A DNA stretch of 64,000 nucleotides, from positions 12,121-76,120 of the forward strand of contig JAHEIW010000005.1 in the NCBI GenBank assembly GCA_024639185.1. The letters are read 5' to 3'. The notes under the pieces are model-generated. The model searched no databases. It saw only the letters and a program-made list of their open reading frames with translations, and was not told the DNA's origin. Source of the stretch: Deltaproteobacteria bacterium (lineage in GTDB: Bacteria; Desulfobacterota; Desulfobacteria; Desulfobacterales; JAHEIW01). This document shows positions 1 through 64,000 of this stretch, piece by piece (the stretch's first letter is position 1; each line of letters opens with the position of its first letter). The translations under genes and the position numbers were made by a program.

Positions 1-1
1 A

Positions 2-79
2 AACGCCCTGAAAAAGATGATTGCGTCCGGCCGAAAAGAGGACGGACCCAACATTCACGTGAGCAACCGGGTCATTTAA
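2..79 (+). CDS. C-terminal fragment of an upstream CDS cut by the window edge (product unknown)
   Basis: Frame is open from position 2 (..NALKKMIASGRKEDGPNIHVSNRVI) and ends at TAA 77-79, just before the next gene. Too short to assign. Confidence 0.2.
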   Translation, partial: NALKKMIASGRKEDGPNIHVSNRVI

Positions 80-89
80 GGAATCACAG

Positions 90-815
90 ATGAAAATTGC
101 CATCATTTCCGATATTCATGGCAATATGGAAGCATTTGAGCAGGTTTCAGCCGATATCGAAAAGAGCCGGGTTGATGCGGTAATCAGTCTGGGGGATCAC
201 ATCGGTTACGGTCCGGAACCGGAGCGAGTTGTCACGCGTATCCACCAGGATAAAATCACGGCCGTGCAAGGCAATCATGAGCTGGCCCTGATTGAGCCCG
301 ACTACCTGGCCTGGTTTAACCGCGCTGCGCGCAAATCTTTAAATATCACCCGGAAATTATTGACCTCCAGGTCCATTGATTTCATCAAAACGCTCAAGCG
401 TTTTTATACCGCATATGGATGTCGGTTTGTACATGGCTTTCCGCCGGATTCCGTGTTGACCTACCTGTTCCAGTTGCCCGATGAAGCAAAGATATTGGCG
501 CTGAAAAAGCTAACCGAAAAGCGTTGCTTTATCGGTCATACCCATACTCTGGACTTCCTCAGTATTGGCCGTCAGGGTTTTAATTGCGGTCAGCTCAAAG
601 AAGGCCTCAACAAACTCGACAACCGCCGCAAGTATATCATCAGTGCCGGCAGCGTCGGTCAGCCCCGGGATGTAAACAATAAAGCCAAGTATCTGATCTG
701 GGATGCTTCGGAAGATACCGTTGAGCTCAGGCAAGTTGCCTATGACATTGCCGCTGTAGTTGAAAAAATGATGGCAGCCGGTCTGCCGCAGGAACATGCC
801 CGACGGCTCTGGTGA
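90..815 (+). CDS. metallophosphoesterase (calcineurin-like phosphoesterase family)
   Basis: 241-aa ORF. Metal-ligand motifs: IISDIHGN, GDHIGYGP, GNHE, GHTH. AAGGA lies 7 nt upstream of the ATG. Confidence 0.85.
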   Translation: MKIAIISDIHGNMEAFEQVSADIEKSRVDAVISLGDHIGYGPEPERVVTRIHQDKITAVQGNHELALIEPDYLAWFNRAARKSLNITRKLLTSRSIDFIKTLKRFYTAYGCRFVHGFPPDSVLTYLFQLPDEAKILALKKLTEKRCFIGHTHTLDFLSIGRQGFNCGQLKEGLNKLDNRRKYIISAGSVGQPRDVNNKAKYLIWDASEDTVELRQVAYDIAAVVEKMMAAGLPQEHARRLW

Positions 816-966
816 GGTTGGTTATTCAAGGAAGTTAAAATTATAGAAGCAGCCAGTGACATCACAAATATCGAGTAGATAACAGGCTGGACTGATGGCG
901 TATTTGAGTACCGGAGTAATGGAGTGTTGGATGGATCATGAGTATAAGGAAGATCGATTTTGGCAT

Positions 967-1512
967 CTACCTGACAGTTGCCTCTCCCAGTTCAATCCCG
1001 ATATCCAGCGCTTTGCGGTTCATATCCAGAAAATCAGCCGGAATGCGATTTTCCAGCGCTTTCATAATCGATTCGGGACTGACCACTTCTACGATGGCCG
1101 AAACGGCGCCGAGCATGCAAATATTGAAAACAATAGGCTTGCCGATTTTTTCTAAGACGGTTTCATACAATGCAATCTCTTTTTGCTGGGCATCAACTTT
1201 TTTTTCAGTTTGCACATAGCGGCTGTCGCTGATCAGCAAGCCTCCCGGCCGGATAATCGAATAAAATTTATTGTAGGCTGCCTGGGTCAGGCAAACGAGC
1301 ACATTGGGTTGAATCACTTTTGGATAATGGATAGTCGTGTCGGATATGATGATATCAGAACGCGTTGCCCCCCCGCGCGCTTCCGCCCCATAAGATTGGG
1401 ATTGGATGGCATTTAGACCATCATACAGCACGGCAGCTTCGGCCAAAATAATGGCTGCAGTGATGACCCCCTGCCCACCCGAACCTGAAAATACCATTCT
1501 GCATCTTTCCAT
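967..1512 (-). CDS. 2-oxoacid:ferredoxin oxidoreductase, gamma subunit (OFOR set 1)
   Basis: 181 aa. FSGSGGQGVITAAIILAEAA is typical of POR/KOR gamma subunits. Last gene of a delta-alpha-beta-gamma operon. Confidence 0.85.
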   Translation of the reverse strand: MERCRMVFSGSGGQGVITAAIILAEAAVLYDGLNAIQSQSYGAEARGGATRSDIIISDTTIHYPKVIQPNVLVCLTQAAYNKFYSIIRPGGLLISDSRYVQTEKKVDAQQKEIALYETVLEKIGKPIVFNICMLGAVSAIVEVVSPESIMKALENRIPADFLDMNRKALDIGIELGEATVR

Positions 1513-1514
1513 TT

Positions 1515-2318
1515 TTAGCGACCTTTCATGGCTTTTTGCACCAGCTGTTCATATTGGTTGCAATACTCCGGCTTCTCATTCTGGACAAAAATCCCGCGCT
1601 CGATCAGATTCGGATTTTCTTTTTTGGCTTTTGAGCCAATCGGTGTCGTGTTTTCCTTATAATAAGCAATCATGTCAACGGCATCGCCGGCTTTGTTTTT
1701 GCGACCGAAATACGTGGGGCACTGTGAGAAAATTTCCACGACTGAAAAGCCCTCATGTAAAATGGCCTGTTGAATAATGTCAGCCATCTGCTTAATGTGA
1801 AAGGTTGTGGTCCGGGCCACAAAGGTGGCACCGGCTGCTTTTGACAGTTCCACGACGTCAAAACCAGGATCAATGGTCAAATAGGGCGCCGTTGTTGCCC
1901 TGACATCTTCACCTGATAACGGCGAAAACTGCCCGCCGGTCATACCGTAGATGCGGTTGTTCATGACAATAGCGGTAATATCGATATTGCGGCGCGCCGC
2001 ATGGATAAAATGGTTTCCGCCGATGGCCAGCGCATCGCCGTCACCCATGGGCACAATCAAATTGAGTTCCGGGCGAGCCATTTTGACACCCGTTGCAAAA
2101 GCCAGCGCACGGCCATGAATCGTATGCAGGGTATGAAAATCCACATAGCCGGTAATGCGCGATGAACAGCCAATACCCGAGACCATGACGATCTCGTTTC
2201 GGCTGAGCCCCATTTTTTCAATGGCTTGTAACAAGCCGTTTAGGACTGTGCCATGACCGCACCCCGGACACCAGAGATGAGGAAAAAATCGTTCTCGCAA
2301 ATATGCTTTTAGTGCCAT
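1515..2318 (-). CDS. 2-oxoacid:ferredoxin oxidoreductase, beta (TPP-binding) subunit (OFOR set 1)
   Basis: 267 aa. WCPGCGHG cluster motif and GDGD..IGGNHFIHAARRN TPP motif. Only 2-5 nt gaps to the flanking subunit genes. Confidence 0.9.
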   Translation of the reverse strand: MALKAYLRERFFPHLWCPGCGHGTVLNGLLQAIEKMGLSRNEIVMVSGIGCSSRITGYVDFHTLHTIHGRALAFATGVKMARPELNLIVPMGDGDALAIGGNHFIHAARRNIDITAIVMNNRIYGMTGGQFSPLSGEDVRATTAPYLTIDPGFDVVELSKAAGATFVARTTTFHIKQMADIIQQAILHEGFSVVEIFSQCPTYFGRKNKAGDAVDMIAYYKENTTPIGSKAKKENPNLIERGIFVQNEKPEYCNQYEQLVQKAMKGR

Positions 2319-2323
2319 CGCTT

Positions 2324-3472
2324 TTAAACCCCCTTACCCTGGATCAACCGCAAAATTTTTAAAATATCAGCTGGCATGATAAAAACGCCGTCAATGCGAT
2401 TGGCCAAAAACACCTTATCGGGCTTATCCACTGCAAGCTTTACCGATTGAAGAACCTGTCCCATGTTCTGCTCAACAACGATAACCGATTGAGCTGCAGC
2501 GCATTTTTCACGAACTATTTCATCTGGAAACGGCCAGAGTGTCTGCAATTCCAACAGGCCCAGGCGTTCACCGCGCGATCTTCTTTTTTCTACGATATGG
2601 CGGGCCGAGCGGGCCGACGAACCGTAAGATACCAGCAGGTGCTTGGCATCCTCAATATAATATTCCTTGTAGCGCGCCAGTTGATTGACGCGGTTCTCAA
2701 TTTTGTCGACCAGATGACGCAGCAGACCATGCACCGCCCGGGGTTCGCTGGACGGAAACCCCCACATATCATGAAAAAGCCCGGTCACGTTGTAGCGATG
2801 AACCTCACCGAAATCAGACATCGGCAAGCGGCCATCTTCGCGTGGCAGATAGGGATGGTAATCAACGCCTTCTTTGACGGAAGTTTTCAGCCGCTCGACA
2901 AGGGGCATTTCACCGGGTTGCGGAACCACGAGACGCTCCCGCATATGGGCAACAACCTCATCGAGCAGCAAAATTACCGGTGTCCGGTATATTTCAGCCA
3001 AATTAAAAGCCTCGACCGTCAGCGCAAAGATGTCCTGATGATTTGAGGCCGTAAGTGCGATGATGGCATGGTCGCCGTGGGTCCCCCAGCGGGCTTGATT
3101 CACATCACCCTGGCTGCCGTGGGTAGGCAGTCCGGTAGACGGCCCGCCACGCTGCACGTTGACGATCACACATGGAATTTCAGCCATGATGGCATATCCT
3201 AAAGCTTCCTGCATCAGAGAAAAACCGGGTCCGCTGGTGGCGGTCATCACTTTACAACCGGTCAGAGAAGCGCCGATGATGGCACACAGCGACGAAATTT
3301 CATCTTCCATCTGCATAAACTTTGCGCCAATTTGCGGCAGTCGTGAAGCCAAAAATTCAGTAATTTCCGATGACGGTGTAATCGGATAGCCGGCATAAAA
3401 ATTTAATCCTGCGTACAGAGCAGCTTCGGCACAGGCTTCATTGCCTTGGACAAATTTTATGTTTTCGCTCAT
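2324..3472 (-). CDS. 2-oxoacid:ferredoxin oxidoreductase, alpha subunit (OFOR set 1)
   Basis: 382 aa. GNEACAEAALYAGLNFYAGYPITPSSEI and VQRGGPSTGLPT motifs. Confidence 0.9.
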   Translation of the reverse strand: MSENIKFVQGNEACAEAALYAGLNFYAGYPITPSSEITEFLASRLPQIGAKFMQMEDEISSLCAIIGASLTGCKVMTATSGPGFSLMQEALGYAIMAEIPCVIVNVQRGGPSTGLPTHGSQGDVNQARWGTHGDHAIIALTASNHQDIFALTVEAFNLAEIYRTPVILLLDEVVAHMRERLVVPQPGEMPLVERLKTSVKEGVDYHPYLPREDGRLPMSDFGEVHRYNVTGLFHDMWGFPSSEPRAVHGLLRHLVDKIENRVNQLARYKEYYIEDAKHLLVSYGSSARSARHIVEKRRSRGERLGLLELQTLWPFPDEIVREKCAAAQSVIVVEQNMGQVLQSVKLAVDKPDKVFLANRIDGVFIMPADILKILRLIQGKGV

Positions 3473-3481
3473 ATCATACGC

Positions 3482-3688
3482 CTATTCTTTAGTTTCAACC
3501 TCGATCGCCAGATCCGGGCAGCGAAGCTCACAAAGTTTACAGCAGATACAGTCCTGAGGTCGCAACGCCGAGACCTTTTCGTGATCGTCCAATTCCAGAA
3601 CCTTTTTTGGGCAAAGCGCAACACAAATACCACATCCCTTGCACCAATCATTGTTGATATGATGTTTTTCCAATTTTGGTTTGGCCAT
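3482..3688 (-). CDS. 2-oxoacid:ferredoxin oxidoreductase, delta subunit (2x[4Fe-4S] ferredoxin)
   Basis: 68 aa with CKGCGICVALCP and CICCKLCELRCP motifs. First gene of OFOR operon 1. Confidence 0.85.
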   Translation of the reverse strand: MAKPKLEKHHINNDWCKGCGICVALCPKKVLELDDHEKVSALRPQDCICCKLCELRCPDLAIEVETKE

Positions 3689-3841
3689 TTAAATCCGCTC
3701 ACTGTTTATTAGAGGTGTTTTAAGAAACGTGTAAAGTGGCTCAATATTGATTATACGGATGAATGTCAAGGAAAACAAGATTTCACAGATGCATTGTTGC
3801 GGTCTGCTATGGTATCGACCAGGTTTGCTTCGCATATAAAT

Positions 3842-3937
3842 TGGTATTTTGGAATGATGGAATACGGGAATATGGGGCCTCAAAGTTGCATCGCTTTAAC
3901 CGCTATTCCAGCATTCCATTATTCCACCATTCCACTC
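3842..3937. repeat. periodic-arm palindrome (octamer word GGAAT / ATTCC)
   Basis: Left arm: TGGTATTT TGGAATGA TGGAATAC GGGAATAT (3842-3873). Right arm: CTATTCCA GCATTCCA TTATTCCA CCATTCCA (3903-3934). Lies between the hdrA stop and the OFOR-1 promoter region. Confidence 0.75.
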
Positions 3938-4003
3938 ATACAATGTAGAGCCAGCACCGTTAAAAGCTACATGCTTTCAATATGGTTTAGCAATTCCAAG
4001 AGG

Positions 4004-6565
4004 CTAATGACTTGGTCGCAACCAGTGGACGCTGTTGGATCGGCAGTTGGGACAGATACGCTCCCACTCTACATTGAATCGACCGTCCCATAATTGATCG
4101 CACCGGTGGCAATGGAATTGAGCTGCGCTGTTTTCGTCAGCCGGTTTGGGATTCCGGGGCCGGGGTACCCGAACCTTTGACAACTCAGCGCGGGTCAGCT
4201 CTATTTCTTCGGATGTCACCGATTGGCGCTTCTTCTCAGCTTCCTGCATAATCGTCTGCCAGCGGCCACCTTCAGCAGCCGAACACCATTCCAACATCAG
4301 CCGCTCCGGTCGGATACCCATTTTTATCAATTTGTCCCATAAGCCGTCAATACGGCGAACCGTACTTCGATTGGCATCAATGTAATGACAGTCGACATAG
4401 TGACAGCCTGAAACCAGCACAACGGGCGCACCCTTTTGAAATGCATACCACACGAATTCGGGATGCACCCGCCCCGAGCACATGGTCCGTATAATAAAGG
4501 CATGGGGCGGGTAAGCCATACGACTTAAACCGGCTGTGTCAGCACCGGCGTAGGAACACCAGTTACAGGCAAAGGTTACGATTTTTTCCTGACAATTTTC
4601 TTCCAGAATAGCCTCAATTTGGGCATAGATCGCCTGGTCTGAAAAATGCCGCATTTCAATGGCCCCGAATTTACATTCGGCCGCACAGGTCCCACATCCG
4701 GCACAGGCCGCACTGATGATCTGGGGGATCTGCTTCTTTTCCCAGGCTATGGCACCATAAGGACAGACATTGGCGCATTGACCACAGCGGGTGCACGGTT
4801 CTTCATAAACAACCGCTGTGATCGCTTCAACGGCGAAATGGTTTTTTTGCAACAAAATAGAGGCCCGCGAACTGGCGGCGCTGGCCTGGGTGACACTTTC
4901 GCGAACATCTTTGGGGCTTTCAGCTGCGCCGGCAATGTAGACCCCCTTGGTGGGTGTATCCACAGGCCTCAGCTTTGCATGCGCTTCTTTTAGAAATCCA
5001 CCGGGAGATTTGGACAGACTGACCATCTGACGCACAAATTCGGTATCAACGGCCGGCACAGCCCCAACCGCCAACACCAACATATCAAATTCACATTTTT
5101 CAAGACGCTTTTCGGTTGTATTTTCAACCGTCACCCATAAGTTTTTGCTGTGCGGGTCTTCCCGGACCTCACCGGGCAAGCCGCGCAAATATCGGACCCC
5201 ATGGCCGCGGGTCCGCATCAAAAGCTCCTCAAACCCTTTTCCAAAAGCGCGAATATCGGTATAAAAAATCGTAACGTCTGTATCCGGGTAGTTATCAATC
5301 AGGTATTGGGCGCCTTTAATGCTGTTCATACAGCAAATATTGGAGCAATAAGGGTTACCGCGGTCAGGGTCTTGGGTTCGAGAGCCCACACACTGAACGT
5401 AGCCGATACGCAAGGGTCGCTTCTTGTCGCTAGGCCGTCCTAAATGTCCGCCCAATGCGCCTCCGGTGGAAATCAGCCGTTCAAATTCAAGGCTGGTGAC
5501 AACATTGACAAAGCGCGTGTACCCGTATTCATCCAGGGCGGTCGGATCATATATGTCCATACCGGTGGCAACAATGATAGCGCCAATATCAATATCGATA
5601 AGCGCGTCTTCCTGGTCAAAGTTAATGCATTTTTTTTCACAGGATTCAATGCACTTTCCGCAGGCAATCGGGTTGCGACCCAAACAATCTTCGGCTGAAA
5701 CCACATAAGCTGAGGGAACGGCTTGCGGAAATGGGATGTAGATCGCTCGACGGCTGCTCAGTCCCATTTGGAATTCATCGGGGACGACCACCGGACAGAC
5801 GGCCACACAATCACCGCAAGTCGTGCATTGATCTTCATCAACATACCGGGGTTTTTTTCGAATCCGCGCTTTAAAATTACCCACGTATCCGGTGACATCT
5901 TCTAAAACAGCATTGGTCATGAGCTCAATTCGGGGATGCCGACCGACATCCATCATCTTGGGCCCAAGAATTCAGATGCTGCACTCAATGTCCGGATAGA
6001 CTTTGTCGAGCTGGGCCATAATACCGCCAATGGACGGCTTTTTTTCAACCAGATAAACCGGGTGTCCTGCATCTGCCAGATCCAGGGCCGCCTGCATGCC
6101 GGCCACTCCCCCGCCAATCACCAGGGCCGCATCCGTTACCGGAATGTGCTCCTCATCTTGGGGATAGAGCCATTTGGCACGGGCAACGGCAACCCGCACG
6201 ATATCCAATGCTTTAGGAGTGGCAGCTTCACGATCAGGCGTCACCCAGGAACAATGCTCACGAATATTCGCCATTTCCAGCAAATAGGGATTCAACCCGG
6301 CTGCTTGGATGCATTGCCGAAAAATGGGTTCGTATGAAGCCGGTGAACAAGACGCAACCACCACGCGGTTGAGTTTGTGATCGAAAATGGTTTGTTGAAT
6401 TTCTTGCTGGCCCGGATCGGAACACGTGTATTTGTTGCGGACCGCCACGACCACATCCGGTAACCTCTCGGCGAACCGTTGAACCTCGTCGACATCGACA
6501 ACTCCGGCAATATTGGAGCCACAATCACATACAAAAACGCCTATCCGCAATTCTTCTTTGGTCAA
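4004..6565 (-). CDS. hdrA: HdrA-like flavoprotein fused to an MvhD domain; selenoprotein with one in-frame UGA (about 853 aa)
   Basis: Track ORFs 5972..6565 and 4004..5956 are in the same frame, separated only by TGA 5972-5974. Read through, the junction is LDKVYPDIECSI-U-ILGPKMMDVGRHP, which matches the conserved HdrA DCSMCIL.PK motif with Sec at a Cys position. The C-terminal part has the MvhD motif FACNWCSYAGAD...GCH..DCHY. TTG start at 6565 is preceded by AAGGAGG with a 6-nt spacer. Confidence 0.8.
5934..5951 (-). promoter_or_regulatory. candidate bacterial SECIS apical hairpin
   Basis: The mRNA GGAUGUC-GGUC-GGCAUCC forms a 7-bp stem (one G-U pair) with a GGUC tetraloop. This is the same loop as the E. 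coli fdhF SECIS. The loop lies at +31..+34 from the U of UGA. Confidence 0.55.
5972..5974 (-). other. in-frame UGA read as selenocysteine
   Basis: TGA interrupts an otherwise continuous HdrA frame at a position that is Cys in the HdrA motif CS.C-IL. A SECIS-like hairpin follows. Confidence 0.7.
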
Positions 6566-6681
6566 ATTTGGCCTCCTTTGCGCAATCAGAACGTTTTTCG
6601 TTTTAGATTAAATTCCGGCCTGTGATCATTTTGAGCCGATTCGGAAACCAGGCATCTCTCAATAAAGGCCAAACGGTCGGC

Positions 6682-7149
6682 TCAACATTTTTTCCGCTGC
6701 CATGTCTGATATTGTTGCCCGCGTGCAATTTCTTTATCCTTAAAGAACTGCCGGTCCCGAGCTGCTTGCTCTATCGCCTCCTGAAAGGCTTTTTTAAACT
6801 CCTCGGAATCAAACTGGGCCTTGCTAAAAAAATCAAAAGCCTGGTACTGTTTAAAAGCTTTGCGTTGCGTTTCCATGGTACCGTAGCCGGTGACCATGAT
6901 CACACGGGTAAACGAAAGTCGTTTGCGGATTTCGGCCAGCAAATGAACGCCGTCCTCATTGCTGTCATCCCCGTCAACCAATCGAATATCCAAAACAGCG
7001 AGATCCAGATCTTTGTTTTCATCCATATAGGCAAGGGCTTCTGCTTTCGTCGCTACAGCCTGGACCAAATGCCCTTGGCGTTCCAGCAGTCCGCTCAGCA
7101 GTCCTCGCCAATCGGCGTAGTCATCTACAATGAGGACTTTTCCTCGCAT
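6682..7149 (-). CDS. response regulator, receiver (REC) domain only, with a short C-terminal tail
   Basis: KVLIVDD...LDIRL..GDD..DG...VIMVTGY receiver motifs and no recognisable output domain. The ATG at 7149 is preferred because GGAGGAG lies 6 nt upstream; the track ORF starts at TTG 7164. Confidence 0.85.
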   Translation of the reverse strand: MRGKVLIVDDYADWRGLLSGLLERQGHLVQAVATKAEALAYMDENKDLDLAVLDIRLVDGDDSNEDGVHLLAEIRKRLSFTRVIMVTGYGTMETQRKAFKQYQAFDFFSKAQFDSEEFKKAFQEAIEQAARDRQFFKDKEIARGQQYQTWQRKKC

Positions 7150-7165
7150 TTTTAGCTCCTCCAAA

Positions 7166-7315
7166 GGTTCAGCGTTCAGAGGTTCAGGGTTCGGCGCTCA
7201 AGCTGCTGGCTTCTCGCTTCTTGCAGCTGGCCCGTAATGCACAGCTCACCGACAAGAGGCCAGTGATCAGCAGTTGGTAACCTCAGAACCTTTGAACCTT
7301 GAACCTATGAACCGG
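7166..7315. repeat. nested periodic-arm palindrome (outer word GGTTCAG / GAACCTN, inner word GCTGCTGGC)
   Basis: Left arm: GGTTCAG CGTTCAG AGGTTCAG GGTTCGG (7166-7194). Right arm: TAACCTCA GAACCTTT GAACCTT GAACCTAT GAACCGG (7278-7315). Inner GCTGCTGGC / GCCAG..CAGCAG arms. Fills the kinase-regulator gap and overlaps the kinase 3' end. Confidence 0.75.
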
Positions 7316-9012
7316 GTTACCGAGGCCGGTAACCTAATAATAAACGTTGCGCCGTTATCCGGCTGGCTGTGGCATTCGATGGTTCCACCCTGGCGCTCGA
7401 TAAACGTCTGCATCCACCACAATCCAAACCCGAGGCCGTCATCACTGGGTTGAAATAAATTCCATAAATGGTCCAAATGATGGGGTGACATCCCCTTGCC
7501 GGTATCACTGATGTTAATCCGGATCCAGGGGAGCCCATCAATTTTTTCCGATCGGCTGCTGATCTCGAGCCGTCTGAGCCTTCGACGCTGCATGGCTTTG
7601 CAAGCATTGGTAATGAGTTCAAGGAATATGTCCAGCAGAAGCAAATTGCAATTCACCAGGGGCAGATGTTTATCATAGTCACAAACGATCTCGACATCAT
7701 CCGGTATGTCGGCAGAGTCTAACGCTTCATTGAGTAGCCGGTTTACGTCAAATCGAGTCGAGGGACTGGATTCCTTAAACGGTCTGAATAAGGTTTCGCT
7801 GAGCTTAAGAATAAACTGTGCATTCCGATTGATGCGCTCCAGGTTAGACTGGACCCATCGACGATCTGCTTCAGAAAGGTTCATCTTGGCTACCATTTGC
7901 AGCACCTCACTGGCACTAACCGGCACAACCCCTAACAGGTTATTAATGCGATGCGCCAGGGCAGTCGCTGCCTGGCCCATCACGGCCCACTTTTCGGCAG
8001 CCAGACGCCGCTCTTGCTCCGCCTTGAGTTTTTGAAGCTGAGTGGCGTTTTGGATGGCAATGACCGCCTCCTGAGCCAATGCTTCCAGAAGTTCAACATC
8101 CTGTTCGTCAAAAGCGGCCGGACGAGAACTCTCTAAAAGCAAAACCCCGATGAACTCTCCTTTTTGGAGTTGTCCGTCTAAGCTGTACAATAAGGGCACC
8201 GAAATGCTCGAACGCATATCCTCAAAAAGAACGACATTTAAAGGGTCCTTGCGAACATCAGGGCTAAGATAGGGCCGTTGTTTTTCGGCCACCCAGCGAG
8301 CAATTCCCTGCCCAATGCGAGGCGTATACGCCATCTTTTCTTTTGTCCACCCTTTTCCGTAGTGCGCCTTGAGGGCAAGATGACCGGTCTCAGGTTCCAG
8401 ATGCCGCAGCGAGCCATGTTCGGCATCGACCAGTTCAGCGGCTTTTTCAAGGATCAGATTCAGGACGTGATCCAATTCAAGGCTCGAAGTCAGCGCCACA
8501 TCAATGGTATGCAAGGTGCGAAACTGAGCGGTCATGCGGGCCAGCCGCTCGTTTTGCTGGGCAACCGATGCTGTCAGGTCTGCCAGAGATTGGATGAGGG
8601 CGATATCTCGCTTGCTGAAGGTTCGTCCAGGCTTACGATCGAAAACAATCAGCAGCCCGCGAACGGCTTCCTGCCAAACCAGAGGCGCCGCCATCAAAAC
8701 AGATTGATCCGGAAGCGTTTTAACAAAAGCTTGACGAGAATCGATTATTTCTTTTAGAAGCACCTCATCCCAGGGCTCTTTGGGCAGATTCTGCGTGGCC
8801 AGCAAGATTTTGTGACCGCGTTCCGGATCGCACAGGTAAAAACCACTGCCTTCGGCACGGCATTGAAACGTCGCCTGTCGGACAACGCTTTGGAGCAGAT
8901 TCGGATCCAGTATATCCGTTGAGGCAATATTCGGGTGCATCATATTAAGGCCACTTTTCGCTTTGGTTAAAATATACCCGCCAGACAGATCTTGTTCAAC
9001 GCCAGCGTTCAA
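7267..9012 (-). CDS. cytoplasmic sensor histidine kinase with tandem GAF-like domains
   Basis: 581 aa. I saw no hydrophobic TM segment. GAF-like regions, H-box ALAHRINNLL, and an HATPase region (NA.KA, DTGKGM, GLGFGLW, GATFIIRLP). The start is uncertain: TTG 9012 overlaps the upstream stop, and ATG 8943 is the alternative. Confidence 0.85.
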   Translation of the reverse strand: MNAGVEQDLSGGYILTKAKSGLNMMHPNIASTDILDPNLLQSVVRQATFQCRAEGSGFYLCDPERGHKILLATQNLPKEPWDEVLLKEIIDSRQAFVKTLPDQSVLMAAPLVWQEAVRGLLIVFDRKPGRTFSKRDIALIQSLADLTASVAQQNERLARMTAQFRTLHTIDVALTSSLELDHVLNLILEKAAELVDAEHGSLRHLEPETGHLALKAHYGKGWTKEKMAYTPRIGQGIARWVAEKQRPYLSPDVRKDPLNVVLFEDMRSSISVPLLYSLDGQLQKGEFIGVLLLESSRPAAFDEQDVELLEALAQEAVIAIQNATQLQKLKAEQERRLAAEKWAVMGQAATALAHRINNLLGVVPVSASEVLQMVAKMNLSEADRRWVQSNLERINRNAQFILKLSETLFRPFKESSPSTRFDVNRLLNEALDSADIPDDVEIVCDYDKHLPLVNCNLLLLDIFLELITNACKAMQRRRLRRLEISSRSEKIDGLPWIRINISDTGKGMSPHHLDHLWNLFQPSDDGLGFGLWWMQTFIERQGGTIECHSQPDNGATFIIRLPASVTRFIGSRFKGSEVTNC

Positions 9013-10172
9013 AGATGATTCGCGATTAGCGTCGTCAAGTCTTGAATCTCAAGGTTGAGACTATCCTCCAGCTGTGGATCCTGCTGGGCACAACGAAAAT
9101 GAATCTGGCATTTAACACAACTTGTGATCATTCGGCGGACACCTGTTCGTGACGCTTCCTTTAACCGCTCGATCTGGATATTCTTGCTGACCTGTCCACA
9201 AGACGTCCACCCGGTGGTGCCGCAGCACAGGCTGGCATTGCGGACCCGTTCCATTTCCCTCAAATCCAATCCCAGAGCCGCCAATAACAATCGCGGTTCA
9301 TCGTAGATATCAAGATAGCGACCCAACCGGCAGGGGTCATGGTAGGTGACACGCTGCTGATTTTCCGCCGCCAGAACAAGATGCCCATCAGCAACGGCCT
9401 GCGCCAAATATTGGGTCAGGTGAAATACCGCCATGCCATGGTCCGCGACCCGTTTGGGGTATTCCCGGGCGAGCATAAGGGCGCATTCCGGACAGGTGGT
9501 CAGAATGATTTTAGCACCGGTGGCGCTGAGGTGTTCAAGATTGCGTTTGGCCAGAACCTGAAATGTCTGCATATCCCCTTCCCATAGCTGATCGTGACCG
9601 CAGCAACGCTCGTCAGCCATAACCTGAGGCGCGATCCCCAGATGGTTCAAAATTTTTACTGCGGCCCTGGCAATGTCGATGCCCTCTATATCCAAATGCT
9701 TGAATAAGGTATCATAGTAAGGCAAACATCCGGTAAAATACACAATCTCCGAAGAATTAGATATCTGAAGTTCTGGTGTGATCCAATCCAGGCGATGTTG
9801 TTCGAGCCCCGCTTCGGTCATCATTTTACCCCAGTTTTGAATAGCGGCTCCATGGGTGCATTCACCGGTTTGTCCGCATCCTCTGGCCAGGGTTCTGGCC
9901 TTCTGTATGAATTCGGAAAAATAGACATCCGATGGACACAGCAAACTGCATCGCTGACATGTCAGGCAGGACCAAAACAACGGATCTTGCATGATCTCCT
10001 CGGGCTGACCATCGATAGCCTTCTCCACCAGTAATCGCGGGCTGCTATAGGAACGGGTTTCCCAACGGGTGATCGGGCATACGGCACTACACTTACCACA
10101 TTCCTGGCAATACCATGCCCGACATTGTTGGATAATGTCTTTTATTCTATCCATGCTGCTACCCGTCTCCAT
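9009..10172 (-). CDS. HdrD-like iron-sulfur protein (2x[4Fe-4S] plus two CCG cysteine-rich domains)
   Basis: 387 aa. CQECGKCSAVCP and CLTCQRCSLLCP ferredoxin motifs, followed by CCG-type repeats (FTGC, ERCCGH, TTCPEC; HDPC, LCCG, TSCVKC). Overlaps the upstream giant Hdr gene by 14 nt. Confidence 0.8.
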   Translation of the reverse strand: METGSSMDRIKDIIQQCRAWYCQECGKCSAVCPITRWETRSYSSPRLLVEKAIDGQPEEIMQDPLFWSCLTCQRCSLLCPSDVYFSEFIQKARTLARGCGQTGECTHGAAIQNWGKMMTEAGLEQHRLDWITPELQISNSSEIVYFTGCLPYYDTLFKHLDIEGIDIARAAVKILNHLGIAPQVMADERCCGHDQLWEGDMQTFQVLAKRNLEHLSATGAKIILTTCPECALMLAREYPKRVADHGMAVFHLTQYLAQAVADGHLVLAAENQQRVTYHDPCRLGRYLDIYDEPRLLLAALGLDLREMERVRNASLCCGTTGWTSCGQVSKNIQIERLKEASRTGVRRMITSCVKCQIHFRCAQQDPQLEDSLNLEIQDLTTLIANHL

Positions 10173-13100
10173 TCAGACCATCCATAAAGAGTTGTATTTT
10201 TGACACCCAGGATTCTGCGCAGTCGGTCGCGATTCGATCCATGACAAGGCATTTATTTGAATGTCCCAACAGCTGCATTAAGCGGCTGGTCAAATCAAAT
10301 GTTTTTTGAGCACGCAGGTAGCCAAATGTATAATGGCATTCATCCGGCGCGCACCCCAGCAGCAAAACGCCGTCGGCACCCAGATGAAAGGCGTTAAGAA
10401 GGATCCCCGCACTCAAGCGACCCAGGCACATGACTTTTAAGGGATAAACCCAGGGTGTGTAGGATGCATGCTGGCGGCCCGCGGCTTCAAGCCCCCGGAA
10501 GGCATTCCAATTACATGTAAAAACGACTGCCTTCTGCCTGGCATTCATATCATCTGCTTTAAGGACCGCTGCAAGCATGGCTCCCAGCTGTTCATCCGTC
10601 GCATAGCCCGCTGTGATAGCTCCGGAAGGACATTGTGCGGCACAGCTGGCGCAGCCCGAACAGATCATCGGATCAATCCAGGAGTGACGCTGCGGTTCTT
10701 CTCCAATCAGTTGCGGCGCACCCAAGTCACATATATCGATACATGTTTTACAGGCCCGGCAGCGGTGCGGATCGACCGAGGCTGCCATGGGCTTGGGCTG
10801 TTCGGTCAGCTGATGCAACCAACCGGTCACCTTGACGGCTGCAGCCGCTCCGCTCGATCGGCCATTTAGCGGGTCACAGAAAAAAACGCCCGGCAACAGC
10901 GTCTCAACATCCGGTGGCATCGTTTTGAGGCGCTCGAATTCAACTGATGTCGCAAATGCATTGCACAACAGCTCCGTCTCGACCGCGTCCTGCGGTGCCA
11001 GCACGACAGCTGTTGCTCGCTGGACCGTCAATGGATTCGAAACCGCATATTGCCCATCGACACGCCTGATTTGATGGGGCAACTGCTCGGCGGCGCGGGT
11101 GACAATATGCCGGTCATTGAGTATATTCTGACACATCCGTGCCGCTGCGCTGTTGCCCACAATCAACACGGACCGTTCAGCGTCCATCGATCGGATCGCT
11201 TGGGGGGACGCCATCTTCAACTTGACAGCAGCGGCTGCAATCAACATATCTGCCTTGGCGGTCGCGGCCGCCGGGTCATCAGCATGCACCCAGGCACAAT
11301 GCTCGCGGATATTCACAAATTCCCATATCAGATTGGACGAATTCCCAGCTGACAGGCGATCTTTTGGAATGCGTGAACCGTGAGTGCCGGTCGCAAACAG
11401 ACCCAGGTTATCTTTGCAGCGAACCCGCTGATAGGTACAACTGAAGCAAACCTGGTCCAGTGAACAGCAGCTGCAGGCAGCTAAAAGCACCCGCTTCAGA
11501 CCGTGATCCAGCACTGCATTATCAATGAATTCAGCTGCTTCCGGCAAACAGGCCTGGGGAATTACAGCAGCATGAATGACGCCGGGAAGACCAGCTGATT
11601 GCTGGCACAACGCATCCGTATCGACGACCCGAGCGATGTGATCGCCACACTGGCAAATAAACACACCCATGCGCGCAGGGCTTCCCGGATACGCTCCCAT
11701 CTGAGTAGATGAGGCCGCAAAATGCCGCTCGGCGCGTGTATGGTGCATGGCGTGGGCAGCCGCAACAGAGCCTGCAAATGTCTCTTGGGGTGATACGTGA
11801 TAAATGCCAGGTCCTTCTTGCAGCTCTAATTGCGCAAATGTTGTCGGACCGCCGGCCAGAATAATGGCACCCATTTCGAAGTCGACGATTTTTTCACGCT
11901 CAGCATGGTTAACCGCTCCTGCTTTGCAAGCCGCGATACAGGCCATACATTCACTGCAAGGACCACAGGCCAGGCAGCGTTGGGCTTCGGCAATTGCCTG
12001 TTCTTCTGAATAGCCCAACTCCACCTCGCAAAAACTGCTTAAACTTTCCGCCTGTGACAGGACCGGCACGGATATCCGCGGCTTGGGGACCAGCTCTGCT
12101 GCGGTCATGGGCCGCTCTGAAATTGACATCTGAACGGTATTCTGTGTGTGACCGTTTGGCGATTGGCCATTGATACCGTCATTGGCGTTGGTTTCATCCG
12201 ACCGCTGGTTGAGGCGAACCGCTTTTAAATCGCACTGCTCAAGATACCGATCGATGCTTTCAGCAGCCTGTTTACCGCTGGCAATGGCCTCTATGACTGT
12301 TTGGGGTCCGTAAAGCGCATCGCCGCCGGCAAATACCCATGGTATGCTCGTTTGCAGCGTTTCCGGATCAGTCTGGATGCCTCCCTGGGGTGACCGCATA
12401 ATGTTCTCTGCTTCTAAAAAGTTCATTTCAGCGCGTTGGCCGATGGCAATCATTACGGCTTCCGCTTCCAGGGTATTGATTTCATTTTCATCATACTGGG
12501 GATTAAAATTGCACTGATCATCAATAACGCATGTGCACCGTTTGAATTCAATTCCGGTAAATTCGTTGTTTTTGCTCAGGAAGCGATGCGGCCCAAAACA
12601 ATTGACAATTCTTATACCGGCTTCCAGTGCCTCTTTAATCTCGTCATCGCGCGCCGGCATTTCTTCGCGGGTTTCAAGACAAACGATGGTAACCGCTTTT
12701 GATCCCAGGCGTCTGGCAGTCAGAGCCACATCGACGGCCACATTACCCCCCCCAACAACGATAAGTTTTTCAGCTGTCGACACCTTTTTGCCCAGCGCAA
12801 CATCACGCAGAAAAGACACCCCATCAAAGACGCCGGATAGGTTTTCTCCGACAACCCCGAGTCTGCGGCTGCCGTGCAACCCGGTGGCCAGAAAAAGCGC
12901 TGAATATCCCTTTGATCTCAGCGTCTGGAGATTAATGTCTTTGCCAAAAGCAATCCCTGTCTTGATGTTAACGCCCATTTCCGCGATGGCATTGATTTCC
13001 GCTTTCAGAATATCCCTGGGAAGACGATAAGATGGGATGCCCACCGCCATCATACCACCGGCAACCGGGAGCTTTTCAAAAACCGTCACCTTATAATTTT

Positions 13101-13866
13101 TAAGCGCCAGATCATGCGCTGCTGTCAGACCAGCCGGGCCTGCGCCAACTATTGCTATCCGTTTGGCCCCGACAGCTTGCGATGGTATTTTAGATTTTTT
13201 ACGCTTTGACGTGTTGCCCTTTTTGAGTTCCCAATCGGCAATAAACCGTTTAAGCTGCCGAATGGCCACCGGCTCGTCTACTTCTTTACGACGGCAATTG
13301 ATTTCGCAGGGATGGGTGCATATCCTGCCGCAGATGCCCGGAAAAGGAATGGCTTCCCGCACCAGATCCAGTGCTTCTTGAAAACGCCCTTGCGCGATAA
13401 GCGCCACATAGCCCTGGACATGGATACCCGCCGGGCAGGCATGCGAGCAAGGCGCTAGGCCCAATTTATCGATAACGGCAGACTGGGGCTGAAGGCCATC
13501 TTTAAGGTAGATGGCTTTGTGATCATTTCCAGGCACCTGCACCGGACAGGCCTCGAGACAGTCCCCGCAGTTCGTGCATCGGTTTAAATCGATATATCGC
13601 GGCCGCATCTGAAGACGGACCTTGAAAACATCTCTGATTTTCTCAGCACTTTTTAACGCAGTGTGGGTCAATAGGTGAATACGGGAATGTTTGGCGACCT
13701 TTAGGGCGTGAGCACTCGAAATATTATCGGGGGGCTTGCCGACCGGATCGTCCCCAATGAAAGGTGAAATGTCTGTCAAAAGGACTTCAACACCGGCTTC
13801 GGCCAGATCAAGGGCTGCCTGGAGCCCTGCGGGGCTTCCGCCAATAATAAGGACGCCTGGGTTCAC
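10159..13866 (-). CDS. giant HdrA / GltD(NfnB)-like NAD(P)H oxidoreductase / MvhD fusion protein (HdrL-like)
   Basis: 1235 aa. N-terminal GxGxxG FAD fold plus ferredoxin CTNCGDCLEACP. Central GltD-like block (IAIVGAGPAGLTAAHDL, VVGGGNVAVDVA, FAGGDA). A second HdrA-like part (FICQCG, NIREHCAW). C-terminal MvhD motif (FTCNWNAF...GCAPDECHY). Confidence 0.8.
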   Translation of the reverse strand: MNPGVLIIGGSPAGLQAALDLAEAGVEVLLTDISPFIGDDPVGKPPDNISSAHALKVAKHSRIHLLTHTALKSAEKIRDVFKVRLQMRPRYIDLNRCTNCGDCLEACPVQVPGNDHKAIYLKDGLQPQSAVIDKLGLAPCSHACPAGIHVQGYVALIAQGRFQEALDLVREAIPFPGICGRICTHPCEINCRRKEVDEPVAIRQLKRFIADWELKKGNTSKRKKSKIPSQAVGAKRIAIVGAGPAGLTAAHDLALKNYKVTVFEKLPVAGGMMAVGIPSYRLPRDILKAEINAIAEMGVNIKTGIAFGKDINLQTLRSKGYSALFLATGLHGSRRLGVVGENLSGVFDGVSFLRDVALGKKVSTAEKLIVVGGGNVAVDVALTARRLGSKAVTIVCLETREEMPARDDEIKEALEAGIRIVNCFGPHRFLSKNNEFTGIEFKRCTCVIDDQCNFNPQYDENEINTLEAEAVMIAIGQRAEMNFLEAENIMRSPQGGIQTDPETLQTSIPWVFAGGDALYGPQTVIEAIASGKQAAESIDRYLEQCDLKAVRLNQRSDETNANDGINGQSPNGHTQNTVQMSISERPMTAAELVPKPRISVPVLSQAESLSSFCEVELGYSEEQAIAEAQRCLACGPCSECMACIAACKAGAVNHAEREKIVDFEMGAIILAGGPTTFAQLELQEGPGIYHVSPQETFAGSVAAAHAMHHTRAERHFAASSTQMGAYPGSPARMGVFICQCGDHIARVVDTDALCQQSAGLPGVIHAAVIPQACLPEAAEFIDNAVLDHGLKRVLLAACSCCSLDQVCFSCTYQRVRCKDNLGLFATGTHGSRIPKDRLSAGNSSNLIWEFVNIREHCAWVHADDPAAATAKADMLIAAAAVKLKMASPQAIRSMDAERSVLIVGNSAAARMCQNILNDRHIVTRAAEQLPHQIRRVDGQYAVSNPLTVQRATAVVLAPQDAVETELLCNAFATSVEFERLKTMPPDVETLLPGVFFCDPLNGRSSGAAAAVKVTGWLHQLTEQPKPMAASVDPHRCRACKTCIDICDLGAPQLIGEEPQRHSWIDPMICSGCASCAAQCPSGAITAGYATDEQLGAMLAAVLKADDMNARQKAVVFTCNWNAFRGLEAAGRQHASYTPWVYPLKVMCLGRLSAGILLNAFHLGADGVLLLGCAPDECHYTFGYLRAQKTFDLTSRLMQLLGHSNKCLVMDRIATDCAESWVSKIQLFMDGLNGDG

Positions 13867-13899
13867 AGAAGCTTTCCTCCTTGGTCATGGCTTCCGGAC

Positions 13900-15474
13900 C
13901 TACAACGTGTTGTTGACTTGGTAGCGCAAACCTTTTTTGAAACCGGCCTCAAAAGCGCTTAAATTGACCTCTACGGTCTTGGGAGGCACGGCTTTGGCCA
14001 CAGATTGCTGCATGGCTGATTTGCTGACCGCTCCGATGATAGCTGTCCAGAGCCCCAGCATAACGGTATTGGCCGCCCGGGAATTTCCCAATTCTTCCGC
14101 AATTTGGGTAGCTGAAATCCCATAGGTTTTCAGATCCTGGCGCTGATCTGGGGATAAAGTTACCAGTCCGTCGTCAATTAACAGGGTTGCGCCGGTAGCC
14201 ATTTTGGGAACGTACTTGGTATAAGCCTCCTGGGACATAATTATCGCGTTTGTGGGTTCAATCAGATGCGGATGATGAATCGGATCGCTGGCGATAACAA
14301 CTTGAGAGCCGGCCGCACCGCCCCTTGCCTCCGGGCCATAGCTCTGCGTAAAGCAGGCCTCCAACTTGTCATAAATCGCTGCAGCCTGGCCGATAATTCG
14401 ACCGGCACTGACGATGCCCTGACCCCCAAATCCACCCAGCTGAACTTCAGTTCGGAAAATAATATCGGTCCGTTGCGGTATTTGAGATCGTTCATTCAGC
14501 ATCTTTTTTGCTGCTTGCCAGCGTTCCCTGGCAACCTGGGCTTGTTCGTCAATAGCGCTCTGAAAATCCGGTTTGGGTTCGTTACTAAAAACACCTTCAA
14601 CGATTTCAACAATAGCGCCCTCTTTATCGACTTTAATGGCGGCATCTTTGGGGTGCGTACCGTGGGCGACCTTCCCAATATTTTGGTAATGTTTCATGAG
14701 CTCCAAACCCCGTCGCCTGAGTTTCTCAGGATCCAATCCGCGACCTTCTGGGTTCCAACGGGCATAAGATGTGGAACACGGCGCAATCACTTCAACAAAG
14801 CTATATCCGGGATACATCATCGCCTCGCGCAACGTCCACTCCAGTCGCCGGGCATGAATGACGGTCCAACGAGCCAAAAAAGAAGCCCCACTAGCAGCCG
14901 CCAGGTAGGGCAGATTAAATGGATACTCAAAATTGCCATACTGGGTGGTAACGGCCTTGGCACCGTGCGGCGTCGTCGGTCCCACCTGACCACCGGTCAT
15001 GCCGTAGTTAAAATTGTTGACGCAAATCACGGTAATGTCCAGGTTTCGTCGGGCGGCATGGATGAAATGATTGCCGCCGATACCGGCGATATCGCCATCC
15101 CCGGACATAACGACAACTTTCAACTCGGGATTGGCCAGTTTAAGACCGGTTGCAAATGGAATGGCCCGTCCATGGGTTGTATGAAAGGAATCCAGGCGAA
15201 CGTACCCGGCAATACGACCGGTGCAGCCGATGCCCGATACCACAGAGACCTTGTCCAGATCCCAGCCCTGTTCCGCTTCGAGCCATTGGAGAGCGCCAAT
15301 AAAAGTCGTCAGAGCTGTACCGAGCCCGCAGCCCTGACACCAAATGTGCGGCAATCGCTCTCCCCTTAACAGCCCATCCATGGGATGCTGCCCGGTAATC
15401 CAGTCGCTATCGCCTACAGATTCGGTTCCGAAGTGTTCAAATTGACCCGCATCGGTTATGTCAAAATCAGCCAT
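13900..15474 (-). CDS. 2-oxoacid:ferredoxin oxidoreductase, fused beta-gamma subunit (OFOR set 2)
   Basis: 524 aa. WCQGCGLG and GDGD..IGGNHFIHAARRN (beta) are followed by GGFGGQGIVSAGRIIGQAA (gamma). Confidence 0.85.
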   Translation of the reverse strand: MADFDITDAGQFEHFGTESVGDSDWITGQHPMDGLLRGERLPHIWCQGCGLGTALTTFIGALQWLEAEQGWDLDKVSVVSGIGCTGRIAGYVRLDSFHTTHGRAIPFATGLKLANPELKVVVMSGDGDIAGIGGNHFIHAARRNLDITVICVNNFNYGMTGGQVGPTTPHGAKAVTTQYGNFEYPFNLPYLAAASGASFLARWTVIHARRLEWTLREAMMYPGYSFVEVIAPCSTSYARWNPEGRGLDPEKLRRRGLELMKHYQNIGKVAHGTHPKDAAIKVDKEGAIVEIVEGVFSNEPKPDFQSAIDEQAQVARERWQAAKKMLNERSQIPQRTDIIFRTEVQLGGFGGQGIVSAGRIIGQAAAIYDKLEACFTQSYGPEARGGAAGSQVVIASDPIHHPHLIEPTNAIIMSQEAYTKYVPKMATGATLLIDDGLVTLSPDQRQDLKTYGISATQIAEELGNSRAANTVMLGLWTAIIGAVSKSAMQQSVAKAVPPKTVEVNLSAFEAGFKKGLRYQVNNTL

Positions 15475-15498
15475 GAGGTCGTCTCTCTTTCGAAAGGC

Positions 15499-16713
15499 TT
15501 AGCACTTATCTGCTTTGGTTGTATCCGGTTTACCTGCAGCCGCGCGCAAGGCGCTCAGAACCTGCTGCGGTTCTAAAATGTCTCCTCCCAATCGATTCAC
15601 TCCGATGACTTGTGCCTGGCCGGCCGCACATCTTTCCACTTCAAGCAAAATTTGGCCGGCGTTAATTTCTGGCACTACAAACGCTCGGATTTTTTTTGCC
15701 AATGCCTTAATCTGCTCCGCCGGAAACGGCCATACGGTGATGAGCCGCAGGTAGCCGATACGGATACCTTCCTTCCGAGCCTGCTCGATAGGCCACAAGG
15801 ACGTACGCGCCGATATGCCGTAGGATACAACCACGATCTCAGCATCTCTCAAATAGCGTTCTTCTACCTGAATAATTTCATCACGATGCAAACGAATTTT
15901 TTTTACCAGTCGCTTGATGTTCCATTCACTGGCTTCGGCATTCATAGCCGGATATCCGCGCTCGTCATGCGTCAAACCGGTAATATGGAAACGAAATCCC
16001 TCACCGGCTACAGCCATGGGTGCGACTTGGCCATCGTCGCCGGTTTCAGGATCGCGAAAGATTCGAAAATGATCTGGCTCCACGTCTCCTTTTCGCACCA
16101 GTGGGCGCTGGACAAGCTCAATTTCTTCGGGCGGCGGTATGATGACCCTTTCAGTCATGTGGCCTACTTCTGCGTCGGTCATGACCAAAACCGGAGTGCG
16201 AAACTTCTCGGCTAAGTTAAAGGCGCGTATGGTCAGATCGAAAAGCTCTTGAGGGGAGTTGGGTGATAAGGCAATGATTTCATAATCGCCGTGGGAACCC
16301 CAACGGGCCTGCATCATATCTTGCTGCCCCACCAGGGTGGGTAATCCGGTGGAAGGCCCTCCCCGCTGTACATTGACCAGCACACATGGGGTTTCCAGCA
16401 TAATCCCCAATCCAAGATTCTCCATCATTAAAGAAAATCCGGGCCCACTGGTAGAGGTCATTGATTTGGCGCCTGACCATGAAGCGCCCAATATAGCGTT
16501 CATCGAGGCGAGCTCATCTTCCATTTGAATGTAAATGCCGCCGACCTGCGGTAATCGTGTAGACATCCGTTCCGCGACCTCGGTGGCGGGGGTAATGGGA
16601 TAACCGGCAAAAAATCGACAGCCGGCCATAATCGCGCCTTCGGCGGCGGCATAATCGCCTAACAGAAAATGCTCGCCGATTAACAGACCTTCATGTGAAT
16701 GCATGGAGTGCAT
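15499..16713 (-). CDS. 2-oxoacid:ferredoxin oxidoreductase, alpha subunit (OFOR set 2)
   Basis: 404 aa. FFAGYPITPATEV and VQRGGPSTGLPT motifs. Paralogous to 2324..3472. Confidence 0.9.
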   Translation of the reverse strand: MHSMHSHEGLLIGEHFLLGDYAAAEGAIMAGCRFFAGYPITPATEVAERMSTRLPQVGGIYIQMEDELASMNAILGASWSGAKSMTSTSGPGFSLMMENLGLGIMLETPCVLVNVQRGGPSTGLPTLVGQQDMMQARWGSHGDYEIIALSPNSPQELFDLTIRAFNLAEKFRTPVLVMTDAEVGHMTERVIIPPPEEIELVQRPLVRKGDVEPDHFRIFRDPETGDDGQVAPMAVAGEGFRFHITGLTHDERGYPAMNAEASEWNIKRLVKKIRLHRDEIIQVEERYLRDAEIVVVSYGISARTSLWPIEQARKEGIRIGYLRLITVWPFPAEQIKALAKKIRAFVVPEINAGQILLEVERCAAGQAQVIGVNRLGGDILEPQQVLSALRAAAGKPDTTKADKC

Positions 16714-16718
16714 TTGAT

Positions 16719-17009
16719 TTATGGATCTCTCTGTTCCTTGGTGATTGCGGATACCTCACTGGTTTCAACATATATGGCAAAATCCGGACAAAGCAACGTG
16801 CACAGACCGCAGTCTGAGCACGCTTCACCATCAACGACTTCAGGCGGATGATACCCTTTGGAATTGGTTCGTTTGGACATCAGCAAAACAGTGCGCGGGC
16901 AAAACTCAACGCAAAAACCACAGCCTTTGCATCGCTCTTCAATGATATGAATAATACCATGAGGAATCTGAATTTGATCCTGGTCTAACGGTTGGCGCCA
17001 AAATTTCAT
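16719..17009 (-). CDS. 4Fe-4S ferredoxin-type delta subunit (OFOR set 2)
   Basis: 96 aa. CKGCGFCVEFCP and CSDCGLCTLLCP. First gene of OFOR operon 2. Confidence 0.8.
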   Translation of the reverse strand: MKFWRQPLDQDQIQIPHGIIHIIEERCKGCGFCVEFCPRTVLLMSKRTNSKGYHPPEVVDGEACSDCGLCTLLCPDFAIYVETSEVSAITKEQRDP

Positions 17010-17281
17010 GATTGCTCCTGAAATTTTGTTGTAAGCGTCTGAGGGTTTGTTGGCATCGCCGTGTTGCCCTATCGGGCAAGGTATATGGATTTGATATCAA
17101 TAATAAGGCGATCGCCTGTATGATTTTATACCACAATTGAGTTTAAATGTCATTGCTCTTTGCAAACAAACGCGCTCCTGTTCGTGTTTTTCATGTTTAA
17201 TTTTGCGTTCGTATCTTTAAGGCTGCATAAAATTGAGGCCGCAATGGCATCCTGCTTTGACAACAACGGGTTATTTTTAAT

Positions 17282-18373
17282 ATGCTTAAGGATGGTCAAG
17301 CGCACACCGTGCTGATTGAATTCATCGAGCGGGTCAGATCCGGCAAACCGGAAGGAAATGTCATATTGAAAAAAATTCTGATACCAGCAGCCGTAATGGC
17401 CGTGTTGGGCCTAGCTGGCATAGCGACTTTTTTCCTGCATTTAAAACAGTATGCTCAAACTCCTGGCAGCCCGAAAGCCGTCGATACGGTCATCTCCATA
17501 CCCGCCGGTCAATCATTTAGCCAAACGACCACAGCCCTCGCCAAAGCCGGTATCATTCAGCATCCCTATAAATTCAAGTTAATTGCCCGTTTGAAAGGTT
17601 ATGACAAAAAGCTGCAGGCTGGCGAATATACCCTCTCCGCAACCCTGTCGCCAGCACAGATTCTGCAGAAAATGGTCGCCGGTGACGTCAGGCTGTACAG
17701 GCTGACGGTCCCGGAGGGACTCAATCTCTACCAGATTGCCGAGCTGGTGGATCAGAGCGGTTTGGCATCCAAAAACGACTTTATTGCGGCGGCAACCAGC
17801 ACCGAATTTGTACATCAACAGGGTTTGAATGCCGACACCTTCGAAGGTTACCTGTTTCCGGAAACCTATTTTTTCCCAAAGAACACACCTGTCAAAACGA
17901 TTATATCCACCATGGTCGACCGCTTTCGACAGATATTTAGTGCCAACTGGCAAAAAAGAGCCGAACAGCTGGGTTTTTCCATCCACCAAATTGTCATTCT
18001 GGCATCGATCATCGAGAAAGAAACCGGTGCCTCTTTTGAGCGCCCTTTGATTTCCTCGGTATTTCATAACCGCTTAAACAGGAAAATGCGTCTGGAATCT
18101 GATCCAACGGTTATTTATGGATTAGAAAATTTTGACGGCAACCTGAAGCGCAAACATCTTGAAACCCTCACTCCGTATAATACTTACAAACGCAGTGGCC
18201 TGCCGGCCGGCCCCATCGCCAACGCCGGCAAAGATTCACTGGAAGCTGCTCTGTATCCGGCCGACACAAAATTCATTTATTTTGTATCTAAAAAAGACCA
18301 AACCCATCAATTTTCCACAAATTTCAAAGACCATCAGCGCGCTGTCCAAAAATACCAGCTGCGGCGTCGTTAG
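17282..18373 (+). CDS. mltG: endolytic murein transglycosylase MltG (YceG-like)
   Basis: 363 aa. N-terminal TM segment, then YceG-family motifs (EGYLFPETY, ILASIIEKE, DPTVIYG, YNTY...GLPPGPI-like). Confidence 0.85.
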   Translation: MLKDGQAHTVLIEFIERVRSGKPEGNVILKKILIPAAVMAVLGLAGIATFFLHLKQYAQTPGSPKAVDTVISIPAGQSFSQTTTALAKAGIIQHPYKFKLIARLKGYDKKLQAGEYTLSATLSPAQILQKMVAGDVRLYRLTVPEGLNLYQIAELVDQSGLASKNDFIAAATSTEFVHQQGLNADTFEGYLFPETYFFPKNTPVKTIISTMVDRFRQIFSANWQKRAEQLGFSIHQIVILASIIEKETGASFERPLISSVFHNRLNRKMRLESDPTVIYGLENFDGNLKRKHLETLTPYNTYKRSGLPAGPIANAGKDSLEAALYPADTKFIYFVSKKDQTHQFSTNFKDHQRAVQKYQLRRR

Positions 18374-18547
18374 CTGAGTGCAGCCGGATATAAATTAGGT
18401 GTTTGTCGCCGCATGAGCCGCGTGCGCCCGATCGATTTAAAAACGGTCTAAAACCCATCAGCTTGACATTGTGCGCGGCAGAAGCTAGCTTATAGCAGCT
18501 TGTAATACCACCCGATACGATTTGATGGACCCGTTCAGGAGGATGAC

Positions 18548-18784
18548 ATGACACATGCAGACAAAAATCGGTTTAAGACGATCATCGATCTCGAAAAACT
18601 AAACCGCTTCAACGAGGAGGGGTGTCCGGCCTGCGGGCGAAAATTTACCCTGGGTGAACCGGTGGTGATGGCCTGCGGCGCATGGGAAGGCGAGCCTAAA
18701 TATGTACATGAAAATGAAGCTACATTTGATGCGGCTACGTCAACTTACATCGAGAATCGTTGCTATGCGTCTCGCAAAGGATAA
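18548..18784 (+). CDS. small hypothetical protein with a CPAC motif
   Basis: 78-aa ORF with a strong AGGAGGA RBS 4 nt upstream of the ATG. No family recognised. Confidence 0.5.
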   Translation: MTHADKNRFKTIIDLEKLNRFNEEGCPACGRKFTLGEPVVMACGAWEGEPKYVHENEATFDAATSTYIENRCYASRKG

Positions 18785-19085
18785 GGTGTTGCCGCCATCC
18801 CCCGTTCACTGCTAAAACTGCCGGGTCGCTCATCGTGCCTTTTGCCATCGCTATGACCCACCCTTTGAAATTTCCAAACAGAAACCGGCACAAATACTAG
18901 ACTTTACCAAAGCGGGCTGTCGCTGCCGGTTACATCTTAAGTTTTTCCCCTTACGTGCCGATATAAATCGAGTAAATCTGTGAATTTGGCCTGCGGTCTC
19001 CAGTGATTCTTTAAAAATTAAAGACCGGTGCATACGCGCTGAATTATGAACAATTACGAAAAGTTATACCAGCAAGAGGCGGAGA

Positions 19086-21086
19086 ATGAACAAAAAAAAG
19101 CGCTTTATCAACCTGGATAACATGGGTCTGATCATCATCGGTGCAGGTGTCTCCCTGTTCTATTATTATTTTGAGAAGACCATTTTAGCCAGTGAAACCC
19201 TGGCCATTGTGGTAACGGCCGGCATCATTCTGCTCATCAGTCTGTGTACCCAGTTACTGGTCAATAATATTAATCGATCCAAAGAAGCGCTGCGCGAAGC
19301 CAACGAAACATTAGAAATCAAAGTCAGGGAGCGCACAGCCGAGCTACGCGAATCGGAAATGAAATATCGAACCATTTTTGAAAATACGGGCACGGCAACC
19401 GTCATCGTTGAAAACGATGCCACCATCTCTCTGGCAAATTCAGAGTTTGCCAATATGGCAGGACTCGAAAAAAGTGAAATTGAAAATCAAAAATCATGGC
19501 TGCACTTTATGGATGAAAAAACACAGCGCAAAGTCCTAAATGGCGAGGCAGCGTCAGACTATCCCGAATACAACCAGATAGCGCCCCATTTCGAATGCAC
19601 TTTTATCGACAAAGAAGGCACCCAAAAAGATATGCTATGCTCCCTGGCTGACATTCCGGGTTCTGAAAAAAGTGTCGTTTCGCTGGCCGACATTACCGAG
19701 CTGAAGGAGGCAGAACGCCAGATCTATCATCAGGCATTTCATGACACGCTGACCGGCTTGCCCAATCGCGCCCTTTTCATGGAACACTTAAACATGGCTC
19801 TCAAACGCGCCAAGCGCCGCGATGATTATTTTTTTGCCGTGCTATATCTGGATATTGACCGCTTCAAACTGGTTAACGACAGCCTGGGCCATAGCGTCGG
19901 TGACCGATTAATCAGAGCTTTTGCCAGCCGAATTCAGGAATCCCTGCGCGACCTTGATATTCTGGCGCGTTTTGGAGGTGATGAATTTGTCATCCTGCTC
20001 GAAGATATTGAAAACAGCGAATATGCCAGTGGGGTGGCCGATCGACTGCAACAGGAACTCAAACGGCCCTTTATGATTGAAAACAAAGAGGTCTTTGCAC
20101 CGGCCAGTTTTGGGGTGGTATTGAATACCCGCGACTATGATGATCCAGAGGACATCATCCGAGATGCCGACGCGGCAATGTACCATGCGAAAGAAAACGG
20201 CAAGGCCCAATACAAAATTTTCGATAAAACGCTTCATAAAAAGGCATTGCATCTGCTGGAAAGAGAAACGGATTTGCGCAAGGCCGTCAACAGAGATGAA
20301 TTCGAAAATCACTATCAGCCCATAGTAGATTTACAGTCTGCATCCCTGGTGGGTTTTGAGGCGCTCATTCGCTGGAACCATCCGGAACTGGGTCTTATTT
20401 ATCCAGGATCCTTCATTTCAATCGCAGAAGAAACCGGACTCATCATTCCGATCACGAAGTTGATTGCCCGGCAGGCCTGTGAGGATCTGTGCCGCTGGCA
20501 GAACCAGCTCAGAGATGAATTGAAACTCACAATGAACATCAATCTATCCAGCAAGCATTTTTTGTCCCCCACCCTGCTGGAAGATATCAAAGAAATTTTA
20601 AAACAAACCGGCATGCCACCCGATCAGCTCAAATTGGAGATCACAGAAACCGCCCTTATGGAAGATGCGGATGAAACCATTCGGCTGGTGCACCGCTTAA
20701 AAGACATGGGGCTGCATCTGGTCATCGATGACTTTGGAACCGGCTACTCTTCACTTAGCTATCTGCAGCGCCTGCCCATTGACACCCTGAAGGTCGATCG
20801 CAGCTTTGTCTCAAGAATCCAAGCGGAACCGGATGGCAACCGCAATATCGTCGAGGCCATTATCTCGCTGGCGCATCGCTTGAAAATGATGGTGGTGGCT
20901 GAGGGAGTGGAGACCGAAGAGCAATTTGCAATATTGCTGGAAATGAACTGTCAATTCGGGCAGGGTTATCTATTCTCAAAACCGCTCAGTAAACCGCAAA
21001 TCGATGAACTGATTGAAAACATCCGCCAACTCGCGCAGCAAAGCCCGGGTTCCCAGTATTCGCTACCGGCGATGCTGTCAAATTAA
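19086..21086 (+). CDS. membrane-anchored PAS-GGDEF-EAL c-di-GMP turnover protein
   Basis: 666 aa. Two N-terminal hydrophobic segments, a coiled coil, and a PAS-like region. Intact GGDEF (RFGGDEFVILL) and EAL (EALIRW, DDFGTGYSSLSYL) motifs. Confidence 0.9.
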   Translation: MNKKKRFINLDNMGLIIIGAGVSLFYYYFEKTILASETLAIVVTAGIILLISLCTQLLVNNINRSKEALREANETLEIKVRERTAELRESEMKYRTIFENTGTATVIVENDATISLANSEFANMAGLEKSEIENQKSWLHFMDEKTQRKVLNGEAASDYPEYNQIAPHFECTFIDKEGTQKDMLCSLADIPGSEKSVVSLADITELKEAERQIYHQAFHDTLTGLPNRALFMEHLNMALKRAKRRDDYFFAVLYLDIDRFKLVNDSLGHSVGDRLIRAFASRIQESLRDLDILARFGGDEFVILLEDIENSEYASGVADRLQQELKRPFMIENKEVFAPASFGVVLNTRDYDDPEDIIRDADAAMYHAKENGKAQYKIFDKTLHKKALHLLERETDLRKAVNRDEFENHYQPIVDLQSASLVGFEALIRWNHPELGLIYPGSFISIAEETGLIIPITKLIARQACEDLCRWQNQLRDELKLTMNINLSSKHFLSPTLLEDIKEILKQTGMPPDQLKLEITETALMEDADETIRLVHRLKDMGLHLVIDDFGTGYSSLSYLQRLPIDTLKVDRSFVSRIQAEPDGNRNIVEAIISLAHRLKMMVVAEGVETEEQFAILLEMNCQFGQGYLFSKPLSKPQIDELIENIRQLAQQSPGSQYSLPAMLSN

Positions 21087-21140
21087 TTCTGTCCTGTCCA
21101 ATCCATACAAATATGTTATAATCAAGGCGCTGGTTGACGA

Positions 21141-21284
21141 ATGGCTCACCATTGGAGTAATGGAGCAATCTTGATTTTAGATTTTGGAATTTGGAATGCG
21201 GATTGAAACAGCTGGGTGTTGATGTTCTACTGTTTCGTCCAGTCCTAAAATCCAAATTATGGAATTCTCCATTATGCCATAGCT
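21141..21284. repeat. nested periodic-arm palindrome (words GGAGTAAT, GATTTTAG/TTGGAAT)
   Basis: Left: ..TTGGAGTA ATGGAGCA ATCTTGATTTTAGATTTTGGAATTTGGAATGCGGATTG. Right: ..TCCAGTCCTAAAATCCAAATTATGGAATTCTCCATTATGCCAT. Apex: AAACAG..CTGTTT. Lies between the GGDEF-EAL gene and nagZ. Confidence 0.7.
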
Positions 21285-21306
21285 TTAACCTTAAAAAGAA
21301 GGCCCT

Positions 21307-22311
21307 ATGAATCCTGAAACGCTGTCAATGGAACAATTGGCCGGTCAACGCCTGATGGTCGGCTTTGAAGGCAAACACTTTAATCCGGATTTACAATTTG
21401 TCATTCGTGACCTTAAGGTTGGCGCGATTATTCTTTTTTCGCAAAATATCGAGACCCCTAGCCAGGTAGAGAAACTGTGTGAGGCGATTCAGGAATGTGC
21501 CCGCGTAAACAGCCAGCCGCCCCTGATTATCGCCATAGACCAGGAAGGCGGGCAGGTCGCTCGACTAAAAGAACCCTTCTCCGTATTTCCAGGCAATCCC
21601 TCCATGAAAGATATCAATGATGCCATTTTTTTTGCAGAGACAACAGCTGCTGAATTATCCCGGGCCGGCATTAACATGGACCTGGCCCCTGTTATGGACG
21701 TTGCACCGCGCGACATGACCAGTATAATGGCTGAAAGAGCCTTTGGACATGATCCTGCATGGGTCTCTAAACTGGGGTTGACCGTTATATCCCATTTACA
21801 GCAGCGGCATATAATGGCAGTCGCGAAACACTTTCCCGGTATTGGCCGAACGGTAGCTGATTCCCATATCGAGCTGCCCGCCTGTGAACACAGCCTGTCC
21901 GATCTGAAATCATACGACCTGATCCCCTTTGTCGATAGCATTTCGCAAGACGTCGCCGGCATTATGCTCTCCCACGTGATGTACCCGCAAATTGACCCGA
22001 AATGGCCGGCCAGTCTGTCAAAACAAATTGCGCATGACCTTTTGCGGGAACAGATGGGCTTTTCAGGCGTAACGATGACCGATGATCTGGACATGGGAGC
22101 CATTATCCATCATTATGATATCAAGACTGCTGTTCGTCAAATCCTGCAGGCAGGCATCGACATGGCGCTGGTCTGCCACAAGGGCCCCAATATTCAAATT
22201 GCCTATCAGGAAATTTTGGATGGTTTGCGTCAATCGCAGGATATCCGGGCCAAGGGCATGGCATCGGTGAAGAGAATCCTGGCGCTCAAAAAGAAGTATT
22301 TAAACGCTTAA
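21307..22311 (+). CDS. nagZ: beta-N-acetylhexosaminidase, glycoside hydrolase family 3 (NagZ-like)
   Basis: 334 aa. IDQEGG.V.RL, KHFPGIG and MTDDL motifs of GH3 NagZ. Confidence 0.85.
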   Translation: MNPETLSMEQLAGQRLMVGFEGKHFNPDLQFVIRDLKVGAIILFSQNIETPSQVEKLCEAIQECARVNSQPPLIIAIDQEGGQVARLKEPFSVFPGNPSMKDINDAIFFAETTAAELSRAGINMDLAPVMDVAPRDMTSIMAERAFGHDPAWVSKLGLTVISHLQQRHIMAVAKHFPGIGRTVADSHIELPACEHSLSDLKSYDLIPFVDSISQDVAGIMLSHVMYPQIDPKWPASLSKQIAHDLLREQMGFSGVTMTDDLDMGAIIHHYDIKTAVRQILQAGIDMALVCHKGPNIQIAYQEILDGLRQSQDIRAKGMASVKRILALKKKYLNA

Positions 22312-22345
22312 CGAAAAGCCTTGCTCAATTTGCGGACATGTTTTT

Positions 22346-22432
22346 CACCGCGAAGAACACGAAGATAAAGAGGCTTCCTGTGTTTTCTTGAAAAACATCC
22401 TCCAAGTCCTTTGTGATCTTGGTGGTGTTTTC
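22346..22432. repeat. periodic-arm palindrome (word GAAGAACACGAAG)
   Basis: CACCGCGAAGAACACGAAGATAAAGAGG (22346-22373) faces CCTTTGTGATCTTGGTGGTGTTTTC (22408-22432). Inner pair: CTTCCTGTGTTTTC / GAAAAACATCCTCCAAG. Lies between the convergent nagZ and tsaD. Confidence 0.6.
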
Positions 22433-22460
22433 ATTTTTGGGTCACCTGCCGGCCACGGGA

Positions 22461-23459
22461 TCAAACCGTATTCCTGGAAAAAACATCATCTTCCAGTCGG
22501 GATTGCATACCGGCCTTTATGTGGTGAAAACCCGCTGCGGCAACCATGGCGGCATTATCGCCGCATAGCTTGACAGAAGGGATGTGAACTTTCAGGCCCC
22601 GGCCTCTGGCATCCCGCCGCACGCTGTTCCTCAGACCGCTGTTGGCGGCGACCCCGCCAACGACCGCAATATGTTCACAATCTTTGATCTGGGCCGCATG
22701 GATGACCTTATAGGTCAAAACCTCCACCACCGCGGCCTGAAAACCGGCCGCAATGTCAGCGATTTGGCCGGCGTCGTCGGATGGATGTTTATCCACATAG
22801 TGCCGCACAGCCGTCTTGATGCCGCTGAAACTGAAATCAAAATCGGATTTGTCCAGATAGGGACGCGTAAATACAATTTTTTGCGGGTTTCCCTCCCGGG
22901 CAAGACGGTCAATAACCCCGCCGCCCGGATATCCCAGCCCGAGTAGCTTGGCGACTTTGTCAAATGCCTCCCCGGCGGCATCATCGCGTGTTTGCCCCAT
23001 CAATTCAACTGACGTGTGCGACGTGACATAATAAATACCGGTATGCCCGCCGGAGGCCAGCAAGGCCACAAAAGGAAATGCAGGCGGCTGCGGTTCAAGA
23101 AAAACCGAGTTGATATGGCTTTCGAGATGATTTACCCCGACCAGCGGCACATCCAGTGAATATGCATAGGCTTTGGCAAATGAGAACCCCACCAGTAAGG
23201 CACCGACCAGGCCTGGACCCCGTGTTGCGGCCAAGGCGTCGATCTGATTCTTTTTTAAACCAGATTCGCTGATCGCTTCGTCTACAACCGTAACAATGGA
23301 TTCAATATGTTTTCTGGAAGCCAGCTCCGGAACGACGCCGCCGTATGGATGATGAATGCTGATTTGCGAGGATATTTTGGATGATAAAACAGCGGTCCCA
23401 TCCTGGACGATGGCAGCCGCAGTCTCATCGCAGGATGTTTCGATACCGAGGATATACAT
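22461..23459 (-). CDS. tsaD: tRNA N6-adenosine threonylcarbamoyltransferase TsaD
   Basis: A start at ATG 23459 gives MYILGIETSCDETAAA, the canonical TsaD N-terminus. GGVAAN and HLE.H motifs are present. The 56-aa upstream extension of the track ORF has no TsaD counterpart. Confidence 0.9.
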   Translation of the reverse strand: MYILGIETSCDETAAAIVQDGTAVLSSKISSQISIHHPYGGVVPELASRKHIESIVTVVDEAISESGLKKNQIDALAATRGPGLVGALLVGFSFAKAYAYSLDVPLVGVNHLESHINSVFLEPQPPAFPFVALLASGGHTGIYYVTSHTSVELMGQTRDDAAGEAFDKVAKLLGLGYPGGGVIDRLAREGNPQKIVFTRPYLDKSDFDFSFSGIKTAVRHYVDKHPSDDAGQIADIAAGFQAAVVEVLTYKVIHAAQIKDCEHIAVVGGVAANSGLRNSVRRDARGRGLKVHIPSVKLCGDNAAMVAAAGFHHIKAGMQSRLEDDVFSRNTV

Positions 23460-23768
23460 GGGGCTCGCTTGGGTTGACCTGGTTTTCTGATAGCGGCCTG
23501 CCGGCTTCAAAGGCAGGCGGTTCGATTCAATTTCATCGTTCAGATAGCCTTCATTGGATGTCGGATGGCCAGTGCTCGACGAACCTTTAAGGTTTTTGTT
23601 TTCGGCGCGATACTCTCCGAGTATCAACTTTACCGCCGACTCATCCTTTACAGACGTTACCGGAAGCTTGTCCCTCGGCGATCCACCGAAAAATACGACT
23701 TATGCTACTCAGCCAATTCGGCCATCTGGTGGACGGATGGTTTTTTGTGTTTTCAGGCATTGTCAGCT

Positions 23769-24812
23769 TTAATCCCATATCAGACGTCGGCCAGCTTCCT
23801 TGCAGTCAAGAATTTCACCGATGACATAGGCCTGTTCATCAAGTGCTTCGATGCGCTGCAAAACATCCACAACCGCATGATCGGGGACGACCACGATCAT
23901 ACCGATGCCCATGTTAAAGGCGCGCGCCATTTCGGCTGCGCTAATGTTGCCGCCTTTCTGCAAGAAGGGGAAAATGGCCGGAACATCCCAGCTTTCGTCG
24001 CGAATCAGGATGCTGCATGCCTGTGGGACGATCCGGACGATATTCTCCGATATGCCTCCCCCGGTGATGTGCGCAATTCCATGAATCGGCAAGTCCTTTA
24101 TCAGGGCTGCAATCGTAGCAGCGTAAATTTTGGTGGGCGTGAGTAATTCTTCGCCAATTGTTTTTCCCAGTTCCGACACATGCGCGTCAATTTTCAAATT
24201 AAGGGTCTCAAAACATACTTTGCGCACCAGGGAATATCCATTGCTGTGCAGACCGCTGGAAGCGATACCGATCAGTTTGTGCCCAACCCGAATTTCGGTT
24301 CCGTCGATGATTTTACTGTTATCCACCACACCCACTGCAAAACCGGCCAGATCGTATTCATTGGCCGGATAGAATCCGGGCATTTCAGCGGTTTCACCCC
24401 CCAGCAGAGCACATTGTGAAAGCTGGCATCCCCGGGCAATTCCCCGGATAATATCTGTGGCGCGTTGGTTTTCCAGTTTTCCCATAGACAGATAATCGAG
24501 AAAGAAGAGTGGCTTTGCACCCTGCACGATGATATCGTTGACGCACATTGCCACCAGATCAATGCCGACCGTATCGTGTTTGTCCAGCATTAATGCGATC
24601 TTGAGCTTGGTCCCGACCCCATCGGTCGAGCTGACCAATACCGGTCTTTCCAGGTTTGCCAGATTAAGTGAAAAAAGGCCGCCAAATCCTCCGATATCGC
24701 TCATCACACCGGCACGTGCCGTTTTTTTTGCAATTTCTCCGATGGTATCAACCAGCTTATTGGCCTTATCAATATCAACACCGGCGTCGGCGTATGTTAA
24801 GGATTCTTTCAT
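23769..24812 (-). CDS. purM: phosphoribosylformylglycinamidine cyclo-ligase (AIR synthetase)
   Basis: 347 aa. LTYADAGVDID, GGFGGLF, STDGVGTK and HITGGG motifs. Confidence 0.95.
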   Translation of the reverse strand: MKESLTYADAGVDIDKANKLVDTIGEIAKKTARAGVMSDIGGFGGLFSLNLANLERPVLVSSTDGVGTKLKIALMLDKHDTVGIDLVAMCVNDIIVQGAKPLFFLDYLSMGKLENQRATDIIRGIARGCQLSQCALLGGETAEMPGFYPANEYDLAGFAVGVVDNSKIIDGTEIRVGHKLIGIASSGLHSNGYSLVRKVCFETLNLKIDAHVSELGKTIGEELLTPTKIYAATIAALIKDLPIHGIAHITGGGISENIVRIVPQACSILIRDESWDVPAIFPFLQKGGNISAAEMARAFNMGIGMIVVVPDHAVVDVLQRIEALDEQAYVIGEILDCKEAGRRLIWD

Positions 24813-24885
24813 CGGGCTCTCCTGAATAACGTGCGGGATTAAGTCATTAAAAATCTGTGTTTAAATCCTGTACATTCGCAACCTA

Positions 24886-24968
24886 AAACGTAACCACGAA
24901 AACACGGAAAAAAAGAAAGCACGATCTTAGTATTTTTTCGTGGTTTTACGATTTCGTGCTTTCGTGAT
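24886..24968. repeat. periodic-arm palindrome (word CACGAAA / TTTCGTG)
   Basis: AAAACGTAACCACGAAAACACGGAAAAAAAGAAAGCACGATC faces TTTTCGTG GTTTTACG ATTTCGTG CTTTCGTG AT. Sits in the divergent purM / aminotransferase promoter region. Confidence 0.7.
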
Positions 24969-25156
24969 AAATACAATATTGCGGAAATGGTAACATGAAA
25001 AGCGAAAAACCCTTGAAAATTAATCTGATCCAGCATAAAAGTCAAAGCAATTTTTTGACGCCAAGATCAGGATTGAACGCAACATCACCTTCGAATCGAC
25101 CCTGTTTCAGGAACAAGCCGAAATGGGGGATTGCAAATGCGAAACAGGAGTAGCTC

Positions 25157-26323
25157 ATGTTTACTTTTGCCAGGCTGGATCGCCTGCCGCCTTATGTATT
25201 CGCAACTGTCAATGAGATAAAAATGAAGGCCCGGCGGGCGGGCGAAGACATCATCGACCTGGGTATGGGAAATCCGGATCTGGGCACCCCACAACATATC
25301 GTTGATAAACTGATCGAGAGTGCTCAAAAACCGCATAATCACCGATACTCAGCATCAATGGGAATCACCAAACTGCGCATGGCCATTGCCGACTGGTACG
25401 GACGCCGATTCGATGTCGATATCGACCCGAACACAGAAGCAATTGCCACGATTGGTGTTAAGGAGGGAATGTCGCACTTGATTCTGGTCACAATTCGCCC
25501 CGGCGATGTCGTTTTTACACCCAATCCGACCTACCCTATTCACCCGTATTCCGCCATCATTTCCGGTGGGGATGTCAGGGGCATACCGCTGGGGCCTGAA
25601 GCCGATTTTTTTGAAAACTTGCTTTCGGCGACCAAAACCACCTGGCCGCGACCCAAAGTACTGATTATCAGCTATCCCCATAACCCTACTACCGAGGTCG
25701 TTGATCTGGCTTTTTTCCAAAAAATCGTCGATTATGCCAAAGAACACAATATCATGGTTATCCACGACTTTGCCTATGCTGATCTGGTATTTGACGGGTA
25801 TAAGGCCCCGAGCTTTTTACAGGTCACCGGCGCCAAGGACGTCGGTGTTGAATTTTTCTCTCTTTCAAAAAGCTATAGCATGCCGGGCTGGCGGGTAGGC
25901 TTTTGCGTGGGAAATCCACAGATAGTGGCCGCCCTGAGCCGCATCAAAAGCTATCTTGATTACGGAATTTTTCAGCCGATCCAGATTGCCTCGATCATTG
26001 CTTTAAACGGACCTTATGATTGTGTTGAGCATATCCGGGAAACATACAAAGACAGGAGAGACAGCCTGGTCAATGGCCTTAACCGCATCGGCTGGAACAT
26101 TCAAAGCCCCAAAGGCACCATGTTTGTATGGGCCAAAATCCCTGATAAATTCCTGGAAATGGGATCGGTGGAATTTGCGAAGTTCTTAATCCAAAAAGCC
26201 CAGGTGGCCGTATCACCGGGTTTGGGATTTGGTGAATATGGAGATGCGTACGTGCGATTTGCGCTGATTGAAAATCCCATGCGGATTAACCAGGCAATTC
26301 GCGGCATAAGGAAGATAATGTGA
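25157..26323 (+). CDS. PLP-dependent aminotransferase, class I/II (alanine/aspartate aminotransferase-like)
   Basis: 388 aa. LPPYVFA..., GNPD, and the [14 protein letters not shown] lysine motif. AGGAG RBS. Confidence 0.85.
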
Positions 26324-26324
26324 A

Positions 26325-26472
26325 ACTGGCTGCTGGCTGCTCGCCGCCGGCTGCTGATAACGGGCGGCTGGTTTATTTAATCGGGGGCGGGGTTTATCCC
26401 CGCCCGCACAACGTGCCAGATGGTCAATGGCCGGCAACCAGAGGCCAGAAGCAAGAAGCCAGTAGCAATAAT
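26325..26472. repeat. periodic-arm palindrome (heptamer word GCTGGCT / CCAGAAG) with a central GC-clamp hairpin
   Basis: Left: ACTGGCT GCTGGCT GCTCGCC GCCGGCT GCTGATA ACGGGCG GCTGGTT (26325-26373). Right: CCAGAGG CCAGAAG CAAGAAG CCAGTAG CAATAAT (26438-26472). Centre: GGGCGGGG-TTTAT-CCCCGCCC (26385-26405). Starts 1 nt after the aminotransferase stop. Confidence 0.75.
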
Positions 26473-26530
26473 TCCGAAGAACTGAAAATGATAAAAAATG
26501 CATAGATCCAACGATAAAGGAGTCATTTAA

Positions 26531-27844
26531 ATGAAACAAATTAACATAGGCCTGCTGGGTTGCGGCACTGTCGGCACCGGTGTGGCCAAACTGCTGATCG
26601 AAAGCAGCTCGGTGATTACTTCACGGCTGGGCGCAATTTTGAATCTGAAACGCGTTGCCGATATCGACATTGAAACCGATAGAGGCGTTCAGTTTCCCCA
26701 GGGCGTGCTGACCACCGATGCGCACACAGTCGTCAATGATCCTGATATTGACATAATCGTTGAAATGATCGGTGGCGAAGGAATTGCCAGGGAGCTTATT
26801 TTAGGGGCCATCGAAAATGGCAAACAGGTCATCACCGCCAACAAAGCGCTTTTGGCCAGCCAGGGTAACACACTATTTCAAGCGGCTGCAGATAAGGGCG
26901 TGGATCTGGCATTTGAAGCTGCAGTGGGCGGTTGCATGCCGATTATTAAATCCATGCGCGAATCATTGGTCGCCAATCAGATTAATTCGATGACGGGCAT
27001 TTTAAATGGAACCTGCAATTATATTTTAACGAAAATTACCGATGAAAGAATGCCTTTTGAAGATGCCCTGTCGGAAGCACAGCAAAAGGGCTATGCTGAA
27101 GCGGATCCTTCTCTTGATGTCGAGGGGATCGATACCGCCCATAAAATTGCCATCTTAACCGCACTGGCCTACGGAATGAATATCAATTTACCGAACGTGT
27201 TTATTGAAGGCATCTCAAAAATTACGCCCCTGGATGTTGCCTTTGCAGAGCATTTCGGCTATCGAATCAAGCTGCTGGCCATCAGCAAAAATAAAGGCAA
27301 TCAGGTACAGGCCCGGGTTCACCCGACCATGATACCGTTTGACAACCTGCTGTCAAGTGTCAACGGCACGGTCAATGCGATCATGGTCTCCGGCGATGCG
27401 GTCGGCGATATCATGCTGTACGGGCGCGGCGCCGGCATGATGCCCACTGCCAGTTCGGTCATCAGTGACGCCGTGGATATTGCCCGCAATCTGATGGCCG
27501 GCACATCGCAGCGGATTCCGGCGCTTTGCGTGCAAAAAGAGCATATCCAAAATATCAACATTATGCCAATGGATGAAATTGAAACGCATTATTATTTCCG
27601 CTTTGCAGCCCTCGACAAACCGGGTGTGCTGTCAACCATATCGGGAATTTTAGGCCGGCATGATATCAGCATTCAGTCGATGCAGCAAAAAGGACGTAAA
27701 ACCAACGGTTCCGTGCCGGTTGTAATGATCAGTCATGTGGCCAAAGAGGCCGACGTGCGTAAAGCCCTGGCAGAAATCGACCATTTGGATGTGGTCAGCC
27801 AACCGACAATGCTGATTCGAATTGAAGACGAAAAATTAGATTAA
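26531..27844 (+). CDS. hom: homoserine dehydrogenase
   Basis: 437 aa. GLLGCGTVGTGV NAD fold, NGTCNYILT, and a C-terminal ACT domain. Confidence 0.95.
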   Translation: MKQINIGLLGCGTVGTGVAKLLIESSSVITSRLGAILNLKRVADIDIETDRGVQFPQGVLTTDAHTVVNDPDIDIIVEMIGGEGIARELILGAIENGKQVITANKALLASQGNTLFQAAADKGVDLAFEAAVGGCMPIIKSMRESLVANQINSMTGILNGTCNYILTKITDERMPFEDALSEAQQKGYAEADPSLDVEGIDTAHKIAILTALAYGMNINLPNVFIEGISKITPLDVAFAEHFGYRIKLLAISKNKGNQVQARVHPTMIPFDNLLSSVNGTVNAIMVSGDAVGDIMLYGRGAGMMPTASSVISDAVDIARNLMAGTSQRIPALCVQKEHIQNINIMPMDEIETHYYFRFAALDKPGVLSTISGILGRHDISIQSMQQKGRKTNGSVPVVMISHVAKEADVRKALAEIDHLDVVSQPTMLIRIEDEKLD

Positions 27845-27875
27845 ATATTCATTCAAACAATTAAATTGGGCAGGA

Positions 27876-28490
27876 ATGAACCGTATGTACATTGTTTGCG
27901 CCGATATGGAAGGTATTCTCACACCGGAAATCTGGATCAATGTGGCTGAAAGAACCGGTATAGAAGAGCTCAGGCTCACGACACGAGATATTGACGATTA
28001 TGACGTCTTAATGAAAAAGCGGCTGGGCATTTTAGATAAGCATGGTTTGAAACTGCAAGATATTCAGGCCGTCATTGCCAAGATGGAGCCACTGGACGGT
28101 GCCCTTGATTTCCTTTCATGGCTTCGCTCTGAGCTTCAGCTTATTATCGTATCGGACACCTATGTGGAATTTGCCGGTCCTTTGCTGGAGAAGATGGGTC
28201 GGCCGACCCTTTTTTGCAACACCCTGTCGGTTGCAGCTAACGGGTCCATTTCCGGATATAATCTGCGTCAAAAAGATGGTAAAAAGAAGGTGGCCATTGC
28301 GCTTAAAAATCTGAATTATAAGGTCATCGCCATTGGCGATTCGTATAATGACATCACCATGCTAAAGGCTGCCGATAAGGCCATATTATTCCGCCCGCCG
28401 GACAATGTTAAAGCGGAATTCCCGCATTTTCCGGTAACGACAACTTATACCGAAGTAAAGCGTGAAATTCAAAAAATCATAAACTACTAA
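27876..28490 (+). CDS. thrH: phosphoserine phosphatase / homoserine phosphotransferase ThrH (HAD family)
   Basis: 204 aa, collinear with Pseudomonas ThrH as I remember it (D.EG.L.PEIWI..AE.TGI..L..TTRDI.DYDVLM..RL.IL..HGLKL.DIQ; GDSYND..ML). Alternative start at ATG 27885. Confidence 0.8.
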   Translation: MNRMYIVCADMEGILTPEIWINVAERTGIEELRLTTRDIDDYDVLMKKRLGILDKHGLKLQDIQAVIAKMEPLDGALDFLSWLRSELQLIIVSDTYVEFAGPLLEKMGRPTLFCNTLSVAANGSISGYNLRQKDGKKKVAIALKNLNYKVIAIGDSYNDITMLKAADKAILFRPPDNVKAEFPHFPVTTTYTEVKREIQKIINY

Positions 28491-28745
28491 AACTCTTCTA
28501 TCTTTTGAATTTGTAAAAAAGTCTGTCCCGGCAAGCGGTGTTACCCATACGGGAACAAGGGACTAATGGAAAGTTGGATCAATGGCATATTGGTGATGAA
28601 CAGCGGATCATGTCCTGGTTTTAATTTGCAGTGAGAAATCACCAGAAAAAAGGGGTCCTCAATTCAGCAGACCCAGTGTTCTGATGTTTTCTTAATCCAG
28701 GCCGCCTGCCAAAATAGATACACATGTTTGAATTCGAGGAGCCGT

Positions 28746-29150
28746 ATGTCAACACATCGGACAACCTGCCGCGTCATCTACGGAGACACTGATAACATGG
28801 GACAGGCTTATTATGGCAATTACTTTAGATGGTTTGAAATGGGGCGTAACGAATTATTTCGCTCAATGGGCCTTGCTTATGCAACCGCTGAAAGCCGGGG
28901 CCTGTACCTGCCGGTTGCCGAGACCTATTGCAAATATTTGCAGCCGGCAAAGTATGATGATGTTTTGATCATTGAGACCTCATTGGACACCCGCATAAAA
29001 GGCGGCCTAAAATTTGATTACCAGATCTTTGGTGAAGACCCCCGCGTGCTACTGGCGATAGGCTATACCAAACATGCCTGCTTGAATCGCGATGGCAAAG
29101 TGATTCGCCCGCCTCAGTTTATCAAAGAAATCATTGAGAAAAGTAGCTAA
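28746..29150 (+). CDS. acyl-CoA thioesterase, 4HBT/YbgC family
   Basis: RVIYGDTDNMGQAYYGNYFRWFE hot-dog motif. The ATG at 28746 is preferred (GAGGAG 4 nt upstream) over the track TTG at 28728. Confidence 0.75.
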   Translation: MSTHRTTCRVIYGDTDNMGQAYYGNYFRWFEMGRNELFRSMGLAYATAESRGLYLPVAETYCKYLQPAKYDDVLIIETSLDTRIKGGLKFDYQIFGEDPRVLLAIGYTKHACLNRDGKVIRPPQFIKEIIEKSS

Positions 29151-29228
29151 AAATCCTAAAATAATTTTTAGCGGCCGGAAAAAACACATTTCTGGGATTC
29201 ATCTACAAATCGCAGAAAGAGGGATTCA

Positions 29229-30710
29229 ATGACATTTGATATCGAAAAAATGGCAGGATGCCGTATCCTGGTAATCGGGGATTTAATGCTCGATGCTTAT
29301 CTGTGGGGCGAGGCCGAACGCATTTCACCGGAAGCCCCGGTCCAGGTGGTATCGGTAACCAGCGAAGAGCATATGCTGGGCGGGGCCGGAAATGTGATCA
29401 ACAATCTTGTTGCGCTGGGGGCTGATGTCTCTGCGGTCGGCGTGATCGGCTCCGGGCCGGATGCCCGGCTGATCCTCAACCAGTTAAAGGCACTTGGTGT
29501 TCAGACCGGGGGTGTTATCCAGGACCCACAACGACCGACAACCCGCAAGACGCGCATCATCGCCGAACATCAACATGTGCTTCGATTTGACAGAGAAGTA
29601 AAAACGGAAATCGATCAGCAACTGCTAAAGCAAATCTCACAATCAGCGGCGGATAGGATAGCCGCAACCGATTTAATTTTGGTCTCCGATTATGGCAAGG
29701 GGCTGATCACCAAAAAATTGATGCAAAGTCTGAATGCTGCTGCACAAAAGCACGGTAAAATGATCATTGTTGACCCCAAAGGTCTTGATTTTGAAAAATA
29801 CGCCGGTGCATCCCTCATGACACCCAATCAAAAGGAAACGGCATTGGCTGCAGGTGTTGATATTGTGGATCATAAGACCCTGTCCAAAGCCGCTCGACGT
29901 CTTATCAAAAAAACAGGGATTGAAAAGATGTTAGTCACCTGTGGCAAAGAGGGAATGGTCTATTTTGAGGGCGATGCACGTCCCTACCGCATCAACACAA
30001 AAGCCCGCCAGGTTTTCGATGTATCCGGTGCAGGCGACACCGTTCTGGCTGTGCTGGGTCTGGGGATAGCGGCGGGTTATGCCATCAAAGAAGCGGTTGC
30101 GCTGTCAAACACTGCCGCCGGAATCGTGGTCGCTAAGGTGGGAACCGCTCCTGTAACGAAATCGGAGCTGGCGGCCAGCCTGAACCTGATTCCGGATCCC
30201 ACCTTGCACAAGCAAAAAACGATGGCTGATCTGTCAGCCGTTGCGCAAAAGCTTCAAAAATCCGGTAAACGCATCGTCCTGACCAATGGATGCTTTGACC
30301 TGCTGCATGTGGGCCACATCATGTTGCTATCCGCTTCAAAACAGCTGGGCGATGTATTGGTCGTGGCCATTGATGATGATGCTTCCGTTAAACAACTCAA
30401 AGGCCCGGAACGGCCCGTTATTCAAGCAGCCGAGCGTTTGCGTATCATCAGCGCTCTGGACAGCGTGGATTACGTGGTGATCTTTTCATCGCACCAGTTG
30501 AAGGCGCTCATTGAAATCCTGCGCCCGGCTGTGCTGACCAAAGGCAGCAATTACGAAACCGACACGGTTGCCGGGCGCGAAATCGTCGAGCGTTTCGGGG
30601 GTCGGATTGAAATTATTCCGGTAACCGAAAACATTTCAGCCAGCCGCATCATCAATGACATCAAAAATACGGGGGATAAAAACCCCCAAGAAGGCAAATC
30701 ACCGCAGTAA
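29229..30710 (+). CDS. hldE: bifunctional D-beta-D-heptose 7-phosphate kinase / D-beta-D-heptose 1-phosphate adenylyltransferase
   Basis: 493 aa. N-terminal PfkB kinase part (GGAGNV, DVSGAGDT) plus a C-terminal cytidylyltransferase part (TNGCFDLLHVGH). Confidence 0.9.
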   Translation: MTFDIEKMAGCRILVIGDLMLDAYLWGEAERISPEAPVQVVSVTSEEHMLGGAGNVINNLVALGADVSAVGVIGSGPDARLILNQLKALGVQTGGVIQDPQRPTTRKTRIIAEHQHVLRFDREVKTEIDQQLLKQISQSAADRIAATDLILVSDYGKGLITKKLMQSLNAAAQKHGKMIIVDPKGLDFEKYAGASLMTPNQKETALAAGVDIVDHKTLSKAARRLIKKTGIEKMLVTCGKEGMVYFEGDARPYRINTKARQVFDVSGAGDTVLAVLGLGIAAGYAIKEAVALSNTAAGIVVAKVGTAPVTKSELAASLNLIPDPTLHKQKTMADLSAVAQKLQKSGKRIVLTNGCFDLLHVGHIMLLSASKQLGDVLVVAIDDDASVKQLKGPERPVIQAAERLRIISALDSVDYVVIFSSHQLKALIEILRPAVLTKGSNYETDTVAGREIVERFGGRIEIIPVTENISASRIINDIKNTGDKNPQEGKSPQ

Positions 30711-30738
30711 TCATTTTCAATCTCATCCAATCGGGGAA

Positions 30739-30879
30739 CTCTGGAATAATGGAATAAGGGGGTTGATCAACTGCAGAACCGGAGAACGGGATTAATGCAA
30801 TGCCAATCTATATGAGGGTGCAATTGCAGTTGAACCCGATATTTTATCATACCAGAATTCCATTATTCCTTGATTGAGG
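30739..30879. repeat. nested periodic-arm palindrome (words GGAATAAT, GTTGAnCAACTGCAG)
   Basis: CTCTGGAATAATGGAATAAGGGGG..GTTGATCAACTGCAGAACC faces GGTGCAATTGCAGTTGAACCC..ACCAGAATTCCATTATTCCTTG. Lies between hldE and the DUF167 gene. Confidence 0.7.
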
Positions 30880-30928
30880 CAAAACAAATACGATAAAGAG
30901 AATCCGATAAATTCTCTGAATACTGTAA

Positions 30929-31276
30929 ATGACAGGAAGAACTGGGCAGATGTTGTCCATCCGTGAAAATCCTCAGGGCATCCTTTTCAAGGTCTATGTG
31001 CAACCCCGATCGTCAAAAAATATGATTGTTGGCTTGCACGCAGACAGCATTAAGATCAAGGTGACGGCGGCGCCGGTTGACGGAGCCGCCAATAAAAGTT
31101 GCCTTAAATTTCTGGCCAAATGCCTGTCGGTTGCGCCTTCCGCACTGGAAATCGTATCCGGACACCATGGCCGTATGAAAACGCTCCTTTTAAAATTCCA
31201 AAAGACACCACCGTCCGCAGCGGACTATGCGCATCTAAAAAAACGCATCGATCGGCTGATAAATTCGACCGGGTAG
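30929..31276 (+). CDS. DUF167 / YggU-family protein
   Basis: 115 aa. V.PRSS.N...G......IKV...APVDG.AN..C..FLAK.L motif of UPF0235. The start may instead be the internal Met at codon 8. Confidence 0.7.
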   Translation: MTGRTGQMLSIRENPQGILFKVYVQPRSSKNMIVGLHADSIKIKVTAAPVDGAANKSCLKFLAKCLSVAPSALEIVSGHHGRMKTLLLKFQKTPPSAADYAHLKKRIDRLINSTG

Positions 31277-31370
31277 CAAAAACATTGCGCGGCCCACCCA
31301 CCGGCGCAAAGAAAGCCCTTGACTAATTCCGCAGAAATGACTATTTTTCTCAACCTTAAAACAAAATTAT

Positions 31371-31447
<77 letters not shown>

Positions 31448-31458
31448 ATATTATACTG

Positions 31459-31485
31459 AAGGCTTAGATTATTTATCTAAGCCTT
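31459..31485 (+). terminator. hairpin downstream of the tRNA (possible terminator)
   Basis: AAGGCTTAGAT-TATTT-ATCTAAGCCTT forms a perfect 11-bp stem. The following T-tract is weak (TTTACTTT). Confidence 0.45.
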
Positions 31486-32342
31486 TACTTTAGATAAAAA
31501 TTTTGTAATTCCCCCTTCTATTCCCCCCAAAATAAAGACATTTTTAATACTGATTGGTTTTTCTTATTTCTTCTCATAAGATCTAACTCACAATGATCTG
31601 AGGGTTCAAAAGCAAGTCTTAAGCATCTACTTGGGCAGACAGGACTTGTAGTATAGCCTAATATTCTGAATTTATTAAAAGCATCAACAAATCCCCCAGA
31701 TAGTATCACAAAAATACGTTAGTTTTATAAGTCGCTTATTCAAGTTAGAGCGTTTGGACCAAGCTATCTTAGACGTTATTAATAACCCCAAAAAGACTCA
31801 AAAAACTACCTGTATCGGAACGTTATTATGACAAACGCTCTAAAACTTGAACAGCTCAGATTTGAACGGCAAAGACTTGAGAAAATCTTCAGAGCCAATC
31901 TCGAAAGGCTTTCGAAGGCAATCAAAGAGAATAGTTATCCGTCAGATATGATTATGGATTTTATTTTAACCATGCCAAAAGATGTTTCTTCAAAATTCAA
32001 TCAAAAAAATAGCTGATGCATCTCTCAATGTACTGCAAGTTCATGTTTTTATATCTGAGGCAAGAGCACGTATTAAATTCCGAGTAATCTCAAACTAAAA
32101 ACCTATCTGAAGTTTCTTCCCCCCTCCCAAATTTGAATCCTGAATAATTTAAAATTTTATTTAATTTATTACCTAAATTTATGAACTTAGGTCCATGTTT
32201 ATTTGTTGTTATATAGGTATTATGAAGTTAACAAATTGAAATTACGATAATTTTTTATTTAGTTTTATTGGAATGTCTTTTGCAATCAGCAAATTCTTGG
32301 ACACTTTATTAGTGATCAAAAAACAGAAAAGGAGACCAGGAA

Positions 32343-32510
32343 ATGCCAGAGGTCTTTCGGAGATTCGCAGAGAGACCTACTGGTAAAGACACACGCAGAA
32401 TTCTTAATATGCTCCGTTTCTTTTATAATGGGCCTGAAAGAAGAAAAGCATTGCATGACCGAAGGTCGCAAGAAGAAGGACGGGATGGTTGGATTAGAAT
32501 CAGCAAATGA
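32343..32510 (+). CDS. small Arg-rich hypothetical protein (55 aa, below the ORF-track cutoff)
   Basis: ATG is preceded by AAGGAG with an 8-nt spacer. Translation: MPEVFRRFAERPTGKDTRRILNMLRFFYNGPERRKALHDRRSQEEGRDGWIRISK. Shares a GPERR..DRR..EEG block with the ORF at 34709. Confidence 0.45.
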   Translation: MPEVFRRFAERPTGKDTRRILNMLRFFYNGPERRKALHDRRSQEEGRDGWIRISK

Positions 32511-32840
32511 TCGAGTGGGAATCTGCACAATTAAAAAATTTCTAAATATCTAAAATAGAGAACAAGCAGAACCGCCATCATTTTTTTGTCTTATGTAAGT
32601 GCAAAATTACCCCTAAGGAATTAAATAAAATATCCACATTTCAGGCAATCAAACCCGCCAGGATTTTACCTTAACATCCTAAATTATTAAGCTGTGCAAG
32701 AATTAGACTGCAACGACGCTTATATGAGTGCTTTAAGCATAAGTTACAATTGAGCTTTTTTTGATTTAAATCAGAGAATTTAAGCGACCTGTTGTAGGAA
32801 TATTATAGGTTAATATTTAAGCCCAACATAGGTAATTCTA

Positions 32841-33119
32841 GTGGGAAAAAATTTCAAATTTCTATCGGATAGTACAAGAGGCAGAATCAGTCTAAAACTC
32901 TATGGCGACTTTGATGGGAGTTCGGCTTGTGAATTGATAAATGTTTTAAAAAATCACAGAAATGGTTCTAATCAAATTTTTATCGATACTGATAATCTTA
33001 ATACTATCCATCCCTTTGGCATGGATGTCTTTAAAAAGAATCTCAGTGTGCTGGATTTCAGCACTGACAACATCTTCATTACTGGTAAACATAGATTGAG
33101 CCTACAAAATAAAGGATAA
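32841..33119 (+). CDS. small STAS-like (anti-sigma-factor-antagonist-like) protein
   Basis: 92 aa with a GTG start. The pattern L.L.GDFDGSSA.EL...L....G...IFIDT..L..IHPFG..VF resembles STAS domains. Stops 6 nt before the REC-GGDEF gene. Confidence 0.45.
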   Translation: MGKNFKFLSDSTRGRISLKLYGDFDGSSACELINVLKNHRNGSNQIFIDTDNLNTIHPFGMDVFKKNLSVLDFSTDNIFITGKHRLSLQNKG

Positions 33120-33125
33120 TCTAGA

Positions 33126-34055
33126 ATGGCGCTGAAAGTATTAGTGGTTGAGGATGATGTTGATTTTTCAAAAACTTTAACGGAGTTTCTCAATGAATCT
33201 GGTTTTAAAACTATGAGTGCTAGTAGTGCTGAAGAAGCCGAAGAAATTTTAAAAAAGAAAGAAATTAACCTCGTATTAACTGATATTAAATTGCCGGGTA
33301 TGGATGGCATAAAATTAGCCAAAAATATCAAAAAAAAATATAATCTTGGTGTAATTGTCATGACTGCTTACAGTTCTGAATATTCTTTTGAAGATGTGAT
33401 TAAAAATGGTGCTAATGATTTGATTATCAAACCATTTAAATTTAATGAATTACTTATAAGAATTAAAATAGTTATAAAAGAATCATCCCTATTAGATGAT
33501 CATGAAAAAATGATAAATGCATTGAAGCGATTAACAATAGAAGACTCATTGACCGGCTTATATAATTCAAGACATTTTTACGACCAGCTTGATAGAGAGA
33601 TCAAAAGATCAGTTCGCTATTTACATCCAATATCTTTAATTTTTGTTGATGTTGATAATCTTAAGGAAATTAATGACAATTATGGGCACATGATTGGGGA
33701 CAAAATCTTAAAACTAATAGCAAAAAGGATAAAAGCTTGCCTCAGATCAAATGATTCTGCTTATCGATTTGCAGGAGATGAATTTACTTTAATATTGCCA
33801 GAAACAACAGCAATTGAGGCTAAATTCGTAGCTGACAGAATATTATCTAAATTCGCAAATGAATCCTTTGTGGTCAATAAAATTGAAATATCTAAAATTA
33901 CTCTAAGCATTGGTATAGCTGAATATCAGAAGAATGAAGGAAATCAGCAATTTGTGCATCGTGCTGATTTAACGATGTATGAAGCTAAACAGCAGGGGGG
34001 GAACCGTGTGATCGTCTCACCAGCTGTTAATGGGAGATCCACCAGCGATCAATGA
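33126..34055 (+). CDS. response regulator with a GGDEF output domain (REC-GGDEF; active-site variant AGDEF)
   Basis: 309 aa. REC motifs (VLVVEDD, LVLTDIKLPGMDG, KPF). GGDEF domain (DSLTGLYN, DVDNLKEINDNYGH, RFAGDEF) with RSND (RxxD I-site) 5 residues upstream. Confidence 0.9.
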   Translation: MALKVLVVEDDVDFSKTLTEFLNESGFKTMSASSAEEAEEILKKKEINLVLTDIKLPGMDGIKLAKNIKKKYNLGVIVMTAYSSEYSFEDVIKNGANDLIIKPFKFNELLIRIKIVIKESSLLDDHEKMINALKRLTIEDSLTGLYNSRHFYDQLDREIKRSVRYLHPISLIFVDVDNLKEINDNYGHMIGDKILKLIAKRIKACLRSNDSAYRFAGDEFTLILPETTAIEAKFVADRILSKFANESFVVNKIEISKITLSIGIAEYQKNEGNQQFVHRADLTMYEAKQQGGNRVIVSPAVNGRSTSDQ

Positions 34056-34464
34056 GTTGTCAATTAACCTTATATAACACAACGCTCTTAGATACTGAAA
34101 CTTTTGTTACTCCAACTTGCATGTAATTTTGAATTTCCGAAAAAGCTGCGATATACATTTTATATTGCAACCAAAATGGTGAGTATATGCAGAGTCTAAA
34201 TGACCCTGCCTCTCTGATTGTCAAAGAACCATACTCTTTAAAACAAATCGTCCAATATGCGGCATTTGGCGGGGCCGGAAAGAGGCGTACCATCCAAAAC
34301 GGCCCCGCCTTTGGCATTACAGGGGAAAATCGAAGAAAAAACCCCAGCACAGCAGCGCAACAACCGGTCATTTGACCGGCCAACATCGGGAGGTTTACGC
34401 CGCTTTGCGGGAGCGCTTGCCAATAATGACCGGCACCCCTTTTTGCATTTGCCTATTAATCATG

Positions 34465-34502
34465 CAAAAAAAGGTTTAGACCATGGTCTAAACCTTTTTT
34501 TA
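34465..34502. terminator. bidirectional rho-independent terminator
   Basis: A7-AGGTTTAGAC-CATG-GTCTAAACCT-T7. Perfect 10-bp stem flanked by an A-run and a T-run. Confidence 0.7.
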
Positions 34503-34578
34503 TGGGCTTTATTGAACCCTTCAGCGCCCAAAATATAGCTCCCGGTTTGGCCGAAATTGCCCTGGCCGTTTTATTTCT

Positions 34579-34607
34579 TTGACCCGCCCGGACAATTGTA
34601 CTATATA
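34579..34607 (+). promoter_or_regulatory. sigma70-like promoter candidate
   Basis: TTGACC (34579-34584), 17-nt spacer, TATATA (34602-34607). About 100 nt upstream of the ORF at 34709. Confidence 0.45.
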
Positions 34608-34708
34608 GCATTCATCTTTTGAGAGCTGCATCTTGCCTTTAAATTTGATATAGTGATTGTGTATAAGTCTAATTTATTAAACTTCAATCATCATAAGGAA
34701 TGTGTCTT

Positions 34709-35041
34709 ATGGCCGATTCTAAAAAACCAAGTCCGGAAGATGATCAAAACAGGCGATCTGGATTAGACCGGAGATGGATTATTGCGCCCCATGATGGCCC
34801 TGAAAGGCGAAGTGGCAGAGACCGCAGGAAAGAATTGGAAGAGGGCAGTCTCGTTGCGACAGAAGACAGCGATACAAGTGAAATTTCGACCATACAGGAC
34901 CTGTTGATGGCCAATTCCATGCAATTAGACGCCATAGCTCAGCTCTTAATTGAAAAGGAAATATTTTCCAAAGATGAGCTCTTCAATATGCTCAAACGCA
35001 TTCAGCGGGAATACCAAAAAACGGGTAATATTGAAGATTAA
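34709..35041 (+). CDS. hypothetical protein with duplicated RRSG.DRR motifs and a helical C-terminal domain
   Basis: The ATG at 34709 is preferred because AAGGA lies 9 nt upstream; the track start at 34700 abuts the RBS. Contains NRRSGLDRRW and GPERRSGRDRRKELEEG. Confidence 0.6.
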   Translation: MADSKKPSPEDDQNRRSGLDRRWIIAPHDGPERRSGRDRRKELEEGSLVATEDSDTSEISTIQDLLMANSMQLDAIAQLLIEKEIFSKDELFNMLKRIQREYQKTGNIED

Positions 35042-35047
35042 ATCAAC

Positions 35048-35866
35048 ATGATTCGCAAAATTATATCAGGCGGCCAGACCGGAGCGGACCGGGCGGCTTT
35101 AGATGCCGCCATTAAACTGAGCATTCCGCATGGCGGCTGGATCCCTAAGGGCCGTCTAACCGAAGCGGGCCCACTGCCGGATAAATATGACCTGACGGAA
35201 ATGCCCAGCAGCAGTTACCCCTTAAGAACCGAGCAGAATGTCATCGATTCAGGCGGCACCTTAATTATCAGTCACGGTCGCTTGAGCGAAGGCTCTGACT
35301 ATACCCGCAAAATGGCTATTAAACACCAGCGCCCCTGGTTGCATATCGATTTAAATCAAGCACCCGCCTTTAAAGCCGCGACTTTGATTCGCTCCTGGTT
35401 AAACGAAAATCAGATAGAAATTTTAAACGTTGCCGGACCACGGGCCAGCAAAGATGCAAACATATACAGTGCCGTTCTCAAACTGATCGAAAGCGTCTAT
35501 TATTTGGAAATGATGAATGCGGACCAGCCACGGGTAACGGGCTATAAAGGACGCCATCGCAGTGCATTGGACCGACCGCCCAAAACCGTCCGGGAAGCGA
35601 TTCAGAAACTGATCGACGAGTTGTCTCTGAAAGAAAAAACCACGATCGCCAACATGACCGCAGATGAACTAATGAATCTCAATGCCTTTTTGGGACGCTA
35701 CATTTTGGATAAATTTGGCCTGTGGTCCGGCAACGAAGAACTGGTTGAATCCTGTTTGGAATTTGCCGACTATCCTTTGCACAACGAGGATGACGCCGCT
35801 GCCGTAATCATTAAAGAATTGTGGCATCAATTAAGGCAGACCCATCGGCTGCGAATTGTCAAATAA
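35048..35866 (+). CDS. YpsA/SLOG-like protein (family annotated as putative molybdenum carrier) with an extra C-terminal domain
   Basis: 272 aa. The N-terminus IISGGQTGADRAALDAAI...HGGW.PKGR is characteristic of that family. The C-terminal ~110 aa is unassigned. Confidence 0.5.
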   Translation: MIRKIISGGQTGADRAALDAAIKLSIPHGGWIPKGRLTEAGPLPDKYDLTEMPSSSYPLRTEQNVIDSGGTLIISHGRLSEGSDYTRKMAIKHQRPWLHIDLNQAPAFKAATLIRSWLNENQIEILNVAGPRASKDANIYSAVLKLIESVYYLEMMNADQPRVTGYKGRHRSALDRPPKTVREAIQKLIDELSLKEKTTIANMTADELMNLNAFLGRYILDKFGLWSGNEELVESCLEFADYPLHNEDDAAAVIIKELWHQLRQTHRLRIVK

Positions 35867-35935
35867 TGCGCTTGAGCCGGTCAACCCTTTTGCCCGTAAA
35901 AACCGGATCCGAATAATTTTGCACGAGGAGATATC

Positions 35936-36520
35936 GTGAACGTATTTCGAAAACTAAAGCCCGCAAAAGACCGGGCTTTTTTAACCCTAGCGGCGTTATC
36001 CATGTTGATCCCCTTACTCCTGTCCCCCGCGGCAGTGGCCGAGGAGCCGTCAGCAGGCAAGCCGACATCCGTCAACGACGATCAGATAAAAATTGAGGCG
36101 GAAAAATTAATTACCAACCAGGCGGAAAAATTCGCGGAGTTTAGCGGAAATGTACGCGCCAGCCAGGGGGCCTTTGTTATCAACGCTGACCGTCTTCGAA
36201 TTTACTATCAGGCTGCCTCAGGCAGTGCCACTGAAGGCGCCACGGGTCAGGAAAGCATACAGCAGATCATTGCCACCGGCAATGTAAAACTAGCAACTGA
36301 AATATATACAGCCGAAACTGACCGTGCTGAATACGACCTGGAAACCCAGGTTCTTGTTCTTATCGGCGAAAGATCGACCGTCAAAAGTAATCGGAACTTA
36401 CTCACCGGATCTAAAATTATCGTTGATCGCAAAACCGGACAAATAAGCGTCGAAAGCGATCCGCAAGAGCGGGTCAAAGCCGTTTTTTATCCAAATGAAA
36501 GCGGCACAGACAAGGAGTGA
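35936..36520 (+). CDS. lptA: LptA/OstA-family periplasmic LPS transport protein
   Basis: 194 aa. GTG start after AGGAGA, a signal peptide, and repeated OstA-N beta-jellyroll pattern (I.I.A..L......A.F.GNV....G.....AD.L.IYY; ATGNV). Confidence 0.7.
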   Translation: MNVFRKLKPAKDRAFLTLAALSMLIPLLLSPAAVAEEPSAGKPTSVNDDQIKIEAEKLITNQAEKFAEFSGNVRASQGAFVINADRLRIYYQAASGSATEGATGQESIQQIIATGNVKLATEIYTAETDRAEYDLETQVLVLIGERSTVKSNRNLLTGSKIIVDRKTGQISVESDPQERVKAVFYPNESGTDKE

Positions 36521-36602
36521 GCGTCGGATGGGGCCTTTTTGCGGGGCGACCCCCTTCGCAGCGGCGGCAATAATGCCAGATGCAGTGGTAGCGATAAGGG
36601 CG

Positions 36603-36917
36603 TTAACGATTCAAATCGCGGAGTTTAAGCAGATTTTTATACTTGAACATCAGATCAAACCATTGATGAAACAAAGCATCTAAGTCTTCAAGTGATTTCT
36701 GTCGCTTTTGCTTTGCCTTTTTTTCCACTTCTGCCAGGGCCTCGAGATAATCGTTGCGTTCGGGTTGCTGGGCCAGCAAATGACGATAAATATTGGCAGC
36801 CTTTTCCCAGTGTTCCTGTTCAGAATAGACTTTAGCCATTGTGGCCGTATAAAAGTCGGTTTCTTTATCCATTTTGCAGATGATCAATAAGCAGCGGCGT
36901 AAACGATATTCTTTCAA
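36603..36917 (-). CDS. small TPR-like hypothetical protein
   Basis: 104-aa ORF directly after ftsB. MAKVYSEQEHWEKAANIYRHLLAQQPERNDYLEAL resembles a TPR unit. The start is uncertain; ATG 36872 is possible. Confidence 0.35.
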   Translation of the reverse strand: MKEYRLRRCLLIICKMDKETDFYTATMAKVYSEQEHWEKAANIYRHLLAQQPERNDYLEALAEVEKKAKQKRQKSLEDLDALFHQWFDLMFKYKNLLKLRDLNR

Positions 36918-37211
36918 CTATGGCTTTGGTATACGCCTGGGTTTTAAAATCAGTTCATTTTCACCAACCATCCCCAGTTCCCGGCGCGCCACACTTTCGA
37001 TATAATGCGGGTCATGCTTTAGCCGATCGATTTCAACACTCAAGGTAAGATTGGTTTGGTTAAGCTGTTCATTTTCCTCACTGAGGCGGTTTTGTTCGGT
37101 CTTTAACGAATTTAGATCGATGAAGCCATGCTCGCCGAAGATGATAAAAAACAGCAACGAAAACATCAGCGCAACCGCGATCGATAAAAAGATGCTTTGT
37201 TTTTTGGTCAT
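36918..37211 (-). CDS. ftsB: septum formation initiator (FtsB/DivIC family)
   Basis: 97 aa. A single TM segment, a coiled coil, and ..D..YIE..AR.ELGMV...E. Confidence 0.8.
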   Translation of the reverse strand: MTKKQSIFLSIAVALMFSLLFFIIFGEHGFIDLNSLKTEQNRLSEENEQLNQTNLTLSVEIDRLKHDPHYIESVARRELGMVGENELILKPRRIPKP

Positions 37212-38776
37212 TTTCTTTTTATGCCCATTTTTATTTCAGCAAGCATGTTGCCCAGTTCCGTGCTCTTGATACCATAGGAACACACCACGAAAATCGCCAC
37301 CCCGGCAGCTACACAGGCCATCACTCCCGCAAATAACGCAATGAAAGAAGTGCCTTGATCGGGTATAAGAAATTGTGCTGCAACCCAGACAGCTGTGCCC
37401 ATTACGGCAGCGCTGACCAGTGTTTTCAACGCGGATTGTGCTATGCCCCGCCATCCCAGAGAACCGAGTTTTTTACGCAGGGCGAATACCAGGAGGGCAA
37501 GGTTTAATACGGAAGCCAGCGATGTCGCCAGCGCAAGCCCCGCGTGGGCCAGCGGTTTCATCAAAACGACTCCAAGCCCGATATTGGCCAGGATGGAAAC
37601 GGTTGCCAAAACCATCGGCGTACGGGTATCTTTCAGGGCAAAAAATGTTGCCGCTACGATTCGCACCGCCGAAAAGGCCCATAGACCTATAGCATAGTAT
37701 AAAAGTGCCTGGGCAGTCAACAGCGTGGCTTGCAAACTAAATTCACCCCTTTGAAACAGCATGGTAATGATCGGTACGCGCAGGACAATTAATCCCATCA
37801 TGGAAGGAATCGTCAAAAATAACGTTAATCGAACAGCGTAGCCAAAAGTGTCTTTTAAGGCGTTGAGATCGTTTAAGGATGCCTGGCGCGAAAGACTTGG
37901 CAGAACCGCTGTTGCCGCAGCAATCGCAAATATGCCCAGAGGAAATTGAACCAATCGGTCCGCAAAATACAGAACGGACACGCTGCCCTCCGGTAGAAAA
38001 GATCCCAGCAGCGTTCCGACCAGTACATTGATCTGATATACGGCTCCCCCGAGGATAACGGGCGGCATGAGCCGACTCATTTTTTTTAAGCCGGGATGCC
38101 CCATTTTTGCTTTTTGCCAAAAATTAAACCCGTGACCGGCCATGACCGGCAACTGCAGAAACAGTTGGAGGATGCCGCCGATCATCACGCCAATGGCCAG
38201 TCCCAGAACCGGTGTATTAAGGTGCGGGCATAGAAAAAAAACTGAAAAAATGATGGCCAGGTTCAGCAGCACCGGGGCCAGCGCAGGTGCGGCAAAGTGC
38301 CCGAATACGTTCAGAATCCCCATGCACAGGGCCACCAGGCCAATAAAGAAAATATAAGGAAACATAATGCGGGTCAGTGTAATGGTAAGCGCCAATTTAT
38401 CCGGTGTGCCAATAAAGCCGGGAGCAATAAATTTGACGATCAGGGGTGCGATCAGGATGCCGATTAAAGAAATCACCACCAGGATAATCGATAATACCCA
38501 CAGGGCAGAGCGTGCCAGACGAAATGCTTCTTCCCTGCCATCGATTGCCAGATAGTCGGTCAATACCGGCACAAACGCATTGCTGATGGAACCTTCACCC
38601 AATAATTTTCGTAGCAGATTGGGTATTCTAAAGGCGGCGATAAAAGCGTCTGAATAGTGACCGGCGCCAAAATACCAGGCAATCACCGCATCGCGAAAAA
38701 ATCCCAGGATTCGGCTCAGTAATGTCGCGGCTCCGACAACGCCGGCTGCCTTAATCACCCGGGATTTTTCAGACAT
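37208..38776 (-). CDS. murJ: lipid II flippase MurJ (MviN)
   Basis: 522 aa, polytopic. N-terminus LLSRILGFFRDAVIAWYFGAG..SDAF..AFRIPNLLR..L.EG. Confidence 0.9.
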   Translation of the reverse strand: MSEKSRVIKAAGVVGAATLLSRILGFFRDAVIAWYFGAGHYSDAFIAAFRIPNLLRKLLGEGSISNAFVPVLTDYLAIDGREEAFRLARSALWVLSIILVVISLIGILIAPLIVKFIAPGFIGTPDKLALTITLTRIMFPYIFFIGLVALCMGILNVFGHFAAPALAPVLLNLAIIFSVFFLCPHLNTPVLGLAIGVMIGGILQLFLQLPVMAGHGFNFWQKAKMGHPGLKKMSRLMPPVILGGAVYQINVLVGTLLGSFLPEGSVSVLYFADRLVQFPLGIFAIAAATAVLPSLSRQASLNDLNALKDTFGYAVRLTLFLTIPSMMGLIVLRVPIITMLFQRGEFSLQATLLTAQALLYYAIGLWAFSAVRIVAATFFALKDTRTPMVLATVSILANIGLGVVLMKPLAHAGLALATSLASVLNLALLVFALRKKLGSLGWRGIAQSALKTLVSAAVMGTAVWVAAQFLIPDQGTSFIALFAGVMACVAAGVAIFVVCSYGIKSTELGNMLAEIKMGIKRK

Positions 38777-38894
38777 GGCTGAATTTGGAGAAAATCACTT
38801 GACATTCGGATTCGTGTTTTATAAATATTATTGTTTATGGTAATATATCGTGTGTATTGACGCTGGGACGACATGCAAAAAAGGAGTTAAAACT

Positions 38895-39164
38895 TTGGCA
38901 AATCATGAATCGGCTGAAAAACGTGCCCGCCAGAACGAAAAACGGCGGATTCGCAACAAAGCGGTCAAAACCCGCATCAAGAAAATAACCAAAGATGTCC
39001 GCCAGGCTTCTGCTGAAACCGCAAAAGAAGACGCGAAGGCCAAAATGGATGCGGCCCAATCCTTGATTGACAAAGCCGTCAAAAAAGGTGTCATTCACAA
39101 AAAAACAGCTGCCCGCAAGATATCGCGCCTGTCCAAACTGGTGAATACGATTGTTGTTTTTTAG
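38895..39164 (+). CDS. rpsT: 30S ribosomal protein S20
   Basis: TTG start at 38895, 8 nt after AAGGAG, gives MANHESAEKRARQNEKRR, the canonical S20 N-terminus. The track ORF start (38850) is upstream of the RBS. Confidence 0.9.
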   Translation: MANHESAEKRARQNEKRRIRNKAVKTRIKKITKDVRQASAETAKEDAKAKMDAAQSLIDKAVKKGVIHKKTAARKISRLSKLVNTIVVF

Positions 39165-39191
39165 CGACCTGCTATTTTTGCTTGCCCACAC

Positions 39192-39713
39192 TTAGAAATC
39201 GTCGCTGAAGCGGTTAACGACTTGCTCAGCGATGCGTTTTGACAATTTCCTTATCGCATTTCTGCGATTTGCATCGGTTATTTCCGGATTTACGTCTACC
39301 AGGTACGCTTCATAATCTGAAATGTTCTCCCGTGCCCAGACGGTGCTGCCGTCGGTTTTCCTCAGCTTTAGGGCGACCGTTACGGTCACACGCCGCTGAT
39401 TGGCGACTGTGGGTTCGCTGACCGAAATGGTACTGATGTTTACGTGTTTGACGGTACCGCTCAGAACCACATCGGCATCTGCCAACCCACCGGCCAGACG
39501 ATGTGTTTTGCGCAAGGTCAATTCAGAGAGCAGCGCGGCAGTGATGATGCTTTCCACCCCGGTTTCCTGGGTTTTATTTTCCAGAACGGTTACGAAAAGA
39601 CGCTCGGTATCACCAGGAAATCCACCCTGCCCGGCAAACCGGTAACCACATGCTTCACACATAGTTACCAAAAGTACGATGATGAGGCAAACCTTGCTTA
39701 TATTCAAATGCAT
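39192..39713 (-). CDS. lptE: LPS-assembly lipoprotein LptE
   Basis: 173 aa. Lipobox ..MCEAC-GYRFAG, and conserved leuS-lptE synteny. Confidence 0.7.
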   Translation of the reverse strand: MHLNISKVCLIIVLLVTMCEACGYRFAGQGGFPGDTERLFVTVLENKTQETGVESIITAALLSELTLRKTHRLAGGLADADVVLSGTVKHVNISTISVSEPTVANQRRVTVTVALKLRKTDGSTVWARENISDYEAYLVDVNPEITDANRRNAIRKLSKRIAEQVVNRFSDDF

Positions 39714-39750
39714 ATCACCCGGGTAAGATTTCAGGTGTCAATTTTCATAG

Positions 39751-39853
39751 GACAGAGGTCAGATGACAGAAGAAAGATAGAAAAATCTGCAAGTTAGAAT
39801 ACCGATATGACCTTCCCTTTTCTGACCTCTGCCTTCTGTTTTCTGTCTTCTGA
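39751..39853. repeat. periodic-arm palindrome (heptamer word GACAGAN / YTTCTGN)
   Basis: GACAGAG GTCAGAT GACAGAA GAAAGAT AGAAAAA (39751-39785) faces TTTCTGA CCTCTGC CTTCTGT TTTCTGT CTTCTGA (39819-39853). Fills the leuS-lptE intercistronic gap. Confidence 0.8.
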
Positions 39854-39856
39854 ACC

Positions 39857-42448
39857 TTAGACAACGATATTGACCAGTTTATCCTTGACGTAAATTACCT
39901 TTTTGACCGCTTTGCCTTCGGTGAATTTCACAATGCGCGAATCTTCGAGCGCCTGCTGCTTGATGGTTTCTTCCGGCGTGTCGACGGCCACAGAGAATTT
40001 ACTGCGCAGCTTGCCGTTTACCTGAATGACGATCAACAAATCATCTTTCTCCAGAGCCGCTTCTGTGTAAGAAGGCCATGCGGCAAGCAGAACACTGGAT
40101 GAATGTCCCATGGACTTCCACAACTCCTCAGCAAAATGGGGGACGATGGGGGCCAGCAAAAGCGTCAGAGACTCGACCGCCAATCGCATAACCGGTACCG
40201 TTTGGGGTTCGTCGTTGGTGTTGTCGATGGCAGACATTGTATTGAATAACTCCATAACCGCACTGATGGCCGTATTAAAGTGGTAACGATCCTCGATATC
40301 ACGCGAGACCTTCATGATGGTTTGATGCGTTTTTTTGTACAGTTGTCTGACGGCGCTTTCCAGCGTATCCGGGTCGCCGTCAAATGCGACCGCTGTTTTA
40401 ACCCGATCCATCCACTCGGCAGTCAGGCGCCAGACGCGGTTTAAAAACCGGTACCCCCCTTCAACGCCCTGCTCGCTCCATTCCAGATCCCGCTCCGGCG
40501 GAGCCGCAAACAGGCAGAAAAAACGGGTGGTGTCAGCACCGTATTTTTCCAATAAAATATTCGGATCAATGACATTCTTTTTGGATTTGGACATCTTTTC
40601 CACGCGGCCTACGACCGCTGGCCGGTCACAATGGCTGCACATTAGCTGACCGCTATCTTCTGTGACTTCGTCCGGCAGCAGATAGCCATGCCGGGAGCAG
40701 GAAACCGTTTCTTTACAAACCATTCCCTGTGTCAGCAGGCGCGTAAAAGGCTCTTTAAAGTTGACCAATCCCTGATCGTTTAATACCCGAGTGTAATACC
40801 GCGAGTAAAGCAGATGCAAAATCGCATGTTCAACACCGCCTATATACTGATCCACCGGCATCCAGTAATCCACTGCCTTTAAATCGAACATTCCGCTATC
40901 AAAATTCGGACTGCAATAGCGGTCGAAATACCAGGACGATTCAACGAATGTATCCATGGTGTCGGTTTCCCTGCGGGCATTCGGATCGCTGCATGCGGGA
41001 CAGGTGGTCTTTACAAATGCGTCTAGCTGCGATAGCGGCGATTTACCGCCTTCGAGCAATTCAACATCTTCTGGCAGGACCACGGGCAAATCTGATTCCG
41101 CTACCGGCACGACACCACATTTGTCGCAATGGATAATGGGAATCGGAGCCCCCCAGTAGCGCTGTCTGGAAATGCCCCAATCGCGCAATCGAAAACTGAC
41201 TTCTTTTTGCCCCAAGTTGTTTTTTTCCAAAAAGGCCGCAATCGCATCCATTGCCGCCCGATTATCCAGACCGTTAAATTCACCGGAATTCACCATGATG
41301 CCGTCGTCTGTATAGGCTTCCGTCATGCTGGCGCCATCTAAATCTTCATCCGGTGGTTTGACCACAACCACAATGCCTAAATCGTATTTTTTGGCAAAAT
41401 CAAAATCGCGCTGATCATGAGCAGGGACTGCCATAACGGCACCGGTTCCGTATTCCATCAGCGCAAAATTGGCTGTATAAATCGGCATGCGGGCACCGTT
41501 TAAAGGATTGATACAGTGTGCCCCGACAAACACGCCTTCTTTTTCATATTCCTCTATGGCTTTGTCAGAGCGATCCTGCATAGACATTCGTTCGACAAAT
41601 TCCCGCACGGGTTTTTCCTGTGGTGTTCCGCTCGACAGCTGCAAGGTGAGCGGATGTTCCGGCGCCAGCGACATGAAGGTCGCACCAAAAACAGTGTCAT
41701 GGCGGGTGGTAAATACCGGGATGACGACGTCCTGGTCTTCAACCGGAAACCGGATTTCAGCCCCAAAACTTTTGCCGATCCAATTTTTTTGCATGGTGAT
41801 CACTTTTTCCGGCCACCCGGGCAATTGATCGGAATGGGTCAGTAAATCGTCGGCGTAATCGGTGGTTCTAAAAAACCATTGCGCCAGTTTTTTTTGCCGC
41901 ACCGGCTCCCCGCAGCGCCAGCACATACCCGCTTCGACCTGTTCGTTGGCCAGAACCGTCTGGCAGGAGTGGCACCAATTGACAGAGGATTCTTTACGGT
42001 AGGCCATGCCTTTGGCATACATTTTAAGAAAGAGCCACTGCTCCCACCGGTAGTATTCCGGGCGGCAGGTTGCAATTTCCCGGTCCCAGTCATATGAAAA
42101 ACCGAGCTTTTTTAATTGCGCGCGCATCGCATCGATGTTGGCATAGGTCCATTTGGCAGGATGGGTCTTGTGGGCAATCGCTGCATTTTCGGCCGGCATG
42201 CCAAATGCGTCCCAGCCCATGGGATGCAGGACGTTAAAGCCGCGCATCCTTTTATAGCGCGCAACAACATCACCGATAGTGTAGTTGCGAACATGGCCTA
42301 TATGAATGTGCCCGGAGGGATATGGAAACATTTCCAGAAGATAATATTTCTCCTTATCCGGATCCTCCTTGACTTTAAAAAGCCGGGTGGACTCCCAGTA
42401 AGCCTGCCATTTCGGTTCAATTTTTTTAGGGTCGTATTTCGAGTCCAT
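39857..42448 (-). CDS. leuS: leucine--tRNA ligase
   Basis: ATG at 42448 with GGAGG 3 nt upstream gives [22 protein letters not shown] (PSGHIHIGH) and KMSKS motifs are present. The 28-aa upstream extension of the track ORF is discarded. Confidence 0.95.
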
Positions 42449-42789
42449 TACCTCCACCTCTACCTGCCGGGTTTTTTGTTCTGCCACAAGCATGTTGAAG
42501 TCTTCCTTGCCACAAAATGATAACAATAGCAAGATAGTCCGTCAACTCAACGACATCCCCGGCATCAAAGGATGGGCGCCTGCCTGCACCGACCGAAATA
42601 GATCCGGCAGCCAGAAATCGTTTGACTTGTTACCGACAATTGCATATTCAGGCAATACACCAGCTGGGCGCATCGCCCGATTAGGTATATGGGAATCCAT
42701 CATTCAATTAATCCAGAGCCAATTGTTCATCAGGCTCCGCATGAATGGTAGATTTTCAGTTGATAATAGATATAAAAGGTAAACACTTT

Positions 42790-44277
42790 ATGGGTATTAA
42801 AATCCTCATTAATGCTATTGACCCGGAAGAATGCAGGGTTGCCGCGGTAAAAGCAAGTAAACTGGAAGAGTTTTACGTTGAAAGCGCTGCCCGGGAAATT
42901 ACCCAGGGCAACATTTACAAAGGAATCATATCCAGAATCGAACCCAGCCTTCAGGCCGTGTTTGTGGATTATGGCGCCGAGCGTCACGGTTTTTTGCAAC
43001 AGCACGAAATCCACAGCGATTATTACCATGAGAGTAAAGATGGCGGCCCCTCGATCGAAAAGCTTGTCAGACGCGGCCAGGAAGTCATGGTTCAGGTCAC
43101 CAAAGAACCCTTTATGAAAAAAGGCGCCATGCTGACCACTTTTGTATCCCTGGCGGGCCGCTATCTGGTGCTCATGCCCGGAAGCGATAAGCATGGTATT
43201 TCCCGTAAGATTGACGATGAAGATGAACGCAGCCGCCTGAAGGACCTCCTTGATAAGTTAAAAATACCAGAAGGCTTTGGATTAATCGTGCGCACGGTTG
43301 GCATGAATTGTACCAAAACCCTGTTGATCCGCGATTTGCGGTATTTGCTGCGTCTATGGAAAACAATCAAAAAAAGTGTCATGCAGGAAACAGCCCCGGC
43401 CCTGCTATACCGCGAAAGAAATCTCGTTTTACGGTCCATCCGTGATTACTTCACCCCGGAGGTGACCGAAATTTTGATCGATGACCCCTCGGTGTTTCAA
43501 GAGGTCAAGAACTTCATTAGAATAATTTCCCGCAAACACCATAAAATCGTTCGATTGTACAAGGGCGCCAAGCCGATATTTACCCAATTTGGGATTGAAG
43601 ACCAGATCGCACCCATTTTTGAGAGCCGCATCAATTTAAAATCAGGCGGATCCATCGTGATTGAGCAAACCGAGGCACTGGTTTCCATTGATGTCAACTC
43701 TGGCAAAAGCAAGCATGAACGGTCCATTGAAAAAACCGCCTTGGTGACCAACCGCGAGGCAGCAGAAGAAGCTGCCCGCCAGTTGCGCCTGAGAGATCTG
43801 GGCGGGCTGATTGTCATCGATTTTATTGATATGCGCGAACCCAAACATCGTTCCGAAGTTGAGCGCCACCTGCGGCGTTTTGTCGCTGACGACAAAGCCA
43901 AAACGAAAGTCGGCAAGATTTCAAGATTTGGGATGCTGGAAATGTCCCGCCAGCGGATTCGGCCTTCGATTGAATTTGGCAGCTACCACCCCTGTCGCTA
44001 TTGCAAAGGCAAAGGTTTGGTGGCCTCGACCGAAACGCTGGCTGTCGGATTTCTTCGAAAACTCAGTTTAGAAACCCTCAAACCGGGAGTCACCGCTGTA
44101 ATCGGTATTGTTCCGGTGGATGTGGCGGATTACCTGTTAAATAAAAAACGAAAAGAAATCGCCGAACTGGAGGAGCGTCGCAACTTAAGTGTCAAAATCG
44201 AAGGTGATTTGTCCATGACCCCGGGAGACAGCAATATCATCTATCAGAATCACAAGAAACCACAGACGAATACCTGA
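42790..44277 (+). CDS. rng: ribonuclease G/E family endoribonuclease
   Basis: Starts at MGIKILINA..EECRVAAV. S1 domain (GNIYKGIISRIEPSLQAVFVDYG) and catalytic region (IDVNSGK, LRDLGGLIVIDFIDM). Confidence 0.85.
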   Translation: MGIKILINAIDPEECRVAAVKASKLEEFYVESAAREITQGNIYKGIISRIEPSLQAVFVDYGAERHGFLQQHEIHSDYYHESKDGGPSIEKLVRRGQEVMVQVTKEPFMKKGAMLTTFVSLAGRYLVLMPGSDKHGISRKIDDEDERSRLKDLLDKLKIPEGFGLIVRTVGMNCTKTLLIRDLRYLLRLWKTIKKSVMQETAPALLYRERNLVLRSIRDYFTPEVTEILIDDPSVFQEVKNFIRIISRKHHKIVRLYKGAKPIFTQFGIEDQIAPIFESRINLKSGGSIVIEQTEALVSIDVNSGKSKHERSIEKTALVTNREAAEEAARQLRLRDLGGLIVIDFIDMREPKHRSEVERHLRRFVADDKAKTKVGKISRFGMLEMSRQRIRPSIEFGSYHPCRYCKGKGLVASTETLAVGFLRKLSLETLKPGVTAVIGIVPVDVADYLLNKKRKEIAELEERRNLSVKIEGDLSMTPGDSNIIYQNHKKPQTNT

Positions 44278-44495
44278 ATTCGATATTGACAGCCTTTTTA
44301 TATTGCTGTATCTGGTGGCTCAATTGATCTCAAGCTGTACCGTTATTTGGCACGTAAACTTGCAATCCTTAAAAAGTGCGCTAAGATTGATAATATTCAG
44401 TCTACCTTCTTTAGTATGATGGGTAGACGACAACGCAAGGGTCGAGACATCAATCCAGCTCAGCGGGTTGTCTCTCGATTAGAGGAGGTACTATT

Positions 44496-44834
44496 TTGAT
44501 TGACATCGCTTATGCAATGGGTGGGGGTGGAGCCGGAGGAGAAGGCGTAGCCGGGTTTGGCGGGTTTATCCCGATCATTCTGATGTTCGTTATTTTTTAT
44601 TTTCTACTGATCCGACCCCAGCAAAAAAGACAAAAAGATCACCGCAGTATGATATCGAGCCTAAAAAAGGGAGACCGCGTTATCACCAGCGGCGGTTTGC
44701 ACGGTCGCATCACCGGAATAGATGATACGACATTAACGCTCGAAATAGCGGACAAAGTCAGAGTCAAAGTTGCGCGCTCCAACGTATCGGCCATGGTTCA
44801 GACGACTTCCCAGCCGCAACCGCCAAAAAAGTAA
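44496..44834 (+). CDS. yajC: preprotein translocase subunit YajC
   Basis: 112 aa. TTG start 7 nt after GAGGAGG. ..IRPQQKR.K.H..M...L.KGD.V.T.GG..G.I motif. Confidence 0.85.
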   Translation: MIDIAYAMGGGGAGGEGVAGFGGFIPIILMFVIFYFLLIRPQQKRQKDHRSMISSLKKGDRVITSGGLHGRITGIDDTTLTLEIADKVRVKVARSNVSAMVQTTSQPQPPKK

Positions 44835-44883
44835 CAGCAACTTTCGCAGTGAATTCATTTCGAATGCGATTGAGGACGATGTT

Positions 44884-44939
44884 AATGGTTGAATCGTTAA
44901 ACGCTAAGCCGGAAACAGGCGTTTAGCCATTCAACCATT
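44884..44939. repeat. intercistronic long hairpin (yajC-secD gap)
   Basis: AATGGTTGAAT (44884-44894) pairs perfectly with ATTCAACCATT (44929-44939). The inner TTAAACGC / GCGTTTAG pair is also complementary. The arms show a 7-8 nt TTAA/TTGA spacing. Confidence 0.65.
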
Positions 44940-45010
44940 TGTCTATTTAGCGAACTGATTTATGCTGCCCGCAGCGGAGCCCTCTGAACGCTGTTTCACC
45001 TGAGGCCGAT

Positions 45011-46618
45011 ATGGCGGCTGGCACTGAACAGGTAAGGATATCAGCATTGAAAAATTTTTCATGGAAACTGATTCTTGTTTTTGTCATCATTGTAACAGCG
45101 GTTATCTATGTGCTTCCAACCGTTGAGCCGGCTTTATGGCCGCACAAGCAAATTAACCTGGGGCTGGACCTGCAAGGCGGGATGCACTTGGTGCTGGAGG
45201 TCGACACGGCCAAAGCCGTGGACGGACAGGTGGAGCGGATCATGCAGGAAATTCGTGATCAGCTCAGGAAAGAACGCCTGCGCGGCGTTTCTTTGGATCG
45301 CCAGGAAGGAAACAAAATTGTCGCCACCATCCAGGATCCGCAACTTGCTGAAAAATTCAACGTGCTCATCAAAGACGCGTTTGATCCGCTCAAAAGCACC
45401 CAAAATGTATCCGGCGGCACCACCAACATCATCCTGCAGCTGCCTCCCGCTGAAGCTGAAAACGTTGAAAAGCTGGCGGTCGATCAGGCCCTGGAAACCA
45501 TCCGCAATCGCATCGACCAATTTGGTGTGGCCGAGCCCGATATTCGTCGTCAGGGACAAAGACGAATATTAATTCAACTGCCGGGAATCAAAGACGCCGA
45601 CCGTGCTAAAGACTTAATCGGCCGTACCGCCCTTCTGGAATTTAAACTGGTGGATGACACCCAGGATACCAGAGTGTTTGAAAAAGGCAGTGTCCCGCCC
45701 GGCAGGGAAATACTCTATCGGGTCGAAACGGATGCTGAAAGCGGCCAGGTTTCAAAAGTGCCTTTTTTGCTGAAAAAACGAACGCTGTTGACCGGTGCCA
45801 ACCTGACCAATGCGCGCGTCGATTTCGATCAGTTTAACATCCCTTTTGTGTCCATAAATTTCGATAAAAAAGGGGCGCGGGATTTTGAACGCATCACCGG
45901 CGAAAATGTGAACAAACGGCTGGCAATCGTTCTCGATAATACGGTGGCGTCGGCACCTGTTATCCAGGAAAAGATTGCCGGCGGCCAGGCACGCATCACA
46001 GGTAATTTTACCCTGGAAGAAGCCAAAGACCTGGCTATTGTGTTGCGCGCCGGTGCTCTGCCGGCTCCGGTTAACATATTGGAGGAACGCACGGTGGGCC
46101 CTTCACTCGGAGCTGACTCTATTCGCAAAGGGCTGATTTCGATGTTGATCGGCGGGGTTCTGGTAGTGCTGTTCATGATCGTGTACTACAAAAGCGCCGG
46201 TCTTATTGCTGATATAGCCCTGATATTGAATATTATTCTGATTGCCGCCGGGCTGGCGGCGGCCAGTGCCACCTTAACACTTCCAGGGATCGCCGGCATT
46301 ATCCTCACCATCGGCATGGCCGTGGATGCCAATGTGATCATATTCGAGCGCATCCGGGAAGAACTGGCATTGGGGCGTACGCCCAGAGCCGCAGTTGACG
46401 CCGGTTTTGATCGCGCCACCCTGACAATTCTCGATGCCAATGTGACCACCTTGATTGCGGCCATCGTGCTATTCCAATTCGGAACCGGACCGGTAAAAGG
46501 ATTCGCGGTCACCTTGAGTTTGGGCGTGATTGCCAGCATGTTCACCGCATTGGTGCTGTCGCGTCTGATATTCAATTATATTCTGGCCGGCCGCAAAGCC
46601 AAAGCACTCAGCATTTAA
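45011..46618 (+). CDS. secD: protein translocase subunit SecD
   Basis: 535 aa. LGLDL.GG..L, a periplasmic domain, and a C-terminal 6-TM block with TL.GIAG.IL.IGM.VD.NV.IFERI.EE. Confidence 0.9.
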   Translation: MAAGTEQVRISALKNFSWKLILVFVIIVTAVIYVLPTVEPALWPHKQINLGLDLQGGMHLVLEVDTAKAVDGQVERIMQEIRDQLRKERLRGVSLDRQEGNKIVATIQDPQLAEKFNVLIKDAFDPLKSTQNVSGGTTNIILQLPPAEAENVEKLAVDQALETIRNRIDQFGVAEPDIRRQGQRRILIQLPGIKDADRAKDLIGRTALLEFKLVDDTQDTRVFEKGSVPPGREILYRVETDAESGQVSKVPFLLKKRTLLTGANLTNARVDFDQFNIPFVSINFDKKGARDFERITGENVNKRLAIVLDNTVASAPVIQEKIAGGQARITGNFTLEEAKDLAIVLRAGALPAPVNILEERTVGPSLGADSIRKGLISMLIGGVLVVLFMIVYYKSAGLIADIALILNIILIAAGLAAASATLTLPGIAGIILTIGMAVDANVIIFERIREELALGRTPRAAVDAGFDRATLTILDANVTTLIAAIVLFQFGTGPVKGFAVTLSLGVIASMFTALVLSRLIFNYILAGRKAKALSI

Positions 46619-46771
46619 AGAGGACCCGTTTTCCCGGACAGAAAAATGACGGTTGTGGCGGCCATGCGTAACGTAAGATATTAAACAGGTGTCGGGCCTT
46701 GAGGCTCCACCGTTAACATCGACCCCTGCAGCGCAGGTCTGGCGCAAGCGGGTATTGAAAGAGAAGACTTC

Positions 46772-47812
46772 ATGCGGTTCATCAAACCTGACATCAACAT
46801 CGATTTTATTGGTAAAAAGAAGATTGCCTTTGCTCTGTCTTTTGCTTTTGTGGCCATTAGTATTTTGTCGTTGATTTTTCATGGTGGCCCCAGGCTCGGC
46901 ATTGATTTTGCCGGCGGGACATTGGTCCAGGTAAAGTTTAAAACGCCGGTCCAAATCGATGTCATTAAAACCGGCATTAACACAATCGGTCTGGAGAATT
47001 CGTCTGTACAGCAATTCGGCCAGGAAACAGACAATGAATTTCTCATTCGAACAGAAATCTCATACGGCAGCGGTGAAGGTTTTAGTTCGGATTTGAATAA
47101 TGCGCTTCAGGAATCCACCGGGAACGAAGTGGAAATCCGGCGGGTAGAAATGGTGGGCCCCCAGGTGGGCAAAGATCTGCGTGAAAAGGCCTTGTTTGCC
47201 ATCTTCTATGCCCTGCTGTTTATCACCATTTACATATCCGGGCGCTTTGAACTGAAATGGATTTTGAGCGGCGTGGTGGCCGCTGCGCTTATCGGCGCGG
47301 TCTATCTTTTCGATTTGTTTAATGTCAGCATTCCATTTCTGATCGGCGCGGCGCTGCTCGTCACGCTGGTGGTTTTCTGGTTTCTGGAGCTCAAATACGC
47401 CATGGGGGCCATTGTGGCGTTGATGCATGATGTTATCATTACCATTGGCATCTTTTCTATTTTTGATAAGGAATTTACCCTGCCGATTATCGCCGCGTTG
47501 CTGACGATCGTGGGCTATTCGTTAAATGACACCATTATCGTCTTTGACCGTATTCGAGAAAATCTGAAAAAATTTCATAAAAAACCGCTGGATTTTGTTG
47601 TCAACCGGTCGATCAACGAAACCCTCAGCAGAACCATTTTGACCTCATTGACGACCCTTGTGGTCGTGGTTACCCTTTTTGTTCTCGGGGGGGGCATTAT
47701 TCACGATTTTGCCTTTGCCTTGATTGTCGGCATCCTGGCAGGTACATATTCTTCCATCTATGTGGCAAGCCCCATCTTACTGGCCTGGCAAGGACGCGGA
47801 AAAAAGAAATGA
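46772..47812 (+). CDS. secF: protein translocase subunit SecF
   Basis: 346 aa. GIDF.GGT, then GYS.NDTI.VFDRIREN. Confidence 0.9.
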   Translation: MRFIKPDINIDFIGKKKIAFALSFAFVAISILSLIFHGGPRLGIDFAGGTLVQVKFKTPVQIDVIKTGINTIGLENSSVQQFGQETDNEFLIRTEISYGSGEGFSSDLNNALQESTGNEVEIRRVEMVGPQVGKDLREKALFAIFYALLFITIYISGRFELKWILSGVVAAALIGAVYLFDLFNVSIPFLIGAALLVTLVVFWFLELKYAMGAIVALMHDVIITIGIFSIFDKEFTLPIIAALLTIVGYSLNDTIIVFDRIRENLKKFHKKPLDFVVNRSINETLSRTILTSLTTLVVVVTLFVLGGGIIHDFAFALIVGILAGTYSSIYVASPILLAWQGRGKKK

Positions 47813-47889
47813 TCAACAACCGACGGCTGATGGACTGGTCCGCACAACCCATTTTTCTGTGGCAACCCACGAGACAGCAACGGTTTGAA

Positions 47890-47918
47890 TTGACATTGAT
47901 TTAAACAGACTTTAAAAT
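47890..47918 (+). promoter_or_regulatory. near-consensus sigma70 promoter candidate upstream of dprA-topA
   Basis: TTGACA (47890-47895), 17-nt spacer, TAAAAT (47913-47918). Confidence 0.5.
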
Positions 47919-47955
47919 TATCTCATAAATGACAATTTGTTTGCGCCCGACTGCT

Positions 47956-47977
47956 CCCCCTTTCTCAGGGGGTTTTT
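47956..47977 (+). terminator. terminator-like hairpin with T-run in the dprA 5' leader
   Basis: CCCCCT-TTCTC-AGGGGG followed by TTTTT, ending 6 nt before the dprA ATG. Confidence 0.4.
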
Positions 47978-47983
47978 AACGAG

Positions 47984-49099
47984 ATGGAAAACCTTATACC
48001 GTGGTTTTGTCTTAAACATGTTCCCGGCATCGGCAACCACTTATTTAAGCGGTTGATAGAACAGTTTGGATCACCGCAGCGCGTTTTTCAGATGACTCCG
48101 CAACAGCTGCTGGCCGTCGAGGGTATCTCAAAAAATCTGGCAGCTGCCATCGTAAACTTTAAAGCACCGCAATGGATCCAGGCGGAGCTGGATCACGTCC
48201 ATCAAAGAGGGTACACACTGATCACCCTGGCAGATGGGTCGTATCCGCCGTTGTTGAAAGAGATACCGGACCCGCCGCCGCTTCTGTATGTCTCCGGCGA
48301 TCTGGCGGGTACGAATAAAACCGTTGCTGTGGTCGGTTCACGCAACGCAACCGCTTACGGCATTTCAGCCACCCAGAACCTGTGCGCAGATCTGACCGCA
48401 TTGGATATTACAATCGTGAGCGGAATGGCACTGGGTATTGATACCGCGGCCCATCAGGGTGCTCTGGCAGGCAAAGGCAAAACCGTTGCGGTGCTTGGAA
48501 GCGGACTGAATATTATTTATCCGGCTGAAAACCGCAGACTGTTTGAGCGAATATCAGAACAGGGCGCTGTCGTATCAGAATTTGGGCTGGGCACAAAACC
48601 CGAAGCCCATAATTTTCCGATTCGGAACCGGATCATCAGTGGAATGAGTATGGGAACAATTGTCGTTGAGGCCTCGCGTAAAAGCGGGTCACTGATCACG
48701 GCGCGCCTGGCAGCAGAGCAAAATCGAGAGGTATTTGCGGTTCCCGGAAGCATCCAATCATTCAAAAGCACCGGCACCCATACGTTGATCAAGCAGGGTG
48801 CTAAATTGGTGGAAAATGCACAGGATGTCCTCGAGGAACTGACAGCATTTACAGCGTATGTGCCCGTAGCGGCAGAATCTTTGAATCATGCGACCGACCC
48901 GAGGCTGGCGTCTCTCGCACCGGATGAATTGGACCTTTTTAAAATTCTCAGTCCCTATCCACTGCATATTGATGCCATCGTTCGCAAAACAAATATCGAG
49001 CCGGGTAAATTGCTGAGCCTTCTGCTGCAATTAGAGCTCAAAGGGGTGGTGCAACAGCTGCCCGGTAAGCTTTTTGCCATCTTGGAACCGAAACCTTAA
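47984..49099 (+). CDS. dprA: DNA-processing protein DprA (Smf)
   Basis: 371 aa. VAVVGSR.AT.YG, G.A.GID..AH.GAL, and the VVE......GSLITA..A.EQ.R.VFAVPG motif. Confidence 0.9.
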   Translation: MENLIPWFCLKHVPGIGNHLFKRLIEQFGSPQRVFQMTPQQLLAVEGISKNLAAAIVNFKAPQWIQAELDHVHQRGYTLITLADGSYPPLLKEIPDPPPLLYVSGDLAGTNKTVAVVGSRNATAYGISATQNLCADLTALDITIVSGMALGIDTAAHQGALAGKGKTVAVLGSGLNIIYPAENRRLFERISEQGAVVSEFGLGTKPEAHNFPIRNRIISGMSMGTIVVEASRKSGSLITARLAAEQNREVFAVPGSIQSFKSTGTHTLIKQGAKLVENAQDVLEELTAFTAYVPVAAESLNHATDPRLASLAPDELDLFKILSPYPLHIDAIVRKTNIEPGKLLSLLLQLELKGVVQQLPGKLFAILEPKP

Positions 49100-49214
49100 A
49101 CGTCAGCACCAAGCAAACCGGATTTGATTGATTGTCTTGTGCAACGCCATGTTGCATATGCGGTCTTTGAGCGCGGGCAACTATCATACGGCAAAATGAA
49201 CGCAAGGAGAAATC

Positions 49215-51491
49215 GTGACCAAACCACTTGTAGTTGTGGAATCGCCGACGAAAGTCAAAACGATTAAAAAGTATTTGGGGCAGGATTATAATGTCGCGGC
49301 AACCGTCGGCCATATTAAAGATCTACCCAACAAAGAAATGGGGATTGATATCGAAAACGGATTCAAGCCCCAATACAAGAATATCCCCGGCAAACAAAAA
49401 GTGATCAAAGCTTTAAAACAGGCTGCCGGTGATGCCGCCGATATATATCTGGCACCTGACCCGGATCGTGAAGGTGAAGCCATAGCATGGCATGCTTCGG
49501 AAGTTCTTAAAAAAAAGAGCCGCAAGTTTTATCGCGTTCTTTTTCATGAACTCACCAAAGATGCGATTCATAAAGCGATGACATCACCGCAATCTCTCGA
49601 CCGCCCTAAATATGAAGCCCAACAGGCACGGCGCATACTCGACCGTCTGGTCGGTTATCATATCTCGCCATTGTTATGGCGCAAAGTAAAAGGCGGTTTG
49701 AGCGCCGGCCGGGTGCAATCCGTTGCTGTGCGCATCATTTGTGAAAGAGAACGTGCCATCCAAGCCTTTGAACCCCAGGAGTACTGGTCGATCACGGCGC
49801 ATCTTGAAGGTGAATCCCCTCCCCCGTTTATAGCCAAACTGTCTAAAAAAGATGATACCAAAATTGACATTTCCAATAAAAAATCAGCCGATTCAATACT
49901 CGCGCAGCTCGAAGGTGAAAAATTTGTTGTAAAAAAAATATCTGAAAAGACCATCCGCAAAAACCCGCAACCGCCATTTACCACCAGCAAGCTGCAGCAG
50001 GACGCCATACGCAAATTACGCTTCTCTGCTAAAAAGACCATGTTGATTGCCCAGCAGCTCTACGAAGGTATCGAGCTGGGACCGGGAGAACCCGTCGGTT
50101 TGATCACTTACATGCGAACCGACTCCACACGTATCGCCGGCGAGGCTGCAGAAGAGGCCTTAACGGTCATCCGGGAAAAATTTGGCAACGAATACGCACT
50201 GGATAAACCACGGTATTTTAAAAACCGAAAAAAAGTGCAGGATGCGCACGAAGCCATTCGCCCGACCGTACTCAGGAATACACCTGACGAAATGGCATCT
50301 TATTTATCCAAGGATCAACTGGCTTTATACCGTTTGATCTGGCAGCGCTTCGTCGCCTCCCAGATGAAACAGGCCCTTATCAATCAGGTATCGGTCACCA
50401 TTAAAGCCGGTCCTTATACATTCAACGCCAGCGGATCCACGGTAAAATTCCACGGCTTTATGGCGCTGTATAAGTCAGTCGCCGACGAAAAAGCTGAAAA
50501 GGATCAGAATAAGAAACCCATTTTACCGATCCTGGCGGAAGAAATGTTCTTAACGCTTTTGAAGTTGGCGCCCAAGCAGCATTTTACCCAGCCACCGCCA
50601 CGGTTCTCTGAAGCCTCTCTGGTCAAAGAACTTGAGGAAAATGGGATTGGCCGACCCAGTACCTATGCCAGCATCTTGTCGACCATTCGCATAAAAGAAT
50701 ACGCCAATTTGCAAAATCGATATTTTCGCCCAACTGAGCTGGGTTTCATCGTCAACGATCTTCTGGTAGAAAATTTTCCCGATATCGTTGACGTAGAGTT
50801 TACCGCCCGGATGGAAGAAAACCTGGACCGTGTTGAATCTTCAGAAGTGGAATCCGCCAAAATCCTGTCTCAATTTTATGGTTCCTTTAAAGAGGATCTG
50901 GAAACGGCATCCAAAGATATGCTGAGTGTTAAAGGCGTAGGGTTGCCCACAGGGCTCAATTGCCCGGACTGCGGCAACCCCCTGCATATAAAGGTCGGTA
51001 AAAACGGCCATTTTCTGGCATGCAGCGGTTACCCGGATTGTAACTACTCCAGGGATTATATTCGTGACGAACGCGGAAACGTTCAGCCTGTGGAAAGCAA
51101 CATTGAGGAAGTTGTCGACAAGGTTTGCGATAAATGCGGCAGCCCGATGGTGGTCAAACGCGGTCGCTACGGGGAATTTTTGGCATGCAGTGCATATCCG
51201 GATTGTAAAAATACTCAGTCGCTAAATTCTAATGGCGCCAACCAGAAAATCGGAATAAAATGCCCGCAACAGAATTGCGATGGTGAAATTGTTGAAAGAC
51301 ATTCCAAACGCGGCAAACTGTTTTACGGGTGCAGTCAATTTCCCAAGTGTGAATTCGCCACATGGGACAAACCGATCAATAGAAAATGTCCGCAGTGTGA
51401 TGCCCCTATATTGCTAGAAAAAACAACCAAAAAGGAAGGCACATTTTTAACCTGCCTGTCCACAGAATGCGACTATAAGGAGCTGCTTTAA
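49215..51491 (+). CDS. topA: DNA topoisomerase I
   Basis: 758 aa. GTG start after AAGGAG. TOPRIM (LVVVESP.K..TI), active-site region (GLITYMRTDS) and four C-terminal CxxC..CxxC zinc ribbons. Confidence 0.95.
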   Translation: MTKPLVVVESPTKVKTIKKYLGQDYNVAATVGHIKDLPNKEMGIDIENGFKPQYKNIPGKQKVIKALKQAAGDAADIYLAPDPDREGEAIAWHASEVLKKKSRKFYRVLFHELTKDAIHKAMTSPQSLDRPKYEAQQARRILDRLVGYHISPLLWRKVKGGLSAGRVQSVAVRIICERERAIQAFEPQEYWSITAHLEGESPPPFIAKLSKKDDTKIDISNKKSADSILAQLEGEKFVVKKISEKTIRKNPQPPFTTSKLQQDAIRKLRFSAKKTMLIAQQLYEGIELGPGEPVGLITYMRTDSTRIAGEAAEEALTVIREKFGNEYALDKPRYFKNRKKVQDAHEAIRPTVLRNTPDEMASYLSKDQLALYRLIWQRFVASQMKQALINQVSVTIKAGPYTFNASGSTVKFHGFMALYKSVADEKAEKDQNKKPILPILAEEMFLTLLKLAPKQHFTQPPPRFSEASLVKELEENGIGRPSTYASILSTIRIKEYANLQNRYFRPTELGFIVNDLLVENFPDIVDVEFTARMEENLDRVESSEVESAKILSQFYGSFKEDLETASKDMLSVKGVGLPTGLNCPDCGNPLHIKVGKNGHFLACSGYPDCNYSRDYIRDERGNVQPVESNIEEVVDKVCDKCGSPMVVKRGRYGEFLACSAYPDCKNTQSLNSNGANQKIGIKCPQQNCDGEIVERHSKRGKLFYGCSQFPKCEFATWDKPINRKCPQCDAPILLEKTTKKEGTFLTCLSTECDYKELL

Positions 51492-51556
51492 AAATACTTG
51501 ACAACTCAGCAGCATCCTGCTACTCAGTAGTATAAATTCAGTCTGATGAGATCATA

Positions 51557-51649
51557 ATGAAAAGCCATATCGCCATTAACAACCTTATTAGCCTTATTCA
51601 GGTACTCGTCAGCGGCATTATTATTAGCTGCTGGGGAGCAAAGGGTTGA
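51557..51649 (+). CDS. ilv operon leader peptide (30 aa, rich in Ile/Leu/Val)
   Basis: MKSHIAINNLISLIQVLVSGIIISCWGAKG. 12 of 30 residues are Ile/Leu/Val, including an III run at 51617-51625. The stop codon lies inside the antiterminator strand, and a terminator follows. Confidence 0.6.
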   Translation: MKSHIAINNLISLIQVLVSGIIISCWGAKG

Positions 51650-51682
51650 TAATGGCCTAAATCTGCTAAATCAAGAATTTCA

Positions 51683-51721
51683 AAACCGTTATCAGCCCAA
51701 CGCTGATAACGGTTTTTTTTT
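51683..51721 (+). terminator. attenuator (rho-independent terminator) of the ilv leader
   Basis: AAACCGTTATCAGC-CCAAC-GCTGATAACGGTTT forms a 14-bp perfect stem followed by a 9-T run. It lies 72 nt upstream of the ilvB ATG. Confidence 0.75.
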
Positions 51722-51793
51722 GAGAACAACCCGGAGGTTTTTCTAGTAAAGTGGCATAGAAAAATTTTCCAATGGAAATTAAGAGGTAAGAAA

Positions 51794-53479
51794 ATGAAAT
51801 TAACCGGTGCTCAAATATTAATGGAAATACTCAAAGAAGAAGGCGTCGACACGATCTTCGGATTCCCCGGGGGGGCTGTGATCGATATTTATGATGAACT
51901 GATTAAAACCGATATTCGGCATATACTGGTTAGACATGAACAGGGCGCTGTACACGCTGCCGACGGTTACGCTCGTGCCGGCGACAAAGTCGGCGTTTGC
52001 CTTGTGACTTCCGGGCCCGGCGCAACCAACACGGTCACCGGGATTGCTTCGGCTTATATGGATTCAATTCCGATGGTCATTCTTACCGGGCAGGTGCCAA
52101 CCCAATTAATTGGCAATGATGCTTTCCAGGAAGTTGATATCGTAGGGATCACCCGCCCCTGCACCAAGCATAACTATTTGGTGCCATCGGCTGAAGCTTT
52201 TCCCCGAATTATTAAAGAAGCATTTTACCTGGCGCGCTCAGGCCGTCCGGGCCCTGTGCTGATCGATATTCCCAAAGATGTTGGCAAAGCCGTCATTGAT
52301 TACAAACCCATCAAAGAGGTTCAGCTAAAATCGTACAATCCGACCTATGAGCCGAATATGAAGCAACTCAGAAAAGTCGTTGACCTGGTCGAAGCTTCGC
52401 AAAGGCCGGTTATTTTTGCCGGAGGTGGTGTAATCCTTTCGGGGGCAGCTGCAGAATTGACCCAATTTGCCCGCAACGTCCGCATACCGGTTACAACCTC
52501 GTTAATGGGCCTGGGGAACTTTCCCGGCACAGACCCGTTGTGGCTTGGCATGCTCGGCATGCATGGTACCTATCGTGCCAATATGAGTACCGGCGCTTGC
52601 GATCTTCTGCTTGCCATCGGTGTCCGATTTGATGACCGCGTTACCGGAAAAACAGACGCATTTGCGGCTCAAGCGAAAATTGTCCACATCGATATTGACC
52701 CGACTTCAATTCGCAAAAATATACCGGTGACGATTCCGATTGTCGGAGACTGCAAAATCAGTTTGCAACACCTGAATCAACTCATAGAACAGACTGACCT
52801 GACCGACATCGAAAAGAAACGTCAGAGCTGGTTGGACCAAATTGAGGAATGGAAAAATACCAAGCCGCTGGCTTATAAACAGGAGGATACGCTCAAACCC
52901 CAGTTTGTGGTTGAGAAACTTTATGAGCTAACAAAGGGCGAAGCCATCATTACGACCGAAGTGGGCCAGAATCAGATGTGGGCGGCGCAATATTATCATT
53001 TTGATCGCCCCAACCATTTTATTACATCCGGTGGCCTCGGCTGCATGGGATTTGGGCTGCCGGCAGCCATCGGGGCCCAGATGGCTTGCCCGGACAAGCT
53101 CGTCATCGACATTGCCGGTGATGGCAGTATCCAGATGAACATACAGGAAATGGCCACCGCTGTCCAAAGCGGCCTTCCGGTCAAAGTGGTCATCCTCAAT
53201 AACGCCTATCTGGGGATGGTCCGCCAGTGGCAGGAATTATTTTATGAAAAGCGCTATGCCTGCACGGGCATGGATTGCGCACCGGATTTTGTAAAACTTG
53301 CCGAAGCTTACGGGGCACTTGGTTTGAGAGCAACTAAACCCCAGGACGTTGAAGCGGTGCTCAAGGAAGGCCTGGCCGCCTCCGGACCGGTCATTATGGA
53401 TTTTAAGGTCGATCGTGAAGAAAGTGTTTATCCAATGGTGCCGGCCGGCGCGCCCATCACGGAGATGCTGCTGGTTTAA
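51794..53479 (+). CDS. ilvB: acetolactate synthase, large (catalytic) subunit
   Basis: 561 aa. [15 protein letters not shown], and the [16 protein letters not shown]...GDGS.QMN.QE TPP motif. Confidence 0.95.
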
Positions 53480-53480
53480 A

Positions 53481-53580
53481 TCGCGAAGTCGGGTTTCGCG
53501 TTGCGCGTTAAGTTTTGGCCCGATAGCCTATCAAACACAGTCAACCCGCAACCCGTAACCCGTAACTCGCATCTCGCAAC
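53481..53580. repeat. periodic-arm palindrome (heptamer word CGCGTTG / CAACCCG)
   Basis: TCGCGAAG TCGGGTT TCGCGTT GCGCGTTA (53481-53510) faces CAACCCG CAACCCG TAACCCG TAACTCG CATCTCG CAAC (53542-53580). Fills the ilvB-ilvN gap. Confidence 0.75.
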
Positions 53581-53592
53581 AGGAATTTAAAG

Positions 53593-54081
53593 ATGGAAGA
53601 AAAAAAACATACCATGACGATGCTGGTCGATAATCAACCGGGGGTGCTCTCAAGGGTTTCCGGGCTGTTCAGCGGTAAGGGATTCAACATCGAAAGCCTG
53701 TGCACTGCACCAACCATGGACCCGAAGGTATCCCGGATAACGATTGTCACCAAGGCCAATCCGCCCGTAATTGAACAAGTTGAAAAACAGCTCAGAAAGT
53801 TGATCAATGTCATCAAACTGCGCGATATGACCGGAGCAAGGGCGGTAAAAAGAGAAATGGCCTTGATCTGTGTGAAGGCGCGGCCGGATTTACGGGCGGA
53901 AATTCTGCGAATTGTAGACATCTTTCGCTGCAAAGTGATTGATGTCGGCACTGAGCACTATATTATCGAGGTTACCGGAGATGAAGGAAAATTGAAAGCG
54001 CTGATCAACCTCCTCAAACCGATGGGAATAAAAAAAATTGCCCGTAGCGGATCGTTGGCACTCTATCGAGAACCCAAGTAG
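53593..54081 (+). CDS. ilvN: acetolactate synthase, small (regulatory) subunit
   Basis: 162 aa. ACT domain: H.....V.N.PGVL.RV.GLFS.KGFNIESL. Confidence 0.9.
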   Translation: MEEKKHTMTMLVDNQPGVLSRVSGLFSGKGFNIESLCTAPTMDPKVSRITIVTKANPPVIEQVEKQLRKLINVIKLRDMTGARAVKREMALICVKARPDLRAEILRIVDIFRCKVIDVGTEHYIIEVTGDEGKLKALINLLKPMGIKKIARSGSLALYREPK

Positions 54082-54109
54082 TTTTCAATTCCTAAATGGC
54101 TATTTTTCC

Positions 54110-54195
54110 GCTGGACTGCGTTCTCCGAGGGTTTTAGACCTCAACGTACGCTAAAGTATGCCTCGATCTAAAACCCGTGTGCGGCCTTGCCCAGC
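54110..54195. repeat. intercistronic long hairpin (ilvN-ilvC gap)
   Basis: GCTGGACTGCG..GAGGGTTTTAGA faces TCTAAAACCC..GCGGCCTTGCCCAGC. Flanked by T5 upstream and A8 downstream. Confidence 0.6.
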
Positions 54196-54305
54196 AAAAA
54201 AATATCTCATTCATGAATTAAAAACACTTTCTTTGAATAGCAAATTGTTAAAAACATTTCATCACGGATTAACGTTAATGCAAGACTGAAAAAAGGAGAA
54301 AATGA

Positions 54306-55358
54306 ATGGCACAGTTTAATTTCGGAGGAACCGAAGAAGAAGTGATCACGGATGAGGAGTTTTCGCTGCAGCAAGCCCGCGACGTTCTTGCAGATGAAGT
54401 CGTGGCTGTTTTGGGGTATGGCGTCCAAGGCCCCGGTCAGGCGTTGAATATGAGAGACAACGGCATCAACGTTATCGTCGGCCAGCGTGAGAGCAGTGAC
54501 TCCTGGGACCGTGCGGTATCGGATGGATTTGTGGCGGGCAAAACTCTTTTTCCGTTACTGGAAGCCGCGCAGCAGGCAACCGTCATCCAGTACCTGCTTT
54601 CTGATGCTGGCCAAAAGGCCATGTGGCCACAGATAAAGGAATGCCTGGCAGATGGAAACACGCTCTATTTCTCGCATGGGTTTTCAATCGTTTACCACGA
54701 ACAAACCGGTGTGATAGCGCCCCCCAATGTGGATGTGGTTTTAGTAGCGCCCAAAGGATCAGGGCGTACCGTCAGGAGCAATTTTCTGGACGGTAGCGGC
54801 ATAAACTCGAGCTTCGCCATTCATCAGGATTACACCGGAAAAGCCCGGGAAAAAACCCTGGCACTCGGAATTGCCATCGGCTCCGGTTACCTGTTCCCGA
54901 CCACCTTTGCCAATGAAGTATACAGTGATTTAACCGGCGAGCGCGGTGTGCTGATCGGCTGCCTGGCAGGTGTCATGGAGGCACAGTACGCGCTATTGCG
55001 TAAACATGGACACAGTCCGAGCGAGGCGTTTAACGAAACCGTGGAAGAATTGACCCAGAGCCTCATCCGCCTGGTGGCCGCAAACGGCATGGATTGGATG
55101 TTTGCCAGTTGCTCTACAACCGCGCAGCGCGGTGCCTTAGACTGGGCACCCAAATTTCGGGATGCGGTCGCTCCTGTATTTGATAAGCTGTATGAACGCG
55201 TCGTGTCCGGTGAGGAAACCAAGCGGGTACTGGAAACGAACAGCGCACCGGATTATCGCGAAAAGCTCGAAAAAGAACTGACGGTTATGAGAGACTCCGA
55301 GATGTGGCAGGCCGGTGCCGTGGTCCGTTCACTAAGACCGGAAAACCGCAAAAAATAA
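54306..55358 (+). CDS. ilvC: ketol-acid reductoisomerase
   Basis: 350 aa. VAVLGYGVQGPGQALN Rossmann motif, SHGF, and the APKG.G..VR motif. AAGGAG RBS. Confidence 0.85.
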   Translation: MAQFNFGGTEEEVITDEEFSLQQARDVLADEVVAVLGYGVQGPGQALNMRDNGINVIVGQRESSDSWDRAVSDGFVAGKTLFPLLEAAQQATVIQYLLSDAGQKAMWPQIKECLADGNTLYFSHGFSIVYHEQTGVIAPPNVDVVLVAPKGSGRTVRSNFLDGSGINSSFAIHQDYTGKAREKTLALGIAIGSGYLFPTTFANEVYSDLTGERGVLIGCLAGVMEAQYALLRKHGHSPSEAFNETVEELTQSLIRLVAANGMDWMFASCSTTAQRGALDWAPKFRDAVAPVFDKLYERVVSGEETKRVLETNSAPDYREKLEKELTVMRDSEMWQAGAVVRSLRPENRKK

Positions 55359-55362
55359 ATCG

Positions 55363-55460
55363 GGCGCACGGCGCACGGTGTATGGCGCAAGGCAGGGAAT
55401 CAAATCCCGTAAATTAAAAACGTTCCTTCGTCTTGAGCCTGACGCCTTAGGCCTTGAGCC
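55363..55460. repeat. periodic-arm palindrome (heptamer word GGCGCAM / CTTGAGC)
   Basis: GGCGCAC GGCGCAC GGTGTAT GGCGCAA GGCAGGG (55363-55397) faces CCTTCGT CTTGAGC CTGACGC CTTAGGC CTTGAGC (55425-55459). Fills the ilvC-cimA gap. Confidence 0.8.
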
Positions 55461-55481
55461 ATCATGTGTTGGAGAACTCTA

Positions 55482-57110
55482 ATGGACCCAATCCTTTTAT
55501 ACGATACGACGTTAAGAGATGGAACCCAGGGAGAAAATGTCACTTTTTCGGCAGAAGAAAAATTAAATATCGCTTTGCGTCTGGACGATAACGGTATTCA
55601 TTATATCGAAGGCGGTTGGCCCGGTTCGAATCCCAGGGATGTCGCCTTTTTCGATTTGGCCAAACGCGTAAAATTCACGCAGGCCCGTCTGGCGGCCTTT
55701 GGTTCAACCCGCAAACCCGGTATTCGCCCCGATGAGGACCAAAATTTAAAGGCATTGCTGGAAACCGAAACGCCGACGGTTACCGTTTTCGGCAAAAGCT
55801 GGGACCTGCATGTTGAGCAGATCATGGGTAACACCTTGATAGAAAATCTGGCCATGATCAATGACAGCGTTGCATTTTTAAAGCAGCATGACCGCGAAGT
55901 TGTCTATGACGCCGAACACTTTTTTGACGGCTATAAGAACAATAAAAACTATGCCCTTAAATCGCTGGGCGCTGCTGTCGACGGCGGCGCTGATTTTATT
56001 GTTTTATGTGACACAAATGGGGGTACGCTCCCCTACGAATTGGAGATGATCATTGATAGGCTGCAAACAGAATTAAAGGACTACTGCGCAAATCCATCTC
56101 AAAATGATTCCATCAAGCTTGGCATTCACTGTCACAATGACTGCAGTATGGCGGTGGCAAATTCGATCAGTGCCATTCACAAAGGGGCTGTCATGGTCCA
56201 CGGGACCATAAATGGATATGGTGAAAGATGCGGCAATGCCGATTTAACCTCAATCATTCCCATCCTGAAACTGAAAATGGAACGCGGGTGCGTCTCGGCT
56301 GAAAATCTTCAGAAGCTAAAAAATCTTTCGCGTTATGTCAGTGAAACAGCCAATCTGGTTCCGGTCAACTCACGGCCCTTTGTGGGCAAAAGCGCTTTTG
56401 CGCACAAAGGCGGCATTCATGTCAGCGCGATTATGAAAGCACCTCTTGCGTATGAACACATGGACCCGGCAGCGGTCGGCAACAACCGCCGGGTGCTGGT
56501 CTCCGATCTCTCGGGCAAAAGCAACGTGGAGTACAAAGCCAGGGAACTGGGTGTCGAACTGGGCAATAACGGCTTTGACAGCCGTCAAATCGCCTCTGAG
56601 ATCAAACAACTCGAACAGGAAGGTTATCAGTTTGATTCAGCAGATGGTTCGTTTAAAATTTTGCTGGAAAAATTTACCGATCAATTTGAGCCTCATTTTG
56701 AACTCGAATCTTTCCGGGTAACCATTGAAAAGGACAAGGATCAACCCTGCTCTGCGCATGCGACGATCAAAATTAGCGTCAGCGGCAACCAGGAAATTAC
56801 AGCTGGTGAGGGATACGGACCGGTCAGCGCCCTGGACAATGCGCTCAGAAAGGCTCTGGGTAAATTCTACCCCGACCTGGATACGATGCGACTGGTCGAT
56901 TTTAAAGTCCGCGTTATCGACGGCAGCCGGGGCACGGCCGCCAAAGTGCGCGTACTCATCGAATCGCGGGATCAAAATGAAATCTGGAGCACGATGGGTG
57001 TTTCGGAGGACATCATAGAAGCCAGCTGGCAGGCGCTGGCAGATAGTTTTCAATTTAAACTCGCCAATGCTCAGCGTATCCGAATCGAGGATTCGGCAAA
57101 ATCGCTGTAA
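55482..57110 (+). CDS. cimA: (R)-citramalate synthase (LeuA-related, long-form CimA type)
   Basis: ATG at 55482, 6 nt after GGAGA, gives MDPILLYDTTLRDGTQGE. HCHND and GTINGYGERCGNA are present, plus a C-terminal LeuA-dimer regulatory domain. This family type is distinct from the adjacent leuA. Confidence 0.75.
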   Translation: MDPILLYDTTLRDGTQGENVTFSAEEKLNIALRLDDNGIHYIEGGWPGSNPRDVAFFDLAKRVKFTQARLAAFGSTRKPGIRPDEDQNLKALLETETPTVTVFGKSWDLHVEQIMGNTLIENLAMINDSVAFLKQHDREVVYDAEHFFDGYKNNKNYALKSLGAAVDGGADFIVLCDTNGGTLPYELEMIIDRLQTELKDYCANPSQNDSIKLGIHCHNDCSMAVANSISAIHKGAVMVHGTINGYGERCGNADLTSIIPILKLKMERGCVSAENLQKLKNLSRYVSETANLVPVNSRPFVGKSAFAHKGGIHVSAIMKAPLAYEHMDPAAVGNNRRVLVSDLSGKSNVEYKARELGVELGNNGFDSRQIASEIKQLEQEGYQFDSADGSFKILLEKFTDQFEPHFELESFRVTIEKDKDQPCSAHATIKISVSGNQEITAGEGYGPVSALDNALRKALGKFYPDLDTMRLVDFKVRVIDGSRGTAAKVRVLIESRDQNEIWSTMGVSEDIIEASWQALADSFQFKLANAQRIRIEDSAKSL

Positions 57111-57308
57111 AGGAGAATTCAAGTGAAAAGGACGAAAGGAATCAACGCCGCGGGCCTTCCCTTCTCGGGCGGCCTGCGGCCGATGCTCCCTGCTTTACGG
57201 TCAAATCGATAAAGGGTTAAATCGTTGAACAGTTAGGCTTAGACCGATCAGGAAAAAGATCTTACCCATTTACAAACCAACCATTTAATTAAAGGGAGCC
57301 AGAGCAAA

Positions 57309-58847
57309 ATGAACGATCATGTATTGATATTTGATACCACATTAAGGGATGGTGAGCAGAGTCCGGGCGCCAGCATGAATACGGCCGAAAAATTGCGAAT
57401 CGCGACCCAATTGGAAAAATTGGGTGTCGATATCCTCGAGGCCGGTTTCCCGGCTGCCTCCGATGGCGATCTGGAAGCGGTATCTCGAATTGCCGGTAAG
57501 CTGAAAAAAACAGAAGTGGCCGCCCTGGCACGGACTTCCAAAAGCGATATCGACCGGGCCTGGGCAGCCATCCGCCACGCAGCCAAGCCTCGCATACATA
57601 CCTTTATCGCCACATCAGACATTCACCTGGAATACAAACTGAAAATGTCTCGTGAAGAAGTCGTCAGGGCCGCGGTTGAGGCAGTAAAATATGCCCGAAG
57701 CTTGACCGATAATGTCGAATTTTCAGCCGAAGATGGCTCGCGCAGCGATCGCGATTTTCTTTGCAACGTATTTGAAGCCGTCATCGAAGCCGGCGCCACA
57801 ACCGTAAATTTACCCGATACCGTCGGCTATGCCATTCCTCAGGAATTTTCCGAGCTGGTCAACTATGTCAGCACGCACACGCCCAATATCGGTAACGCCA
57901 TATTGAGCGTCCACTGCCACAATGATCTGGGGCTGGCCACCGCCAATACGCTTTCGGCCATCACTTCCGGCGCCCGGCAGGCTGAGGTCACCATCAACGG
58001 TATCGGTGAACGGGCCGGCAACACATCTCTTGAAGAAGTCGTTATGTCGCTGGTAACGCGTAACAATTCATTGGGGCTGACGACTTCCATTCAGACCGAA
58101 TACATTCATCCCACCAGCCGACTGGTGAGCATGATTACGGGCATAATGGTGCAACCCAATAAGGCCGTTGTTGGCGCCAATGCTTTTGCGCACGAGGCCG
58201 GAATCCATCAGGACGGCGTGCTGAAAAATCCCATGACCTATGAAATCATGAAGCCGGAAACGATCGGCCTGAGCACCAACAGGCTGGTTCTGGGCAAGCA
58301 TTCCGGACGGCATGCCTTGCGCTCCCGCTTAAAGAGCATGGGTTATGACTTATCCGATGAAGAAATCAACCTTGTCTTTACACGCTTTAAAGAACTGGCA
58401 GACAAAAAAAAGCATGTCGTCGATGAAGACCTTGAAGTCATCGTAACCGAGGGCATTTTGCGGACAACGGATATTTTCAAGCTTGAATACCTGCACGTTA
58501 CGGCCGGTACAACCGTATTGCCCATGGCCAGCGTCAAGCTGGGTATTAACGGTCGGCCGGTGCAGGGCGCAGGCTACGGAAACGGCCCTATCGATGCAGC
58601 TTTTAATGCCATCGGCAAACTAACCGGGACGGCGTCAGAACTGTTGCGCTTTTCGGTCAGCGCCCTGACGGGCGGTACCGATGCCCAGGGGGAAGTAACC
58701 GTTCGCCTGCGCGAAAACGGCCTTCTGGCCCTGGGCCGCGGGGCGGATCCTGATATTATTACAGCCGGCGCCAAAGCGTATGTCAACGGCTTAAACCGCC
58801 TGGAGTACCTGAAAACCCATCCGGTCAGAGAAGCCGTCGTCTTATAG
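57309..58847 (+). CDS. leuA: 2-isopropylmalate synthase
   Basis: 512 aa. IFDTTLRDGEQSPG, HCHNDLGLA, TINGIGERAGN, HQDG.LK. Confidence 0.9.
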   Translation: MNDHVLIFDTTLRDGEQSPGASMNTAEKLRIATQLEKLGVDILEAGFPAASDGDLEAVSRIAGKLKKTEVAALARTSKSDIDRAWAAIRHAAKPRIHTFIATSDIHLEYKLKMSREEVVRAAVEAVKYARSLTDNVEFSAEDGSRSDRDFLCNVFEAVIEAGATTVNLPDTVGYAIPQEFSELVNYVSTHTPNIGNAILSVHCHNDLGLATANTLSAITSGARQAEVTINGIGERAGNTSLEEVVMSLVTRNNSLGLTTSIQTEYIHPTSRLVSMITGIMVQPNKAVVGANAFAHEAGIHQDGVLKNPMTYEIMKPETIGLSTNRLVLGKHSGRHALRSRLKSMGYDLSDEEINLVFTRFKELADKKKHVVDEDLEVIVTEGILRTTDIFKLEYLHVTAGTTVLPMASVKLGINGRPVQGAGYGNGPIDAAFNAIGKLTGTASELLRFSVSALTGGTDAQGEVTVRLRENGLLALGRGADPDIITAGAKAYVNGLNRLEYLKTHPVREAVVL

Positions 58848-58997
58848 GAGTTTGGCGTACTGGAGCAATGCATTGCGTTTCGAGTTACGCGTTGCCGAGT
58901 TACGGGGTAAATGATGAAAACACCAGAATCCCGCATTCACGCGCAACCCGTGACACGCAACTGTGATCCATCCATTACTCCACGACTCCATCACTCC
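58847..58997. repeat. nested periodic-arm palindrome (outer word GGAG(T/C)AATG, inner word GTTACGCGTTGC)
   Basis: GGAGTTTGGCGTACTGGAGCAATGCATTGCGTTTCGAGTTACGCGTTGCCGAGTTACGGGG faces CCGCATTCACGCGCAACCCGTGACACGCAACTGTGATCCATCCATTACTCCACGACTCCATCACTCC. Spans the whole gap between the convergent leuA and pyrD stop codons. Confidence 0.75.
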
Positions 58998-59932
58998 AAT
59001 GTCTGAGGTGCATGGGTTTCCAGGGTTCCGATGATATCGACGACACTGGCAATTTTTCTTTGTGCCAGAAAGGTTTCGATGCCATCAATAATATCGGTGG
59101 TCACCTGCGGGTTAATAAAATTGGCAGTGCCGATTTGAACGGCTGATGCCCCCGCAATTAAAAACTCGAGTGCATCTTGTGCGCATATGATGCCGCCGAT
59201 ACCGACAACCGGGATCTTTGTCGCCCGGACCACCTGCCATACCATTCGCAGCGCGACCGGTTTGATGGCCGGACCTGATAAGCCGCCCGTGATATTGGCA
59301 ATTTTGGGTCGTCGGGTTTCAATGTCAATGGCCATGCCGGTAATGGTGTTGATCAGGGAAAGCGAATCGGCACCAGCCTCTTCGACCGCACGCGCGATCA
59401 GGGTGATATCGGTCACATTCGGAGATAATTTTACCATCAGGTGTTTGGCTGTTTTTTCACGTACGGCCTTGACCACACGATGGGCAGCTTGCGGATCGGC
59501 GCCAAAAGCGATCCCCCCCGCTTTTACGTTCGGGCATGAAATGTTGACTTCCACTCCAGCGATGCCTTCCAGCACGTCCAGGCGCGCAGCCAGCTCAGCG
59601 TAATCCTCGATACAGGCACCATAGATATTTGCAAAAATCGGCGGTGACAATGTTTTTAAGAACGGAAGCTTCTGTTCAGCAAAGGCGTTTAGACCCACAT
59701 TTTCCAGACCAATGGCATTGAGCATACCACAGGGGGTTTCAACAATTCGCGGCGGCGGGTTGCCTTTGGTGGGATTCAACGCAAGGCCTTTGACAATGAT
59801 GGCGCCCAGGCGATTCAAATCCATCAGCCCTTCAAATTCCTGAGCATAGCCGAATGTGCCGGACGCGGTCAGTACCGGATTCTGAAGTTTGATATCACCC
59901 AGAATGACGCTAAGGTCTGGTTTTTTGTTCAT
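58991..59932 (-). CDS. pyrD: dihydroorotate dehydrogenase, class 1 catalytic subunit
   Basis: ATG at 59932 gives MNKKPDLSVILGDIKLQNPVL. ASGTFGY, NISCPNV (Cys active-site base) and GGI motifs are present. No pyrK is seen adjacent. Confidence 0.9.
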   Translation of the reverse strand: MNKKPDLSVILGDIKLQNPVLTASGTFGYAQEFEGLMDLNRLGAIIVKGLALNPTKGNPPPRIVETPCGMLNAIGLENVGLNAFAEQKLPFLKTLSPPIFANIYGACIEDYAELAARLDVLEGIAGVEVNISCPNVKAGGIAFGADPQAAHRVVKAVREKTAKHLMVKLSPNVTDITLIARAVEEAGADSLSLINTITGMAIDIETRRPKIANITGGLSGPAIKPVALRMVWQVVRATKIPVVGIGGIICAQDALEFLIAGASAVQIGTANFINPQVTTDIIDGIETFLAQRKIASVVDIIGTLETHAPQTLE

Positions 59933-60219
59933 CGTTATTCTTTTCTGCTGCTGCTGGCAGCGCATTTAATGTTGACCGGGTCAATCTGCCCCTGTTGACG
60001 CCATTTGTTCGGGGTTGGTTTGAAATATCATGGATGTCCCCGGCATCTGATCTCTTCATCGGTAAAATTTCTCCGGCCGTTTTCAGCCCTGTTCAACAAA
60101 ATCATTGTCAAGCTCGGTTCCCGGGCTGTATGTATAAAGTAAATTCAACCCGGGGTCAACGACGCCGTTGTAAAATCCAGCAGGGTAGCCAAACCCCAGG
60201 CCTTCAGAGACGATCATCA

Positions 60220-60594
60220 ATGAAAAACAATCCGAATAAAACCCTATCCCAAATTGCATTGATTTTCACCCCGTGGCCGCTTTTCAAACAACCTTCAATT
60301 CAACTGGGTACCCTAAAAGCCTATTTAAAAGAGCGCATACCCGACCTGCAAATTGACCTCTGCACTTTACGTCATCAAACGCATTAAAAAAAGTTTCCAG
60401 CGGTAACGATCGTTGTGGACGGGGCCTTAACGCCGGCAATTGCCGCACCGGCCATTTTAAAAAACTTCGTTGAAATCGACTATTTGACCAACCGGCATCA
60501 AATACTTTCAGTGGCCATGTCAGAAAAAAATAAGTATTTTAGCCTGGCCGCACCTGTGAGGCCAACAGCCATTACACAACGTTGGATCCCTTGA
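60220..60594 (+). pseudogene. decayed remnant of a B12-binding-domain radical SAM gene
   Basis: MKNNPNKTLSQIALIFTPWPLFKQPSIQLGTLKAYLKE... ends at a stop (60385-60387). It then continues in the same frame as KKFPAVTIVVDGALTPAIAAPAILKNFVEIDYL... up to TGA 60592-60594. This resembles the N-terminal B12-binding domain with an internal deletion. No CxxxCxxC radical SAM core follows. Confidence 0.4.
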
Positions 60595-60913
60595 TAGGGA
60601 ACCTGTGTACATGCCATTGAAGTATAAGAAATTACTTTGTTGAAATTAATGACCTAATGCTTATGTTAGTTCAAACGCGAAAAGCCCAACCGCACCGGGC
60701 CCCGGTATAAGCGCTGATACAGATGAGATGCATTGAGGAGGGCGCCAGCCGCATCCGAGTTGTGATATCGTCTACGCTCATCAACCGTATATAATTCCAT
60801 TCTATGGTTATACTATCAATTAGCATCTGTTGCCGTGGTTTAACTTTTGCCCGATGACGAAGGTTTGCACCCAATGAAAAATGTGTCATGGTACCAAAGG
60901 AGGAGTAACAAAT

Positions 60914-62077
60914 ATGGATAAGATCAAAATTGCGATAGCCGGATTAGGAAACTGTGCCAGCTCCCTCGTGCAGGGGATTTATTATTATCAGGATAAGGGT
61001 CCGGATGATGCCATTGGCCTGATGCACTGGGAAATCGGAGGATACACGCCCGCTGACATTGAAGTCGTGGCGGCGTTTGATATCGACAAGCGCAAGGTCG
61101 GCCAGGATGTCAACTCCGCAATACGCTCTGATCCCAACTGCACTCGGGTATTTTGCGACCACCTGCCCGCCTCGGGTGTTACCGTCCAAATGGGTCGGAT
61201 CCTGGATGGTATCGCTGATCATATGAAAGAATACGAAGACCGCCATACCTTTTTGCCGGCGGATCGACCGGAACCTTCTCTGGAAGAGGTTGTCGCAATT
61301 TTGAAGGAATCCGGGGCTGAAATTCTGCTCAACTACATGCCGGTCGGCTCAGAGAGAGCGGCCTTTTTCTATGCAGAATGCGCTCTCCAGGCAGAGGTGG
61401 CGTTTGTCAATAACATTCCGGTGTTTATTGCCAGTGATCCGCAATGGGCCAGGCGCTTTGCGGGAAAAAACCTGCCCCTGATCGGTGACGATATTAAATC
61501 CCAGCTGGGGGCGACCATTACCCACCGTGTCTTGACCGATCTGTTTAAAAAACGCGGTGTGAAGATGGAACGAACCTATCAGTTAAATACGGGCGGCAAT
61601 ACGGATTTTCTGAATATGCTCAACCGCCATCGGCTTAAATCCAAAAAGAAATCCAAAACCGAAGCCGTTCAATCGGTTACGGCCCGGCGACTGAAAAACG
61701 AAAATATCCACATCGGCCCCAGTGATTATGTGCCCTGGCAAAAGGATAATAAAATTTGCTTTATACGCATGGAAGGCAAACTATTCGGTGATGTCCCTAT
61801 GAATCTGGAACTCAGGCTTTCGGTGGAGGATTCGCCCAACTCGGCCGGGGTGGCCATAGATTCATTGCGCTGCGCAAAACTGGCCCTTGAGCGCAGCGAA
61901 GGCGGCGTATTGGAAGCACCATCCGCCTATTTTTGCAAACACCCGCCGCGCCAGTTTACCGACGATGAAGCCTATCAAATGCTGGAGAAATTTATCAAAA
62001 AATTCCCGGGCAATGTGCGTGAAATGTCCGATTATCGCCGTAAGAAAGAAACAAAAATAACGCTTAAAGAACATTAA
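60914..62077 (+). CDS. ino1: myo-inositol-1-phosphate (inositol-3-phosphate) synthase
   Basis: ATG at 60914 after AAAGGAGGAG gives MDKIKIAIAGLGNCASSLVQGIYYY.......GLMH...G.Y...D.E.VAAFD.D..KVG. This is closely collinear with actinobacterial/archaeal Ino1 as I remember it. Confidence 0.9.
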   Translation: MDKIKIAIAGLGNCASSLVQGIYYYQDKGPDDAIGLMHWEIGGYTPADIEVVAAFDIDKRKVGQDVNSAIRSDPNCTRVFCDHLPASGVTVQMGRILDGIADHMKEYEDRHTFLPADRPEPSLEEVVAILKESGAEILLNYMPVGSERAAFFYAECALQAEVAFVNNIPVFIASDPQWARRFAGKNLPLIGDDIKSQLGATITHRVLTDLFKKRGVKMERTYQLNTGGNTDFLNMLNRHRLKSKKKSKTEAVQSVTARRLKNENIHIGPSDYVPWQKDNKICFIRMEGKLFGDVPMNLELRLSVEDSPNSAGVAIDSLRCAKLALERSEGGVLEAPSAYFCKHPPRQFTDDEAYQMLEKFIKKFPGNVREMSDYRRKKETKITLKEH

Positions 62078-62151
62078 GTGCCGCTTTACCGTTTTGCCAT
62101 TTGTCCGTGCTTTCGTGATTTTTTATATTGCAGCTCGTTACGGTATCAACA

Positions 62152-63174
62152 TCAGCTGAAGAAATTCAAATTCGGTCTGGCAACGGTTTCGGGCCGCCGC
62201 TCAAAAAATAGTTGCAGTGCATGTTTGGCCCCAATCATGTTTTCAGCGCTCTGGATTGCACGGTAGAGCGTATGGCCAAATTTAAAGCTGGCGGAATAAT
62301 AGTAGCCAAATCTTTTAAAGCGCCGCAACGCCTGGGACGCATTAAAATGGGTCTCTAAGAGGTCGGCCAACCGTAAGGCGCAGTCCAAATAGAGGTCGTC
62401 TTTGGACTGATATCCCATCGTCCACTCTGCAAACAGCCACGGTCTGGCAATTGCCATTCGGCCGATGGCAACACCATCACACCCGGTGGTTAACAGCATT
62501 TTTAAACAATCCGTTTGATCAAAGACGTTTCCATTACCAAACACCGGGATGCTCACGGCCTGCTTTACCCTGCCGATATATTCCCATTTGGGCGGTCGTG
62601 AGCGACGATCCGGTGCAACCCTCGGATGGAACGTCAACGCATCTGCGCCAACGTCTTCGAAACGCCGGGCCATTTCAACTGCCCAACGGGGTTGATCTTG
62701 CCAGCCGGTACGGTATTTGACAAACACAGGAATGGATATGGCTTTGCGAACCTGGGACACGATCTTTGCAGCCAGCACCGGGGTATTCAAAATCGCCGCT
62801 CCGCAATTTTGCCGGCAGATAGTGATGTCGGAACAGCCGAAATTGATGTCGACGCCCAAAAACCCTTCGGCTTCAACACGCCGGGCGGCAAGCGCCATGC
62901 GGTCCGGATCAGCACCGAAAATCTGACAGACCAATCGCGAAAGCTCAGCATCCCGCCACCTGAAATATGTCGAGCGATACCGGTTTTCCTGAGGTATTCG
63001 CTTGGCACTGCACATCTCACTGAACAACAGGCCATACCCGCCGAACTGCTCGACCAGTTCCCGAAAAGCTACATTACCTAAAAACGCCATGGGTGCCATC
63101 ACCAGTCGTTTTTGGATCGTCCGGCTGCCAATGGCAAGCGGTTGATTGAGTATGTCAGCAAGCTCAGTTTTCAT
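62152..63174 (-). CDS. tRNA-dihydrouridine synthase (Dus family)
   Basis: LVMAPMA...AFREL, D.NFGC, K.R.GW and HPR motifs. The start is uncertain (ATG 63174 or 63186, or TTG 63243 as in the track). Confidence 0.75.
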   Translation of the reverse strand: MKTELADILNQPLAIGSRTIQKRLVMAPMAFLGNVAFRELVEQFGGYGLLFSEMCSAKRIPQENRYRSTYFRWRDAELSRLVCQIFGADPDRMALAARRVEAEGFLGVDINFGCSDITICRQNCGAAILNTPVLAAKIVSQVRKAISIPVFVKYRTGWQDQPRWAVEMARRFEDVGADALTFHPRVAPDRRSRPPKWEYIGRVKQAVSIPVFGNGNVFDQTDCLKMLLTTGCDGVAIGRMAIARPWLFAEWTMGYQSKDDLYLDCALRLADLLETHFNASQALRRFKRFGYYYSASFKFGHTLYRAIQSAENMIGAKHALQLFFERRPETVARPNLNFFS

Positions 63175-63385
63175 TATACGCGTCATTTTTAAGGTGCAAT
63201 GGTTTTTGGGGCGGCTTTTCAATTTAGCAAATCTGATGATCAAATTAAACTGCTTTCTGTCAGGCCTTCTAGCGATGGCTGACGCCGCGGTAAAAAGATC
63301 GTTTTTATTTGAAAAAATAACAGGGATTGCCTATAGTTTTTTTTTCGCAACAGGCAATCTGATTTCTTACTAAAGGGTGTTTCTG

Positions 63386-64000
63386 ATGTCCATCAAAGGC
63401 ATCGCCGTTATCGGTTCGACCACGATCGATAAGATCATTTTTAGGGATTGCAGCCGGCTTAAAGCCGGTGGCGTTACGCTTTATTCCGGTACAACCTACA
63501 GCCGGCACGGCTTTCACACAATAGCGATCACCAACATCGCCACCCACGATGGCCACCTTATTGAGCGTTTGGAGAATCAAGGAATTTTTGTTTGTTCAGG
63601 TGCGACACCGCAAACAACCCATTTCATAAACGACCTCCGCAGCGAGGACCGCCGACAGAAAAATCCGACTCGGGCCGTTACGATCCGCCGAAGTCAAATA
63701 TGGGAACATATCAATGATGTCAAATTTGTGCATTTGGGACCGTTGCACCCTGATGATATCGATGTCCGGGCCACACATTCGCTAGGGACCCTGGATCTGA
63801 CCGTCATCCTGGATATCCAGGGTCTGGTCAGAACGGTTAGAGACGGCAACGTGTACCCGGCTGTTGCGCCACAATTAAGTGATGCCCTCAGCGTCGCACA
63901 GATCGTCAAAGCCAATCAACATGAATATGCAACCCTGCTTGCATTTTTTCAGTCGGATCTGATGACTGTGATGCGCAAATTTGATATCCGCGAATTCATC
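63386..64000 (+). CDS. PfkB-family (ribokinase-like) sugar/inositol kinase, 5' part (runs off the window)
   Basis: Frame is open from ATG 63386 to the window end (205 codons): MSIKGIAVIGSTTIDKI....LKAGGVTLYSG..YS..G. It is not in the ORF track because no stop is reached. Confidence 0.5.
   Translation, partial: MSIKGIAVIGSTTIDKIIFRDCSRLKAGGVTLYSGTTYSRHGFHTIAITNIATHDGHLIERLENQGIFVCSGATPQTTHFINDLRSEDRRQKNPTRAVTIRRSQIWEHINDVKFVHLGPLHPDDIDVRATHSLGTLDLTVILDIQGLVRTVRDGNVYPAVAPQLSDALSVAQIVKANQHEYATLLAFFQSDLMTVMRKFDIREFI

Follow-up and report, generated by a model that had tools for sequence, protein, structure and literature searches.

The window analyzed here, a 64-kb stretch of DNA from a sulfate-reducer-type genome of the Desulfobacterales, raises the question of what the long imperfect palindromes that recur in its intergenic gaps are, and how they came to be there. 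The reading that we favor, with moderate confidence, is that they are dispersed, genome-specific DNA palindromes with arms made of simple-sequence arrays, similar to REP/BIME elements and co-transcribed as hairpins with a putative effect at the RNA level.

Arm architecture and folding

In each arm, 3 to at least 13 units, 7 or 8 nt long, follow one another in tandem; the opposite arm consists of the complement. Hairpins with periodic arms, of fold z-score -3 to -5, were present in 11 intergenic gaps of the window. An earlier note had described recurrent intergenic palindromes, mostly close to gene 3′ ends, in which the arms are periodic and the words differ by locus, along with nested copies and single-arm remnants. 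This description was supported, and the sequences and coordinates quoted for four arm pairs (3842-73/3903-34, 26325-73/26438-72, 39751-85/39819-53, and 55363-97/55425-59), two nested loci, and the shared words were all exact on read-back. The features are listed below in order of position; no strand is assigned to the palindromes, E1 to E11.

913..942, + strand: orphan array GGAGTAAT GGAGTGTT GGATGGAT..., without complementary partner or folding
3842..3934: E1, octamer-word palindrome; 5′ arm 3842-3873, TGGTATTT TGGAATGA TGGAATAC GGGAATAT; 3′ arm 3903-3934, CTATTCCA GCATTCCA TTATTCCA CCATTCCA; flanked by an hdrA-like gene (4004-5956, -) and a small ferredoxin gene (~3476-3692, -); fold z -5.0/-3.9
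7166..7313: E2, nested; outer arms 7166-7194 (GGTTCAG-type) and 7282-7313 (GAACCTT-type); inner arms 7202-7232 (GCTGCTGGC...) and 7251-7273 (...GGCCAG...); fold z -4.9
21153..21280: E3, nested; outer arms TGGAGTAATGGAG (21153-21165) and TCTCCATTATGCCAT (21266-21280); inner arms at 21173-21205, of TTTGGAA-type heptamers, and at 21240-21267
24892..24968: E4, palindrome with CACGAAA/TTTCGTG words, arms 24892-24926 and 24933-24968; the gap is divergent, with a purM-like gene (-) on one side and an aminotransferase gene (+) on the other; z -4.3
26326..26472: E5, heptamer palindrome with the uncommon reversed polarity; CTGGCTG-type 5′ arm at 26326-26356, CCAGAAG-type 3′ arm at 26438-26472, G+C hairpin core 26383-26405; starts 2 nt past the aminotransferase stop, with a homoserine dehydrogenase gene downstream
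28559..28593, + strand: orphan array GGGACTAATGGAAAGTTGGATCAATGGCATATTGG; the sense strand is purine-rich
30741..30869: E6, octamer palindrome of the E1 family; arms CTGGAATAATGGAATAAGGGGG (30741-30762) and CCAGAATTCCATTATTCC (30852-30869)
39751..39853: E7, heptamer palindrome in the leuS/lptE gap (both genes -); arms 39751-39785 (GACAGAG GTCAGAT GACAGAA...) and 39819-39853 (TTTCTGA CCTCTGC CTTCTGT...)
44884..44939: E11, hairpin with 21-nt arms upstream of secD, AATGGTTGAATCGTTAAACGC / GCGTTTAGCCATTCAACCATT
53488..53580: E8, ilvB-ilvN intercistronic element; arms 53488-53512 (GCGTTGC-type) and 53542-53580 (CAACCCG/TAACCCG, five units)
55363..55459: E9, intercistronic, between ilvC and cimA; GGCGCAC-type arm at 55363-55397, CTTGAGC-type arm at 55425-55459; runs from 5 nt past the ilvC stop to ~10 nt short of the cimA ribosome-binding site. 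The true cimA ATG is at ~55482
58851..58990: E10, nested, occupying the whole convergent leuA|pyrD gap; outer arms GTACTGGAGCAATG (58851-58870) and CCATTACTCCACGACTCCA (58966-58990); inner arms 58873-58907 and 58930-58961, of the GCGTTGC/CCCGTGAC family, as in E8; z -3.7/-4.3
62089..62124, + strand: lone surviving 3′ arm, …CGTGCTTTCGTGATTTTTT

The 7-8 nt periodicity reported in the note is real and nearly confined to intergenic DNA, which makes up 8.9 of the 64 kb. An autocorrelation scan (35-nt windows, self-match of at least 60%) detected 9 intergenic and 2 coding regions at period 7 and 11 intergenic and 2 coding regions at period 8. About 0.3 such regions (0.2-0.35) are expected from shuffled intergenic DNA, with a maximum of 3 in 200 shuffles, and the same scan found no intergenic excess at periods 4-6 or 9-13. 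Period-7/8 arrays were reported independently by Tandem Repeats Finder at 11 element arms.

Twelve candidate hairpins folded better than dinucleotide-shuffled controls on at least one strand (z = -2.7 to -5.0). The two arrays singled out as orphans gave no folding signal against the same controls (z ~0). Arm pairing is imperfect, with Watson-Crick complementarity of ~75%, and in E9 it relies on G·U pairs, with one mismatch per unit. Sense-strand G·U pairs (122) did not significantly exceed A·C mispairs (97), and the complementarity of an arm to its own partner was no higher than to partners from other copies. This matching across copies, with G·U not favored, points to DNA-level copying and not to RNA compensation, and these data hold no clear sign of the RNA hairpin as the selected unit. 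Stability favored the sense strand over the antisense strand by only a small margin (22 versus 9 elements, p = 0.04). E11 is probably not a member of the periodic-arm class but a different, conserved, putatively regulatory hairpin; unlike the other window elements, its sequence is conserved in the relatives L001, L003, and L006.

Placement and polarity

Elements were found in 33 co-directional, 21 convergent, and 10 divergent contexts. Convergent gaps, often filled from stop to stop, are 2.5 times denser in elements (0.84 per kb of intergenic DNA, against 0.34 in co-directional and 0.31 in divergent gaps), and promoter-containing divergent gaps show no enrichment. The median distance from the upstream stop was 9 nt in the metagenome set. 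Their position makes it plausible that the elements form part of polycistronic mRNAs, as the note suggested. Half of the elements are inside operons, among them the essential ilvBNC-cimA-leuA and leuS-lptE operons, so any termination at the elements must be weak.

The purine-rich arm comes first in 51 elements and the pyrimidine-rich arm in 5 (p = 1e-10), or 27 versus 5 after clustering. Polarity was replicated with (TGGAGNNN)n arrays from an independent metagenome set, whose CTCCA partner lies downstream in 36 cases and upstream in 0. Purine-first order is strict in convergent (17:0) and divergent (9:0) gaps, and all five reverse-polarity elements are between co-directional genes. Ordinary intergenic hairpins have the same bias, weakly (196 versus 132). 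As a consequence of this polarity, the pyrimidine-rich arm is made second on either strand and would pair at once, at a time when the polymerase contains an RNA:DNA hybrid of the weak rY:dR type.

The polarity and its replication, the density in convergent gaps, the position of the five exceptions, and the bias of ordinary hairpins would all be expected of selected, factor-independent, bidirectional terminators or pause/insulator hairpins that need no U-tract. The purine-rich arm would be made first from either side, the hairpin would zip over a pyrimidine-RNA/purine-DNA hybrid, the least stable class, and periodic arms would permit nucleation in any register and fast evolutionary tuning of stem length. 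Canonical hairpin-plus-T-run terminators are found in only 17 of 108 convergent gaps of these genomes, so other signals must operate there, and one published analysis makes the case that a hairpin can terminate without U or A trails. We nevertheless consider such a function unlikely. The hairpins lack a following U-tract (mean of 3.1 T in the next 10 nt; at least 6 T in 2 of 33), although the same genome has classical terminators (51682-51716 plus a T-run; 47956-47972). Elements are common inside operons, and divergent gaps, where a terminator is unneeded, show the same polarity. Absence from orthologous gaps is frequent (L009, L011, and L016 have no element), and neither compensatory co-evolution of the arms nor a significant G·U excess was found.

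Turnover and word families

Comparison of orthologous gaps in relatives revealed presence/absence differences and also family replacement, words at one site being freely swapped. The ilvB-ilvN gap holds one family in the window and L003 and another, GGTTATT/AATAAC in L004, in L004 (the closest relative) and L006. At leuA|pyrD the outer arms of E10 are common to the relatives, and the inner element is different or missing. The gap at 62078 has three states: full (a complete CACGAAA/TTTCGTG hairpin in L001), one-arm, and empty (0-6 nt in L002, L003, L006, and L008). Across 63 genomes the ilvC-cimA gap is 13-410 nt long, with periodic arrays in 21. The E9 homologues of L001-L004 and L007 are distinguished by indels of 7 and 21 nt, and indels between close orthologues are 7, 14, or 21 nt. 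Between close relatives, copies of the elements appear, disappear, and are replaced by others; nesting results from new copies sitting within the loops of resident ones, and arm length shifts by one-unit steps. Insertion boundaries are unclean; because entire spacers differ among relatives, part of the turnover could be allelic exchange via homologous recombination. Neither a mobilizing enzyme nor terminal inverted repeats nor target-site duplications could be found, and the window contains no transposase gene.

The element grammar was seen again in 120 metagenome contigs and in 80 relatives from the Desulfobacterales. Of 297 arrays counted in the window together with 80 Desulfobacterales loci, 231 fall in intergenic DNA; 42% of these have a reverse-complement partner within 250 nt, compared with 2.6% in reversed/complemented controls, and 58% are single-arm arrays. 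The identical words claimed at unlinked loci of the window are exact in position: GGAGTAATGGAG at 913 and 21154, CGTGCTTTCGTGAT at 24955 and 62106, CCCGTAACTCG at 53559 with an inverted copy at 58896, and GCTGCTGGC at 7202 and 26329. The last, a 9-mer, is weak evidence because it also occurs three times within genes (27271, 48106, and 59950). Word matches within the window are short, at 12-18 nt, with E = 0.006-0.05 apiece. All six occurrences in the window of the 10-mer GGA[GA]TAATGG and its complement are intergenic. Unlinked loci share a consensus word in 4.7% of cases within a genome and 0.38% between genomes (13-fold, p = 2e-11), and the words are genome-specific multicopy families. At L077 three ~150-nt copies have a common order of unit variants and differing loops, and at L024 four copies lie within 10 kb.

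A local mutational by-product without dispersal or function, in which a post-stop hairpin grows by heptamer slippage and one arm is copied onto the other via intrastrand template switching (quasipalindrome correction), would account for indels in unit multiples, for the very unequal arms at L024 (13 versus 5 units), and for the many single-arm arrays. Among the long simple-sequence repeats of prokaryotes, heptamers are the most frequent, with polymerase slippage proposed as the cause, according to a summary of Mrazek (2007). We think this origin improbable, as it conflicts with the excess of word sharing within genomes and with the unit-variant order kept by the dispersed L077 copies. Local template switching predicts that an arm fits its own partner best, whereas arms fit other copies equally, and strict polarity is not predicted.

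REP/BIME elements bind IHF and gyrase. The palindromes might likewise be duplex-DNA sites for a nucleoid-associated or global regulatory protein, the inverted arrays binding a dimer or oligomer head to head; their polarity is fixed whatever the transcription context, and in the TGGAGNNN family unconstrained positions are conserved (TGGAGTRW) over contigs of 39-67% G+C. IHF/HU binding has been proposed for the identical architecture in Geobacter metallireducens. This is slightly more doubtful still: a single sequence-specific protein does not fit a genome that uses many unrelated words (at least 7 in this window; 180 canonical units among the 231 arrays), words are replaced freely at orthologous sites, the 7-8-bp period differs from the helical repeat, and divergent, promoter-containing gaps are not enriched. 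Least probable is that the purine-rich arrays are tandem RNA sites bound by a post-transcriptional regulator (CsrA (AUGGA), ribosomal protein S1, cold-shock proteins, or the ribosomal anti-Shine-Dalgarno sequence), masked by the complementary arm: A(N)GGA and GGAG motifs do recur at 8-nt intervals in the TGGAGTRW and TGGAATRA families, Shine-Dalgarno-like tetramers number 40 in 5′ arms and 7 in 3′ arms, the sense strand of orphan arrays is the purine-rich one (42 versus 11), and proteins of this type have been proposed for the TAACTGA heptamer repeats of Beggiatoaceae, but GGA/GGAG is absent from most families (GACAGAG, GGCGCAC, GTGAAAC, TCGAAAT, GCGGATT, GGTTATT), most of the motifs are paired in the predicted fold, and elements also occupy convergent and divergent gaps.

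For the dispersed, REP-like palindromes that we favor, copies of one family occupy several unlinked intergenic sites of a genome. Replication slippage would add and remove units, and whole palindromes or arms would be copied to new sites by a DNA-level process, candidate routes being trans-acting, transposase-type mobilization and ectopic conversion. Copies would survive only in non-coding spacers, typically spanning from a few nt past a stop codon to just short of the next ribosome-binding site or else filling the gap between convergent genes. Co-transcription would then yield long, imperfect hairpins without a U-tract. By analogy, these would most likely act as REP hairpins do, possibly as barriers against 3′-5′ exonucleases, as weak, orientation-independent pause or termination sites, or as shields of untranslated spacer RNA from Rho.

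Relation to known repeats

The earlier note had not recognized a known family here, but the element kind is not new: its architecture has already been published. In G. metallireducens (2009), class 1-3 "paired sites" consist of opposite-strand arrays of 3-5 tandem 7-9-nt units located 3′ of genes or between cistrons, and the class 3 word, MTYCTGA, is the word of E7 at 39819-39853. In Xanthomonas (2015), inverted pairs of the GGGAATC heptamer are transcribed, lie ~28 nt from the upstream stop, and number 70-75 convergent pairs per genome. Both published elements have the same architecture, placement, and polarity as those described here. The resemblances drawn in the note were apt: enterobacterial REP/BIME elements, likened on placement, would with REPINs be the behavioral counterpart of these palindromes, and the likeness to STRR-type heptamer repeats lies in the periodicity.

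Periodic-arm palindromes in the window

By Pfam, the gene content of the window is housekeeping (pyruvate:ferredoxin oxidoreductases, Hdr-like proteins, leuS-lptE, RNase E/G, secDF and an ilvB-ilvN-ilvC-cimA-leuA operon). Its nearest relatives among GTDB representatives are named Desulfobacterales MAGs, the best of them with 91% ilvC identity. Intergenic DNA accounts for 8.9 of the 64 kb. In a self-match scan of the window, 9 intergenic and 2 coding regions had period 7, and 11 and 2, respectively, had period 8, against about 0.3 such regions expected in shuffled spacers; among periods 4 to 13, only 7 and 8 gave an intergenic excess of this kind. The earlier note, a model's reading of the sequence alone, had proposed intergenic palindromes in which tandem 7-8-nt words face complementary words. 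Tandem Repeats Finder also called period-7/8 arrays at the arms it quoted, and at least three tandem units of 7-9 nt per site were found by this program, by autocorrelation and by direct reading. The arms are 35-50 nt each and form imperfect stems. Candidate hairpins folded 2.7 to 5 SD better than dinucleotide shuffles, and two orphan arrays did not fold in the same comparison. The quoted sequences, coordinates and shared words were all exact on read-back and the structural description was right, with periodicity, folding and intergenic bias statistically solid.

Eleven palindromes with periodic arms were counted, together with three single-arm arrays, and the elements make up roughly 15% of the intergenic DNA of the window. 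The count includes a hairpin upstream of secD (44884-44939) whose 21-nt arms are 90% complementary and whose sequence, unlike those of the periodic elements, is kept in three relatives (L001, L003 and L006). This hairpin is probably unrelated to the periodic elements, and its conservation probably marks a true regulatory or terminator structure. Counted in the window only, the word families include GGA[GA]TAATGG at 6 sites, CACGAAA at 2 and GCGTTGC/CCCGTAAC at 2. Several non-periodic features were also observed.

Other features of the window
31277-34400: low-G+C island (about 32% versus 49%) directly after tRNA-Met (31371-31447), with a response-regulator diguanylate cyclase (33126-34055) and ORFs without a Pfam match; likely a tRNA-associated acquired segment
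34466-34501: perfect 36-nt palindrome (AAAAAAAGGTTTAGACCA/TGGTCTAAACCTTTTTTT) with an A-run and a T-run at its flanks; a textbook bidirectional intrinsic terminator, unlike the U-tract-less periodic hairpins
51500-51725, upstream of ilvB: classical leader-peptide attenuator with a TTGACA...TATAAAT promoter-like site, a 30-codon Ile/Leu/Val-rich ORF (51557-51649, MKSHIAINNLISLIQVLVSGIIISCWGAKG) and a 15-bp stem (51682-51716) followed by a T-run; its only Rfam match is a weak one to His_leader (25 bits, E = 0.77)
55464-55483: the longest-ORF cimA start (ATG at 55464) falls within the spacer; since relatives conserve GGAGAACYCTAATGGA, the true start is put at about 55482
57111-57308, cimA-leuA spacer: non-periodic structured RNA of ~200 nt, kept in L002, L003, L004 and L007 (the spacer is only 11-27 nt in L001, L005, L006 and L008), with a hairpin GCCGCGGGCC...GGCCTGCGGC and a long-range helix GCTCCCT...AGGGAGC; both sides have changed with pairing kept in 11 of 35 predicted pairs; no Rfam match; may be a leuA-specific leader or a small ORF (VKRTKGINAAGLPF...)

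Distribution and turnover among Desulfobacterales

For comparison, 80 ilvC regions of other Desulfobacterales were used. Together with the window these held 297 period-7/8 arrays, 231 of them intergenic. A reverse-complement partner lay within 250 nt of 42% of the intergenic arrays, compared with 2.6% in reversed/complemented controls. The arrays lay near the upstream stop and favoured convergent over divergent gaps. The ilvC-cimA spacer ranged from 13 to 410 nt among 63 genomes and held periodic arrays in 21 of them, with words that vary by lineage (GGCGCAM/CTTGAGC, GACGACA/TCTGTCA, GAAACGT/CACGTTT, GCTGGGA/CATCCCAG, GTTATTC/CAATAAC and others). The elements are real, statistically solid and widespread, and lie inside core biosynthetic operons of many Desulfobacterales.

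Each genome has its own multicopy word families, as judged by the window families, by two further loci (L024 and L077) and by within-genome sharing: identical consensus words at unlinked loci were 13 times commoner within than between genomes (p = 2e-11). Clustering on shared 10-mers gave one cluster because words are so widely shared, and 12- to 14-mers were used instead. L077 has three copies of ~150 nt with the same order of unit variants and unrelated loops. L024 has (GTGAAAC/GTGAAGC)n facing (CACGTTT/CACGCTT)n in four spacers of a 10-kb stretch, and the arms can be unequal, with as many as 13 units opposite 5.

Turnover is visible between close relatives. The closest, L004, has 92-95% DNA identity in flanking genes and a different family throughout the ilvB-ilvN spacer; the more distant L003 has the family of the window. 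In the convergent leuA-pyrD gap the outer TGGAGTAYTGGAG/CTCCA arms are common to all relatives, and the inner element is GCGTTGC/CCCGTGAC in the window, GCGGATT/AATCCGC in five relatives and missing from two. Comparison of orthologous gaps, which the earlier note had suggested as a check on presence/absence polymorphism, gave all three states at 62078-62151: one arm in the window, the whole hairpin in L001 and an empty gap of 0-6 nt in four relatives. The states of these two gaps indicate that nesting is the placing of one element in the loop of another, and those of the second that orphan arrays are at least sometimes remnants. Close orthologues differ in element length by 7, 14 or 21 nt. The elements are hotspots of 7-nt indels and spacer replacement, which affects assembly, operon prediction and strain typing.

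Two post-stop spacers, 47813-47890 and 53480-53592, form a mosaic at odds with their flanking genes. Here the window resembles L003 (85% in the flanks), and L004 (92-95%) resembles L001 or L006, which points to allelic exchange among 3' hairpin cassettes or to their long-standing polymorphism.

Purine-first polarity and arm complementarity

Of the 56 elements with compositional polarity, 51 have purines predominating in the 5' arm and pyrimidines in the 3' arm (p = 1e-10). Because the elements are palindromic, this polarity holds on both strands. The ratio of purine-first to reversed elements was 17:0 in convergent, 9:0 in divergent and 19:5 in co-directional gaps, and 27:5 after related elements had been clustered. 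Ordinary intergenic hairpins had the same bias in far weaker form (196:132). Unpaired arrays were purine-rich on the sense strand (42:11).

An independent test was provided by a metagenome scan for (TGGAGNNN)3TGGAG, which returned at least 120 contigs of 34-67% G+C. Among the matches listed, free positions were non-random, with the consensus TGGAGTRW; a (CTCCANNN) array lay within 300 nt downstream in 36 of 88 full-flank arrays and upstream in 0 of 88 (p = 3e-11). The pairs, again among the matches listed, had a median spacer of 50 nt and a median edge distance of 9 nt from the upstream stop. Opposite-strand pairs of the same word at about 50-200 nt are purine-first (51:5 and 36:0, with pairing at 42% versus 2.6%). 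Individual contigs held a very long (TGGAGNNN)n array of at least 24 units (L160, 10635-10823), two complete TGGAG/CTCCA palindromes 4.5 kb apart (L085, 1840-2003 and 6364-6494), and a loop with a further palindrome, built of GGGAATY-type words as in Xanthomonas (L090).

Arms were no more complementary to their own partners than to the partners in other copies of the family. In co-directional gaps the sense strand had 122 G·U and 97 A·C oppositions, which is not a significant difference, and the sense fold was modestly more stable than the antisense fold (22 versus 9 elements, p = 0.04). In the ilvC-cimA element (55363-55459), 2 of 23 pairs were compensatory among 6 orthologues, and there were many changes from G-C to G-U. 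From these comparisons, complementarity looks to be inherited from a palindromic family consensus and not kept locally by RNA selection. For a claim of selection on the RNA hairpin, the fold asymmetry and G·U counts are too weak.

Origin, function and known systems

We see about an even chance that the elements are REP/BIME-like dispersed palindromes made of simple-sequence units, with the REP-like consequences of co-transcribed hairpins. Slippage would alter unit number, a DNA-level process would copy families into new 3'-proximal spacers and resident loops, and the co-transcribed hairpins would act as REP hairpins do. Two RNA-level rationales, both drawn from established biophysics, would fit the purine-first polarity: the C/U-rich arm, made second, would be sequestered at once and Rho thereby avoided, and a weak rY:dR hybrid in the polymerase at hairpin closure would favour pausing or termination. 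In Enterobacteria and Pseudomonas, REP/BIME/REPIN hairpins protect upstream mRNA. These too are genome-specific multicopy imperfect palindromes that lie in transcribed extragenic DNA, chiefly downstream of genes or in intercistronic gaps, with inverted pairs of fixed orientation, clustered and nested mosaics and presence/absence polymorphism. However, REP units are 20-40 nt long with a conserved non-periodic sequence, a 5' GTAG-type motif and mobilisation by RAYT transposases, whereas the present elements have arms of tandem 7-8-nt units whose number varies. The sequences read showed neither a shared non-periodic core nor a GTAG motif. No transposase was found among the 40 window proteins scanned. 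Inspection of full, one-arm and empty sites and of family copies revealed no evident clean boundaries or target-site duplications, and a search for an autonomous parent (an ORF between inverted arrays 250-4000 nt apart) recovered only neighbouring copies of the same family.

That the elements are instead dedicated bidirectional terminators lacking a U-tract is unlikely. Like intrinsic bidirectional terminators, they are hairpins just past stops, including those in convergent gaps, and are symmetric on both strands. They differ in the missing U-tract, in their much longer imperfect stems, in their position inside operons and in forming multicopy families. The 10 nt past the 3' arm held a mean of 3.1 T, with six or more in 2 of 33, and the elements had no G+C-rich stem-loop followed directly by a U-tract. 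A terminator scan called no whole element, only a 5-bp minus-strand stem inside the ilvC-cimA element, and its sites were no more numerous than in shuffled sequence. Classical terminators do occur in the genome. Across the 80 loci, canonical hairpin-plus-T-run terminators were present in 17 of 108 element-free convergent gaps (about 16%), a rarity which indicates that these genomes largely use other termination signals and which left a terminator substitution test uninformative. Should they affect termination, mRNA decay or access of Rho, the hairpins would give bacteria with few classical terminators a general and rapidly evolving means of operon tuning. The purine-first rule is a simple handle for testing, by arm swap.

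Purely local slippage with template switching would account for the 7-nt length steps, and Mrazek 2007, as summarised elsewhere, ranks heptamers first among long simple-sequence repeats of prokaryotes and proposes polymerase slippage; given identical words at unlinked loci of one genome, we consider this reading quite unlikely. Cyanobacterial STRR and Beggiatoaceae TAACTGA repeats are likewise intergenic tandem heptamers of several word families and variable copy number. Those arrays are essentially direct, however (169 direct sets versus 1 indirect in the BOGUAY genome), and TAACTGA arrays lie just upstream of start codons, not after stops.

Rfam, which the earlier note had proposed to search, holds no named family that matches the elements: at the gathering threshold the window matched only tRNA-Met, a permissive scan of 51400-59100 placed nothing on the elements, and nine related loci gave no match. 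A literature search for TGGAGTRW words returned only unrelated papers, none on bacterial repeats, and a paper on intrastrand-triplex repeats was, from the part available, judged not relevant. The same architecture has nevertheless been published for Geobacter metallireducens and Xanthomonas, so that the earlier note overstated its novelty as an unrecognised combination.

In G. metallireducens GS-15, "putative global regulator binding sites" of classes 1-3 comprise 24, 21 and 8 pairs of opposite-strand sites, each of 3-5 tandem units (GTTGCTYN, 8 nt; TCTCCGTS[Y]; MTYCTGA, 7 nt), drawn as looped alignments and guessed, without tests, to bind IHF/HU (Aklujkar et al. 2009, PMC2700814). There, too, paired sites lie on opposite strands at a variable distance of about 75-115 nt; several classes of 8-24 pairs share a genome, some sites belong to two classes, and sites occur 3' of genes, in intercistronic gaps (proB-proA, moaA-mosC) or in convergent ones. 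The polarity is purine-first, and the class 3 unit MTYCTGA is the word at 39819-39853 of the window. Geobacter differs in belonging to another order, Desulfuromonadales, and in having ISGme8/9 at fixed distances from class 1 sites, whereas the present data revealed no IS. Turnover, nesting by insertion and polarity lay outside the analysis of that study. That the elements are protein-binding arrays on DNA, as the Geobacter guess would have it, is in our view very unlikely, and RNA-binding-protein sites are highly improbable. A CsrA or Shine-Dalgarno explanation was rejected as a general one, since it suits the GGAG and GGAAT families alone.

Xanthomonas genomes carry 183-186 GGGAATC arrays each, 70-75 of them convergent opposite-strand pairs (Rehm et al. 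2015, PMC4692102). These are transcribed, lie about 28 nt from the upstream stop and nearer to it than to the next gene, favour convergent over divergent gaps (16% versus 8%), and are kept in presence but variable in length between species (PMC4692102). Like Nostoc GGGGAYT repeats they are intergenic heptamer arrays of 2-26 units, and their word is similar to that of the window family TGGAATRA/GGGAATAT. In Xanthomonas, however, one G-rich word dominates each genome and has been studied as a G-quadruplex and i-motif former, whereas the present genomes each use many words, most of them quadruplex-incapable, with octamer families and nesting. The G-quadruplex explanation was rejected because most words here have no G-runs.

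The purine-first rule in general, multi-family turnover with nesting, and the occurrence in Desulfobacterales appear to be new to the literature. A bolder proposal, which we hold only tentatively and think rather unlikely, is that the families of Desulfobacterales, classes 1-3 of Geobacter, the GGGAATC pairs of Xanthomonas and the metagenome-wide TGGAGTRW/WYACTCCA family form one widespread unnamed class of obligate purine-first simple-sequence palindromes. Their polarity would then be mechanistically meaningful: it would mark self-assembling bidirectional terminators or insulators that need no U-tract and are tuned by slippage, or else be the footprint of strand-specific mobilisation on single-stranded hairpins. 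The architecture recurs in at least three distant lineages and many metagenome contigs without a name or an Rfam or repeat-database entry, and the window elements are new members of this known, unnamed kind.

Follow-up and report, generated by a model that had tools for sequence, protein, structure and literature searches.

The TGA that splits an HdrA-MvhD gene of a Desulfobacterales bacterium almost certainly encodes selenocysteine, with a conserved RNA hairpin as its signal

The split hdrA frame and its product

The window (that is, the whole 64,000-nt stretch of Desulfobacterales DNA analysed here) carries on its minus strand two open reading frames, one of 197 aa at 5972-6565 and one of 650 aa at 4004-5956, which share a frame and are divided by a single TGA at 5974-5972, just as an earlier reading of this DNA without database searches (the sequence-only reading) had reported. 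Read through this TGA, the two become one 853-aa protein (...VYPDIECSI-U-ILGPKMMDVGRHPRIEL...) in which U is residue 198. The complete gene (4004-6565, minus strand) comprises 853 codons and a stop, with a TTG start at 6565-6563 and one internal UGA; a Shine-Dalgarno motif, GGAGG, was read from the sequence (caaaGGAGGccaaatTTG) at 6572-6576 on the same strand, 6 nt upstream of the start, and the alignment of orthologues to the 853-aa protein begins at residue 1.

Residues 2-657 (4595-6562, minus strand) form the HdrA portion, with N-terminal Fe-S, FAD/thioredoxin-reductase-like and ferredoxin domains (phmmer, Pfam), and match solved HdrA structures at 736 bits (8rvu_a) and 730 bits (5odc_A). 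An MvhD-like [2Fe-2S] domain follows at residues 659-781 (4223-4591, minus strand; Pfam FlpD, 3e-40; 5odc_D, 3.6e-36 and 128 bits by phmmer). The Pfam matches in the 853-aa protein are a FAD Rossmann domain, Fer4 (twice) and FlpD, the GGGVAG motif is present, and the product has two of the marks of HdrA/HdrA2 (full-length HdrA similarity with FAD Rossmann and ferredoxin domains, and a C-terminal MvhD domain). The HdrA-MvhD fusion proposed earlier is therefore real, although its description has to be extended by a zinc-ribbon-like CxxC-x15-CxxC tail that lies beyond MvhD at the C terminus (residues 817-853; 4007-4117, minus strand). In alignments this Cys-rich tail is shared by the Sec clade, to which an Anaerolineae orthologue belongs, and is missing from Cys-type HdrA2 homologues.

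A conserved UGA at a Cys/Sec site

U198 is matched by the second Cys of DCSMCILAPKM or DCSICILAPKM in solved HdrA (a C-x-x-C next to the FAD), and a Cys also stands opposite it in HdrA2 homologues of 61-63% identity, which bears out the earlier placement of the UGA at a cysteine position of a conserved HdrA segment. The UGA (5972-5974, minus strand) would thus supply the second position of C195-S-I-U198, with Cys195 (codon at 5981-5983, minus strand, as located in the sequence) as the likely redox partner. The position of U198 is that of Sec197 in Methanococcus maripaludis HdrA, which belongs to a Cys-Sec pair near the FAD in a cryo-EM structure (PMC13518236).

The TGA is kept in 108 of 108 orthologous loci (29/29 in relatives within the order and 79/79 in genome-contig loci), which come from Desulfobacterales and Anaerolineae metagenome-assembled genomes (MAGs) of independent assemblies and studies. 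These orthologues span two phyla and 57-96% identity, never have TAA or TAG at the site, and have both halves of the gene intact; four loci that the motif search missed were omitted from the counts, not scored as negative, namely L041 (which begins past the site), L076, and L137 and L139 (both with a divergent motif). Four more HdrA paralogues of the same genome have TGA at the equivalent codon, and Cys-type HdrA paralogues are present as well. Within the window, a scan for TGA with at least 60 open codons on either side gave 18 sites, none credible besides that in hdrA, the rest being short or low-complexity antisense-like frames. Reassignment of TGA (codes 4 or 25) was considered and is ruled out: TGA also serves as the stop of long frames elsewhere in the window (11 of the 34 long frames terminate in TGA, this site being one of the 11), and the aligned residue of the homologues is Cys.

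The genome (a MAG of 443 contigs) contains selA, selB, selC and selD, so the selenocysteine machinery on which the sequence-only reading depended is in place. The tRNA-Sec scores 75 bits, has a UCA anticodon and is called SeC(tca) by ARAGORN; SelA is a 487-aa frame (527 bits) and SelB a 643-aa open frame, and SelD (369 bits) carries Sec itself, at TCG-U-AAK.

The hairpin downstream of the UGA

Just past the UGA the mRNA can form GGAUGUC-GGUC-GGCAUCC (5934-5951, minus strand), a 7-bp stem with a 4-nt loop that begins at the 21st nt after the UGA, exactly as first described. Its arms are GGAUGUC (5', 5951-5945) and GGCAUCC (3', 5940-5934), with the GGUC loop between them at 5944-5941; the stem is uninterrupted, and one of its seven pairs is U-G. 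The element thus occupies nt 21-38 past the UGA, within the coding sequence, with a UGA-to-loop spacing of 27 nt (5971-5945), and it forms in the minimum-free-energy fold, the 18-nt hairpin alone having -8.8 kcal/mol (-6.5 to -11.5 kcal/mol for the variants in orthologues). The bSECIS model calls for an apical loop of 3-9 nt, an upper stem of 4-16 bp, G at loop position 1 or 2 followed by G or U, and a minimum free energy of at most -7.5 kcal/mol (PMC13188914, Fig. 2A), and the hairpin agrees with it throughout (4-nt loop, 7-bp stem, GGUC, 27-nt spacing, -8.8 kcal/mol). The single-sequence fold of 66 nt is no better than chance (z = -0.6), so the significance of the hairpin comes from comparison with other sequences. 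An Rfam scan of 5700-6200 at E <= 10 returned no SECIS family and chance matches only (Hammerhead_1, E = 0.1; CRISPR-DR25, E = 3.5), and Rfam therefore speaks neither for nor against the SECIS reading.

In that comparison the hairpin occurs at the same spot in all 108 orthologous loci examined. Among 86 distinct sequences, pairing is kept in 99.7% of cells, and the sixth stem pair is U-A in 61, U-G in 18 and C-G in 7, and never C-A; the covariation observed at this pair was reached in none of 500 shuffles, and shifting the register by 1-3 nt lowers pairing to 18-57%. The set used for covariation consisted of true orthologues only, with paralogues excluded. The covariation is confined to a single pair and four of the stem's seven pairs are invariant, so that the case for the hairpin is built mainly on frozen synonymous sites and not on compensatory change. 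Synonymous sites are frozen precisely in the hairpin codons (+8 to +12): across 91 distinct sequences GAT is used in 91/91, GTC in 84/84 of the Val codons, and GGT and CAT in 91/91 each, the Arg codon is CGG or CGA only, and at the neighbouring Gly and Pro codons all four synonyms occur. The GGUC loop is invariant in the same 91 sequences, and the lower helix below the stem is not conserved among the orthologues.

Four Cys homologues with the identical peptide KMMDVGRHP write it GAC GUG GGN CGY CAY, with which the hairpin cannot form (+0.2 to -2.6 kcal/mol when these sequences are forced into it). These comparisons demonstrate, at the level of nucleotide sequence, that the hairpin is conserved beyond the requirement of the protein and is tied to the UGA. 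Evolution has in this way provided a clean natural experiment: one and the same peptide is written with the hairpin where the codon is UGA and without it where the codon is UGY, and the constraint that a bacterial SECIS imposes at the RNA level can be seen by itself. The other Sec-HdrA paralogues of the genome were also considered as carriers of this hairpin and were rejected, as theirs is a different one, with an AGGU loop (CUGGUCG-AGGU-CGGCCGG), 6 nt nearer the UGA.

The hairpin had been called fdhF-like, and this holds in part. Like the enterobacterial fdhF SECIS (UGACACGGCCCAUCGGUUGCAGGUCUGCACCAAUCGGUCGGU; PMC4489274), it is a hairpin within the coding sequence, placed just past the UGA and closed by a GGUC tetraloop at its apex, but the distance from UGA to loop is 27 nt instead of 18 nt (9 nt more), and its stem lacks the bulged U that the fdhF element has in the 5' strand of its upper stem. 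In these two respects the description does not stand. The bulged U is needed by the SelB of Escherichia coli. An 18-nt SECIS that is conserved and apparently working in two phyla may offer a compact element for studies of SelB specificity.

The sequence-only reading had taken hdrA for a selenoprotein gene, and the frame, the Cys/Sec position, the conserved TGA and hairpin, and the Sec machinery all agree with this. We are highly confident that 4004-6565 (minus strand) is one gene for an 853-aa HdrA2-type selenoprotein, composed of HdrA, MvhD and a short Cys-rich tail, whose UGA is decoded as Sec by means of the hairpin; the splitting TGA almost certainly stands for selenocysteine and has an RNA signal of its own. 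Mechanistically, the UGA at 5972-5974 would be decoded as selenocysteine during translation, with GGAUGUC-GGUC-GGCAUCC acting as a bacterial SECIS that would bring SelB-GTP-Sec-tRNA(Sec) to the ribosome while the UGA occupies the A site.

Three other explanations of the codon can be set against this one. The UGA might be recoded but not exclusively as Sec, such that selenium sets the ratio of full-length to 197-aa product, or such that near-cognate Cys or Trp is inserted when selenium is scarce, which would make the site a regulatory switch; Cys-type HdrA paralogues have indeed been kept beside Sec-type ones in the genome, and the arrangement resembles the Se-dependent isoenzyme switching of Methanococcus (PMC13518236), but the genome yielded no copy of this same orthologue with a Cys codon, and we regard such a switch as very unlikely. 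Fainter still is the prospect that the TGA is a true stop in a split gene or pseudogene, giving a 197-aa N-terminal protein and a 650-aa C-terminal protein re-initiated at the ATG at 5956. That ATG does lie five codons past the TGA, and gene callers do give the 650-aa product, as catalogue entries among the matches listed attest. However, the ATG has no Shine-Dalgarno sequence, and there is neither a domain boundary nor a natural end at this point in HdrA: the alignment to solved HdrA crosses U198 without a break inside the FAD domain, which a stop would sever between the GxGxxG motif and the remainder. Nor would a stop accord with a TGA retained in 108/108 loci of two phyla with both halves intact, or with an RNA hairpin, constrained at synonymous sites, directly after it. 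The idea that the TGA is a misread or misassembled TGC or TGT, for which only the general possibility in a MAG of 443 contigs can be cited, is practically negligible, as the same TGA recurs in all 29 + 79 orthologous loci from independent assemblies and in four paralogues of the same genome.

Gene neighbourhood, possible transfer and annotation

The selenoprotein gene sits between a two-component system and 2-oxoacid:ferredoxin oxidoreductase (OFOR) genes, with no hdrBC or vhu genes adjacent. The OFOR genes lie downstream (delta, alpha, beta and gamma; 967-3688, minus strand; Pfam POR_N, TPP_enzyme_C and POR), include a 68-aa 2x[4Fe-4S] ORF at 3482-3688, and are syntenic in Desulfobacterales relatives. 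Upstream at a distance of 2.4 kb, with histidine kinase (HK) and response regulator (RR) genes between, is a gene for an HdrD-like protein with two CCG domains and a ferredoxin domain (9009-10172, minus strand; Pfam), a probable partner subunit; it is found directly upstream of HdrA in most Anaerolineae loci and in Cys-type HdrA2 homologues. Next to it lies the gene of a 1235-aa fusion with HdrA-like, GltD/NfnB-like and MvhD-like parts (10159-13866, minus strand; Pfam), whose synteny with the Sec-HdrA gene was established by tblastn.

Since 2004-2006 Sec-HdrA has counted among the textbook selenoprotein families of prokaryotes, and the present Sec-HdrA-MvhD gene is of an ordinary, well-known selenoprotein type with nothing new in principle, a type that automated gene calling regularly breaks into two pieces. 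In archaeal selenoprotein genes the SECIS lies in the 3' UTR. The statement that Sec-HdrA is established in Methanococcales and Deltaproteobacteria was correct (PMC13518236, PMC1794560). The present protein has the domain order of Methanococcales Sec-HdrA (M. maripaludis, Sec197; M. jannaschii) and of 5ODC and 8RVU (656 residues aligned, 730-736 bits), with Sec or Cys likewise second in the C-x-x-C beside the FAD, yet its gene differs from the Methanococcales form in its bacterial in-frame hairpin and in the fusion of MvhD and a Cys-rich tail. Among Deltaproteobacteria, Sec-HdrA was described by Zhang et al. (2006) from Syntrophobacter fumaroxidans (7 copies), Syntrophus and Desulfotalea, in glpC-hdrA-frhD-frhG-frhA hydrogenase operons, often as rearranged or duplicated hdrA fusions (PMC1794560). 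Those genomes and the present one are alike in having several Sec and Cys paralogues and Sec-containing MvhD/FrhD relatives, whereas the present copy has the canonical domain order, a fused MvhD, and HdrD-like and NfnB-like fusion genes upstream. The HdrA2 of Methanosarcina and the Cys-type 'CoB-CoM heterodisulfide reductase HdrA2' of Dehalococcoidia-Chloroflexota are likewise HdrA-MvhD fusions, 61-63% identical, with the identical peptide DCSIC/U-[IV]LGPKMMDVGRHP, and come right after a 382-385-aa CCG (HdrD-like) gene, but they have TGT or TGC for Sec, no SECIS hairpin and no zinc-ribbon-like tail.

As to function, U198 and C195 would form a C-x-x-U pair beside the FAD. On the basis of homology with Sec197 of M. 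maripaludis HdrA, this pair probably cycles between selenylsulfide and selenol/thiol or has a tuning effect on the flavin, within a complex for flavin-based electron bifurcation. Judged from synteny only, its partners are probably the HdrD-like protein with its CCG domains and the 1235-aa fusion with its NfnB/GltD-like part, and by the same token the complex would connect NAD(P)H with ferredoxin supplied by the adjoining 2-oxoacid:ferredoxin oxidoreductases and with a putative disulfide acceptor. Given that the host is a Desulfobacterales bacterium and not a methanogen, CoM-S-S-CoB is unlikely to be the substrate.

The distribution of the gene raises the question of transfer. Orthologues in Anaerolineae are 73-78% identical to the window's protein as against 57-59% in other Desulfobacterales families, the synteny of the gene cluster is common to Anaerolineae and the window's Desulfobacterales clade, and this clade is nested in an Anaerolineae grade in a quick tree whose rooting was assumed, not inferred. 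Across the two phyla the hairpin varies at the sixth stem pair only (U-A, U-G or C-G) and is apparently functional in both, and SelB was found in three of the four Anaerolineae genomes examined. We tentatively suggest, as a scenario that the sequences permit but that we would not yet favour, that the whole module (that is, the giant fusion, the HdrD-like protein and the tailed Sec-HdrA-MvhD) was swapped between Anaerolineae (Chloroflexota) and one family-level Desulfobacterales group, the SECIS travelling with it, and that it constitutes an uncharacterised NAD(P)H/ferredoxin-linked bifurcating disulfide reductase in which the Cys-Sec pair may serve as a redox relay by the flavin.

For annotation, this gene should be entered as one 853-aa selenoprotein and not as fragments of 197 and 650 aa. 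The expected truncation does occur in practice: close orthologues among the matches listed in the protein catalogue are fragments of 645-663 aa (76% of the query), from which the Fe-S domain of the N terminus, the Rossmann motif for FAD and the redox-active pair of Cys and Sec are missing. Such entries distort what is inferred from domains about the metabolism of MAGs of Desulfobacterales and Anaerolineae. The catalogue fragments among the matches listed are C-terminal, and some bear the name "hydrogenase iron-sulfur subunit".

Selenocysteine codon within an HdrA–MvhD fusion gene

Two open reading frames of 197 and 650 amino acids (5972–6565 and 4004–5956, minus strand) share a frame, and the sole interruption between them, as read from the sequence, is a TGA at 5974..5972. 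Translation of this codon as selenocysteine (Sec; U) yields a single gene that starts at a TTG (6565–6563, minus strand; GGAGG upstream, 6-nt spacer) and encodes 853 amino acids; residue 198 is the U of LDKVYPDIECSI-U-ILGPKMMDVGRHPRIEL. A sequence-only reading had proposed the joined frame, an HdrA–MvhD fusion as the product and a UGA at a cysteine position of a conserved HdrA segment, and each of these proposals holds. Pfam assigns to the product an FAD Rossmann motif, a pair of ferredoxin-type Fe-S domains and, at the C terminus, a FlpD/MvhD domain; residues 2–657 can be aligned continuously with HdrA from hydrogenotrophic methanogens (solved structures 8rvu_a, 736 bits, and 5odc_A, 730 bits), and residues 659–781 match the MvhD structure 5odc_D (3.6e-36). 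Given that U198 aligns to the second cysteine of DCSMCILAPKM / DCSICILAPKM in solved HdrA and that the HdrA alignment is unbroken, the TGA falls midway through the FAD domain and not at a domain boundary. In the cryo-EM structure of M. maripaludis Hdr–Vhu–Fwd, HdrA carries Sec197 at the same position, in a Cys–Sec (selenylsulfide) feature between FAD and an Fe-S cluster (PMC13518236).

Almost certainly, this UGA truly encodes Sec and is served by a functional bacterial SECIS. Across 60 relatives in the order searched, a single in-frame TGA interrupts each orthologous match covering the site, and it occupies the Sec codon in 29/29 parsable loci; a scan of GTDB species genomes found 80 further orthologous loci (65–96% identity), with TGA at the Sec codon in all 79 that were parsable. 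A pseudogene would not retain TGA specifically with both halves intact. A sequencing error for TGC or TGT is excluded, as the same TGA occurs in independent assemblies from many studies, and reassignment of the genetic code is rejected because TGA also closes ordinary long frames in the window. Four other HdrA paralogues in the genome, outside the window, have TGA at the cysteine codon equivalent to U198 (contig positions C203:6313–7575, C342:7530–8819, C411:1843–3114 and C326:11331–11783), and at least four paralogues have Cys.

The selA/selB/selC/selD set, which had been left to be confirmed elsewhere in the genome (5.09 Mb, 443 contigs, 92% complete), is present: SelA (527 bits), SelB (wing-helix domain inside a 643-aa open frame), tRNA-Sec (Rfam, 75 bits; ARAGORN SeC, anticodon tca) and SelD (369 bits). 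The selD gene lies on the same contig as the window, 5.5 kb past its end (G000:C252:81674–82594, minus strand), and itself contains an in-frame TGA, reading TCG-U-AAKIGP. This U corresponds to what we take to be the catalytic cysteine of E. coli SelD, which would make the SelD of this genome another selenoprotein. The metagenome-assembled genome (MAG) appears rich in selenoproteins.

The SECIS hairpin

All parts of the hairpin proposed downstream of the UGA can be located on the minus strand, namely a 5′ arm GGAUGUC (5951–5945), a GGUC loop (5944–5941) and a 3′ arm GGCAUCC (5940–5934). Its first base is, as claimed, the 21st nucleotide after the UGA, which leaves 27 nt between the UGA and the loop. 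The hairpin appears in the minimum-free-energy (MFE) structure of the window sequence; the single-sequence fold is no better than shuffles (z = −0.6), and a hairpin from one sequence by itself could be due to chance.

The orthologues all carry GGAUGYC-GGUC-GRCAUCC in one register. In the alignment of the hairpin region of Sec orthologues, 99.7% of cells are paired (a value reached by 0/500 shuffles), and sliding the 3′ arm by 1–3 columns gives 18–57% pairing. The sole variable stem pair occurs as U-A (61), U-G (18) and C-G (7), never as C-A, and the Val-to-Ala change GUC → GCC is seen only together with CGG. Over 91 distinct 75-mers, counting from the UGA, codon +8 (Asp) is GAT in 91/91, +9 is GTC in 84/84 of the Val codons, +10 (Gly) is GGT in 91/91, +11 (Arg) is CGG or CGA only and +12 (His) is CAT in 91/91; Gly +3, Pro +4 and Pro +13 each use all four synonyms, and the Cys, Ile, Leu and Lys codons flanking the hairpin vary freely. 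The hairpin is a feature of the RNA and is coupled to the UGA.

Four Cys-type HdrA2 homologues from Dehalococcoidia/Chloroflexota (61–63% identical) provide what we regard as the decisive control for this dependence. After TGT or TGC they encode the identical peptide KMMDVGRHP, via GAC GUG GGN CGY CAY, and, when forced into the hairpin, reach +0.2 to −2.6 kcal/mol versus −8.8 kcal/mol for the window. As the same peptide is thus encoded without the hairpin, which is also missing in more distant Cys homologues, it is the UGA and not the peptide that dictates the structure.

With a 4-nt loop, a 7-bp stem, a 27-nt gap and an MFE of −8.8 kcal/mol, the hairpin falls within every range of the published bacterial SECIS model (apical loop 3–9 nt, upper stem 4–16 bp, UGA-to-loop 16–37 nt, −7.5 kcal/mol or lower; PMC13188914, Fig. 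2A), and its GGUC loop agrees with the model's G at loop position 1 or 2 with G or U after it. The label "fdhF-like" is apt for the GGUC loop alone: the enterobacterial fdhF SECIS, given as UGACACGGCCCAUCGGUUGCAGGUCUGCACCAAUCGGUCGGU (PMC4489274), has its loop 18 nt past the UGA and requires a bulged U, whereas here the gap is 27 nt and the conserved stem consists of seven uninterrupted pairs. Orthologues do not conserve the lower helix that appears in the MFE fold of the window, and no Rfam model matches the hairpin. The other Sec-HdrA paralogues of the genome have a different hairpin, CUGGUCG-AGGU-CGGCCGG, 6 nt nearer the UGA; the organism's SelB evidently tolerates some hairpin variety.

Gene neighbourhood and relatives across phyla

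The neighbouring genes are all on the minus strand and encode, in transcription order, a 1235-aa fusion with HdrA-like, GltD/NfnB-like and MvhD-like parts, an HdrD-like protein with two CCG domains, a GAF histidine kinase, a receiver-only response regulator and Sec-HdrA–MvhD. Between the hdrA stop and the delta gene (3482–3688) of a 2-oxoacid:ferredoxin oxidoreductase (OFOR) lie 315 nt (3689–4003) that contain no convincing ORF; the alpha, beta and gamma genes follow. Desulfobacterales relatives preserve this synteny; in most Anaerolineae loci the genes for the giant fusion, HdrD and HdrA lie side by side, with neither kinase nor regulator between them. These three genes, which in the window lie within 4004–13866, are syntenic in both phyla. 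The Cys-type HdrA2 homologues sit directly after a 382–385-aa CCG gene. On the basis of neighbourhood and synteny, we infer that Sec-HdrA–MvhD may supply the flavin subunit to a soluble complex that bifurcates or confurcates electrons. The HdrD-like subunit, which would reduce disulfides, and the NAD(P)H-binding fusion would be its partners, and ferredoxin produced by the OFORs would exchange electrons with it; C195/U198 could be a redox-active pair or a flavin tuner.

Outside its own family, the nearest orthologues are those of Anaerolineae, to which the window protein is 73–78% identical, versus 57–59% to other Desulfobacterales families. A quick LG+G4 tree, rooted by assumption on the tail-less orthologues from these other Desulfobacterales families, groups the 27 Desulfobacterales sequences of the window type into a single starred clade that sits within an Anaerolineae grade, and SelB was found in 3/4 Anaerolineae genomes tested. 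Together with the shared synteny, these observations suggest that the gene, and probably the cluster, moved across phyla together with its SECIS. Beyond MvhD, the protein ends in a zinc-ribbon-like CxxC-x15-CxxC tail (residues 817–853; 4007–4117, minus strand) that, in the protein alignment, is found in the Sec-type clade, including one Anaerolineae orthologue, and not in the Cys-type HdrA2 homologues (61–63% identical).

Known Sec-HdrA proteins and annotation

As the sequence-only reading had noted, HdrA selenoproteins are known from Methanococcales and Deltaproteobacteria, and also from Methanopyrus; deltaproteobacterial genomes hold several copies, as in Syntrophobacter fumaroxidans (7 copies), with further examples in Syntrophus and Desulfotalea (PMC1794560; review PMC13188914). 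HdrA is already an established selenoprotein family, to which this locus adds another member. Unlike the described bacterial cases, it combines the canonical HdrA order with MvhD and a zinc-ribbon-like tail, and does not lie in a glpC-hdrA-frhDGA hydrogenase operon.

The warning that naive annotation would split or truncate the gene is borne out by a 5.8-billion-protein catalogue: among the best 120 matches listed, orthologues of at least 75% identity are 645–663-aa post-TGA fragments (76% of the query). The JGI entries among these matches are called "heterodisulfide reductase subunit A"; in NCBI, some fragments bear the name "hydrogenase iron-sulfur subunit", which reflects the MvhD domain and overlooks HdrA. 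Such mis-annotation looks systematic in MAGs of Desulfobacterales and Anaerolineae, and the value of the locus lies mainly in annotation and in showing cleanly how a SECIS constrains synonymous sites. Elsewhere in the genome, several MvhD-like matches with one TGA were observed on contigs C342, C376, C348, C326 and C405.
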